Source of the DNA: Trichosphaerium sp. ATCC 40318
Lineage: Eukaryota; Protista; Tubulinea
DNA length: 64,000 bases
Assembly: GCA_038496445.1 (NCBI GenBank)
Contig: JALMLS010000159.1
Coordinates: 53,084 to 117,083, forward strand
Direction of reading: 5' to 3'
Shown here: one piece after another, positions 1 to 64,000 of the stretch
How the letters are laid out: the number at the start of each line of letters is the position of its first letter
Position numbering within the stretch: position 1 is the stretch's first letter
The notes under the pieces: generated by a model
Told to the model about the DNA's origin: nothing
Databases searched by the model: none
What the model saw: the letters and a program-made list of their open reading frames with translations, nothing else
Made by a program: the position numbers and the translations under genes

Positions 1-353
1 TCTTTGCCCTGGTTATCACAAAGGCTGTTTTGCATCAACGTTTAAGGACGCTATCAAGCCTATTTAAGGGGTTTTTGAAAAATAATAATCAGCATTGGAA
101 AATCAATCTTCTTTGGGAACAGTTCTCATACAACAATGACTAAATATGGCTTGATTTACTCGCAATACTCATAAATAGCAAACCAATAACGGCTTTGAAA
201 AAAAAAACACGTGGAAAAAAAAGTCTGTACACTTCAAGCAAGTGTTCCCAGATCACACGGGTCATACAGCACACCATAAAGAAAGCATTTAAGCAGAAAG
301 AGGGTATGTATTTACTTCTACGGCAAACGTTAACTCTTGCGTAGATTAAAACA

Positions 354-2279
354 ATGACGTTTTGGCTAGTTGGAGCACTAACAGCGTTGGCAATCGGAGT
401 GATTTTGATATTGCGGAGAAATAATAGCTCCGGACAGTTACCTGGCCCTCCGAAGCTGCCTATTATTGGTAATTTGTTTGATATGATGAAAATGAGCAAA
501 GACAGGAAAAATATATTGAACAAGGCACATCATCAACGGTTTTTTTTCTAAATAATTTCGAAGGCAACTCGAATGCTATTTGTATTCAATTGTCCGTGAC
601 AAAAAAAAATCTTGTCACGTGACATCGCAAAAATGACATTTGAACCTTGTTTGCGCAACGTGTTTTGTTAACTGATTCGAGCTACTATTTTATGATGTTT
701 AATGCTTTGCTATAGTGGAAGAAGAAGTATGGCAGCGTCTACACCTTATCTGTGTTCCGTTCTGAATTCGTTGTTCTCACCGAATACGAAGACATTCGCA
801 AAGTTACACTTCAGCGTCCTAATGCAGCTTTCAATAACTTTCTGTTTGACAACATGAAAGCGATTGAGGTAATCCGATACTTAGTGCGATGTATCTGATA
901 TGTTTATAGGAGCTTAGATTGAATAAAGGACTTGGGACATCATCTGGGCAAGAGTACAAAGACCTAAAGAAAGTGATTGCGCCAAAGTTTACAAACAATG
1001 CAATACAAAAACAGTTTGCTGTTATTGTGAATGTGTTTGTAGAGTTGATGGAAGAACTCGGGCAACTAGCAGATTCAAAAACACCTGTAGATGACATAGA
1101 CATTATTGCAACACGCACAACACTTCGTGTGGTTACACGTGCAGCTCTGGGATCCCCAAAGTCTTTCAACGGTACAACGCAATACCAGATGTAAACTGAT
1201 TTTGACATATTTATTAGACAACAAACAAGCCGAGACACGAATGTGCCTTATGCTCTCCAAGTTAATGAATATGATGATAAAGAGAGCCAATAGTCCAATA
1301 TCGTATTGGCACATTCCATTTCTCAAACCAAAAGTGCGTGATGTCTAGTTTCTTGATTGTCAGAAACTTACTTTTTTTTTCAAGGCTGAAGTAGAAATTG
1401 AAAAAGAACTCAAGGAGTTTGTCTATCCCTTTATTGATAATGTTATTACTGCTGCTACAAAATCAATGTCACGTGATGATCATGAGCCAGAAAATATGAT
1501 TGAGGTACGTTGTAAAGATAGCAAGACGTGTATATTGATGTTCTTGTCTTAGGTGATGTTAGCACATGGTTTTGATAGAGAAACAGTTTTCCAAAATGGT
1601 CTTGGTTTGTACTTGGCTGGTACAGAAACTACTTCAGGAGCGCTATTATCTATTATATACACTCTTTGTTTATATCCAAAGTACCAAGACATGATTTACA
1701 AGGAAGTAGCACCAACCATGGCACAGAACAATCTTGATTATGCTGATTTCAAAAAATCGACGCTTGTTGACAACTTTGTCCAAGAAGTCTTACGTATACA
1801 CCACACTGCAATTCTTACCTCCAGATCTCTTAAAGACCAAACGATAGAGCTTAAAAACGGACGTAAGTTCACCATGTACTGTTTTTCTAACAAACCCTAA
1901 TTGGTTCTTTAGCTGTCTTCTTAAAGAAAGGAATAAAAATTTTATGTGACACGGGTAATCTCACCTCAATGTTCAAAGATGCTTCAAAATTTAATCCTGA
2001 ACGCTTTGAAAATGGTGGTACGTAGCACTGTAGATTTAGATAAGTCATAATAGTATTTTCCTAGAACCAACAATGTTTACCTTTGGATTTGGAAAACGAA
2101 GCTGTACTGGAAAAAACCTTGCTGTAACAGAACTCGTCATATTTCTGTCACTTCTTTGTTATAATTTCAAAGTATCAATGGCTCCAGGTACCCACATAAA
2201 CGATGTTAAAAAAGTGAACAAACCTATGCTTGGATATGAAAATCTCTCAATATTGCTGGAGCGTAGGCAGCACGTGTAA
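354..2279 (+). CDS. Cytochrome P450 (multi-exon; intron 1 is GC-AG, 525-715)
   Basis: N-terminal TM anchor then PGPPKLPIIGNL; I-helix AGTETT; EVLR (ExxR); PERF; heme motif FGFGKRSCTG; exons join in frame. Confidence 0.95.
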
Positions 2280-2580
2280 AAAATGTTCCGGAAAAAAAAA
2301 TAGCACATGGCATTTACTTGTCTGTGGCCGATAATCGGTTATAGTTTGTTGTCACTGATTTTTTATGTTGAATAATCAGTTAGTTTACCTAAATTAATAA
2401 ACAACTTTACTGGCTTCCGTTGTACCTTGTTGTTTTAATATTCTTATTGAACAATATAGAACAGCCGAAAAGTATGACTTCTAGGCACTCAGGCAGTATC
2501 ATGTAAAGCGATAGCAGTAGGTTGGCGGTTAGAGAATACATTGAATTAGAGCATTCCGCTACAAAACTGAAAGTGAATTA

Positions 2581-2800
2581 GGTCAGGACCTACCACGTGA
2601 CAATACCATCAATACACTTTTGTACAATTGAGCCTTAATTTATGCTTATTCAGGGTCTTCGTGGTGTTTCCAAGCGTCAAAGGCAAAATAAAAAATGTAG
2701 AACCAATTTGAACAAAAGTTTATTAACTTTATGTTTTCCTTTTCGGGTTTTGTGTTCTTTTCAAAAACATATTCAACCTCCGCCCACGAAGCAAGCAACA
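2581..2800 (+). repeat. Left arm of long inverted repeat (partner 9142-9535)
   Basis: 2623-2800 is the exact reverse complement of 9142-9319 (178 bp); 2581-2617 matches 9498-9535 with about 4 differences; both arms have TA on the outside. Confidence 0.93.
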
Positions 2801-2809
2801 TGTGATCAA

Positions 2810-3267
2810 ATGTCTAAAAGAGATAATCAACCACACCACTCATTTTACAACTCAAAAAGCTCCGGAAAGTTTCCTAACGTTGCTGCTCCTTCAATGGGTG
2901 GAGATACAAATGGTATGGTACTTGAAAGCGTTCATTTTCTTATTCTAAGTAGAATCACCCGGCGCAAGAAGAATAAGAAGAACCCCAATCCATGGGCACG
3001 AACATCACCAAGCTCTTAATATAAAGCACGCCAAAAAGTACGCTGACAGTTTGGAACAAATAAAATAAAAAGTACAATAACACAACTTTAGGATATCACG
3101 ACAGAAGAGACAGCGCAATAAGAAGAGTTCAGTTGAAGGTACCTTAGAAATACAAAGCCTCTTTTGAATTCCTACTAATGTGGAAGCTAGGAACATCACC
3201 CAAGCAGCAGTTAGCAAAAGGGGAAAAGCAATACAACAAAAACAAAAGACAATTGGTTTACACCTAA
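2810..3267 (+). CDS. Small basic spliced hypothetical protein (paralog of the N-terminus of the 9132 minus-strand gene)
   Basis: MSKRDNQ...APSMGGDTN|ESPGARRIRR...|ISRQKRQRNKK...|...LVYT*; three short GT-AG introns keep frame; shares APSMGGDTN and the intron 1 position with the gene at 9132. Confidence 0.5.
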
Positions 3268-3488
3268 TGAATGACAGTTTTGTATTGCAGTCGCCATCCA
3301 CATATAAAAATATGAGGCTGTTTGGTGATAACACAAAAACAACGAAGTCACGTGTGTCAAAACGTTTTTCTTCCTAAATTATGACAGATACGTATGTTAC
3401 TGGCGTTTGATAAGTGAGAGGTAGTTGTTTAAGTACCTTAAAATAGATTTCATTGAACCCACAATAATAACACGTTGTAAAACTTCAC

Positions 3489-4317
3489 ATGGAGGTTCTA
3501 GTACGCAAAAAAAGAGGCTGTAAAATTAAACAAACACTCATAAGTCTAGCCTGAAATAAATGAGTACAAACTCATGGTATTTGGCCCTGTAGGAGTTGGA
3601 AAATCAACAACAACAATACAGTTCGTTCAAAACTCATTTTTAGAAGAACCCAACGTAGAAGACTTGGAATTAACGTACGGGCGGAGTTTTTCTAAACCAC
3701 TTTTAACGTTTTGAGTTTAAAACAACTCTAAAACGCTCACACAATAAGGTATCGTAAGCAAGTCACCATAGATGACGAAAATATCATGCTTGACATTCCT
3801 GATACATGGCCACGTACTGAGTTTTCTAGTTTTATTGATGAACGAGTAAGTACATAACATTTAAGTTGCTGGCAATCTAACAGCAGGTTGTAGAGCGTTC
3901 GGTTTGGTCACGGTTTTATTTTGATGTACAGTATAACAGACAGACAATCATTTGAAGAAATACAGAGGTTCTTTGACGAAATTTATGGGTAACAACAATA
4001 GACTTCAAAAACCACTTATGAATGATCTTTAATGATCTATTTCGACATTCTCAAGGACTGAGTAACTTGTTTGTAGGTACAGTGAAGCACAAAACAAGCC
4101 AAGTGTACTTGTTGGAAATAAAGTAGACTTGGAAGAAGACAGACAAGTAACCACAGAAGAAGGAAAGGAACTTGCACAAAAGAATGAATGTTTATTTTTT
4201 GAGGCATCTGCTAAAACACGTGTCAATGTTGATGAACAGTTTTATGAACTTGTAAGAGAAATTCGTAGACTTAAGGCACTCCATCCAGTAAAACAGCGTA
4301 GATGTATTGTAATGTGA
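3489..4317 (+). CDS. Divergent Ras-family small GTPase with CAAX (CIVM)
   Basis: Spliced: [68 protein letters not shown]. Confidence 0.9.
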
Positions 4318-4454
4318 CTAAAAGGCAAATCAGTTCTAAGTGATTTAGTGCTGAAATGCAACCAGCCCAAGAAAGAAAGTTTGGCTTGTTAGTGAATCCT
4401 TCATAAGTTCGTTAAAATTGGTTAAGTGAACTTTAAACGGTAAGGCGAATACAA

Positions 4455-5511
4455 ATGACATCTGATACCCCCAGTGATATTAAGGTTGTGGCTTGTGGTG
4501 ACCACGTAGGTAACACATAAATAAACACGAAAACTATGCTATTAACTAACAAACTTAAGGCAAAACGCATCTGATATGGGGTATTGATATGGTATTTAAT
4601 TATGGACAGGTTATTGGAGATATTTTACCTGATTACGTCCACACGGTTGTACCGTCATGTTATGATCCAATTACGATGCGCAAAGACCCGTTTGCTTTAG
4701 GTACCTATGCGGAGTGTATTTTTAGATTTCTGGGTTTGTGTTTACACGTGGTCGTAACTGTGTTTTTTTTTTTTTTTCAATTAAAAATGATTATTGTATT
4801 GCAGAAATATGCGATACACATTGTTACCCAGAGATGGCTCCGATTAGAACTCCTACTTATCTCAGCACGGTAATTTTCTTTTTGATTGTTGTACAAGCTT
4901 AAAACGCTCTGTTTGGATGACGGTTGTAAGCATAGGATGTTTTCTTAGTTTGCTTCTCCATTGATATCTATAAATCATATGAGAGTATTACATCTAGAGT
5001 GCGTACAATAACTGTCTATATATTGGATTCTTTTATTTATGTGCTTATTTAATTGGGTAGTGGATACCAGAGTTATCTGATTGTGGACAACTTCTTGTGC
5101 CACGTATTCTTGTTGGCTTAAATCAAGATACAAGAGTTAGAGCTATTGTTGAGGTACATATTTAAATCACTTTGGTCCCCATGCAACTCGACAACCAAAA
5201 CAATTTCGAAGAAGCTAAAAACAATAATAAGGGTAAGCCTCGTATAAGTTGGTCACAAGGTATTGATTTAGCAAAAAAAACTAAGGTACATTGACGAATA
5301 ACATCAAATGTTTAGCTTACATCTTTTTTTTTTGGGATAGGCTTTTAGTTATGTTGAAGTTGATCTGGTTCGTGGTTGTGGTGTAACAGAACGTATTAAA
5401 CTTTATCTCAATTTTTAACCTTATTGACTTGGATTTATAGTTCTTGATGAGGTTTGCGCTGTACATCATTGTATTCACAAGCATGATCATAAGCGATGTA
5501 CAATACAATAA
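4455..5511 (+). CDS. Highly divergent Rho-like (pseudo)GTPase with CAAX (CTIQ)
   Basis: Spliced: IKVVACGDHV|GKT, DYVHTV (cf. EYVPTV), ICDTHCYPEMAPIRTPTY, DVFLVCFSID, WIPEL, ILVGLNQD, YVEVD, KRCTIQ*. Confidence 0.8.
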
Positions 5512-6405
5512 AAAAGTGTTTTATTTTCTCATAATTTTCTTACTTGAGGCATTTGTTCCCAAGTTGATGGTTCAGAGTTTAAAGTGACTCTTTATTGTTG
5601 TAAGTAGATTATAGATTATAAGATCAAATAATTATGTTCACGAAAAGAAGACAACACAAGAAAAGAATAGAGCGTCAGCTATTGGTGCGTCTACCGAAGG
5701 CAAAGAGTTGGAAAAAAGGCGAGTATTCTATTCAGTGCCACCAAATGCTGTTCTTAAATTCTACATATTTTAAACTCACTCACATAGTTTTGTTATTGAC
5801 ATGGAAGCCCACTATTTTGGAGTTTAGCAAGAACAAAAGTCAACATTTTATTGATGTAAAACTGCACAATGCGTATTGTGCGGTTCAACCAAAGTAGCCT
5901 TTATAAATAATTTATCAAAATAGATAAAGTGAGCAAATATGAGTTTCCTGTTGCTACAGCGGTTTCAAGAGTTTTGACTGATGAAAAGCCCTGACAAGCG
6001 GCTGTTGTAGAAACTATTGGAACTGGTGCAAACTATTGTGTTATCAAAGTTATTTGGGTACTTTGGTTGTAACGCACAATAATTCAGGGTTGTACCCTCA
6101 TACCATACTACGTAGCTGTAAGAACAACTGCCAAAAAAAGAGATTAACTTCTAGCAAAAATAACAACTTAGTTGGGTTTGCAGGAGCCACGTGGTTCTGT
6201 GTTGTTTTTCAATCACTGAGACGGTTGTCATTATTAACAACCTAAACTTAATTAAACATATTTAAGCCTTAGTAGTTCACTAACAATTGCATGTAAATTA
6301 CGATTATGAGTGAAATGTTTTGAAACCAAAAAACTGAAAAACACATTCTTTTTTACGCTCAACTTTTTACAAGGTCGAAATTCCTCAATTTGCGTTTCGT
6401 CCAAA

Positions 6406-6480
6406 GGCGCAACATTTCATTCAATCATAGTCGTTTCGGAAGTTAAACCGGCTTTCAGAACCTAAACGGTTAACAGTTTG
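6406..6480 (-). repeat. Short dispersed repeat (partner 26051-26130, +)
   Basis: Both copies read ttaaccgtttaggtt(c/t)tgaaag...acttcc..aacgactatgatt...tgaaat(g/a)ttgcgc. Confidence 0.65.
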
Positions 6481-7049
6481 ACACCGGAAAAGTAATACCT
6501 CCATTGACGGTATTGTTACGATCTGAAGGCAGCGATTTAAGATTCGCAAATGAAATCGTAACGTAACCAGCTAACAACTTAAACGGTAAGAGCCACAGTA
6601 ATCGGTATTGATGGAGAAAGAAAATGGCTTTAACAACACTATTTAACAAGTACATTAAATGCTAACAGCTTGACTGATGTACGTCAAGAGCAATTGTCAC
6701 TGTAAAAAGGCCCGGATTTAGATTCATATTACTTAATCCTGACTATAGTGTCCTAATCCACCTTTGGCTAATATTACTAAACATGTAATAGCATTACTTA
6801 ATGTTAAATCAGACCTGTACCAATCAAACAGCGAAGACGATCTGGTAGGAGAGGAACAAATCTGTCCCTGACAGATAACTCTAGCGCAGAGCGAGCGCGT
6901 GTGGTTTATTTACAAAATACACGTCGCGAAATGTAAAATAAAGTTTTCGAAAAAAAAAAATTTTTGTTTTTTTGAGAAAGGTTTTCCAAATTATTAAGGG
7001 TGCGGTGGGAGGGTGATTTCTGCTTGCTATCCTGTGCTGTTGTCGTATG

Positions 7050-9132
7050 TCACGTTCTGATAGTCAATCTCGTTCTTATCAAACGCCTGAAATGTCTACA
7101 TGTTCAGTCATGCTTTAAGGGTTTCATCCGTTATAATACTTCCTTTATAATATGTAATTGCCTTGTAATAAACTTACCTAATAAAGCATAGCTTTATACC
7201 TCACACAAGCGCAACGCCCATCTCTAATAACTCTCCTCTTACTCTTCAGGTACTTAACCTTCGGACACTTTTACAGCACAATACAAGAATATAACAAGAA
7301 AGAAGGTACATCGTAAACACTTTCGCTTTCTTCCGTTTGTTCTGCGAGTTTGTATTTCTTCAATTGTTCCTGTTGTTCTCGGTTTGTAGTTTGCAGTTTG
7401 TTAATCACTCTTCTAGCTTGTTCAAGTTCTGCTTCAGTCTTTTGTTATCCACCAACAGTTTTTTAGTTTCGACATCTTGAGCATTTTTTTCTTTGCTATG
7501 TAAAAGATAAGAGATAATGTCTATCATCATTAAAAAAAAAGCCATACGCAGTCAGTAGTATATCTTTAAAATGATGTTGTGCATTCTTCTCATCCACACA
7601 CCTTTTGAGCATTCCTTGAGTTTATATTAGTACAAAATAATTGTAGCTTTCGCACCTTCACGAGTAATTTTTTGGCACCTCAACCCACATGACTCTGCAA
7701 AAAGTGCAAGAGCATTGGCAGACGATCCTGAACCTAAAGCTGCTCGCTTGTCATTATGACAATACGCGTTTCTTTGTAGCACTACAAAGCCCCATTGGGA
7801 AAATGCTTCAGCAGCATTTGGTAATACTGTCGCAATTTCAAGCCAAAGTTGCGACGGATACCATTTTTTGTTTTTTCTATACATTAATGCATTGCTCCAT
7901 TTGGTGATATCAAACGTCTTTGTATCGTTGGGAATAGGAGAACTTATCTTTTTGTGCTTAAGAGCATGTTGATACGCTTGATTGAGAGTCATACAAGCTA
8001 GCTCACCCACTGCGTCTACTACTGCTTTATCGAAACATGTCCGTGAAGATGTGCCAATTTTTGATAACGCTATCATGTTATACCTACAATGGAATAAGCA
8101 ATACAAGTACCTTGTATACGTACATATCAGGAGTTATCTTCGAACAGGGATCTGTTTGTGGCATATTTACCCTACGTCAAGTCAGGAGAAAAAAACCGAT
8201 CTGATTGAAATGCAATTGTAAAAGCTAAAACAATAACTTACTGAGGACTACGCTCTGGACTACGATTTTGAAACCTATTACGACGCTCTTCAAAGTTGCC
8301 ACTGCATATTTCGGGTTGGAGTCTTCTGTCGCTGCCGTTGTATTGTCCTCTAACTAGGCTGGTACTATAGCCTGAGGTACAACCTTCTAGCTGCCACCTA
8401 GCAGGACTTCTACTGCGGCGCTCGTGTGGCCGTCTAACCGGGCCACTACGCCTGTATTCAGGGCTTGTACGGCGTTTGTATTGCCCTCTATTTGGGCTTT
8501 TTCTGTGACTACTGTCACGTTGTTTGCCACGTATTTTATCCTCGTGTCTAATACGAATTAAAGTGGGAAAATTGGTGTAAAATAGCAACGTACTCTACAT
8601 AGTAATCATGTTGTATTGCGCTATACGGTGCTCGTTGATTCCTATCAATATCATCTACAGATATTACAATTAAAGTCCAAGTACCTTCGATCCTGCCTTC
8701 CACTGTTTTCTCTTCGTAAACCTTCGAAAAGTTAGAAAGCAACAGCTATGACCTATGTACTACCTCTACGATGTCTAGAAGTTCCGCTAGATTGTGTTAG
8801 TTTTAATCAGTTAAAAGTGTCAACCTACTTTCTGTGTTGCTGAAAATCTGCTTCCGTTCGCTCTACGTTTATGTCATCCTCACTTCCCCTCTGGCGTTCT
8901 GTAGAGATAAGCCAAAGTAATCTAGGAACACTGTACCTCTACTTGCTGTGTGTGGTCTATATGAGCTATCACAAGGCTCACGGGCGACTGCGTTGGTTGG
9001 AGTTTCTAAAGCAATAAGATAAAATGCGTAGGTTAATAGCATACCATTTGTATCTCCGCCCATCGAAGGAGCAACAGAAACAGGTGCGTCGATAATATGA
9101 GAACCAGGTTGAGTAGAACGGCTTCTAGACAT
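7050..9132 (-). CDS. Multi-exon hypothetical protein (RS-rich N-terminal half, globular middle, coiled coil); 3' end uncertain, possibly decaying
   Basis: ATG 9132 MSRSRSTQ...; many ~40-45 nt GT-AG introns and micro-exons; RS-rich exon 8238-8550; ORF 7627-8106; coiled-coil exon near 7320-7490 with frame problems. Confidence 0.5.
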
Positions 9133-9141
9133 TTTATCACG

Positions 9142-9535
9142 TGTTGCTTGCTTCGTGGGCGGAGGTTGAATATGTTTTTGAAAAGAACACAAAACCCGAA
9201 AAGGAAAACATAAAGTTAATAAACTTTTGTTCAAATTGGTTCTACATTTTTTATTTTGCCTTTGACGCTTGGAAACACCACGAAGACCCTGAATAAGCAT
9301 AAATTAAGGCTCAATTGTAAAACTTTAACTAAAACTAAAGAGTTTCATTCGGAAACACATAAATACTGATAATTCGCGTACAATGTTACGAACCATGATG
9401 ATGTGAGGTGTTTTAAAGCAGTTTTAAGAATTCCAAAAATGTGTCAATCAATCACGTTTTTATCAGAAATTTTCTGACGACTTTTTTTCAACTTTTTGTG
9501 TATTGACGGTATTGTCACGTGGTAGGTGCTGGGCC
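9142..9535 (-). repeat. Right arm of long inverted repeat
   Basis: Reverse complement of 2581-2800, with ~180 bp extra (9320-9497) that the left arm lacks. Confidence 0.93.
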
Positions 9536-10533
9536 TATTTTTTTGAAAATATGAGATTGGCATTGTCTGAAAACACCTCTGAAGGTGTTTCACGTGATTT
9601 AAGTTTCACAAATACGATCCTACACACTTCTAGAACAACTCATGCTCAGTCGGTTATACCGGAGCTTTAAAATATCGGAATAACCTAATTCAGATATATA
9701 CTGCATACTTTATGAATTATCGGGTATGGTGAAACTCTCACAAACCTCACAATCACACGTGACCATTGAAAAGAAACTATTACAACAAAACGTACTTTTT
9801 TTTCAGTTTTGTTTTCGTTAAAATATTTGTTGTTCATCCCCATTTGTATGGTGTTCACTTTGAACGTTACAATACCCTTCAATGGCATTATTAGTAGTTT
9901 TTAATCGTACTTCATATCACTAGAAGGCTCGGGTAAATATTTCCAGCGCGTATTTGAATACTCACTTTGTAGCACTTCTGAATTTCTAAAAATAGTGAAC
10001 AATAAATGAACTGTACCGCTACATGTGCTGTATTATAGACACTCTGAAAGTATAAAATGTTTAACAACACAACGTATACGAGTATTCAGGCGTTCTAAAC
10101 CAGTAACATGAAGTATTTGGGATCAACAATTTTGAGATGTTTGATGAATTAGTTTGCATGTTTCAAAAAGAAATTGAACACCCTGTCTACATTAGACGGT
10201 AGCTTGAGTAGTTACAACCGATTCATAGGCTAGTAAAACAGTTTGAAATGTGACATCTTCATCCATAATTAAAGTGGTATAACTTGCTGATGCTCGTAGT
10301 ACGCTTGTCTCCTATGCTTTCGTGTTCACTTTCGCGTTTTAGCTTTTTTCCAAACAATAGGATATTTATGCAGTTCACTATTTTGAGTCTTGTCACACCG
10401 TCAAAGTGATGTCGACCACAAAGTCAGCTACCAAGTTCACCTTTATACTCTAACCAAACCAAACTTGCATGATACGGCTAATACTTCCGGCTTTTGAAGC
10501 GGACGAATTAAAAAAATCATGACTGGCAAGATG

Positions 10534-10890
10534 TAGTGGTGTTAAAGAGTCGACTTTTGACTGACTCGACTCAGTCGCCCAAAAAAATCAAAATCGACTT
10601 ACGACTGACTTGGGCGACTTGAACGTCAAAAGGTACTCCCTTTGAGCCTTTCAGAAGCTTTCTGCATTCTAATTTTTCACAAAATGAGCTTTTTATGAGA
10701 ATACGCTACAAGCGCCACAGCACCAACATAGAGTGAACGGTAACTTGACACACCAATGTGATGCCACCAAAGTGCTTAGGCGCTGTATTTTTCCTAATTT
10801 TTTCTGAAATTGAGGCCATTTCAAGTCGCCCAAGTCAGCCGATGCCAAAATTTTGAGTCGACTTGGTGAGTCAGTCGTTTAACATCACTA
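10534..10890. mobile_element. Non-autonomous hAT-type DNA transposon (MITE), 357 bp
   Basis: 13-bp TIR TAGTGGTGTTAAA / TTTAACATCACTA (1 mismatch); perfect 8-bp TSD GCAAGATG (10526-10533, 10891-10898); subterminal CGACT/AGTCG repeats; inner IR ctgacttgggcgacttgaa / ttcaagtcgcccaagtcag. Confidence 0.92.
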
Positions 10891-11441
10891 GCAAGATGAC
10901 TATACGAAAAGCACTTCCAGTTGTTTCTTATTGAACAACAGCATCAGATTACAACTTGTCAAAGAATATCACAAGTATCAATAGTCCTTATTAGCCTTAA
11001 CACCTACTACATGACTGGTATAGTTAATGCAGTTTTTTACTTTTGCGTTTTTTGATTCACTACATTAACCACTGTGCACAGGTTTTTACTCCTATCCACA
11101 GGTTAGAGTCAAAGTGCATATGTCAGGAAACCATGGTATCTTTTGGTATCCTGTTTTTTTGAATTCGGCGAATAGGACGCAAAAATATTTCTTGTCCGTC
11201 GGCTTGAAGACGACATGACTCTGCCACAAATCCACCAAAACTGGATAAAATGCTGATAAGCCCAGGCAAGAGTAAATACAATAATAAAAACCATTCACGG
11301 TTTTTAAAACCATAATTGTTGGACAACTTGTCCAAAAATCAATTTTTAGACTTTCGTTGAATTAGATTTTCTGAAATTCTATTTCATTGTCAGTGTTATT
11401 CACACGGAAACCCATAACGACAACGATTATCATAATAGAAA

Positions 11442-12176
11442 ATGTCAGAATATAAATTAGTAGTCCTTGGAGATACTGGCGTTGGAAAATCAGCAGTTAC
11501 AATACAGTTTTTTAAAGACGAGTTCCTTGAACTCTACGACCCCACAATAGAAGATTCGTACGCGCTAAAGAGCGTTTTAGATATTTATTGGCGTATTAGC
11601 GCTTGTTTTGTTAAACATAGTCTAAAACTCTTTTTAGGTACCGTAAACAATGTACTATAGATGAAACTGTCACTGTATTGGATATTCTCGATACAGCTGG
11701 AGATAGCAATTTTTCTTCAATGCGTGACCAGGTTCGTAGTTTGCTATGGTAACAACTATATAATGTCTTCTGTTAGTGGATTCTTCTAGGAGAAGGATTC
11801 GTACTTGTTTATTCAATAACAAGCCGCAAGTCATTTGATTACATACCTAAGATGATCGAACAAGTGAAGAGGTAAGAACACGTGACAATAAAAAAAAAAG
11901 ATTGCAAAAAAAACTTTTTGTGCATGACTGGCTGTTTATCAACTTTCTTACTCCTTTGTCTTAAGGAACAAAGATTCTGAGTCATTCAAAGGAGTTTTAG
12001 TTGGTAATAAAGTTGATTTGGAAGAAGATAGACAAGTGAGTACACAAGAAGGACAAGAACTTGCAAAAGAAAATGGTTTACTTTTTTTTGAAACATCAGC
12101 TAAAACATGTCTAAATGTTAAAGAAGTATTTTTTGAACTTGTACGAGATATAATAGCTTCATCAGTTCAAAAATGA
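11442..12176 (+). CDS. Ras-family small GTPase, no CAAX
   Basis: [25 protein letters not shown]|[40 protein letters not shown]; ends VQK*; 3 introns. Confidence 0.93.
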
Positions 12177-12222
12177 ATAATAAACTCGTCAAGGCTGATA
12201 TGTTAAGTACTCATACAGTTCA

Positions 12223-12973
12223 TTAAGTCTTAGGTTGTCCATTTTCATACCACTTTTTGCATTCACCTCGTTTACCTTTAACAAACACAGCCTGTATCTT
12301 GTGTTGCCCATTTTTATACCACTGATCAAATTCACCATCTAGTTTATCATCAACATAATTACTTAGCGTGTGGGGTTGTCCATTTGCATGGTAACCCTTA
12401 GCTTCACCATTTCGTTTGTCATCAATCCACATAAACTGTAATTGGAGTTGCCCGTTTTCATACCAGAACTTGTTCACCGTTTTGTTTATCATCAACAAAA
12501 GTGATAAGCATCCTAAGCTTCCCGTTTTTATAGTAACTCTTAGATTCACCTTGTTTTTTACCATCAACCCTCATATCTTGTGACATGAGTTGTCCACTTT
12601 CATACCACTCTTTTGATTCACCATTTTTTTTACCACCAACATACATGGTCTGCATCTTGAGTTGTCCGTTTTTGTACCACTCTTTGTATTCACCATTTCG
12701 TTTACCACCAACAATCATATATTGCATCTGAATTTGGCTGGTTTCATACCATCCTGTACTTAAACCATTCTTTACATAGTCGTGAAGTTGTACTTTGCCA
12801 TTTTTGTACCATTTGATCCATTTTCCTTTCTTTTCTAGTGCTTCATCAAAATGTGTATTGATTGCTGCTCTCTTTGATAGTGTATGGAATTTTGAAAATG
12901 CTTCAACATTGAAAGAGCAAATGTACTGTTGAATCTCACAAGGGAGATCCAACACACTCAAAGAATGTGACAT
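12223..12973 (-). pseudogene. Intronless F-box-like + MORN-variant repeat gene, frameshifted
   Basis: LDLPCEIQQYIC N-terminus; repeats of G..NGE.K.WY.NGQL; frame break near 12470 joins ORFs 12458-12973 and 12223-12567 (could be an assembly indel). Confidence 0.8.
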
Positions 12974-13533
12974 TTAAGAACTACAAACCAAATATCAGTA
13001 ATAGCCTTTCAAAAACAATCTATTAAAAAAATTGCTTAGAATATCAAAGTGACCGTTAGAAGCTTGTGTTGCCTAAATTAAATTTGTTTGGATGAAAACA
13101 ATAAAGTTTGTAATTGTATCACGTTATAAATAAGTTCAACTAATAAGTATACAGCTCGTTAGACAACAAATTGAAAGAACAACAACAGCTAGCAAAAAGT
13201 CAACCGCGTTATGTACCTCGTAACCGGGTTGGCTAATTGAGACGTGTAGAAAACCAAAAGATTGGCTGTTGCGTGAAGGTAAGAGAACACTATTTTTTAT
13301 AACGTTTGGTCACAAAAAGTCAATCAATATTCCTTTGGAAGGCAAATGAAACACAAAACTTTTGAAACAAGTACATAGTCTGTTGATCTTTAACTAGTAT
13401 TAAATATGTTCATCGCTATGTTGTTCATAAAACAAACTTGTCACCCCCTTACAACTGACAAAAGCAGAAAGAAATCACGTGCCAATTTTGTAGTAATTTC
13501 TAAGCTTTTTTTTTTATTGGTACATTAAATAAG

Positions 13534-15334
13534 TCAAAGTTCTGTATGTGGCATAGTAGTCGATATTTCCATTGACGATGGTTTTAAAGAAGCTGTAGAT
13601 TTAGTACTTGCTTTCTTTGGTTTCGTTGGTGCTTGGAATGAATACACCTTTGTACGAGTAAGAATAAACACAAAAAGCTGCAGGTTTTTTTCGTACTTGT
13701 AGAATTGATAGTGCCATTTGAAGAGCGTATAATATCCCTGTAGCCACAGTAGTATGAATTACAGCATCCTTTTCCGGAGGAGGGATAGCTAGTACTATAA
13801 TACATATGACAAGCAGTGACAAAAGTAGAGTATTGGCAATAATCCGAATACGAATCTAAAAAAAATTTGAGTTTTGAATAAAAAAACCAGGTTTCTTTCA
13901 CCTTTTTTGTTGTTTTAGAAGATGACAAACGTTCGTCCCTTGTACCTTTACAAATCTTCGTGTACACCTAGATGCAGAAGGAACTTAGCTTAAATTGTAC
14001 ACGTATCACGTGCCTGGTAGAGGATATAAGTGCTGTATATCAAGGTTCCCAAATTAGTAATTAAGTTAAGTGCATGAGGAAGCAATGTTATAATGCGTGG
14101 AGAGTCGTTACTGGATAGTCGTATTATAGATGATATGAGTTCAAAACCAACCAATACAGTGAATAAAACAATAAAAAGCGCTCTAAACAGCTTTGTATGT
14201 AAGAACTTATGAATAACTACTCCCTTGTAAACAAGCGCTTCGTGCCTAGAAGAGACTTAGTGTTATTGAACAAAATCACGTGCAAGGCCTTACCAAAACA
14301 TTGTTATCATAACGTTCGTTATAGTAGTGAAAGGTGTGCTGAGGGTCAGGAAGAAATCATCCGCTTTGTAATGGTATAAACGACGCGAGCCCATAAGGTT
14401 CACAATACTTACGATTTTCACTAGATATAAACAATCGTAAGTAATTGTGACTTGCTTGCAGTTTTTGACGCACGTGAATTGGCGAATAATTCTATAGATA
14501 TTGCAATAATCGCTAGAGATACTATGCAGACTCCTTTTGAGTAGTGTTGGTAGAGCCTAAGAGCTGTTACGTTTTTTTAACAAAGTTGAATAAAAATGGC
14601 AAAATGTTACCTCACAACGCATAGTGTAATGGCGCTCAAACAAAGTACTGTTAAGAATAACTGAAAGACCACATGCCAACCGCTTGTAAAGTACTCATAG
14701 CATCTATTTTCGCCTTAATCTACGCGTTAAAACAAGCTGTCTTCGCGTTAAAACCCAGGGTTTTTATTCGTACCGAGTGTTATTGTGATACTAACTCTCT
14801 CGTTTGTTCTCAACGTTGGGACTTCATCAGAGTCTACTTCAATCACTGGTACACTCAAACCGACGAGTGCACGTTCTAGAATAAAAAAAATTAACGGCAA
14901 ATTGTATGGTTACATAAAATTGTAGAAAAAAGCGTAATCACGTGATTTGGAGGGTAAATAACTCACCATAAAAAAAATACATTGAACATCCCATGCTTAA
15001 ATAACTGGTTGACCACGCGATTACAACAACATTGTAGTCTTTACTGGCTTGTAATATCGCTCCACTGCTCAACTCCGATTCTAATATTAAGGTCGCGTCA
15101 CCTTTTTATTGATAACGTTAGCCAATATGTTAAAAATCAATTGCGTAACTTACCAGGTAATCCGCTTTTGTATCGAACTAGCGTAAAATTACCTGCAATT
15201 TTCGAAGCAGTTTCGTGTTCTTCCCACTGTGATGAACGTATTGTTGTTCCAATACTAGGTCCCGAAATAAAATGAACTGCGCCATTTGTATAAACGAATA
15301 AAATAAAAAAAATGAAAAGGGGGAGGGTGTGCAT
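13534..15334 (-). CDS. Signal peptide + extracellular domain + multi-pass (7TM/GPCR-like) membrane protein
   Basis: MHTLPLFIFFILFVYTNG signal; several hydrophobic exons at 13680-14720; Ser/Thr/Lys-rich tail ending PHTEL*. Confidence 0.6.
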
Positions 15335-16368
15335 CACGTGTTGAATAGAAATTTTGTTTGGTTTTTTTTTTTTTTCAATCTTCATGAAATTAAGACATGC
15401 ACATTTTCTGTAAACACATACCGCTTAACTCCGGATCAAAATTAGAGTATATTTAATGTTGTAGTACCTGCGTATATGTATTTTAAGGAAGCAGTATTTG
15501 TGACCTTTTACTACACGATGGCTTGTGAGTAACTTTGTTTTTTTTAACGGGTTCAAAGTCAATAGCAGCAACACTTGCGCGAAAGTAACTCAATGTGTAT
15601 TATCTCCGTTGCATGAAAGAAAACTTGCATGAGTCTCCACGAATTATGACCTTGCCCAATTATAACAACACACGTTTTTTGTTCAATCCAGCGATTTGTA
15701 GTTTTTCTAAAAGTCATTAACAATTGTAAATTTAACTTCAATGTACGCTATTGCCGAAGTTTGAGAGATACCTTTTTCGTCGTCTAATATTTAGGACTGC
15801 ATGTGGTTTGAACTCCAAAAGAAAAGAATAACAGGTGGAGTATGCAGTCAGATAGTCCTAAAATAGGCTATTCTATTTTTATGTCATAACTTACACAATT
15901 TCTACATGGCTTTTTCCAGAAGTAAATGTGCCATCTATCATAAGACGTGCTGAATAGCACCCTTGTGCATTATTACACTTTTCTATTCTTCTAACAGACT
16001 CTTTGGTCAGCTATTTGATTACGAAGATAAATGACCTGCAGGTAAGAAATTAGATGCTATTAAGTTTATTGACTCTTGGGATGCTCACCACTGTCTCTGC
16101 AATGACGTATTTTCGAAATATTGATTACATTGTATCCACAAACTCTCTTTTAGCGTCACAATGAAATCCAGCTCTTGTTTCGTAAACTGTGTTGTTTGTA
16201 CTTTTCCGCTTTCTTTTGCCGCCATTTACTAGAGCGTATTTGGTACCTTATATGAGTTCAGTACACAAGGCATTAATTCAAGTCGCAGAGTCAGGTGGGA
16301 AAGAAAGATACAGCAAGTTTAAGTCAGCCGTTGAGTTCAAAACTCACAGCATACAATAGACCGTAACG

Positions 16369-18590
16369 ATGCATTACTTCGTGATCTGCGCCTTGATTTT
16401 GTTTGGAGTGGCCTTGAGCGATTTTAGCGTAAATATACAGGTACCTTCAACCTTGATAGACGAGTCACCTCAAACAACACCAAATCCTTAGGATAAAATT
16501 ATTGCTACTTCCTCTGAATCTTATGTATCGTTTAACTTCGACTGGCACTTAAATACTGAGGAAACACCTGCTTGGGCACGTGATATGAAAAGTTTTTGCT
16601 GTAACGGTATCAGGCCTCTTATTTTTTCGTAAACCGCAGGTTAACTGCTCTATTCTTGTAATAGACCTTGATAGATTGTCAAAATTAGCGAAAGGGCTGT
16701 CACCAGGGTAACTGCAAAGCAAGAGAAAAAATTATTTCTTTATACTTTTCTGCACGTGACACACTAACAAAAAATTAGAAATCTGCGTATCGGAGGATCA
16801 GAAGAGGATGAAGCGGTTTATGATATAAATAATCCGCCAGATTGCGCAACAAGTAACTTTAAAAAAAGAACTTTTTTTTTGGTTTTGAATAAAAAATTCG
16901 TTGCCATTATCATCAGTTGGCTAACTTTGCTGTGTGATAAGGTAATTTTTGCTTGACCATGGCAAGATGGCATAAAATTGTAAACTGGGCCAAGGACGCT
17001 AATATACGTTTGGTATTTGGATTGAACGCCATGAGGTACTGTCAAAAAGACAATCTATCTTTTTTTTTGTTTAGTACTCCTAACATTTTCGAAGAGGAAG
17101 AAACAGCTCGAATGGCATGACATGGGATCACACTAATGTATACGACTTTCTAAAGGTATACAATAACGTCTGGAGGTATTATCACGTGATAACTAACCTT
17201 TCCTTCTAGTACACCGCTGACAACAAGCTGGAAGTGTACGGATTTGAGTTTGGAAATGAATTGGAGCACAAAGTCGATGTCAAGGTACATCAAGCCTTCA
17301 TATCTCAAGATCATATCTCTGTTTTCAATATACGCTTATAGATTATGGCCAACGATTACTTAAAAGTTCGTGAGTTTATCAACGAATTATGGCCTGATGT
17401 ATCATCACGACCAAAGCTTATCGGACCTGACGAAAACTTGGATGTTTCGTATCTTGACACTTTCTTACCAGTATGACCGACTCCCAACATCCAATCAGGG
17501 CTTATACACTTAATTTTTATTATAGATAGCTGGAAAAGCTATTGATATATTGACATGGCACTGTTATATTGGGTATGGTCTGGACAAGGATTTATCTAAA
17601 AAAATAATAACGCCTACTTTTTTAAACAAATCACACGAACAAGGCAATGTACGTGTTCTCTTCAACACTGAATGTATCTTACTTCTAAGATAGGAAATAT
17701 TGACTACAGTGATGAAGTATTCACCTCATGTTGAAATATGGGTTGGCACGTGTAGTTTTTCAAGCAGTATTCTTTTCTTCGTTTTTTCTGATTGTTTCTT
17801 AAGGCGAGACTGCAGCTGCTTGGCATAGTGGTCAAGATAAAACAACTAATGCTTTTATCTCTGGTTTCTGGTATATTGATCAATTGGGGACTCTTGCTCA
17901 GCTCCAGCATAAGGGTTTTTGTCGTCAAACTCTGGTATGTTTTCATGTTGTTTACAAGTTTAAAATTGCGATTTGTTTCATAACTAAGAACTTGGTTGTC
18001 GCATAATATTATCGCTCGTTCTCCTACTTATTATTATTTAAATAGATGGGTGGTTACTACGAGCTTGTAGATAAACATACGTTTGAACCTAATCCAGATT
18101 ATTGGACAGCATTACTTTGGACAAGATTAATGTCTTCAAAAGTCTTATCAATTCAAAGCTCTGATGCCAATACCCTCAGAAGCTATGCGCACTGTACCAA
18201 AGATGTCAAAGGTGCTGTTACGTTAGCTCTTATAAACCTGAGCACTGAGGAGATATCTGTGAATCTGGATGGACTCACTTCATTCTCTGGCAAACAAGAA
18301 CAGTACATGTTAACAGCTACTGACTTGCGTGGCTCTGAAATCGATTTGAATGGTAAAAAACTTGAATTAGATTCTTCAGGAGATATACCAAGTATAAATC
18401 CTGCTAAGATTACAAGCAAAACAATAACTCTGGGTGAGTATTTTATCAAATTTAGTTGCACAACTTTTTTCTTTTTCCTTCTTTTTTTTTTTTTTCTTCG
18501 AAGTTTGTTGAATATTTACTCATTATCAAAGGTGCACTGTCATATGGATATTTCGTGTTACTAGATTCTGGGTTGTCAGTTTGTAATTAA
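16369..18590 (+). CDS. Glycoside hydrolase family 79 (heparanase-like), secreted
   Basis: Signal MHYFVICALILFGVALS; LRIGGS; FEFGNE (acid/base); IWVGETAAAW (nucleophile); FCRQTL; PNPDYW; LRSYAHC; two GC-AG introns. Confidence 0.93.
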
Positions 18591-19397
18591 CAACAATAAA
18601 GCCCTTTGGACAAATGATATTACAAATGTACGGCGTTAAGTAGCTGTCATGTACATGTGCGTTGTCTTCCACACAAAAGTTGGTTTCTTTCATTGAACTG
18701 CAAGTTAAGTTTCTGCGATATTTCTGTTTAAACTTAATGTATAACCCTAAAAATACCTAAACCGCATGTAATTTGTAATGGAAAACGAAATAGAGGGTTT
18801 ACAAGCGATATTTGAGGTACACCAACGAACTTTTATACAAACGACTCAGTTATACGCGATTTGCTTAATTTTACGCTGTAGGACGCCATAGCGTACGAAA
18901 TAGAACAAAATGAATACAAAATACAATTAAAACTCTGCCCCGGCTTAGATTACACTAGTCAACCACTCGTAAGGCTCAATATTAGGTACTACATTAGAAA
19001 AACACTAGTTTCAAGCCAAAACCGTTTGAACAAACGTTAAAAAACTCTAAAATTAACTTAACTCACTCGTTTAATAGAATACCAGAGGAGTATCCTTCTA
19101 AGCTTCCTATAATCGATATTACCGATCTTACCAATCGCATACCTACTGACTTTATTGCACACCTTGATGGTAAACTGACAAGGGAGGTACGGGGTTTTTT
19201 TCTTATCATCTCTTTCAAAAAAAAGCGAAACCACAAAATGTTCACGTGATCCACGTTCAGATTGTGTTCGAAGTCAGAACTCTTTGTGTTAGACAATATT
19301 TCTTCTTCACTCTGAGATACGCTGATTACGTGAAGATGGCGCTGCTCGTTTGTTTTTGCCTAATAACCGTTTTACTAATTTTTGATTTCGAAAAAAG

Positions 19398-21210
19398 ATG
19401 TCGGAACTCATTGGCGAGGAGATGATATATGAACTTGCGGAGCTTGTAGGAGAAGAACTAACTTTCCTGGAAATCGAACTCGGTCTTGGTGAATATTTTC
19501 ATGTATTATCCAATGAGGTACGAACAAGATAGCATCATCAACCATGAAAAAAGAAAAAAAAGTTATTGGTTGCCTTTCTAAGGCTAGAGGTATAAAATAT
19601 TTTCCTCATCCTTTTCTTTGTACTGCAATGTATTACGTATAAGTGGAGAGTTTATGAGCACTTTGTTTGACGTTTTTTCACGCTGCATTAAACCAATGTT
19701 TGCTAACACTTTTTTTGTGATTAAAGATAATTGTAGATATTTTATTCAGAGTGCCGTTGACAAGTATCGCATCAGTAGTTTGTGCTTCAAAAGGCATGCA
19801 AGCGTTAGTAGATAATGAGGAGTTCTGGAAGAGTCTTTATAAAACAAAGGTTGGCCCTACTGAAGTAGTTAAAGGTTCAGCTCTGCACAGTTTCAAAGAA
19901 AAGTGTGGCTTAAAAGAAAACTTACATCCTTGGAATGGTGTTAGAGTTTACCCGTTTATGCTCGGTGTTTATGCTCCAGCACGTCTTGGATATACGTACA
20001 ACACTGATAATTGGTTCGATAGTTTCTCTTCACGTCTACAAGCCAAAGGTTTCACAACACACCGACGGAGCAAGAAGCAATTTATGAACGAAGTATGTCA
20101 TCATCTTTTCTTTGTTTACTTGACATTAACTTCCAAAAGGGTGTCATAGAGCAGAATGGACAAAATACAACTATTGCTAGATATTGTGTTTATTCACCAA
20201 GTGAATTCTTGACACATGGTTTTGAAATAGAACCACAACCTCAAACTGGAGGGGTTAGTTTGAGCTCTTTGGTTTTTTTTTTTCATTCGCTCATTTTTTT
20301 TTTTACTTCTAGGATTGTAAAGCAAACAAGTATTTCCGAGAAGTTGACTTAAAGTGTGACTTCACTCATGATTTCTTGGGTTATATTGGGTTTGATCCGT
20401 ACAGTACTCACTGGTATGGTGTCGCACACTTTGTTTTAAGAGTGTTTCTTTTTTTCATTTTTTTGTAGGCCTGAGAAAGTAGTTCATGCTTTGCTTGAAG
20501 AAAGCCGTGGTTTCTTATTAAAACGTTTGAAGCAAAATAAATATGACTTGGTAAGTAAGCTATTTCGTTATATACTCTTATTTCTTACTATGACTTTCAT
20601 CAGGTGCATGTTTGTTTAAGAAAAGAACAGGCTTTTTTGAGAGCACATTATAAAGGCAAAATATTGATTGTTTCACCTGATTACCGTCATGGAAACTGGA
20701 AGCATTTTCAACTATTGGTTCCTTTGGATAAACCTTCGCAATACACAAAAAGTATACTAAAGGAAGTATCGGGTATTATTGGTCAAGCCTCTGCAGTAAA
20801 ATCAGGTACAGTAAAAAAAAAAAACATTATCTTTATTTCCTATTTTTTTCTTACTTTTTTCTGCTTTTATAGTATCTGTATGGGCTTGGGTATGTGATCT
20901 TTCTCCTGTACATAAAATAGCAAACAAGGAAAATGTTACGATTAAGCCGAGACTTAACCCTGATTTACCTAAGGATAAAAAATCTGAAATGACAAAAAAA
21001 GAAGAAAGAATGAGCGAAACTTGTATGTAAAAGAACGTTAGAAAGTAACCCAAAACAATAACACTACCTTCATCTTGTTCTACATCATCTTTTGTACCAT
21101 TGTACATGAGGTGCAAGCAGTTATTCACTGAGCTAAACGAATCATCCTTTATACATCTTTTCCAAAGTAACCCTTTCATTAAACATCTTGTTTATGGTTG
21201 GTTCAGGTAG
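19398..21210 (+). CDS. F-box protein, C-terminal domain unknown (3' end uncertain)
   Basis: FHVLSNE|IIVDILFRVPLTSIASVVCASKGMQALVDNEEFWKSLY matches the F-box pattern; exons continue in frame to at least 21030. Confidence 0.65.
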
Positions 21211-21396
21211 TTTTTAAATAGCATACATTTCCCAATATCATATTGGCGTGGACATAAGTAAGACAATACAAACCGTTTATAAACTAAAAAAGAATCACAT
21301 GTATCAATGTAATTGAGATAAATAACCCACTTTCTTTAAACACATATTTATTAGTCGAGAATGTTTATTGAGTTCTTGACGTTTTAAACGCTTTGA

Positions 21397-24300
21397 TTAT
21401 TTTGGTACATCAAATTCTATACTCTGAAATAGTATTGTACTCGATAGTTTGGCTTTCTACGCAATGTGTTATTGTAGCAAAAAAAAAAGTGGTTTTTTCT
21501 ATCAAGCAGCAATCAAGATTTGTTTTACGTACTTTAACACCAAAGAAATTCTTTGGTAAAATATCAATACTCCAAGTGTTAGCTGTAGGAGAGAATCTGT
21601 ATGATCCGTCAACTGTAACACTTGGTTTAGTCTCTTTGTTGCAGTCATCTGTTGAACTGCTAAACAATGTCAAAAAAGGTTTTGCTTTGAAGAATTGTTA
21701 CCATTTGAGTGTTATACAAAAATTGGCATAAACTGAGTCAAGATACTCATGACGCTCTGGATCTAGACTGACTAAGGTTATGTGAACAAATGAAGCACCA
21801 TTTGTAAGTGTTTCAATAGTGAGCGTCCTATATAAATGTAAAGAAGTGAATTAAAATTGATCTGTTAGGCAAGTTTATACCATTTGTGTCCTAGCCACTG
21901 AAATGGGAATTCTCCCTTCCATACTTGATTTACGCAGTCATATAGGCCTATATGTACATCTACAGAGCTTTTCGGATACTGTAGTCCAACGAGAGACGTA
22001 TTTACAGCTAAGATTAGTTGTGTCAATATGAGTTTCAAGTAGCAAAAAAAAAGTACCTGAAAAAGGGTTACTGTTGTGCGGTATAGGAAGAACTTGATTT
22101 GAGTCTGGTACGCATATATTCAAATAATAGCTCTGAAGCGCGGCTAAGTAGAAGTTATAACCAGTTTGGTAGACGAGGAAAGAGTCAACATACAATCCAC
22201 GAACTTGGAAAATGTAATTGTTGGCAGCAACTTTGATACTTTTTGGACCCGCTTGTGAAGAGTTAACAGCATCAATTAAAACAATAAACGCACTCCAAGG
22301 TAATCTTCTTTTACTGGGTCAGACCCAATTGGATGCTTATAACCAGGGTCATAATCTCTTGGCGGTTGAGAAAAAAAGTTGTACATCTAGTAAAATGTTA
22401 AACATAGGAAGAAGAAAAACCAAAAGTTTGTTGTCAGAAGTCACAATCTCTGGCGTTATTGGAGCTGTAAAGTAATTGTATTAATTTAATAAAGGACTAA
22501 CTGTTTCGCTACTAGCCATAAAGTCTGATTGTTTCTCATAGAACTTTGTTAGGGTAGTTTTGCCAGATCTTTGATTGACTTTTTCAATAGAACAATATCC
22601 TTCTGTATCTTCTCCAACAGGTAAACGTATTCCACCCCATTGAGGGTCCCGATCTGTATGGACGCTACAAATTAGTTTAATAAGATCACGTGGCAAAGCT
22701 TTAGAGACATGTACCCTCCAATCCACTTTTGCCACCAACGATGGAACCCTTATTACAATGAGACAAAAAAAGTCTTACAGAAGCAGCACGCACAATGATA
22801 TCCATAAGGTACCGTAAACCCATCTTTTTTTGGGGTCCTTGTATCGTAACTATACATCATTATAGCTTTTGTCATTGCCATATAAGCTTGGATAACTCCG
22901 CTCATTGGGCTCTTACTGTCATTACCTAAAAAGAAGATTTAAGAAAAAAATCGGAAAAAAGGGATTAGTACTGTTAAGTCCATAAAGTTTGTGAAAGCGA
23001 AGATGAAGAGGTAGCATTGCTTTAAATCCTCTAAATGCATACTTTGCAATTCTTCTAACTTCAACTTTTCTCTCAACGCTCATTGCACCAGGAAGACAGT
23101 TTGTGTGGTAGCGATAGGACAAGAAAAACCTTTCGAAAAAAACCAATCAGTTTACTTTTGTTCTCCAATAGTGTTCTTACCTTGGAGTTCCAAAAACAGT
23201 GCTACCATCATAACCAACTAGGTCACGTTTAGAAGTAGTTACCAAAAAGAGTAAAAGCTTACCTGCAGTGCATCCTAGATCACTAGAAACTAGTATTTCT
23301 GATGGAGATGTGTAAGTGCTTAGGATTATTTGTATTGGCCTAAAAGGACTACAACTCAAAAGAGTTAGACAGCTTTCTGACACTTCAACATAAATCTCGG
23401 ATGGCCAATATTCTTGTATGCTCTTCACAATAGATTCTGCCTAATCACACTTAAGTAGGAACAACCAAATAACAGCGTTGATAATATTCTTGTACCTTCA
23501 TTTTTGCTTCTTCTTGTGTTAACCCATAGATATACATGTCAACATCACTATCCGGATATAACGCTTGTAAGGATTCCCAGTACTTTTGAGTTTCTTCAGA
23601 CCATTCTGGTAGGTATTTTTTTGAGGCGTCATATGTTCTATACAAAAAAGAGTGAACAGTTGAAAGGCATAAAAAAAAATTTCTCGGAACGTTTTACTGC
23701 TGACTTTTCATGCCAACGTGTTTCACAAAAATGTGCCAAAATAACGTACACCGGGTTTTGTCTGCGTAAGGTTATTTCTCTTTTAGTATCTAGTGTACGC
23801 AATGACATCAATACACTACCACCGAAGCATATTACGTTGTCCCAGTTGATATTAGAAAGCTGCTTATTTGTAACTACATCCCATTGATGTTTAAAATCAT
23901 CAATAGATTCTACGATAGTTGACTCTGAAAACACTTCCATAGGTTCTGCATCAGTTATCATGTACATCGACCTTATCTAATATGTAGATAAGTATCACCT
24001 GACAAAGCAATACAGTTGCAAACACAAAAGAAAGGACATCAAAAAACTCAATCAACACAAAGTCTCGCATGCTCTCCAACCTCAGACAACGTCATTGTCT
24101 AGGTACTTATCGCCTTGCGAAGAAACAACATATAGTACATGAACATGGAGACCATTACTGGTTAGAAATCATAAAAAGTCAATTCTGTCACGTGTAAAAT
24201 CCAAAAAAAACTGCTCGAAAAATAGTTTGCAAGTACCACTTGCACGTACCTCTGGAGGAATCTCAAGTGGCGTATTTAGAGTTTTGACATTTTCAAAGAC

Positions 24301-24816
24301 TGGTGTAAGCAAAGAAGAATCATTTTGTATCCAAGGATGATCAGCGTCATGCCAATACATGAATCTGTACATCTCTTCTTCGATGTCAATGCTTTTCAAA
24401 GCGAGTTAGGTTCTGTTCTACTAATGGCTTATAACCAAGCTTACCCGCGTAATATAACGCTAAATGGTACTTCTCCAGAGTCTAGAAGCTCCTCTGTGCC
24501 AATAATTTTCTTTATACCCGTATAGCAGCATTGAGACAGTACAGCGTGTTTTAGCTGCGTAGGCAAGGTCGAAAAGCGACTCAATACTAAAAACGTTAGC
24601 AACTATAGCGTAGAAACGTTCTTTAGACATTGTAGATGCTTATAAAGAGCGCGTACCACCACTAAGAATGTTTTTGTCTTCAAACGCGTTGACATTTATT
24701 ATATTGGCTATAATACGCGTACATAAATCCCTTAGCGTAGGGACGTTCGCTGAGGTGATAGGCGATACAAATGCTTTTAATTGGTCTGGTACGCTATAAT
24801 TGTTTTGCTCTGCCAT
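21397..24816 (-). CDS. Pol-beta-like nucleotidyltransferase-fold protein with N-terminal BC-box-like motif and C-terminal MATH-like domain
   Basis: NVICFGGSVL...SDVDMYIYGL; PFRPIQIILSTYTSPSEIL; VGYDG..V.GTPR; RRIAKYAFRGF; N-term PTLRDLCTRII; C-term VYANFCITL...YRFSPTANTWSI. Confidence 0.65.
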
Positions 24817-25255
24817 TGTGCTCGCTCGTACTCCTTTGTAGCTGCACGAAAGAGAATGCGGTTTCCAATAGCTTGAAAAATTTCCCTTCGTGGCTGTGGA
24901 AATTTCAGTTTTTTTCATTGGCGCTGTACTCAGCACGTAAGGCAGTAGTTACTACAGCATTTTACATTGCTTCAAACAAAAAAGAACAGCAAAAAAGATC
25001 GCAAAAGCAACAATTGAGTCACATGCACATAAGATCGCTTACAACTCATTCAACGCGAGGTAGTACTATCATTTTGACTTGACGAGAATCTGTCCTGAAA
25101 TATGTACCAAGCACGTGTTTAAGAAATATCCAACATTTTTTTCAGAACTTCTTTTCTTGCGGAGCAGTAAATTTTGTTAGGTACACTATTTATGAGTATT
25201 GTTACGCTTAAATTACGTATCCTAGGCATACACAAAGAGGTATCAATTACAGGAG

Positions 25256-25864
25256 TTGGGTTTTGGTTTGTTTTTTCAAAAAAACCATATAATGTATGAC
25301 GGTAATACACGTGAAAGCTTTTTATTTCGAAAAGAAAGAAAAAGAGATTTAGGATACGATAATTCTTCAAAAGAAGATTTTGCGAAATGTCCTCTTCTTT
25401 CTCTCCCGTTAAACATACAACATGTTATAAGAGAAACAGATATTGATATTGATATTCTATGGCCTCTTTTTTCAAGAAAGGCAGCTGTCACATCGAGGTA
25501 TGATGCCGAGATGGAAAAACATGGAAAATTTTTACAAAGATGGAGAAATTCTCAGCAACTCGCTAAATGTTGTTACTTTAAGAATGGTAAAATTGACGGA
25601 GAGTATAAGGAGTGGCATTTTAATGGCCAAATAAATGTACACTGTAATTATGTTCATGGAAAAAAACAAGGGAGTTACAAAGAATGGTATCTCGGAGGTC
25701 AGCTTAGATTACGTTGTTATTACAAGGATGATTTACGAGAAGGTGAATGTACTAAGTGGTTTTGTGAGGGTACTCTTGATACTCTTTGTTTTTATAAGAA
25801 TGGCAAACAAGAGAAGCCAAAAAACAAGAAGAAAAGTAAAGGAAAATGGTCAATAAAAAAATAA
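25256..25864 (+). CDS. Intronless F-box-like + MORN-variant repeat protein
   Basis: CPLLSLPLNIQHVI followed by repeats YFKNGKIDGEYKEWHFNGQ; start codon uncertain. Confidence 0.8.
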   Translation: MGFGLFFQKNHIMYDGNTRESFLFRKERKRDLGYDNSSKEDFAKCPLLSLPLNIQHVIRETDIDIDILWPLFSRKAAVTSRYDAEMEKHGKFLQRWRNSQQLAKCCYFKNGKIDGEYKEWHFNGQINVHCNYVHGKKQGSYKEWYLGGQLRLRCYYKDDLREGECTKWFCEGTLDTLCFYKNGKQEKPKNKKKSKGKWSIKK

Positions 25865-26050
25865 ATTGTATGTCAACCTTCCCACTCGGACTCCTTTTAG
25901 TTTCCCACTAATGAAGTAATGACTTTGCGAATGTATTTGAGAAACTACCACAACATCTCAACAGCGTAAGTCAAAGCTCTTGACTAATAACGCAGCAGAT
26001 TACCAAACACATATGTGGTTTTTATTAGTCGGACACTGACTAGGAGCACT

Positions 26051-26130
26051 AAACCGGTTAACCGTTTAGGTTTTGAAAGATTGGTTAATCTCACTTCCTT
26101 AACGACTATGATTCAGTGAAATATTGCGCT
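26051..26130 (+). repeat. Short dispersed repeat (partner 6406-6480, -)
   Basis: See 6406-6480; lies between two convergent genes. Confidence 0.65.
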
Positions 26131-26222
26131 GAACAGCGTTGACAAAAGGCAAACTGTTGCAAAAATCAGCTCAATAAAAACGAATTGTTACTCTTTATCT
26201 TCTACATCACGTGTGAATATTT

Positions 26223-27449
26223 CTATTCGTCTGGCCAATCGTCTTCATCTTCTGAAGAATCTATACCATTCCTACGAGATCTTAATTTACTCTTCATATG
26301 CATTATATGCTCTGCTTTTTCATCAACATCATCCAAATCAATATCTTTTTCCAAGTCGATTACTGCAAGTTTTTTACCTTCAGCATGAGCAATGTATAAC
26401 TTGTATCTATCTGAAGTAATAGCTGTTATACTATTCAATCTTATATCAGTTTTTAATGCAACTCTCATTGTCATATCAAACTCAGTAATCCATGAAATGT
26501 AAATACGAGATTTAAGAAAAATATAAGGTTCAACAAAAACACTTGTTCCATCTGGTAACAAACAAAACGTTGTATCATGTAATACTTCAGGTTTAGCTAA
26601 TCTTAAATGAATAATTGAGAAACTTATAGAGGAGCCATCATCTTCCCTGTTTACTTTGAAAATAGATGTGCTCATTCCCTAGGTTTTGATTGAGAATCCA
26701 AAAACAGAATTCAATAGAACTCCACAAAAAAAAAAATCACTGAATCTTTGGCTTCATGAAGGCCACAATAAGTAGTTATGTGGCTTTTGAACAAATCAAA
26801 GCAAAATAAAAGCTGTATGGAAAAGATCCTGACAGAAAACATATTGACACGTGTTGCGACAGGTCAAAACAAGCTGAGTCATTTTTTTTGATCAACCAAA
26901 AAAAAAAACACAAGTGCACACTGTGTTATCCCGTACGGTTTGTTTTAGTACCACGTGTCTATCCAATACACCTATTTGTGTTACTGCTCGAAAAGTGTTT
27001 CCGAAGGGCTTAAGAGAAGGGCATTGGCAGTACGATAGTTGATCATTTCCGTTATCTTTAACAGTCCCAACAAACATGCCAAATTTACGAACCAAAACCA
27101 GCTAAAAACTGTTAATTATTGACTTTCAAAGCGACAGAGCGCGTACTCTGCCATCTGACAGTACAGCAAGCGCAGAAATTGGACTTCTTTCTAAATCAGC
27201 TACAACCACCTCCTGTACGTCTTTCTTGACTCCTATAAACGCGATATTAGACTCGCAAGTACAAAAACTCGTTAAAATGGTTTAAACACATACACCCCAA
27301 ACACGAGTTGTCTTAAACGCCTCATACCAACCACGGCATACCAGATTAAGCCCGTGCAAGCTTTTTTTTGAAAGATATTTACAAATCATGTACAAAAGCT
27401 CGTAAGGTATTTCATTAAAGCCTATTTCCTCAATTTGTTGTAATGACAT
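26223..27449 (-). CDS. F-box protein (5 exons)
   Basis: MSLQQIEEIGFNEIPYELLYMICKYLSKKSLHGLNLVCRGWYEAF is an F-box; splices in frame into ORF 26223-26675. Confidence 0.75.
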
Positions 27450-27770
27450 GCTGGGTTATGTTTTTTGAGTTTATTTCTCGCATTGGATTCAGAGAAATGC
27501 GGCCAAGTCTTTCAAGCACAACGTCAAGTTTCCGAAAGGAACTGTTTTTAGTTTCGAAAAAAACCGAAAACAGCCGGCTGCTAGTCAACTTGTTTTCTCT
27601 TCAATAAAGGACCAGGCACTATGGATCCTTCCGTCAATGTAAAACTTGCTATTTTACAAATACAGTGGTTGTTTATTGTTACATTACGTCTGTTAAATGA
27701 CTAACATATAAAGAGAGCAAGTGCTGTTAAAATGGCTTCAGAATTGTTTGGTTTTTTTTTTTGTCTGTTT

Positions 27771-29719
27771 TTAAGACAGGTCTGAAGTGAGGCGTTTTGC
27801 AAGTTTGACAATATGTTTCCTTGCTCTATTTCTTGGTTGACGTTCACCAATAATAAGTAAAAGATCATCAGCAAGTTTAAGTGTTGTATTAGTCTCTGAT
27901 TGAATTCTTTTAATCTCTTTTCCACGCTCTTTAACAAGAGACTTTATGAAATCCTTTTTGATGTTCTCTGGAATTGTATACTCAAAAATACCTATGAAAA
28001 ACTTAGATTATAATAACACTCTAACTCGGGTATCAAAATGAAAAAAAAAGACAAATGGCTTGGAGTAGTTAGAGATGTTTCTGGTTTCTTAATTTATTCT
28101 TAAAAAACGTACCCATTTCAGAAACCATTTTTTCAAAGATTTCCTTGGCTTTGGCAACATTTTCTTTTGTACCTACAAGCTCTATACGGAGTGTGTCCTT
28201 AAGAACAAGGATAGTACGAACACCACAGGAAGCCTTTATCTTTGAAATATTGCTCGCATTTGGTCCCAAAATACCCGGAGCGAATTGAGCGTCTGGTATA
28301 CTCAAGAAATCGCGGAAGTACTCCAATCCAATATCTAGGAAAAATTTAATATTATAGAAGGGCGAAAACCAAAAACGAAGAAAAAGGATATGCGTCAAGT
28401 AAAAAGACTTTTTCAAATGTTCAAAAAAATAAAGTTTTTTTGACGTACTTTCAATATCTTTTTTGAGTTCATTGTATACTCCTTCAGATGCTATTACAGT
28501 CAAATCTGGATAAAATCTAATTCCGCATGTGGTTTGAGAATACTTTTCACTTCGAAGCAACTCATCAACACGCTCTAAAACCAAAAAATAATGAGTAAAA
28601 GAAATATGAAAAATACAAAGTCTTTGTGTGACACAAATGAGACTAACATGACGTACTTTTTGGTGCTTTTAATTCTACAAAGTTAATAGGTGGTCTCTCT
28701 TTGAATTTTTGAAAATGGGTTTGTATGAGGCGTGCTACAGATGGAACTTTGTTTGTTGGACCAACAATAATGATAGCTCCAGCGTTTCGGTTAAGGCGTA
28801 ATTCCACAGAGTATGTCGCCTCAATGCTTTTCTTTTTAATACTGTTAACAACACAAGGAAGTCTTTTAAGGTTGCCAGGAATATTAACAACCTCAGAGCT
28901 CTTTCCTTTGAGTTGTTCAAAAATCAATTTTTTTGCCTACAATCAGAAAAAATTAGTTTCAAACGCAACGAATTATCTATTTCACTTACATGATTAACGC
29001 GTGGAGTATAGCCCTCGATGACCAAATAATCACCTTCTAGACTATAACAATGTTAAAACCCAGGATAGATAACCGAGAGAGGAGAAAACAACAAAAAATT
29101 CCAAGTGTTTTTTTCAATTCGAAACGCTCAACGCCGTCGTACTGTAAAGTGTCAACATGACTTGAGATACGAATTGCAGAGAAGCCACTACCATTAGGAC
29201 CAATAACAGAGCCTGTTGAGTATGTTAAACGGGTAAATAAGCTCGTTAAGAGACGTACGAATAATGTGGCGGTTAACCTTTTGCATGTCGCGAATTTTAA
29301 CCATATCATCGCTTGGCTTAGGTACTGATGCGTATCCAGCGGTTGTTTCGTCAAGAACGGCGTAAGGATTATTTCTTTTGAGGTACATCTCGCCACCATC
29401 AGCGCTATGGCTTTTACCGCCTAATCAACGCGTCAGAACAAACAATAGCGAAAACCCGTTGTAACACAAATCCTTACCAGTAGTAGAACCTCCAGTGTAT
29501 TCGCTGCTCACAAGGCGATCAAAAGGCTTATTTTTTACCCGTTTGCGTTGTTTTCTTTTAAAGCGCTTCTCACGAAGTTTTAGAATAGCTATTTTATCTT
29601 CATACTCTTCCTGAGACGTTTTAGGGCATGTAGTACTCAAATCAGCGTATTACCTTCTGCATTATCCCTTCGCTATACAAATCAGCTACTCTAGCACGCT
29701 CCGCCCTTATACTATCCAT
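27771..29719 (-). CDS. Multi-KH-domain RNA-binding protein
   Basis: GSVIGPNGSGFSAIR and GILGPNASNISKIK (GxxG-type loops), LRIELVGTKENVAKAKEIF, further degenerate KH exons. Confidence 0.75.
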
Positions 29720-30037
29720 TGTTGCTCTGATTTGACAATTGAATGAATAAAGAAACCACTATTACAAAAACTTGAAATTTCGCACTTTTTCGGTTGTAAT
29801 CAGTGAATTGTTCTGGTCATGCTTTTTATTTTGCCTATTTTCGTACTCAACATCAAGTACACATGATAGTACAACTCAGACGTAAATATCGCTTATCACG
29901 TGGCATCTACCAACCGAAAAACGAAGGTTTAGGCCCATACGTGCAACTCCAATGTTAGGTAATGCACTGCAGTTTAGAATGCGATAGGCGATAAAAAACC
30001 GTAAGACTTGAAATATTTGCTTTATTTAAGTACTACT

Positions 30038-31088
30038 TCAGCGTTTTGATAGTATTGCGTAAACATTCAAGAACTACAAACCACTGTCAAAAAAGGAAAA
30101 GTACAGCTTTTAGCACGTACAAAACACAAAGGAATCCAAGCAAACTTAGCCATTGTATGAACAGTAGCGCTTGTGTAGATAACATTACGTTTAAATTGAT
30201 GTCTAGCCATCAACCAAAACAACGCATAAGCTATAACACCGGAGTAATACAAACATACTAATCCCATAGTACTCCATTTTTTAAACTTCGGATTTGTTCT
30301 TGCAATTATACAATAACAAACGACTGTATATCCGATAGCAGTATAATATGCGTCACCAATCACAAACAGTATACTATAACCTTGAAAATAATAATAATTA
30401 GGGCGTAAATAAATGAGTATTGGGGAGTGTAGTCATGACGAGAAGATGTGCAAAAAAGATACAAAAAAAATGCTAAAAAATCCTCGAATTTCACTTTAGT
30501 TTTCGCGCCAACAACCCCGAAAATAGATTAATGCAGAGCAGTGAACGTTTAATACGTACCACTACTTCCTAGGTGATACCAGAAGAGCATAGATACCTCC
30601 GAAATACAAATTGCATAGACGCAAACAAGCGGTAGTAGTACTATAAGTACGCCACGTATAATAGACAACCTGGATGATTCTTTAAGGCTCTCATCGTTCA
30701 ATACCGCTTCGTAATGGTAGTCTGTTGAATTTATAAAATTCTCTATATTTATAGTCATTGGTATACCACCAAACTGACAACCTAAGTACGACGTAAATAG
30801 ACAAACAAGAAAAATAATAAAATAAGGACAAAATTCTCAAAAAAATGAAAATACCTAGTTTTCGTGCAAATCGCTTCAATGTTACGAATAACCAACATAG
30901 CACTGATATCTGAGTTGTAATTGTTACTGAGAGAAGAGTAACTGATAAAATATTGAACCACATAGGACGTTCTGACCAAATAGTCTCCGAGTCTCCTTTT
31001 TACCTTTTTAGCTGTTTACTTGTAATGCACTACGAGTAGTAGCTTTTACTTGGACAGATATTTACTCACCTAACGTAGCATTGTGCAT
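30038..31088 (-). CDS. Multi-pass membrane protein of unknown function
   Basis: Exons join in frame: MHNATL...WFNILSVTLLSV...GVLIVLLPLVCVYAICI...YTAIGYTVVCYCII...; about 5 hydrophobic segments. Confidence 0.55.
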
Positions 31089-31249
31089 TTTTTCTCACGT
31101 TTAAAGCAGGTATTCTGTTCCTAAATACAAACCGAAGGTGCAGTATGTTGACAGCGAACTTAACTAAAGTTGTCATTAAGTTGCATCAGCTACATATGTA
31201 TCAATTAGTTCAGTTATGTCCTAAAGTATAGCTATAACGTGGATTTTCC

Positions 31250-31620
31250 ATGGTTTATCATCAACCGACAATTCCTATGCTTTTAGTTGTCCATTGTCAT
31301 ACCACTCTGTTTATTTGTCATCTTTTTTATTATCAATCCACATGCCTTGTGATTTAAGTTGTCCATTCTCATACCATTCTTTGGATTCACCATTTCGTTT
31401 ACCATCAACTACCATGTATTGTATCTTGAGCTTGTTGGTCTTATACCACCCTGACTCAAACCATTCTTTACACAGTCGCGAAGTTGTACTTTGCCATTTT
31501 TGTACCATTTGATCCATTTTCCTTTCTTTTCTAGTGCTTCATCAAAATGTGTATTGATTGCTGCTCTCTTTGATAGTGTATGGAATTTTGTAAATGCTTC
31601 AACATTGAAAGTGCAGATAT
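31250..31620 (-). pseudogene. Truncated, frameshifted copy of the 12223-12973 MORN gene
   Basis: 31478-31619 is nearly identical to 12781-12922; then frameshift and stops; F-box start missing. Confidence 0.85.
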
Positions 31621-31911
31621 CAGGTAAATATGAAAAAGTCACGATGTTGAATGGCAAAAACTACGAAAAAAACCAAGGTGTCGCATTACAATGTGCATTT
31701 CCACAAACTTACACAAGGCAAAACCAATTTTATTTAATTACTAGTCAGTACACAAAACCATAACTGTAACGCTTGGACAAATAAAAATCATTGATTGAGT
31801 TGGTGATGAATTAGCAATGTGGTTCTCTCTCAAGTTACGATTCATCAATTTGGGCAACAAGTTCTTGTCATCATTGCACTAGATGCATCTTTTTTCAGGG
31901 TAAACTGGATA

Positions 31912-32230
31912 TTAAATTCGAACTACCACTGAGGCATCTCTTAGTGCTTGAACACATTCATCTGTCACATTCCTACAATAAAAAAGAGAAATAGTATGAA
32001 CATTGTTGAGTGCTTTAACACCTTCATCTGTAACTGAAGTATTGCTGAGGTCAATATTATGCACACCATTTAACACTTTGATTCCTTCATCCGTTATAGA
32101 GCACCCATCAAGATCAATTGTATGGATACCTTGAAGTGCTTCGATGCCGTCATCTGTAGCACAAGTGTTTCGAAGCTTGAGGGTATGGACGCCAGAAAGT
32201 GCTTCAATACCCTCATCTTGGACAATATCT
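31912..32230 (-). pseudogene. Intronless leucine-rich-repeat fragment (5' end unclear)
   Basis: Four ~21-aa repeats: DEGIEALSGVHTLKLRNT / TDDGIEALQGIHTIDLDGC / TDEGIKVLNGVHNIDLSNT / TDEGVKALNNVHTISLFYC. Confidence 0.65.
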
Positions 32231-32468
32231 CATATTAATGACTAAAATGTAATATGAGGATGAAATTACGGCTTTTCTCAATTTGATTTGATTTGCTACC
32301 TGCTTTAGTCCACATGGGTATCTTTATCGATATAAGTCTGAAATTGATATTTGTAGTGCAGAGTAGTAGCATTAAATAAAATATTTTTTCACAAGGAGTA
32401 CTCTGTCATGTTAATGTACCATATATTTGCATTAACAGTACGTGATCTTCATATTAAATAATGTTTTA

Positions 32469-35400
32469 TTAAGGTACATCAACATCCATATCATCACTCT
32501 TCTTTTCTCCTCTTACAAACTTAAGTAACATACTAGGTATACTAAGTTCGCCTTGTGAAAAAGAAATATTATTTAAGTGAGTAAAGATCTTTGACTTTAT
32601 CGACTGTATCTTCTCTTTAGATGATAATTTATCATCTAAAGGTGTTTGTAGAATATCGAAAATATGTCCTTTGTTTAGCATATATATGTATTCTTCAAGA
32701 ATATCAACATCTGGTGGAGTTAAAGCCAAAAAAAAAAAAAGAAAAGGGAAGATGAGAAAAAAGTAAGAAAATTTACAAAGAGTTTATACTCTAACGGATA
32801 CTGTAAATATGATTGAAGAAATCTTTGAATTGGAAATCAAGCGCAAGAGATCTGTTAACATAAATAAGCAAATAATCCAATAAAAGGAAAAATTACAAGA
32901 GTAAAATAACGAAAAAACCAAGCAAGTTTTTCATAGTTTGTTAGCACATGCATCTACTTTTTCATTTAAAAAGCGTTTACCTGAAATCACTTTGAAATAC
33001 AGGCCACTTAAACTGCATAAGAACAAGAGCTCTCTTTTTATCTCCTATTCTCAAGAAACAACCTATAACTTCAATAAATACAACACCGAGAAAATGACAC
33101 TTTATAAAAATTCCAGAGAATAATATTTGTTGGTAGATTTGTTTTGTTTCGTTCTGATGTACGTACGTATCAAGTAATATAATGCATGATAGACAATATC
33201 CTCCTGTGTTAATGGACTCATTGTAAGCGATTGAGATTGCCATGCTTGTTTTTTTAAGAGCTCAGAGCGATTTACTCGGTGCATGCATGTATCAAGAGAT
33301 ACACTAGACAAAACAGATAACAGCTGGTTTTTACCATTCTAAAGCAACACCAGTCAGCAAGAAACAATAAAAATCACGCCTGTAGGAATACACATAACGT
33401 AGAGGATAACCTCATCAATAAGACAGAGGCGATGGATTAAAAAAAAACATACCTGAATGTCACCTTGTTTGCAAAGACATAAAGCAATTTGAATCTTAAG
33501 TTTGAAAGGAAGAATATCCTTAAAATGCAAAGCATTGAACCCAGTGAATATACCTGGTGTATTTTCTGACAAGAATAGCGTTAAATAATACTGAATTAAG
33601 TCACTGTATGCATATGCATAGAAAGTTAAACTCGAAGCAAAATGAAAAATTCAAAAAAACAAAAAGAAAATGTTGTGCAATTACGAACCATAGCTCTCTC
33701 TTTCTGTGAGTAAGGTCGTTAACATTGTTTGTGCTTGTGCATATTTACCCTACAGAAGGTTATTGGTTTACCATTTTATAGAGATAGAAACGAACAAGTC
33801 AATTTCAACAAAGTTGAGCAGACTTTTTACGCACGCCAAAAAGATGTATATCTACTGTAACAAAATGAAGCCATATCCATGCATTTGATTTTATATTATG
33901 TGTATTCTCAAATGACATCATCTTTGATTCAAAATTTTGAGATTGAAGCAACTATAACAAGGAACTCAGGACAAATATGCAACGAGAAATTTTTGGGTGC
34001 AGAAAAAAAAAAGTCGTATAAACACGTGCGTCCCACGCCATTGTTATCAATTCCATTTCCATTAAAACTAAACATACGTATTAATTGCAAATAAGAGCCA
34101 TGTATAATGACTATGAAGCTACGCAATAACGTTCTTAAAGTGACAAAAAAAAAGTGCGAGATGGCTTCGTTAAAAGAAAAAAAAAAAGAAACACATACGT
34201 TTTTGAGAGTCTTCATCTGCTTCTACTATTGAACTTGCATGTTTTTTATAATCTTTTCTTATCTTAGATTTCGTATCACTACTACTATTCCTCTACTTAT
34301 TGTAAGTACCAAGAAATTAAACAAAAAAAAAAGCCAAAAAAAAAAAAGAACAACTATAAAGTTGAAGCACTTGTTCATAGAACCTGCTTGCTAGGTGACC
34401 ATATTTTTAACAAAAATAATTCTATAATACTAAAAAAATCGAGAGCATGCGTAGAGGAATTGAAAGAATAAAAAAAGAGGCAGAAGAGGGTACCTTTTTA
34501 ACAATCAATTTCAACCTTTGTGCTTTTTTTTTAGCTCCATCAAGATTTGCCAAAAGCACATATCCAAAATCTGATGTAGCTCCTGAAATACCTTGAAAAT
34601 ACTCCCAAGACATTAATAAGTATAACCCCAATAATAGTTGAAAAGCTAGATAATGTTCATCCAAAAGCAAGACTCCATTTTGAGGTTTTCTCCAATCGCC
34701 TTTTTGAGATTTTTTTTTAATAGCAGTAAGGAGTTGTCTCTTTAACTTTATATCAATTGTCTCTGTGAATGAATCACCCTTAGATTTAGGTCTACCAGAT
34801 ATCTCAATAAAGGGAGCAAGCATATTATCTTGGTTGACCTTATCAAGGTTCATCAGTTTAGCTACAACATTAACAAACTTTTTCCATTCCTTTCTTGCAA
34901 TGAAACATTGTGAAGCGCTTGAGAACACATGTTGACATATTGATGCATTCTCAGGTGATTGATGACTAAGCCATTGGTTCAATGTATGGTCAAGGCAGTG
35001 TTTAGCTAAGAATCAAGGTAAGAAACGCCAAATACTTAAAGCCAAAGCAAAACAAGTTGTGGCTTTAGAAGTTTTTTAATCCCTGCCGTATTCTCATTGT
35101 ATCGTACCTAAGAAGCTACTCTCAACTGATAAAGGTATTCTAGAGTTCGTAGTTGATAAACAGTACTCTCTTGCGGCATCCTAAGGATCACTTACTAAGC
35201 TACTAAGACAGTTTGCTGGTTCATTGAATTTTGCAAAAAATGTGGCGTACAAGTGTCTCTGATCGCGAGCGGGTATCTTGTAGAAGTAGTACAAATAAAG
35301 GGAGTACTAGGTGAGGGGCTTTTTGTTGAGCGTAAACGATCTACAAGAGTGTCAGACGTTTTTTAAAAAAATGGTTTAATTATTTGTTGTTTGGTACCTC

Positions 35401-35738
35401 TGAACGTAATATTTGTGGTAACGCTGGTTTAGAGACGTTATTTATAAAGTGCGTTGAAACGTCAATATCATATTTTAGTTCTGCTTCATGTACAGCGTTG
35501 TACTCTTCGTAAGTCGCCAGTAAAGGCTCGAGGAGGTCAATAACTTGTTGTGATAGCTGCTCTGTTTGATTTTTGGCTTCAAATCTAACAATGTCATTAG
35601 AAATAGCGTAGTTCAATACCCATACGCGGTTTGAACTACATGGCCTATAGTGTTCCAATTTCCTTTGGCTATTGCATCTTCTAGCTAGCTAATGATCAAT
35701 AATGCGATTATTAGCAACAAGCTCACCGTATCTGCCAT
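32469..35738 (-). CDS. Large helical-repeat protein, possibly Integrator subunit 10-like
   Basis: Multi-exon from MADT|LEDAIAKGNW; C-terminal ALVLMQFKWP and DVDILEEYIYM resemble the INTS10 C-terminus as I recall it; not confirmed by alignment. Confidence 0.5.
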
Positions 35739-35847
35739 TCGCGCTGCTTTTCCGTACAATTGAGCGCTTAAAACTACTCTCGTCAAAACGAGTAAAACGA
35801 TCTGCCTGCTTGATTTAGACTTACTTCTACTATTCACGCTAAACACC
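35739..35847. promoter_or_regulatory. Compact bidirectional promoter region
   Basis: Only 109 bp separate the predicted divergent ATGs at 35738 (-) and 35848 (+). Confidence 0.45.
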
Positions 35848-38800
35848 ATGTCTTGTTGTGGCAAGCGTGGAGCTGAAGACCTCGGTACTGACTGGATGGA
35901 TATGGAAGCACTCCTAGAAGACCTGGATGAGTTACCAGCAGAGCTCGCAGAGATGGGCGGGCTTGAAGCTCTCGCTGAAAAATTGGATACGGACCTACAA
36001 AATGGTATATCGGATGAGAGTACAGATATTGATACTAGAAAGTACAAGTATCCTTTTAGCGCCGTAAAATCTCCATTAACATACTTTTTACAAAACGACC
36101 CAAAACTAGATGGGTATTGTCAAATAACCTCTAGATGCGCGTAATTACGCTCCTTGATTGTATAGCTACGGCGAAAACAGATTTCCAGAACCAGAGGCCA
36201 GAGGCATTATTTTATTGTTTCTAGACACGTTCAAGGACCCAATTCTCATTATTCTTATCGTTATTGCTATCTTTTCGCTTATCTTGGGTTTGGCTGTACC
36301 AGATGTATCGGGCTCACGTCGTTGCAATGACATTGTGTGCTACAAAATCAACCAAGTCGTTAGCGCCGGGGTTAGTGCTCTACAACTTGCGCTTTTTTTG
36401 ACAACTTTTTCGCGCTGATTTTACTGGTTAACCTTGTGGTGGCGTTGTAATCGCTAAATACGTTATAGGCTCCATACCCTCCTCCATGTCCTCAAGCTTT
36501 CGTTGAAGCATTGGACGGTCCATACATTTGCGATAGAGGGTTCAGTAACGCTTCGAGTACGTATTTATCTGTTTTCGGCGTATAAAGGCGCAAAACCTAA
36601 ACTCGCCTTTTTTGCAATCGTTGAGCCTAATGTATTGTAGATCCGTTAATATTTGCTGATTTTGCTCCGTTTTTCTTTACTCAAGAAAATCTGGACAAAT
36701 GCGAGGATCCAGACGATGATGATCTACGTGATGATATTATATCACTCACTGATCCAGTACGTTGCAAACAAGTCTTTTAAATAAATCTGAGTAGCGGTAG
36801 CTATCAACTTTGTTTTTTTCGCTTAAAATCGTTATGCGGTGCTTATAAAGTATCCCTAGGCGCTAGGATTTGCACCTACGTGTAATGAAAACGATCCAAT
36901 CGCACAAATATACAACACCTCCGTTGAACTTAAAAAGTGCGATAAAACAGTAGTCGAATCAAGCGAAGAAGCCAACGTAGAATGGATTGAAGGTTTGTAG
37001 AGCTTCAGCAACTCTTTTTTTCTCCTTTTTTTATTTCAGCTTTCTTTACGTCTACTACATCACAAGAGCCTTAAATACTTATGTGATATAGGTGTGGCTA
37101 TTCTTATTGCTGTATTGATTGTATCTACAGTAACTGCTGTCAATGATTGGCAGCAGGAGAGGCAATTTCGGTCATTAAGTCGTGATGCTTCAGATGTTGA
37201 TATTCGTGTAATCAGAAACGGTATTGAAGCTCTTATATCTATTCATGATGTCGTTGTTGGTGATATTGTTATTCTTGAGAGTGGCGCTGGTGTACCTGCA
37301 GATGGTATCTTCATCGAGGGAGACGGTATGGCGTGCATTCTTGTGTTTTGTGTTTTTGCTGTTTTTTCACTTTGTTGTGGTCTTGTCTTGCTCATTTTGT
37401 TCTAGATTTATACGTTGATATGTCAGCAATGAACGGAGAAGCTTTACCTTCTCAACGTAAGGAATCAAGACCTTTATTACAATGTGGAACGAAAGTTACT
37501 TCTGGTAATGGTAGAATGCTTGTATGCGCTGTAGGTGTTCATACTGAGTATGGTACGTACTAAACAACGAATCATAAATGGTAAGAACTTCGTTGACTGT
37601 TTATTTCAGGTAAAATTTTTTCGTCTTTGGCTCAAAAACCGCAAGAGACTCCTCTACAAGAGAAACTAAACTCATTGGCTCTTAATATTGGTTATCTTGG
37701 TACAGTAGCAGCTGTACTTGTTTTCATTGCTATGACAATCTGGTGGGCTATCACAGTCAATATCCTTAAAACTATTTTTTTTTGTCTTCTTCTGATCATT
37801 CAGAGAGCCTTGTTTTACGTATTTCTCCTTAATATCTTCACGTAAGTGCTTTAAAGCATCTAAACTAGCTGGTCTTTTGGATGCCTTCCTTATTGCTGTA
37901 ACAATCGTCGTAGTAGCTATTCCAGAAGGTTCGTTTTTTAAATATTTTTCTTTCCACCATTTACTGTGACTCTTTGATATTTTATTTGCTAAGACTTATA
38001 TTAGGTTTACCTCTCGCTGTAACAATTTCTCTTGCATACTCTATCAAACAAATGAAGAAAGGTATGCAATAGAAAGTGATAATCAGACGCCTAATAATGT
38101 TTTTTTGCACTAGATCAAAATTTGGTTCGTCATCTTGCTGCTTGTGAAACTATGGGTGGAGCCACTCAAATTTGCTCTGATAAGACAGGAACATTAACCG
38201 AGAACAGAATGACTGTTGTACAGGTATTGTTACATGAGTTTTCTTGCTTTATTCTTACTAATATGTCGTTTTTTCTTAAGGGACTCATTTGTGGTCGTGT
38301 TATCACTGAAGAGCATGTAAAAGAAGAAAACAGAAAAGCTTTGAAGAAAATGTTTCCAAAGAAATTGAGGAAGCTTATATGTCAGGGTATCAATCGTAAC
38401 TCAACTGTACGTTGATTTTAATGCAAGAAATCCTTTTTTTTCCAAAAGTTTTATTTTTGTGTCTGACTTGCTGCCACTCATTTCTATTTTTGGCTATTCG
38501 GTCTTTGAGTGTGTATTATTCTTTATTTTCTATCTTTATTTGCTATGCTCTCGTATCGTTTGTTGGTATTGATTATGACGTCGTTTAGGCTAGTTTTATT
38601 GTTAAGGACAATGATGGCAAGAAAATAACAAAGGATGTCATTGGTAATCCAACCGAGGGTGCTTTGATTATATTTGCTGATGCCCTTGGTTATCATTTTA
38701 AGAAGATGAGAGAAAAAGGACCAGAAAAGATCAAGACGTATCCACCAAAACGCCAAACTCCATTTTCTTTTTTTTTATTTTAGTACCAATGTTGTTTTTT

Positions 38801-41043
38801 TCGTTGACTTTCAAAGCTTTGCGTTCTCCTCAAAGAGAAAAAGAATGTCTACTGTTCTCGCATTAGAAGACAAAAAATTCCGTTTATACTCAAAGGGCGC
38901 CTCTGAAATTATTCTCAGACGCTCCACGCACTACTTAGATGATGAGGTACGCCAACGAGACACGGATAGCTTTGTTTTAAATTTTTGTTTCCGCGAAAGT
39001 TTCTTTATTGACGGTTTCCCAATAGGGTACTCGTGTACCTCTTACTCCTGAAGTAATAGCTGAATTTACAAATAAAATCGATAGCATGGCTAACAACGCT
39101 TTACGTACCCTTGGTCTGGCGTACCGTGATTTTACAAAAGTATCAAAAAAATGGTCACTAGAAAATGCACCTGAAGATGAATTGACTTTTATTGGTGTTG
39201 TTGGTATTGAAGTATGGCACTTTTCTTGTTTTTTAAACTATTAATATTATCTATACATGGATACGTGTTTTATGAGGTCTAATAGCTGAATAGGATCCAG
39301 TACGTAAGGAAGTACCTGAAGCTGTACGAATTTGTCAAGGCGCTGGAATCTTTGTTCGTATGGTCACTGGAGATAACATTGCTACTGCTAAAAAGATTGC
39401 ACAAGAATGTGGTATTCTTACAACTGGTGGTGTAGCTTTGGAGGTATGAAACAGACAGTTACATTTGCAAGAGATTGTATACCAGCAATGTCTTTCTTTG
39501 AAGCTTTTTTTTCTTTTTTTCTTCAATTAAACTTACAATACCTATTAGGGTCCTACCTTCGCTAAGTTATCTGATAAACAAATTGATGAGGTTCTACCAC
39601 GTCTTCAAGTATTGGCACGTTCTGCACCTGCAGATAAGGAACGTCTAGTTAAGAGGTTAGTTGAAGACAAAATCTTTAATTAACAGTGATATTTATTTTT
39701 TGTTTAGACTTAAGTTCAATGGTGAAGTAGTTGCTGTAACTGGTGATGGTACTAATGATGCACGTGCTCTAAAGAGCGCAGATGTTGGTTTATCTATGGG
39801 TATTGCTGGAACAGAAGTAGCTAAGGAAGCTTCCGGTATGTTCACCAAAGATCGTTTTCTTGTTTTTATTAACTTGTTTTTCCTGTTAGATATTGTCATC
39901 TTAGATGATAACTTTGCTTCTATTGTAAAATCTGTCCTTTGGGGACGTACTATTTTTGATAATATTAGAAAGTTTTTACAATTCCAGTTGACAGTAAACG
40001 TTGTACGTAAAAATGAAGACAAAAAGAGCTTTTCTTACTTTTTTCTTATTTTGAGCCGTTTTAAGAAACATTCCCTACAGAGCATCATATTTCATTGTTT
40101 ACTTACTGTATCCTCCAGGTCGCTCTAGTTGTAGATTTTATTGCGCCTGTCGCTGGTGCTTTCCCGCCACTAAAGGCAGTGCAACTCTTATGGGTCAACC
40201 TTATTATGGACTCTATGGCAGCTCTTGCTCTTGGTACTGAGAAACCAACACAAGATATGCTTGATAGAAAACCATATGGCCGTTCTGGTACTTTACTTTC
40301 TAACATCATGATGCGTAATATTCTTGGCCACTCCGTCTTCCAAGTAAGTAAAAAAACAAAAAGAAAGTATTTCTTTGCACAAATGTGTTTCTTTTCTTCT
40401 TTTTTCCTTCTTTTTGTTGCGTATTGATTGGTTATAATTAGATTGTTGTTTGCTTTATTATCCTCTGGGGTGGACCAGAACTTTTTGGCATTGAGAGTGG
40501 TAGAGGTGTATGTGATACCTTTCCTTTACGCGTCCTTTTGACGCTTTTTTTAAAATTGTTTCTCCTCTTTTAACTTTTTTCGTAGACTGAACGTGCTACT
40601 GTTCATTACACACTTATTTTCAATACATTCGTTTGGATGCAAATATTTAATGAATTCAATGCTAGAAGAGTAGACCATAGTACGTCAATAGAAAGCAAAA
40701 GACAAACAAATGAATTCAAAAAAAACTCGAAAAAAAAATTAACAAGTTTCTTTTAGAGCAAAATGTGTTTGCCGGTTTGTTCGGTAAAAAGACATTCAAT
40801 TGGATATTCCTTATAGTCCTTATTGTAACAATTGGTGTACAAATTATTTTTGTTGAACTAGGAGGTGACTGGACCTCAACAACATCAATGCCAATCAATA
40901 TTTGGATTGTTTCTATTCTCATTTCTGCACTTGAGATTCCAGTAGGGTACCTACTTAGACTCATTCCTGTACCACCAGAAGCATATGAGATTGATAAATA
41001 CACCATATTTGGTGAACCTAAACGTATAAGAGCTGGTAACTGA
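35848..41043 (+). CDS. P-type IIB (PMCA-type) Ca2+-ATPase
   Basis: YGEN, WIEG, VPADG, MNGE (TGES-like), [60 protein letters not shown]. Confidence 0.97.
36048..36165 (+). other. U12-type (minor spliceosome) GT-AG intron
   Basis: Donor GTATCCTTTT; branch CTCCTTGAT just before TAG; removal gives RKYN-YGENRFP. Confidence 0.88.
37760..37841 (+). other. U12-type AT-AC intron
   Basis: Donor ATATCCTT; branch TTCTCCTTAAT; ends ..TTCAC; removal restores [36 protein letters not shown]. Confidence 0.92.
38738..38816 (+). other. Probable degenerate U12-type GT-AG intron
   Basis: Donor GTATCCAC; branch-like TTCGTTGAC 8 nt before the 3' end; phase 2; removal gives [14 protein letters not shown]. Confidence 0.5.
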
Positions 41044-41355
41044 ATTGTTTTTGGCTCAAAATAAAAAAACAGATGAAAAAAGAACAAAAGAAATAAGGGA
41101 AAGGAAGCAATTATTTAATAAAAAGTTTCACATTTTTAGTTATCTTTGTTCACAGGAGTATAATAGAAAAGATTAACGATAGTGCATAGTACTATTTTTG
41201 AGCTTGTCGTTGACTCGTTGTATTTAGTATAACAGGGTGCGGCGAATAGTTACAAGATACTTGTAACATCGAACTACAACTGTATGGTCCTGTAACCAAT
41301 AAGATCAAAACTATTTCCTTTTCACATGAGCAGAAAAGAGTGAACCACCATTTGC

Positions 41356-41514
41356 ACATGACCACAACACTGAGAATGTGTCTTGATCAGTCTCACCTAC
41401 ACACTCGTACCAAGGCCGCTACTTATTCGTAGGGCATAAAAAATGAAAGTTCAGGTAGCCTGCTCAAGACTAGAACATTGTTTGGTGGACACATTCTCAG
41501 TGTTGCAGTCATGT
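41356..41514. repeat. Intergenic inverted repeat (27-bp arms), possible MITE or hairpin RNA
   Basis: acatgaccacaacactgagaatgtgtc (41356-41382) versus gacacattctcagtgttgcagtcatgt (41488-41514), 2 mismatches. Confidence 0.7.
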
Positions 41515-41644
41515 CATCTGTAACATCTGTGCATGGCACTTCAATAGCTCCAGCAATAACTATCAACGGGTCTCCATTCGTAACCATACACTGCGCAAAA
41601 CTGTAAAACTTAACCACAATTAAGTTTGTAGAAAACAAAAAAAA

Positions 41645-43526
41645 ATGCTGAGATACACTCTTCTGTTTCTTTTCTGTTTCATTTTGGTATTCTGTCACTC
41701 TCTACATGATTCTTTGTACGCGAAAAAGAAGCTAGTTCATCATTTTGTGCCAGAGCATAAACGTTACATCCCAATTGTTCGAAATATCTTCAATACCCAC
41801 GTGGTAGCAGAGGTAAGAGAAAGATTCACGTGATTATTCTTTTTTTTGACCGTTTTAGTCTCTAGACGCTTCATCTTCTACTATTTATCCTACAGACTAT
41901 GGAGCTGACCCTACAGGGAAGACAGATAGTACAGAAGCATTTGAAAAGGTTTTACAAGGTAACGGTTTTCGCAATGTTAAATGACGTCTTAACACGTGTT
42001 TAAATAGCGCTTCTTCGACGTAACACAAGTGGCCACATGATGGCAAATGATATTAATGATTTGGGAGGCGCTTCGGTTGATTTGGGTGGCGGAGATTACG
42101 TTATTTCAAAGCCTATAGTGATACCTATAAACTACGGCAACTTTAGATTTGTTAGCGGTACTATTTCGACCTCAGCTGCGTTTTCTGACTGACATGTTGT
42201 TGTGTCACGTGCACACATCCAAGTAATCACTCATTGGTGTTGTTTTAGGCACCATAAGAGCTTCTAACACGTTTCCTGAAACTGATTTCCTGATATCTGT
42301 TGGCGGTCCATGTACGAACTCTCAAGGGTCTTGTAATGAGAATGTTGGGTTTGAAGATATGTTGCTTGATTCAAACCATCGCGCTCTTGGTGGTATTAAC
42401 ATCATACGTACAATGGGCGCAAACGTTGGACCAAAGATGTTTTTCATTGGATACAGACAAGCTGGCGTTACAGTACGTCACTTGAAACGTTGTGTTTTTG
42501 AGCTTTCATCGTGCTCTCTTTTGACTTTTTTTTGTTTTTTAGGTCACAGGTGGTCATGAGACTATGATCCATAATAGCTGGTTTGGAGAGTACTACTATT
42601 CCGATTCAAGGAAAAACCAATGTGGTAGTTCAATGTCACGTGGTATACAACTTTTAGGGAACGATCATTTTATCTCAAATACAATCATATTTGGAGCGCA
42701 TATTGGTACTAAAAATCTTTACAGCTTGGACTAACAATGTTTGCTAGGTGTTGAAGTTACAGGTGCTGCAAATTTATTAAAAGGAGTACATACATGGAAC
42801 TGTGCAACTGCACAGGGAGGTATTGGTATTCTTGTAAATGCTCCAGGATATACACAAAACCGTCTCTTGGGTAAGCATAAAAGCAATATTGTTTCGTTCT
42901 TCCTCTTTGTTCATTTTTTCTCTCACTTGACCTTAATCCTGTTTTTAGGTGTTTACTTAGACTATAATAGCATCGTAGCTGTAGCTCCAGAGCATTTAAC
43001 GATATCAGACTCATTTTTCCTTTGTGGTGGTAACGTAGTTTTGAAGGCGACAGAAAAACATACATCTATTCTGGGACTTAACATTATCGGTAATCAGTTC
43101 GACGTTTGCCACAATACTAGTGTTATGCTTGATGAACGAGAAGCAAAGTTTACTACCGTTCAAGACACTATAATACAAGGTAACATGTTATCATCTAGCT
43201 ATAGTACAGGCAGTACACAAGCAAGCGCTTCACTTCGTCTTGAAAATTCAACAAAATGGCATTTTGATTTTAGCAAGATTTTACTCTTCCAATCAATCAA
43301 GCACGTGACTTATAGTATTGAAATTGAAAATGGCGAATTTACAATGCATGCTTCAAGAAAACCCGTAGGAAATACAGTAGACGTTGAAACAAGTCATCCT
43401 GTAACTGCTACTGTACGCACTTTCATCAATGTTTTTCGTTTGTTTAACTGATTTTGAATAAAGGTTGAGATTCATGTTGATCAAAGTGAGCCTTCACACG
43501 CATGCAAAAACGGAGTTTGTACTTGA
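41645..43526 (+). CDS. Secreted pectin-lyase-fold protein, QRT3-like polygalacturonase
   Basis: Signal peptide; YPTDYGADPTGKTDST; INDLGGASVDLGGGDYVISKP; GTIRAS; GGHETMIH; GVHTWN; YLDYN, all resembling plant QRT3. Confidence 0.8.
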
Positions 43527-43739
43527 TAGTATAAACTTCAGTGGTGCCATAATGTGCCATTTTTAAGTGCAAAATGTCAAACACAAGCTATAGTAAAGAT
43601 TGTTTTGTTCTCCTTTTTTGTTACCTTTTATTATCTGTTGTCGACCGTTTAAACACGCCATAAGTGCAGGCACTGATTGTTTTGGCATTGTCATCATGGA
43701 ATTTGAACGACAGAAAATAACATAATGTGTAATTGTGTA

Positions 43740-43970
43740 CTAGAGTACAATAAGAATCATACAAAATACAAGAAATAGTGTTGTTGAAATATATGTTGCA
43801 GATGAATGTGACACTTGTTGAGTTGGTGATACTCCAGGTTCATTTGAAGTAGGCTCTATTTGTGAGGTTGTTGGTTGTGTTAATTGTGTAGGTCCAGGTG
43901 TAGGTACGGATGGAGGTACATAGTCGTTCAAACAAGTGACAAAATGCAAGTTCTGTTCCAAATATACCTG
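43740..43970 (-). CDS. 3' exon of a small Pro/Thr-rich protein with hydrophobic C-terminus (GPI or tail anchor); 5' part unresolved
   Basis: PPSVPTPGPTQLTQPTT...TTLFLVFCMILIVL*. Confidence 0.4.
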   Translation of the reverse strand, partial: QVYLEQNLHFVTCLNDYVPPSVPTPGPTQLTQPTTSQIEPTSNEPGVSPTQQVSHSSATYISTTLFLVFCMILIVL

Positions 43971-44239
43971 AGGATGTATTTGCTGTCAGCATTGAGAACT
44001 ATTTTTGCAGTGTGACTGTATTGTGCAACCAATAAATACGTGTGCGCAGCTTTTTACGAGTCGAAATTTCTAATCAAGCGCTACGAGCTTTTATTGCTTC
44101 ACCTTCTGCTCTTCAGTATGGTTGCTACCTTTTCTCCACAGACGCCTACAGTGAGTGTGGATGGTCACAAATGTCACGTGACGTTCATTGAACAACAGTT
44201 TAAGTTAGCCTTTTGTTTTTATTGGTTACATGCAAAACA

Positions 44240-45354
<1,115 letters not shown>

Positions 45355-45419
45355 TTTTTTTATTCTACCATAAATACAACATCACTGCTGTAGTTCTTTT
45401 TCTTTCTAAACGGTGAACT

Positions 45420-45615
45420 TATGCCATGGTATGAAAATGTATGACTCCAGTTGCTGTGGGGTAGTAAACAAAATGGTGACTAGATTGTTGCATGAAAATG
45501 GACAACTGTTTGTCACCGTCCGGACTTGGGTTGCTGGTAAACAACTTGGAGAATGCAAAGAGGTGTGAAGATGGACGATCAAGTCACAAGTAATGTTTGT
45601 TAATGGAGAAATAAC
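45420..45615 (+). pseudogene. Decayed MORN-variant repeat relic
   Basis: LHENGQLFVTVRTWVAGKQLGECKEV*...QVMFVNGE. Confidence 0.45.
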
Positions 45616-45921
45616 AGTAAGGCTTGAAAACAATGCAATGATGGTAATCCAAGACGGCAAGTAAATACGTCCAATAGAAAACTCAAAGCATGCTCTTGAT
45701 TGTACTGTGTACAGTTCGTTTAGCACTTCATTGAGTAAAGCTTCTGTACTTCCATTCTATGTGTTAGACCTATGTCCTAAGCAGTGTAGCTTTGCAAAGG
45801 AAGAATTGTGTAACAAGCTGGTGCTATATTTAGAATTCGAGATAGATTGTTTCGGTTAAGTCAAGGCATTCAGAAGGATAACCTTTAAGCTTTTTATTGG
45901 AATGTTGTACCAAGACTGCAT

Positions 45922-46569
45922 TTATATATCTTCAAAACTTGCATACTCGTCCCACCTTAGCAATGGTATGAGGCTCTTATTTGATTGATATAAAAGCTCT
46001 ATGACACTGGAGTAGTCGTGTAAGCCGTTTTTGTAGTTCATCACAACTTGAACTCCTGAACAACGTGTTTGGGACTTTGTTTTGTCGTACGTATCCTTCC
46101 ACCACATAGCGTTCATGTTAAGTGGCTGGTACTTTGCTCCGTTGCTCGGGTCGTCTATTTGCTTCAAAAAGTTCGAAAAGAGCGCAAAATCGCACTCTGG
46201 CTTCAGAAAAAACACCAATTCTTGCTTCTCTTTTGCTAGTACTAGCTGTTTAAACGACTCTGACATTTTAGTGTATTTCGTAGGTTGCTGTTCGCTCTCT
46301 TTCCTTTCAGAATCTGTTGTTGGGAAGAGCCACGAGCGTTTAGAGCCAAAAAAGAATATAGACGCATCTAAAACGTCCTTGGGTATAGAATTAAAGTCCC
46401 TGTGCAAGTACGTGGCGGATATGAAGACAACTCGCCTGTTTGCAGTGTTAGCGGTCATTTGCCAAAAATGTGACAGTGTTTGACCTGAAATAACGGTATT
46501 TTGCGTTAGCGCTAAAGCTAGTCCTTCGAGATGGTTTGTGAGTACAGGCAACCACACCAGAGTATGCAA
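45922..46569 (-). CDS. Hypothetical protein (long exon; 5' end unresolved)
   Basis: 215-codon open frame with protein-like composition in AT-rich DNA. Confidence 0.5.
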   Translation of the reverse strand: MHTLVWLPVLTNHLEGLALALTQNTVISGQTLSHFWQMTANTANRRVVFISATYLHRDFNSIPKDVLDASIFFFGSKRSWLFPTTDSERKESEQQPTKYTKMSESFKQLVLAKEKQELVFFLKPECDFALFSNFLKQIDDPSNGAKYQPLNMNAMWWKDTYDKTKSQTRCSGVQVVMNYKNGLHDYSSVIELLYQSNKSLIPLLRWDEYASFEDI

Positions 46570-46919
46570 GCTATCGTATTGGTGTATCCTTGTGGAGTAC
46601 TTTGTTGTGGTAAGAGCAGAAAGTCACGTGATAGCTTCCAATCGGACTTACGTTTCAAGTCAACTCCGCCGTACTATTTCATCAACAGTAAATACATGGC
46701 AAAGTGAACGAACAACAGAGTCACAGATTTTTACCTCCAATTTCAAATACACAGTTTGGTGTTTTTGACTTGCGTACAATAAAAGGGAGGTAGAGTGAAA
46801 TGGATTTGATTCGACATATCTTTGAGTGAATTCGACTCATACTTAACCGCAGGCCTTAACGCGCTCTCTATCAAGCTATTTATTATCGGACGTTGTAATC
46901 GTTGTATATATTTACCAGA

Positions 46920-48355
46920 ATGCGCACGTGTATTTACTATTTTATTGGCGTAATACTGCTTGGTTCTTGTTATGCTAAAAACGAAGTAATGAGTAGCAGT
47001 ATATATCTAGAAGCTTCCGGCGATAATATCGCTTCATTACACGTGATGATTAATTTTCAAGTTGGTGTTGTGAAGTCTACGATAATAGGGCCGCGTGATA
47101 AACAAGTATCATTCGGTTTTATGAGCGATAAGGTACGATTTTCTGCAAACGAACAACAAATAGTAAAATAGTCTTTTGATTGTGGAATTTTCAGGAAGTT
47201 CTGTACGAGTGGGTGCTATCTAACGGTACAGTGCTTGAGTATAACACTTGGATTAATGGAGGGAGATTATTACAAGTACAGCAAGACTTATCGATAGCTT
47301 TAATACCACAAGATGAAGGAGACGTTACAGTAACATTTTATAGAGCGCTCGAAACTAGCGATGTACGTTTTTTTTTTTCGTATCATAATTTATTGGTGAA
47401 CGCACTATTTGTATTACAGACTCGATCGATAACGACCTACATAGGATCTAGACTTTCAGTTTACGGATGATATGGGTAGTAAATTAACATGTTATTGGTC
47501 TATAGGAGATGGGTTAGAATCCGGGAGTAAGGAGTTGATTTTTTTAGAATCTTATTCACTTGAGAGTTCTTCGATAAGCGGTGGCGCCATTGCCGGTATA
47601 GGTAAGCGTTTTGTATCTATTATCACGTGATTTTAAAATTATAATTAATCGCTCACGTGATTTTTTTTTATAAAGTCATATCAGCGACATTGGTTATTAT
47701 GGTTGTTATTGCGATAGTGATTACATTATATTTTTGCTGGGTTAAAAAGGTATTTTTAGATAATTATGATTTTTTTTTTTGATCAATTGCAGTTTTCTAT
47801 CTCTTCACTGTCTTCACATGATCACATGAGTATGGTAATAACTCTTCATTGTATTAGGAGAAGCCTAGGATACTTTCAGAAACAACACAAACTCCACCGC
47901 CTAGGATGTATGTAACGAATGTATCAAACAAGAAAAATGAAACAACATCAAGAATTACAAACGAAGATATAACATCAAAGAGTAAAGTTGTTTCAGTTGA
48001 TAACGGACCAAATTCTACAACACGTGAAGATACAACGACAGGAGGAAGTAGTGGTATTAAAAGCGGTACTGAAGAAAACTCAGAGAGTTCTGGGACACTT
48101 GCAAGTGTCATAGAAGAACAATATGTCACTGGCGGTTTAGCACTTTCTTCATCACCAGGATCTTCAATCGCTTGTTCTGTTTCAGAATCAGGGACTGCTG
48201 TACCTGAACCAACGTCTTCTATTGTTTCTGAAACACCTTCAAGTATGAGGAGTTACTCTGTTTCTGTTTCAGAATCACTTACACCAAGTGGTCAAAGTAC
48301 TCAAAGTAATCAAAGTGATAGTAGTAGCAGTAGTTCAGAAAGTGATGATTTGTAA
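46920..48355 (+). CDS. Single-pass membrane protein: signal peptide, DOMON-like ectodomain, Ser/Thr-rich cytoplasmic tail
   Basis: MRTCIYYFIGVILLGSCYA; GDVTVTFYRALETSD; ISGGAIAGI|VISATLVIMVVIAIVITLYFCW; Ser-rich last exon. Confidence 0.65.
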
Positions 48356-48930
48356 ATAAAAAAATATCTATTCTGACCTTAAAACGTTGTCACGACAGTT
48401 TTTGTTGTTAGAATACGCGTGATTGTGGTACGTGTTGGCCTTAAATGTACTTTATACGGCAATCATCAAAACAGCTCAAAGTTCCTATGATGTCGAGGAG
48501 AACGTACAATTACGTTGGTTATGTCGATATTACCGCGTTTTAACCAAAATACGTTCCAGATCTCACTTAGAAACCTAGCTACGACGTAACTGTTAGAGAG
48601 GCGGTAAAACCGTAATATAATTGTATAGGTAGCGTGTAGGACTGATTTAGTTACTTTTGATGCGATAAAATTGTTTTGTGGTTTCCAGGTAGCTGTAGCG
48701 CCTCAAATGTATCACTACGAGCGCACGTTAACATGAGATTTACCAGCGCATGTATTGCGAGTATTTCCAGTCGCAAAGAAGCTGTTGATTTAAAAAAAGC
48801 TTTTTGACTAAGAGCGACCTACCCACACCTGCCCACTAATAGCAAAAAACACGACTAACGTCTCCCGAGCGTCTTTTCGTATACTGACTTGTTGTCAGAG
48901 TCTTGACAGCTGACGATTTATAACTCGGAA

Positions 48931-51475
48931 ATGTCTAGTCGCTATACATCTAAGCCGTGGTTACGGTATATGACGGTGAGATGAGTTTTATACTTCTTTT
49001 AAGCTTAAACGCATAGGACGTATTACCTTGGCCTCTTTACCATATTCCACGCATTGCCTTGATAGCGTTTATCATATATAGCATCTTTGCGGTAAACGCT
49101 ATTTTCCTGCTGAATACTGTTTTTATTCTGCCATTTTCTCGACATTACTACCGTAAACTATCGGATAGCGTAGCAGACTGGTTATGGCCTATCTATCCGT
49201 ACCTTTGCGAATACATTTCAGGTACAAAAAATGACGGTGAAGCGAAATACTACACTACGACGCGTAAATAACTGTTTAAAGGTACAAGGTTTGTATTTAC
49301 AGGCGATATACTACCTAAAGAAGAAAACGCAATTATTGTATGCAACCACCAAGGTTATGCTGACTGGCTTATCCCTTTTTGTGTAGCAGATCGTAGGTAC
49401 GTTTAATATTAAATAGCGGAAAATCTTTTCCCCTACGCACAACTGAAAAAGGCGCAAATTGGATTTTTTTTTTTGAACAGGCATGGATTTTTTTTTTCAG
49501 TTTTTGGGTTTTGTGGTAGTTTATGACTTTGTTTGTACCTTTAGGGAAGCTATGGGTAAGCTTAAGATTGTAATAAAGGGTGTGGTTAGGTATATTCCTT
49601 TTGTAGGAACAGGTGAGTTGGTGCAGACGAAGAAGAATTTTTTTTGTTTTGACATTTTATTTTTTGACACTTTGAAGGATTGTTGGCTCTTGGTTCTGTG
49701 TTCTTGGATAGAAATTGGGATAAAGATCAAGTTACAATCAATAAGGCATTTAAACGTCTTATCACGGATAAACTACCTTTCTGGTTTCTCTCGTTTCCAG
49801 GCACGACGCTAATATCTTTTTTTTTATTTTTGGGGGATTCTGTTATCCAAAAAATGGAATGTGATTAGTTTTGAGAGGTTAATTTACAGACCTCTTGTTT
49901 TATGTTTGTACAGCGGTTTCGTTAGTTTAAAAGGCAGCACTTAGTTTTTCATTTACATTGGTCGAACATTTTGACACTCATTTGATAAAAAAAAGCATTT
50001 GACACGGGATTCACTGAAACAGTTCTCCTGATTAATTATTGCGCTCTTTTTACATACAGCGCTGCTTACTTGTTTACAAATATTTTTTTCACACCTATGA
50101 AGCGTTGTATTACAATCACATTCGTATTGTTTATTCTTCTGACTTTGTCATTAGAAGGTACACGGTTCTCTGAAGAAAAATTGAAGGCATCTCAAGAATT
50201 TTGTAAAAAGAAAGATTTACCAGTCTTCAATAATGTGTTATACCCACGTGTCAAAGGTACGTTAACAGCACGTGAAAAAAAAAAACCAATTCTACTTTCC
50301 AAAAAACAAAACAAGAAAGAAGTCTTGTCTAAAGAGTATCTAACGTACTCACTCTTTTACTGAGAAGTAAAGTGGTTTTGTCTATTATTTATCCTTATGT
50401 ATAGGTCTTCGTGAAGCGATTAAAGTGTTGGGTCAGGACTTAGACGCAGTGTATTATTTTTTGTTGACGGTTTACTGACATTTCATAAATCTAATGCTCT
50501 TTATCTAGATATGACCTGACTGCTTGCTTTAATATAAATCCTGTACCAAATGTACCAATACCAGATTGGTACTACCTTCTATTTGGAGGTAAGAACTCAC
50601 AATACCCATTATTTTTATTAGCAAGAAAAAAACCCCAAAATATTCACACTTCTATTTGTTCAAACTTTTTTCGTTACTACCTCAAGTTTATTGTACCTGA
50701 TATACTATCAATCAAAATGTCACAAAACCATAATGAAGTTTTACAAACATACTTTAATGGGGCTGTGTGTAAAAACGAAGAATTTGAATGAATAGAACAT
50801 CAAATTTACTGAGCTTCTATTATCACCGAAAAAAACAATGTAAGGAGGTTATCAGTAATGACATACTTCATGCGTTTCGTAAATTGTGCTTGCTGTATTT
50901 TAAAGTACTGTTTGCCAGGGCTTGCCACAGAGCATCTTTTAACTTTTTTTTTATAGGTAATAAGAAAGTTGTCATACACGTTAACATAAGGCGTGTACCA
51001 ATAAGTCAGATTCCAAAGGAGTCCAATGACATAAGTAAATGGATAGTTGATGTATTTGCAAGAAAAGATAAACTCATTCAACATTATAAAGAAAATGGAA
51101 AGCTTCCTGGATCAATTGTACGCAACCGTCTTTTTTTTTTTTTTACTTTGTCAGAAAAAGTCAGATTTCTTGTTTTCCTCAACCCACGTGCCGACTACAT
51201 TTGTGAAAAACCAAAAAGCGAGTGCATATAGTTGCGGCAGATAATTATAAGGGTATTTTTCATGTGTTATACACGTGTGAAAGTATTTCTTTATCTGTGT
51301 TGTCCTTTTGTTTTGCTTTTCCTTCTTTTTCTGACTTTTTCCCGCTCTCTAGGTACATGACCCTTACACAGAAAAAAGAAGGAAAAGAACAGAATTGAGC
51401 ATCATAAGATGGTTAACTACGAATATAGTTGTAGTTGTACTGCTCTTTTGGATAGCGTATAAGTGCCTGTATTGA
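48931..51475 (+). CDS. Lysophospholipid acyltransferase (LCLAT1/AGPAT3-5-like, PlsC family)
   Basis: NHQGYADW (NHxxxxD), FLDRNWDKD, FP|EGTRF across a GC-AG intron (49801-50154), LYPRVKG, AVYDLT. Confidence 0.92.
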
Positions 51476-51619
51476 AAGAACAAAAAAAAAAACAAACTGT
51501 AAAATAAAATTATGAATTGGTGCAACCCCTTTCTTCCTTTGCTTTTTCCTCTGTCTACAATAAACTAGTAGTTTATTTGTATATACGACATTACTACAAT
51601 CATATTTCTCCAATCAAAC

Positions 51620-54444
51620 TCAGAATTGTGTTGACACAAACCTGGGTTCCTTGTTGTTATCTCCAATTGGCGAGATTGGAAACACTTTTAAGTTCAAGTT
51701 TTTAATCCTCTCTTTAGTGTATCCGTACCTGAGAAGCACCTAAAAAATCCTGTAAGCGTTTGATGTAATATGTAATCGCTGAGTACGTTTTGGATATTAG
51801 TGAGTGGAAAGCATTGTTGTCCAACAGCAGTCGTGAAAGGTTCAAGTAATGTGCTGAACTATTGTTTTTATTAGCAACCAATTTTATATCATAAAAGACA
51901 AAGACTGTTGAGCCAATAGAAAAGAAAGAAACTGTATGCCCTTGATCTGCGGTAGCTCTTTATAAAAAGGAACCTATTTGCAGTGCAACTATTCATTGCA
52001 AAAGACAATTGCAAGTGCAACATTCTGGGTTTTTTCTGGATAAGTTGAGGAACGTACATCAATATTCTCTTGAACTAAGTTACCAGCAGAAACTCTTGTG
52101 TAATCCATGCTATCGGATACGTATGGTATGTCAAGTTTTAAATCGTTTGCTATACGAAATACTGTTAGGAATGACAGTAAAGTTAAAAAGAAAATACCTT
52201 TACTCGTTCTTATCTCATACAATTGTCCAAGCGGCTTTGAAATGTTGTTAGATTTATAACAAGTAGTTTAGTAGTATTGTATGTGTACCGTATCATAAAG
52301 TTTATATTGCTCTGTTGGACGGCGTGTGAGAATGACAGGAGTTCTCACTTTCACTTTTTGAGCAAATGCTGTAACAAACAGTAAGTAGGTTTAGAAGAGT
52401 GTCGCAATGGTAGCACGTGGGTACATTTAAAAATGATAAGATCTGCTGCCAGAGTATACTCAATAGACGCAATATAAGCCACGTCTTGAGGTATTGTAGG
52501 TGGTAAGTTGTGAGGTATCTTCATGTTAACTGTTAGCGTTTTTGTCTCTCCTGGTAGAACTGGAAAACAACTTTCATCTTGTATGTGACATTTCTTCATT
52601 GGTAGAAGTTGATTTCTGGTGTGTATTGTTCTCAGGTGGCTTGCATGAGCTGTAACTAATCCACGTATTTCAACAATCATTTTTTGAACTGGTTCTGAAG
52701 AGTTATTTACGATTGTCTGTGAAGTAAAAAAAAGACTTGTAAGCAGAGATAGTATGGTAACAACGACAAAACTAAATCAAAATGTTTTTTAACGTACTAC
52801 AGTATATGAAAGGTTTTCTCCAATATAACAAGGTTGTTCAACATGCAAATTAAGCGATACTTGACCTTCATTGTACTTATCTAGTAACAGAATAAGGATG
52901 GCAAAAAGAATAAGGCAATCACTAACAATATTAGATTAACGTACCTCCTTGTGCTTTATTGACTTCTATCATTGGAACAGATGGAGGAGGCGTTATCACA
53001 GTGATTTCCTATAAACCATTTGCATACAGTGTTAAGGGTTAAGACGTACCCTTGATTTCACTTTGGGTATTTTGAAGACACCTTTACCAGGTGTTTTTGC
53101 TCGTATTAGATAGTTACACCATGCATGTGCAGCTCTAAATGACGGTGGTACTTGAAGAGGTATAGTAAACTCAAAGGGCCATACATTTTCACCTGCATCA
53201 GCACTTGACTACAAACACGTTTTTAGTAAGAGAGGTAACATTAAATATACATCATGTACCTCTGGAAAAAATCGAAGTGAGTTATAAAAGAAAACAATCT
53301 CTTCTCTGTATGTATCAGTGTGTCTATTATCACCACTTCCCTATGCGAATGAAATTAATATTTTGGAAGAAAACACATTGAACTTACATGTGTTTCTGTC
53401 CACCAACAAATTTGAGCACCTGAAATAATCACTTGCAAAGAATTATTAGAACAATGCCAAGAAAAAAAAAACCACGTGTTTGAATACTAACAACAACTTA
53501 CATTCTATCCAAGGTATCTTTTTCTTCATGGGTAAATTACACACAAGAACTCCTCGAACTGTCTACATAGAAAAGATAAATAAAAAAATAAAGCTAAGTC
53601 ACAACGGTTGGCATTGACGTCTTTGGATAGTAAACACTGATTAAAAAAAAGAAGGAAGGATTTAAGATTGTTGTACCTCTCCAGGTTGGTAAACTTCTTT
53701 TTCTAGCACAGTCCGCATTTGTCCCAAGCCAAGATTAAAGCGCCTTGCGCGACTATATGGCGTCGTTATCAACAACAGAAAGAAAACGAAGTGCAACAGA
53801 AAAAAGAAAAAAAAGCTGTTTTTGTACTTTGTTGATAATGGACCACGTTTGAATGATAGTTTTATGTGCAAATCTATATGTTCACCACTAGCATTTTCCT
53901 TCAAGACAACAGTCAAACATTTTAACCAGTTTTAGGCTTTGTTTGCGTACTGTTAACTTGATATGCTTATCATGAATGCTACCTTCCGTTATTGTATTGA
54001 TACTATGTGTGGTTAGTCGATTAAGCTTAATTAAACGGTTTTTGGTATTACGGAATCTGTATATCTCCTAAATGTCTGTTCTTAAACAGTTTTTTACCCT
54101 TGACGTGAATGAGAAGGTTGTTTTGCTCGCAATCAGGCACTTCCATCAAATATTCTTTAAACCACTACCAAAACGGTTAAAAATGTTACATTACGATTAA
54201 ACGAGCGCAGTTTACGTATATAGAACCTTCAACGGGACTCGTTTCTTTAGTTCGGAATTTTGTGGTTTGGTTTGTCTCACAGTCGAGCGTTAGATTGCAA
54301 AACACTAACGTAGCGATTAAAGGTTGGCATACTGGCTTCTGGCGCACCTTCTCCTTTAAAGGAGACATTAGACACGCTTATAACTTGAATATAAAGCTGT
54401 CCTTGTGTTCCAGAAACGCCAGCGGCAGTAGGTGTCTCAGCCAT
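51620..54444 (-). CDS. C2-like + arrestin-domain protein
   Basis: GQLYIQVISVSNV (C2-like); KEVYQPGE|TVRGVLV; WPFEFTIPLQVPPSF; WCNYLIRA; MKIPHNLPPTI; SIEYTL. Confidence 0.75.
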
Positions 54445-55003
54445 GTGTAATTTAGTGAATGCGTTCTGGTTTTTGGGTTAACCCGATACGAGTTTTGCAC
54501 AAAAAGGAGAACTGTTGAATTGCCCGATTCCTAAAAGTTTGGTACCATCATTCGCATCAGAAAAATGTTATGTTAACTTGACTATTTACTAATCACTTGT
54601 AGGATAGGGTGGGGAGCTGCCTGGGATTCTGGAAAAATCCAAACTTTTTTTTGGGTCAAATATTGTAGAAATCGGGCCTCGAAGGGTTCTTACGAATTCA
54701 TGAAGACCCAAAAAAGCAGCACAATACCCAAACTTCTTAACCTTTTACACATAGTTGGCTCAAACAGAATTTTCAGCAACAGACATGTCACCAGAAAAGA
54801 CCTTATGCATCTCCAGACATGCCTGAAAGCCATTCGCTTAATTGCACTGTATACCCTTGATACGGAACACGGAGGGTATTACTGCCTAGAAAGATATCAG
54901 TACGGCTACCCTTTGAAGTATGTCAGTCAAGAATAGTCATGGTTAGTGCGAACAACATTTATCATAAAACTTCAGTGCCTTGGTTACCCAAGGATTGCCA
55001 ATA

Positions 55004-55924
55004 ATGGAAAACCAACAACGATCAGTTTGTACCAAAAAGAAAAGGATAGTTAAATTTAAACGAGACACTCTACAGTTTACAGTAGCTCTCGTGGGAACAG
55101 CAATGACCATCGAAGCAAAGTCGTTATTCCATAAATACAGTGAAACGCTTTCAGATGACGCTACAGCAGAGGAAATAAGCGAAAAACAATGTAGAACAAC
55201 TAAATACATGTTCAACGTCATAAAATCAGCGAGCGAATACGTAATGTGCTTTTTAACTATTTATCACGTGATTATTTTAAAGAAAGGGAATTTGTTTTTT
55301 CCCAATTGACTTTTTTTTTTTCAGGAAAAAGGATTTTCGTTGGTCGTGGAGTGTCAAGGTGATGAAGTTTTGGTTGAGATTATACACCCTGATGTATTCA
55401 AACAGTTGAGAAAGTTTAATTTAGTTTTACGGCAAGATACAGTTGATAAACAAGAGATAACAGAAGAAGCAGTAAGTGAAGTTTTTCCTTTAACTGAACT
55501 AGTTTTTATCATGATTTGCAAGCACTGTCTTAGTGTTTACTTCCCGCTTTAAGCCCTGAGAGATCAAGTATGGCTACTACGTCGGTTTTGGCATTAAAGC
55601 GGCCTTTGGGAAGCAGTTATTTATTGACTAGTAAAACAAAATTTCGTATTTGTTAAATACTGTTCTTAGGTCATTTCGTTGAGTAGAAGGGTTGAAGATC
55701 TGGAAGAGCAGTTGCTTAAACAAATCCATAAAACAAAGCGGATGGAGATTATATTAACAAATCAATCCAGAGTGATAAAGGAGTTAAAGGAGGAAACAAA
55801 AACAAGAAATGATCCAATAATTGTAAAGAAAAATGATGATTATTCTGTTGGCTCTCTTGGAACAGGTGATTGGTTAAATGTTGTCCTTGTGGCAACTATT
55901 GTGTCACTTCTTGTATTGAAGTAG
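55004..55924 (+). CDS. Head domain + coiled coil + C-terminal tail-anchor protein
   Basis: Three exons in frame; heptads LSRRVEDLEEQLLKQ; C-terminal WLNVVLVATIVSLLVLK*. Confidence 0.6.
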
Positions 55925-56222
55925 TTGCTTAAAGACATAAATGTTGTATCAACCCTGTTTGCACATGAATACGCTGTTAAGACGAATGTACTTTCGCTTT
56001 TGCATGTGGCGTTTGTGGCAAGCATCATCAACTCGTATTAATAAAGTGTAATACACCAACAAAGCCATGCATTAATTTAAACTTGCTTGTACGTTAATTG
56101 TTTGCTTTTACGGTAAAGCAAAGTCTAGTACTTTCTGGCTTCTGAGTCCCACCTTCTTTAAGTTTGTACTCAAAAAATAACAGTTAAGACTTGTAATGAC
56201 GAAATGAAATAATAGTTTATTG

Positions 56223-58496
56223 TTATTGAGTAACACGAACAAACACCCATTGTTGGTCTCCATTGTTAGTAATTGCTGCCATTTTAGCCTAAATTACAAT
56301 GTTAAGCTACATAAATATCAATCACGTGACGTACACTCTGACGTCTTGTAGCGCCAACACCTCCATCAAGTGCTCTTGCAGGGGTATACGAAGGTGTTAA
56401 AAGTGTAAGTACAATGTTGCCACTTAAATCGCTGGTTTATATTACTAGAGCTGCATGCCCATAAGTGTACATTGCTTCCAGGACCACCGCCATCAAGGCA
56501 AAATTGAGTATTTCTCTTTTGGTAAGAAAAAAGACCGTCACCACGTGGTAATTCGATCCAATGTTGGTTGTAGTTATTCACTCTGTAGTTCCAGAGATAC
56601 ACCTATGTAAGAAAAGTCATTCAAAGAAAGAAAACTAAGTATAAAGTTGGAAAGTCACGTGCGTCATTGCCACTTGCTCCACCCTGGTTCCCATCTAATG
56701 CAAAAGCCAAGTTGTTACTCTTTCTGATACTAAACATATTGCTACTTGGCATTGACGTAGGTCCGTTGTATGGTTTCAAACAACCATTTGCAACAAAATG
56801 TTGAATAGTTCCACAGCATTGTGCTTGAGCTTTGCGTGAGAACCTATCAAACTTATAGTCTCTGTAAAACATTGTTAAACAAGTATTGTATTTGTAATTG
56901 CGTAAAATCTTACGGATTATTTGTGAGACCTGCCATGATACCTTTATTGTCATGATTACATCCTGAACTATGTCCAATCTCGTGACCAATACAGCGTCTC
57001 AACCCTGGGGCTCGTTGCCAAGAGCACTGAGCTTTTGAGGAGGTCTATAAAAGATAAGTGAAGTTCTTTTTAGCAATGTAGTACTATGCTGCGTACACAT
57101 AAGTTGTTCGAAGTCGCCGCTCCAGCACGACTTGAATGTTGACAATCGTTCAATAAAATACCTGCTGCGGTATTTGATGGAACATTTAAGTCAGACCTCC
57201 AAGTGTTAAAAGAAGACAATAGTCCTGAAGGGCATTCTCCTGATGCATAAGAACGTGTATTCCATGCTTCAGGTCCTATTATATGTTAGCTTAATAGTTT
57301 TAATAAAAAGAAAAGTGTACCTGAAGTTTCTCTGACCTCAAGTGCTACAACAGTCACGCGAAGGTTCTAGCTAATGTAAGTTACATCTAAGAGTGAGAGT
57401 GTAGATTCAGTACAAAGTCAGATTCGTAAAAGATACCCACATCCATCATTGCTAGCAAATAAATGTTCAGAAAGGTAGAGGAATAAAAGATAGTACCTGT
57501 TTGAACATAAGCCAAAGTTTGAGCAGCAGTTCCAGTCCGTTGTTGAAATCCCACGTTAGCAGCAATGGCAAGAGTGAGTTCGTGTTTTGATTGTGGACAA
57601 GGTAGCTTTGGGGGCGAAAAAGGAAGCGTGTCGCCTTCGGGGATGCCAACCCTGCGAATAGTTGCATTAAAAGTCAAGTAGTACAACTTAAGGCTACGTA
57701 CCTTTTGCTGATCGAGTGTTGGCTCTCCATCTCGCTTTTGAAAGAGCCAGTAGATTCTCTTTTCAGGTGTTAAAAATGGAGAGATGGAACAAAAGAAGTA
57801 CCTCAATAGTAAGTAAGATGCACTTCCAGCTTTCGACAAGTGATTTTGTGACATGAACCTTTTGTGCCTGATAAAAACACGTGTTAGAAGCCCAATGATA
57901 TTTTTGTATTACCTTGATACAGCGTCGAAATCAATACGCTTGTTGTTCAATGTAAAGCCGCCAGTGAAAGTACCATCATCACGTGTGATGAAACGCAAAT
58001 CAAGATGAAAATCACCGATTGCCTTGTACATGTTCGAAGGGATTGGTAGAAACGTCCTGTTCCCTCCATTCTGTACAACAATCTAATACAAGTCAACGAG
58101 AATTCGATGGATAGGTGAGTACGACTGTGGCTAATGAGGTCGTTTGTGTTGGCGTACCTTGGCATCATGAGAAAAGATTGAGTGTTGAACACAAGTAAAT
58201 GTCCAGTTTTTGCCATTTTCGAACTTGAAAATCATCTCTCCTTCACGTGGAAACGCTCTCTTTAATCCATCAATTGGTTGAAATGATACTATACCACGCG
58301 TTAAATAATAATACGATAGCGAAGTACGAGTTTATACTGCGGATCCGTACTTTCGTCGATAACGTCAACATGTTGAGTGTTATCCCAGTACTCTTGGTCC
58401 AGCAACAAACAACTGTCACTAGCGCCACTAGTCGAGTCAGTCAAGATTTACATTTAGGTTCATTTCGCAGTTACGTATAGTAAATATCCTTATCAT
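56223..58496 (-). CDS. Secreted reprolysin-like (M12B) zinc metalloprotease with C-terminal ricin-B lectin domain
   Basis: Signal MIRIFTI|LALVTVVCC; HEIGHSSGCNHD + Met-turn GIMA (in a frame not shown in the ORF track); ricin motifs FCLDGG, NYNQHW, NINQRF, GDQQW. Confidence 0.85.
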
Positions 58497-58879
58497 GAGC
58501 TTATGGTGTTGTTTGAGATAATATTTTGATTGTACTGACACATGTGAACTGGTACCAGGGTATGCCAGGGACACTACCTAATACCTTTTCAAATCGAATA
58601 CACTCAAAATTAACAGTTAGCCTTTTTGGTGTCCATGTAGCCTTTTTATATAAAAAGTACTAGCGGCAGCTAGCGATAGTTCTACCATGACGTCATAAAA
58701 CCGATAGTATCTTGTATTAAACTGCATTGTGGTTAGTGTCAATTGGTTTCATTTTAAAATCAATTTTCCGTAATGACAGTTGGGATAATTTGATCACGTG
58801 ATAAAACTGTTGGTTTTATCGTTATCTATTCAAGACAACATTTAGGACTAGCCCAATAACTTATCGGGTAGATGAAGGT

Positions 58880-59200
58880 AAATACGACTACCACACGGTA
58901 GTTCTTTCCAAGTAGTGGTTATAGTTGTTCGCCCATGTACACCTACATAACATGAAATGCAAAAGAGTAAATTTTATTCAGCAGTTTGACAAAAGTCAAA
59001 TAGTTGTTTGGAACCATACAACGGACCTACGTCATGCCAAGCAGCGATATGTTTAGCATCAGAAAGTGCAATTTTAGATGGTAATGGTGGAGAAGGTGGC
59101 AAGAACGCATGTACCTGACTTCCAATTATAGTTCCACAACTTGTGCTTGAGATATGTATGTATCAGTTTTATCAGAACTTAACTGCTTACGGATTATTTG
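58880..59200. pseudogene. Scrambled relic paralog of the metzincin-ricin gene
   Basis: 59014-59103 matches 56664-56772 inverted; 59128-59199 matches 56806-56922 in direct orientation. Confidence 0.6.
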
Positions 59201-59524
59201 GTTATTTATTTTGTAATTGTAACTACATTAAGTTGGGACTCTAGAACATGCGGTTCTAGAATCTTTCAAAAGCAAAAGTAGTACAACATCACCTAAAAAC
59301 GCACAAATAGTACAATGTTCTCAACTGTGGCAACTCGTATTTAGACTGGCTCCAGCACGTGACACAAATCCTATCTGATATACATGTAAAAGCAGATACA
59401 AGAAGAAATTTCACCATACTAAGACGCAAAATGTCTGATGTTAGAAGAATTCTGTTGACTATGATCTTTTAACTTTCTTTGTACTTTTCTGTTGGTATTC
59501 AAATAGTGTTAATTATAATTTCAA

Positions 59525-62500
59525 ATGGATGTTGAAGGTAATAAGACATATACTACATCGATTTGTACGTTTTGTGACTAAACAATTTTAAAAAGCGCCT
59601 TGGTACTTCTACAACGCACGGAGAGAGTGTTTTCAAGGCGTTCCGAGTTCATTTCGCACCTTGTTAAAAGATATTTCACCAAACGGTACGTTTACAGTTA
59701 AATGTCATTCTGCTAACAAAAAAACGATTAGGAGAAGACGTAGACATAAATAACGATGTTCTTAGATTTTACAAAGTTCGTGTCAAACAGAAAAAAACAG
59801 AAAAAAACGTACTAACTTTTTTTTCAGACAAACGATTCAAGTTTTTGGTGTTACCAGCTTCATGGTGAGGTACATAACACATATATTCAATTAATACAGT
59901 TATTAAAAAATTTTAGTGGGTACCTTATAACCCACGTGATAATCACGTTATCGAAAGAGCGTATCGCAAAAAAGAGAGCGTTTTGTACTTGGATAGTGGT
60001 GTGACATTGTTTCTAACCCAGAATTTACAACGTGTTAATGAAACATGGAGCTTCACTCCAATAAAACGTATGAATGTATTAGCATCAGGTGTAGCTCCAA
60101 AAAAACCTGTATCGATCCCTGCTGTATTGCCAGCACCAAAAAGCCTTGGCATGGAATTTTTTGGCGTTGAATTATCTAAAGATGATAATGCAGGTACATG
60201 CTTAGTTCATTCGCTTGTTAATTTGCTTATGTCCTTCTAAATAATACTCATAGGAGAATATTCTACTGAAGCTGTGTATAAGCTACAACAGTTGCAGAAG
60301 CAAGAAGCAGAACTACAAAAGAAGCTAGAAAATACAATGTTAAAGCTAGCCATAAAAGATGAAGAGCCAAGTGCTTTTGAAGGTAAAACACCTCGACTGG
60401 TCCACTTGATATTTAAATTAAGCGTTAGATATATTCGTTACAAAACCTATAAAATCTACACCACCTCCAGTTTCTGACTTTGCACCAAGTACGCATAAAG
60501 CTACTAAACACACATATGATCATTAACTTTTTTCAAGCACAAGTTGCACCGGCTCAGCCAACTGGTTTTGAAGAACTAGACGACGAAGAAGAAGTCAGCT
60601 TAGTAAGGAAACCTAGAAGGTACTTTGACATAAAGTTATTCACAAGCGGCTAATTATACTAGACGTACTAGGACACCACCAAAAAGTAAAATCTCACTTC
60701 AAACAGATTCCAGGAAAAAAAGGGTACCACATTGTAACACGTGATTTATAATTAACAAATTAAAAACATAGCGTTCTAAAAGTCCAATGGTTGACAAAGA
60801 AGAGCAAAAAGCTGCAGCGTACGTGCAAATAACTTGAGCACAAAATTTTCTTGCGAACTACTCTGTTTGGTTACCAATTTCTGATCTTCTCTTCAGCGAA
60901 ATCGCAAAGATAAAGCAAGAAACTGAGCTAGCGAAGAGGAAGCTATCACAAGAAAGAGAAAGAGTAGCACGTGAGCTCAGAGAAGAGGAAGAACGTCTTG
61001 AAAAATTAAGACAGAAGAGGAAGCAAGAAGAACAAGAAAGGCAGAAAAGGATAGAAGAAGAAAAGAACCGTGCTAATAGTTTGAGACGCTCACGTGATAA
61101 AAAGATTACTAAACCTGATCCTGTAACATCATACGCACCTTCAGAAACTCACTACGCACTTGAGGAAGAAGATGAAGAAGATATCTTTGCAAAGAATCAA
61201 GAAAAAGAGAAAGAAGAGCAAGAAAGACGTTATTTTGAAGAGCAAGCCAGGAAAAGACAGGAAGAACAAGATCGCCAAATCAGAGAAGAAAAAGAGCGAG
61301 AGAGACAACAACTAGAAGATGAGCTTAGAGAATTAGAAGAGCAAGAACGAGCTGCTAAAGCACGCGCAGCACAAGCTCTTCGAGACAAGGAGAGAGAAAC
61401 TCTTGAACGTGCACGTAGAGCACGTGAAGCACGTGAAAGAGAAGAAAAATTACGTGAAGAAGCTGAGAGAAAGAGAATAGAGGAAGAAAGAAAGGCAGAA
61501 GAAGAGAAACAAAGGCAAAGAGATGAAGAAAAAGAAAGAACAAAAGTTTCAACTGAGCAAAAGAAGAAGCAGTTTCTTCAAGAACAGCGTGCTGCTGAAG
61601 AAGATGATAGGTTGACACAACAGCAGAGGTTAAGATTAGAGCGTCAGAGGCAAGAGAAGGAAGAAATGGAACGAGAAAGGGCTAGATTGCAAGCAGTACG
61701 TGATAAAAAACGAAAAGAACGTGAAGAACAACGCAAAGCAAGACAACTCGAAAAACAAGTTACAGAGCCACCAAAGAAAGTTGAAGAACCTACTACAATC
61801 GACGTTGAACCTTTACCAGAACAAGAGATAGAGCCAGAGGATGAACCTGTTGTCGAGAAGCCTAAAAAATACACATATGTTCCTGTTCCAAAATCTTTCA
61901 TTCCTGGAGCCAAACCAAAGCCTAAATCGATCCCAAAGAAGACTCAAACTAAGGTAGTTGTTCCTAAAGAAGAACCAGAAGAAGTTGAACCTATTGAAGA
62001 AGAGGTTGTTGAAACGAAAAAACCAGCACCTCAAAAAAGAAGTGGAAGAAAAATTCAAAGTCCTTTCTTGCAGAATGAGTCTGATACTGCTAAACCTATA
62101 TTCCCTTCTGGTATGGGTGGCGGTGGACCTGCTATTAAAATAAGGACTAGCTCTAATCCAACAAAGAGGGCGCAACCTGTACGGCACATGACAAATAGTC
62201 AATCTTTTTTTTTCAACCTTTTTTTTTGTTCAAATACCACATCCCTCTGATGTTATCAAAGGTTTCATCCAGTGGAAGATCTAGTTCTCCTAGTAAACGT
62301 ACTTCTATTCTCGAGCAAGATGATGAAGACGATATATTCTCTAGAGATGATACAAAGGTATGTTTTACTTTAACATTCATGTATTGTTTTTATTCAACTT
62401 GTTAAAACACGCTTCGTGATTGACCTGTTGGGTTTTTTTTTTGAAGGTCTAACTATATTTTAGCCTAGACGTGGTTCTGGAAGTAGTGAACCAAGGAACC

Positions 62501-63542
62501 CATCAAGAGTACAGTCCAGTGTATCACAACTATCTACTGAAAAAAATGACGAACCACAAAAGCCAAAAAAAGAAGCCGTTGGAAGCCGTATTGCTAACTT
62601 GAGATCTAATTTAGTAAAAAATAGTAAGCGTGGGTTTGTGCCTATAATGGGTGTACAAGCTTATCGCCCAAAGGTACACCTATTATCATTTATGGTGACT
62701 TTTTTTTAGTAATAGTGTGTTTTTTGCTCTTCATTTGTCGTTCTAACAACCTCTTAAGAAACATGATGTCACTGAAGATGAACCTGAAGATACTTCTGAA
62801 TCAAGGCCTAGACGTAAAAGTAGATCTAAAACGTCCAGCTCGCAACCAAAGTCTGCAAACCAATTGACACATGTGCGCACAAACTTGATTTATTACAACC
62901 TGTTTTCTTTGTTCCTTTGTAATTTACTTTTTACTTTTAGCTCACAAGAAACCGTGTAAGAAAGGGCGCAGCAAGGAGACCTCCATCTAGGTTCAAGAAG
63001 GTACAATTGCTAATAACTTAGAAATAACAAGTGGCATTTTATGACATGTGGCATTTAATCTTACGCTTTTTCACCAGAAACGTGCTGCAGAAACAATTGA
63101 TAATAGGAAGATTGATATATTTGATAAAATAATAGACGGCGATGTACGTTAACCCTTTTTTAATTCAGCACATGAAGTTTTTTATTCACAGCAGTTGTAC
63201 CTTTGATTTTTGTGTGAAAAAAACCAGTTTTTTCGGAACATTGGTTTTTACGTTGATAGTTACTAACTGGTTTAATTATAGACATCGCCAGGTGCCTCAC
63301 CTACAAAAGGTCCTGTTGGGTACCAAGTTTGGTATAAAAATCGTGTTGTCTTTACAGGAAAAGATAGATCAAAGGTATAGTTAACCCATTTAAAAAAAAA
63401 CCAATACAACTCTTGTTTACTGTAACTTTAGGTCAAAAAATGGATATTAGATAATGTAGATCCTAAAAATCATCCAAAGAGGGCATCTTTTATCAAAGTT
63501 AAAAAGATATCTAATCCAGAAAAAGTGTACAAAGGAAATTAG
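59525..63542 (+). CDS. WWE-domain, E/R/K-rich helical (SAH/coiled-coil) protein with capping-protein-interaction (CPI)-like motif
   Basis: WCYQLHGE|WVPYNPRDNHVIERAYRKK...LQRVNETWSFTPIKR (WWE-like); long E/R/K tract 60900-61760; LTH|LTRNRVRKGAARRPPSR. Confidence 0.7.
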
Positions 63543-64000
63543 TGTAGAACAAAAAAAAAATAATAAAAAGGTGATGGATTTCGTCACTACTTAATGTACC
63601 TAGGAGTTCACACAATGGTACTGCTTACATTCCACATAGTACATAATTCCACGAACCAACTGTTACGCTCGTTCCCTGTGTCTAGGTGGCAGCACGTCCA
63701 AGGAACTGTCAAAAAGAAAGAATTCACTTTTTCTTGTGTTGCCAGATTTGTAGCGCATCTCTAGTGTACGTCGTTTTACGACCTTTTCTTTCCTGTAACG
63801 TTTGAATGTGAGAGTAAGTGTTTTACAAGGGATACAAGAACGAAAACTACGCGAGTTTCTATACAGTTCCACAAATGGAAAGAAACTGCCGAATTTAGGC
63901 AAAAGCCTTTTTTTTTTATGCTGGACCAATTGCAGAACAGTTTACACTGATTGGGAGGTTCTACAGAGGTGAAAACGTTCACAGTGTACATTATATCGCG

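Follow-up and report, generated by a model that had tools for sequence, protein, structure and literature searches.

The highly iterated palindromes (HIPs) of cyanobacteria have been an open puzzle for three decades. HIP1 (GCGATCGC) and the alternate cyanobacterial HIPs are exact short palindromes found about once per kb (Elhai, 2015, PMC4390886; Rodriguez-Cruz et al, 2026, PMC13756078), and in Elhai's methyl-directed repair model their density is predicted to level off near one site per kb (Elhai, 2015, PMC4390886). As exact short palindromes of this density they resemble the palindrome CACGTG in the 64-kb stretch of DNA from Trichosphaerium sp. ATCC 40318 that was analysed here (the window), as they do in their occurrence in coding and non-coding DNA, their unrelated contexts, their frequency far above Markov expectation and their disputed cause, for which biased repair and selection compete. 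CACGTG differs from the cyanobacterial HIPs in its host, a eukaryotic nucleus with spliceosomal introns, and from HIP1 in being a 6-mer built around ACGT instead of GATC and in a spacing that is Poisson-like or over-dispersed rather than quasi-periodic; furthermore, it is not obvious what in a eukaryote would correspond to the DNA uptake invoked by the current hypothesis for HIP1. Literature searches returned no report of a HIP in a eukaryote.

CACGTG is also the core of E-box and G-box sites, which are read by bHLH-Zip proteins (yeast Cbf1, USF, TFE/MITF) or plant-type bZIP proteins and act as promoter or centromere elements. The window's sites share this core and the factor-typical flanks, T at -1 and A at +1, a preference of bHLH-Zip proteins, and may also share some upstream lean; to our knowledge, however, E-box and G-box sites do not raise the word ten-fold across the exons and introns of a genome. 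The Dcm/Vsr signature of enterobacteria (CCWGG) shares the idea that methylase-linked repair shifts the frequency of a short palindrome, but its defining footprint, depletion of the T:G product word, is absent here, and the enrichment of CACGTG is far larger. Bacterial USS/DUS and Chi sites are likewise short words scattered through the genome (about one per 1-5 kb) and are tied to molecular drive or self-recognition rather than local gene regulation; they differ in being non-palindromic and orientation-biased and in their link to natural competence or RecBCD, which is not known for the amoeba. Finally, bdelloid rotifers, for which we know of no report of genome-wide word enrichment, provide a precedent for the gain of a prokaryotic DNA methyltransferase by a eukaryote. 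Their domesticated, bacterial-type N4-cytosine methyltransferase was horizontally acquired and is fused to a chromatin reader (PMC8885841).

The CACGTG excess and its distribution

A motif search of the whole window gave exactly 70 CACGTG sites, about one per 900 bases, which bears out the hand count of at least 70 (about one per 0.9 kb) in an earlier sequence-only reading; all 15 coordinates named there are among them. That reading had put the excess at more than ten-fold over 5-6 expected sites, and an approximately ten-fold excess (9.9-fold) was confirmed, with 7.1 sites expected from base composition at 36.4% GC. In 100 dinucleotide shuffles, 9.4 +/- 2.7 sites were obtained, with a maximum of 16. 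Counted on both strands, 140 occurrences compare with 14.2, 18.6, 21.8, 31.9 and 67.6 expected under Markov orders 0 to 4, respectively, giving observed/expected ratios of 9.9, 7.5, 6.4, 4.4 and 2.07. The excess thus does not vanish at order 3 (z about 19) or order 4 (z 8.8), the backgrounds at which the earlier reading would have given it up. CACGTG ranks first among hexamers at orders 2, 3 and 4 and is the top palindromic hexamer against base composition. The order-4 model is conservative, because 70 of the about 100 CACGT/ACGTG pentamers per strand derive from the CACGTG sites themselves; once the motif is masked, the both-strand expectation falls to 10-17. The palindromes AGCGCT and GGTACC are also mildly raised in the window, and as candidates for further iterated palindromes they were rejected, being accounted for by order-3 composition and GTAC splice donors. 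Rfam and tRNA scans of the whole window were empty.

208..61435, unstranded: all 70 CACGTG sites lie within this span, at a mean spacing of 887 nt (median 531 nt)

The genes in the window consist of separate exons, each of about 40-95 codons. The exon/intron partition was taken from a self-trained gene finder, which recovers 11 of 12 cDNA-verified introns and yields no overlap between strands. In this predicted partition, 21 sites fall in exons (0.78/kb), 18 in introns (1.41/kb) and 31 in the remaining DNA (1.28/kb), and each compartment lies 5-18 times above its own order-0 to order-2 background, in agreement with the earlier statement that exons, introns and spacers are hit alike. Nine sites were placed independently by spliced cDNA contigs, two in introns (57878 and 60738) and seven in exons (57980, 58244, 59933, 60968, 61091, 61421 and 61430). 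These independent Illumina-type contigs stem from three studies and read the same CACGTG sites, except that the second site of the pair at 61421 reads GACGTG in one near-identical transcript contig. For the single-exon ORF at 26226-26675 (minus strand), a search for encoding contigs in independent assemblies and strains returned nothing on record.

57878..57883, minus strand: site in a cDNA-verified 45-nt intron (57868-57912), adjoining a branch-point-like CTAAC
60738..60743, plus strand: site in a cDNA-verified 48-nt intron (60724-60771)
59933..59938, plus strand: site in a cDNA-verified exon
61421..61435, plus strand: pair of sites at a distance of 9 nt within a cDNA-verified exon, in an Ala-Arg-Glu repeat
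47624..47659, plus strand: pair of TCACGTGA-type sites at a distance of 30 nt within a single predicted 83-nt intron

Within exons, the word is favoured by codon choice, 4-6 times above the prediction from codon usage: the arrangement nCA-CGT-Gnn was found 16 times (4.26 expected, p 1e-5) and CAC-GTG five times (0.86 expected, p 0.002). The peptide contexts able to encode CACGTG are at most marginally inflated (39 versus 34.6 for [SPTA]-R-[VADEG] and 19 versus 12.3 for His-Val). In the sense of Elhai (2015), CACGTG is a short exact palindrome, grossly over-represented, at close to one site per kb, and it is dispersed through coding and non-coding DNA outside any longer repeat. The even, quasi-periodic spacing of HIPs was not found in the window, where gaps between sites fit an exponential distribution (KS p 0.50) with a variance/mean ratio of 1.3-1.7. 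Taken together, the counts, the unrelated flanks, the cDNA-placed sites and the enrichment of all compartments uphold the proposal of a HIP1-like, genome-wide signature in a eukaryote that goes beyond promoter E-boxes.

A probable whole-word force and a symmetric flank preference

The flanks of the sites show a symmetric preference for AT on either side of CACGTG. T at -1 or A at +1 is present in 63 of 140 flanks (p 0.001), A at -2 and T at +2 are likewise preferred (p 0.0002), both positions act independently, and TCACGTGA occurs at 15 sites. This symmetry suggests a dimeric protein reader of CACGTG. Beyond +/-2 nt, the information content of the flanks is about zero. A dispersed repeat or transposon remnant was considered as the carrier of the word and rejected, as the sites lack extended flanking similarity.

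Self-BLAST of the window gave a few short paralogous segments and nothing else. Two pairs of such segments cover a site, and in both the difference hits the CpG of the motif, in a direction that is not polarisable. The first pair confirms the reported difference between two inverted-repeat arms: CACGTG at 9138 lies opposite CACATG (CATGTG at 2799 on the plus strand), the sole change in a stretch of 44 otherwise identical nucleotides.

9138..9143, unstranded: CACGTG in inverted-repeat arm B; the arm A counterpart at 2799..2804 is CATGTG (a CpG/TpG difference)
4217..4222, unstranded: CACGTG in a paralogous segment whose second copy (about 12106; 79% identity) has CATGTC

Words one step away from CACGTG are not drained. 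The 18 one-mismatch neighbours total 189, compared with 155-180 expected, and the nine neighbour classes lie at 0.6-1.4 times expectation with counts of 5-42, showing no clear positional pattern of the kind described for HIPs, whose variants deviate most when the outer positions are changed and least in the methylated core. CATGTG/CACATG was counted 36 times (25-30 expected) and TACGTG/CACGTA 25 times (21-29 expected), each about 1.0-1.5 times expectation. With the exact word raised in every sequence class and in synonymous choice, and with its neighbours normal, the force appears to act on the whole six-letter word, shifting its gain/loss balance about ten-fold. In an explicit hexamer mutation model, any whole-word bias produced a ten-fold excess with neighbours at 1.0, and neighbour depletion arose only under substrate-restricted (Vsr-type) schemes. 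The counts fit a whole-word bias with S about 2.3; expressed as a fixation bias, the shift corresponds to S about 2-2.5 for non-coding DNA and to 1.3-1.8 for synonymous sites. In this model the same equilibrium word frequencies result from biased repair, from direct selection and from local protection against mutation, and therefore the window cannot separate the three.

Some sites occupy positions where the word may be costly. In three of the seven predicted GC-AG introns, GCACGTG forms the donor, and among predicted donors a GC is used in 3 of 6 G[T/C]ACGTG compared with 1 of 26 G[T/C]ACGT[A/C/T] (Fisher p 0.015). The three introns are gene-finder predictions outside the cDNA-verified set, and literature searches returned no paper tying GCACGTG to GC-AG introns. 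In addition, the site at 39761 places an Arg where P-type ATPases have a near-invariant Pro, although this is one case only. The GC donors and the Pro-to-Arg change suggest a CACGTG-favouring force that is able to compete with weak purifying selection.

17746..17803, plus strand: predicted GC-AG intron, donor GCACGTG (site 17747)
33952..34029, minus strand: predicted GC-AG intron, donor GCACGTG (site 34023)
56603..56662, minus strand: predicted GC-AG intron, donor GCACGTG (site 56656)
39761..39766, plus strand: exonic site, GCA-CGT-GCT (Ala-Arg-Ala), in the hinge of a P-type Ca-ATPase whose solved homologues have Pro

Candidate explanations

The account that we tentatively favour, while granting it less than even standing, sees CACGTG as a genuine HIP-like palindrome that is spread genome-wide through the nuclear DNA of this intron-rich amoeba and driven by reader-guided, word-specific biased repair or gene conversion. 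A putative dimeric protein, for which a DNA methyltransferase or a bHLH/bZIP-type binder are candidates, would read the palindrome, and the symmetric AT flanks would follow from such a reader, which would mark the strand on which the word is complete. In heteroduplex DNA, mismatch repair or gene conversion would then resolve toward the marked strand, so that, relative to neutral changes, new sites would reach fixation more often and be lost less often. Chromatin may modulate the reader's access, which could yield both a promoter lean and a motif-poor domain. We know of no eukaryote with sequence-specific biased repair of this kind. A more specific version, which we regard as unlikely, holds that a domesticated prokaryote- or phage-type methyltransferase marks CACGTG and that methyl-directed mismatch repair or gene conversion drives some 80,000 copies, rewriting GT donors to GC and near-invariant residues, as a true counterpart of HIPs. 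No methyltransferase gene for CACGTG was found within the window.

Direct weak selection on each site is the strongest competitor, a possible explanation though a rather doubtful one. Here, an abundant bHLH-Zip/bZIP "general regulatory factor" of the Cbf1/USF/G-box type would organise chromatin, for example nucleosome-free regions, and a site anywhere would bring a small benefit. A genome-organising bHLH-type factor was also the second mechanism offered by the earlier reading, and the symmetric T/A flanks and the upstream lean fit it. The core and its T/A flank fit bHLH-Zip preferences, and predicted gene starts have 2.44 sites/kb in the 300 bp before them, compared with 0.47/kb downstream of stops (p 0.016); in non-coding DNA, sites are mildly associated with poly(dA:dT) tracts. 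The window is regionally heterogeneous (scan statistic P 0.0007), and its motif-poor zone, which spans three genes and has normal CpG, ACGT and neighbour-word content, could mirror gene-specific regulation. Yet predicted exons and introns contain 39 of the 70 sites, the density in the tiny introns equals that of spacers, and spacing is irregular. Moreover, at this density some 80,000 sites would be present in a genome of about 70 Mb, and selection would have to act on every one of them, and sites appear to cost splice donors their T and a protein its conserved Pro. No cognate bHLH or bZIP gene was found within the window.

26958..41797, unstranded: motif-poor zone with 3 sites over 14.8 kb, against an expectation of about 16 (about five-fold poorer)

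Site-specific mutation protection seems improbable. It supposes that a bound protein or efficient repair cuts the mutation rate of the word about ten-fold, so that sites arise normally and persist longer without any fixation bias. Reducing loss to one-tenth in the mutation model does give a ten-fold excess with unchanged neighbours, as observed, but the protection would have to be equal at all six positions and for transitions and transversions. Furthermore, two paralogue pairs and one transcript contig differ at sites, which, at n = 3, does not point to a notably immutable word.

Very-short-patch repair of the Vsr/Dcm type is highly improbable. With methylation of the CpG, or of all C residues in the word, T:G mismatches would be returned to C:G, which would protect existing sites and make new ones from CATGTG or TACGTG. 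The earlier reading had offered methylation with biased G:T repair as a source of sites, and the CpG/TpG difference between the inverted-repeat arms fits it. In the model, however, repair confined to the CpG caps the excess near five-fold and pushes CATGTG to 0.01-0.6 times expectation, and repair at all four C:G pairs reaches ten-fold only with TACGTG and CATGTG near 0.01. Neither word is depleted in the window, which contradicts this simple form, and heavy CpG decay is absent as well, given a CpG observed/expected ratio of about 0.85-1.0 in non-coding DNA.

A compositional by-product or artefact (codon usage, splice-signal words, a dispersed repeat, assembly or polishing error) can practically be dismissed: the local donor consensus GTACGT is one step from CACGTG, and GGTACC and AGCGCT are mildly raised too, but order-3 composition explains these two, whereas the CACGTG excess survives orders 0-4 and is present in all compartments, the flanks are unique, TACGTG is not raised, and the cDNA contigs show the same sites.

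A HIP-like case in a eukaryote, where introns, chromatin and probably sex come into play, opens new ways into the cyanobacterial puzzle. Near-neutral reporters are available in intron and synonymous sites, the strength of the force can be gauged at splice donors and conserved residues, and giant-virus-derived inserts could act as dated "young" DNA. In practice, CACGTG has an effect on gene prediction by way of GC-AG donors, and analyses of methylation or motif discovery in this lineage could be confounded by it. If the sites are dispersed binding sites, they would hint at an unknown genome-wide chromatin system. If word-specific biased repair or conversion is at work, it would constitute a non-adaptive force of a new kind on eukaryotic genomes and proteins, and reading by a methyltransferase, if true, would make it a sequence-specific analogue of GC-biased gene conversion.

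Size of the CACGTG excess

The window contains exactly 70 copies of the palindromic hexamer CACGTG, and every position that the sequence-only reading had listed for the word is among them. Base composition at 36.4% GC predicts 7.1 copies, and dinucleotide-preserving shuffles (n = 100) yielded 9.4 ± 2.7, with a maximum of 16. On both strands, the 140 occurrences compare with 14.2, 18.6, 21.8, 31.9, and 67.6 expected under Markov models of orders 0, 1, 2, 3, and 4, respectively. The excess claimed from the sequence alone persists at the higher orders, with ratios of 4.4x at order 3 (z ~19) and 2.07x at order 4 (z ~8.8), the latter being conservative because the majority of CACGT pentamers derive from CACGTG itself. 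When the motif is masked, 10–17 occurrences are expected on the two strands together. CACGTG is the most deviant hexamer of the window at orders 2, 3, and 4 and ranks first among palindromic hexamers relative to base composition, and no other palindrome in the window has a comparable excess. AGCGCT and GGTACC, considered as further raised palindromes, are accounted for by order-3 composition. The excess of CACGTG is real and strong and is no artifact; composition as its source deserves very little credence, since the excess persists at orders 3 and 4.

A repeat family as the source of the sites was ruled out by their unrelated flanks, which carry approximately zero information outside ±2 nt across all 70 sites, and by a self-BLAST of the window, which found only a small number of short paralogous segments. 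Two genes 18.7 kb apart have a MORN-repeat coding segment in common (12557–12922 and 31254–31618; 84% identity overall, 96% over 165 nt), and its sequence marks it as a repeat module that was probably exchanged or duplicated recently.

Genomic context and distribution of the sites

ORFs are short across the window, and tRNA and Rfam scans of it gave no matches. The public runs that contain window DNA are spliced cDNA contigs; a loose end on one of them is presumably a SMART-type cDNA oligo. The cDNA-verified introns are of the GT..AG type and 43–82 nt long, and predicted introns have a median of 57 nt window-wide. Spliced contigs and short introns thus identify the DNA as an intron-dense eukaryotic nuclear genome. 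Both in the region 57098–62000 and among predicted introns, donors have the form AG/GTACGT, not GTAAGT; the branch sites of the cDNA-verified introns are CTAAC-like. This donor consensus accounts for the raised counts of AGGTAC and GGTACC and implies that the 5′ end of U1 matches it. The properties of the window fit the published Trichosphaerium draft genome (37.7% GC, 8.7 introns per gene, mean intron 75 bp, single-cell transcriptomes; PMC10521059), for which PacBio and Nanopore reads are reported; the strings "motif", "palindrom", and "methyl" are absent from the text of that paper.

Transcript contigs of runs X2 and X5 depart from the window. That of run X2 is spliced and only ~92% identical to the minus-strand gene at 57098–58400, with identical intron positions, but has 348 nt (57454–57801) swapped for 210 other letters; from its sequence, it is probably a paralog or derives from a sister lineage. 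The contig of run X5 has a 14-nt insertion at 56422, which may reflect either a polymorphic indel or a difference in assembly.

Compartments were assigned by a self-trained Viterbi gene finder, which is built on a 3-periodic Markov model, represents short introns explicitly, recovers 11 of the 12 cDNA-verified introns, and produces zero between-strand overlap. CACGTG is enriched in all three compartments:

CACGTG sites by predicted compartment (the gene finder is conservative, and some missed genes are counted under "other")
Exons: 21 sites in 26,964 bp (0.78/kb); enrichment 6.0x at order 0, 4.9x at order 2
Introns: 18 sites in 12,804 bp (1.41/kb); enrichment 17.7x at order 0, 10.3x at order 2
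Other: 31 sites in 24,232 bp (1.28/kb); enrichment 11.7x at order 0, 7.4x at order 2

Independently of gene predictions, cDNA contigs place sites 57878 and 60738 in introns and sites 57980, 58244, 59933, 60968, 61091, 61421, and 61430 in exons. Intronic sites have no fixed position along the intron.

Gaps between sites are exponentially distributed (KS p 0.50), with a variance/mean of 1.3–1.7, so that spacing is no more even than chance. A motif-poor zone of 14.8 kb (26958–41797), whose three intron-rich genes encode a KH protein, a 916-aa MORN-related protein, and a Ca-ATPase, holds 3 sites against ~16 expected (scan statistic P = 0.00065). CpG, ACGT, and the neighbor words, which are one-mismatch variants of CACGTG, occur there at their usual share, and the zone shows that the force varies regionally. 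The non-genic 300 bp upstream of predicted starts contain 12 sites (2.44/kb), compared with 2 (0.47/kb) in the 300 bp downstream of stops (p 0.016), a modest contrast that rests on predicted gene starts. Of the 49 non-coding sites, 17 have a poly(dA:dT) run of at least 7 no more than 25 nt away, compared with ~19% of background positions; this signal is modest and weak, and by analogy may recall the nucleosome-free-region architecture of yeast.

Non-coding CACGTG sites near poly(dA:dT), examples
208, 11879, 34023, 47654, 50269, 53473

Signs of a force acting on DNA

Exonic sites occur in the frames nCA-CGT-Gnn (n = 16) and CAC-GTG (n = 5); the frame nnC-ACG-TGn, which would require Cys, Trp, or a stop, is unused (n = 0). 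Codon usage on the actual peptides predicts 4.26 and 0.86 sites in the first two frames, corresponding to synonymous-level excesses of 3.8x (p 1e-5) and 5.8x (p 0.002), and the peptide contexts able to encode CACGTG are at most marginally inflated. At splice sites, GCACGTG begins 3 of the 7 predicted GC-AG introns: predicted G[T/C]ACGTG donors comprise 3 GT and 3 GC, compared with 25 and 1 for G[T/C]ACGT[A/C/T] (Fisher p 0.015). In the hinge of the P-type Ca-ATPase (39743–39775), site 39761 encodes Ala-Arg-Ala, where the position of the Arg is a near-invariant Pro, found in all solved plasma-membrane Ca-ATPases and the Na,K-ATPase compared. The Pro codon CCT would yield the neighbor CACCTG; this substitution is a single anecdote. 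The gene is otherwise intact, with 24 predicted introns and zero internal stops. Taken together, synonymous choice, donors, and the Pro-to-Arg change suggest a force able to compete with weak purifying selection.

The flanks show weak biases that are symmetrical about the word: T at −1/A at +1 in 63 of 140 flanks (p 0.001) and A at −2/T at +2 in 66 of 140 (p 0.0002). The combined form TCACGTGA occurs 15 times, compared with 14.2 predicted by independent flanks. Being both extended and symmetric, this preference points to a dimeric protein on double-stranded DNA as the putative reader of CACGTG, which could be either a methyltransferase or a bHLH/bZIP factor.

Candidate mechanisms and known systems

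The sequence-only reading had also noted that the arms of an inverted repeat differ at a CACGTG site, and the difference does fall on the CpG of the motif (CACGTG at 9138, CACATG in the opposite arm). The 98% identical arms flank a ~6.3-kb cassette with inward-facing paralogous genes.

Inverted-repeat arms (201 nt, 98% complementary)
2620–2820, first arm
9122–9322, second arm

A second paralogous pair has CACGTG versus CATGTC, and a 99.7% identical transcript contig has GACGTG at 61430. Such differences, as read from the sequences, are unpolarized and would say nothing about the direction of change.

The nine neighbor classes total 189, compared with 155–180 expected, and the transition neighbors are not drained (TACGTG 25 versus 21–29 expected; CATGTG 36 versus 25–30). 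In an explicit hexamer mutation model with 4096 states, a bias on the whole word yields a 10x excess with all neighbors at 1.0, matching the observation. A fixation bias of S = 2.3, ten-fold slower loss, and ten-fold faster gain from the 18 neighbors all produce this result and are indistinguishable at equilibrium.

Our tentative preference is for word-specific biased repair or gene conversion toward CACGTG, which a palindrome-reading protein would guide. Direct weak selection for the word as a dispersed binding site is possible but doubtful, and protection of CACGTG from mutation seems improbable; escape from heavy CpG decay is excluded as a cause because CpG observed/expected is ~0.85–1.0 in non-coding DNA. 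Very little weight remains for Vsr-type (very-short-patch T:G) repair: the proposal of methylation plus biased G:T repair fails in its simple Dcm/Vsr-like form, because T:G repair at the CpG only reaches a ceiling of ~5x in the model and forces CATGTG to 0.01–0.6x, and repair at all four C:G pairs yields 10x only if TACGTG and CATGTG fall to ~0.01x, whereas both are normal in the window.

The core CACGTG is common to E-box and G-box sites, but in the window it is far too pervasive for ordinary promoter elements of this kind. The literature searched contained no report of a comparable palindrome excess in any eukaryote. The closest known phenomenon is the family of highly iterated palindromes (HIP) of cyanobacteria, which likewise involves an exact palindrome at approximately one site per kb, present in coding and non-coding DNA, with an unsettled cause. 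CACGTG differs in its eukaryotic host, in the word itself, in having no demonstrated cognate methyltransferase, and in its non-periodic spacing, whereas HIP1 has been reported as quasi-periodic. CACGTG behaves in a HIP-like manner and lies phylogenetically outside the bacterial HIP family.
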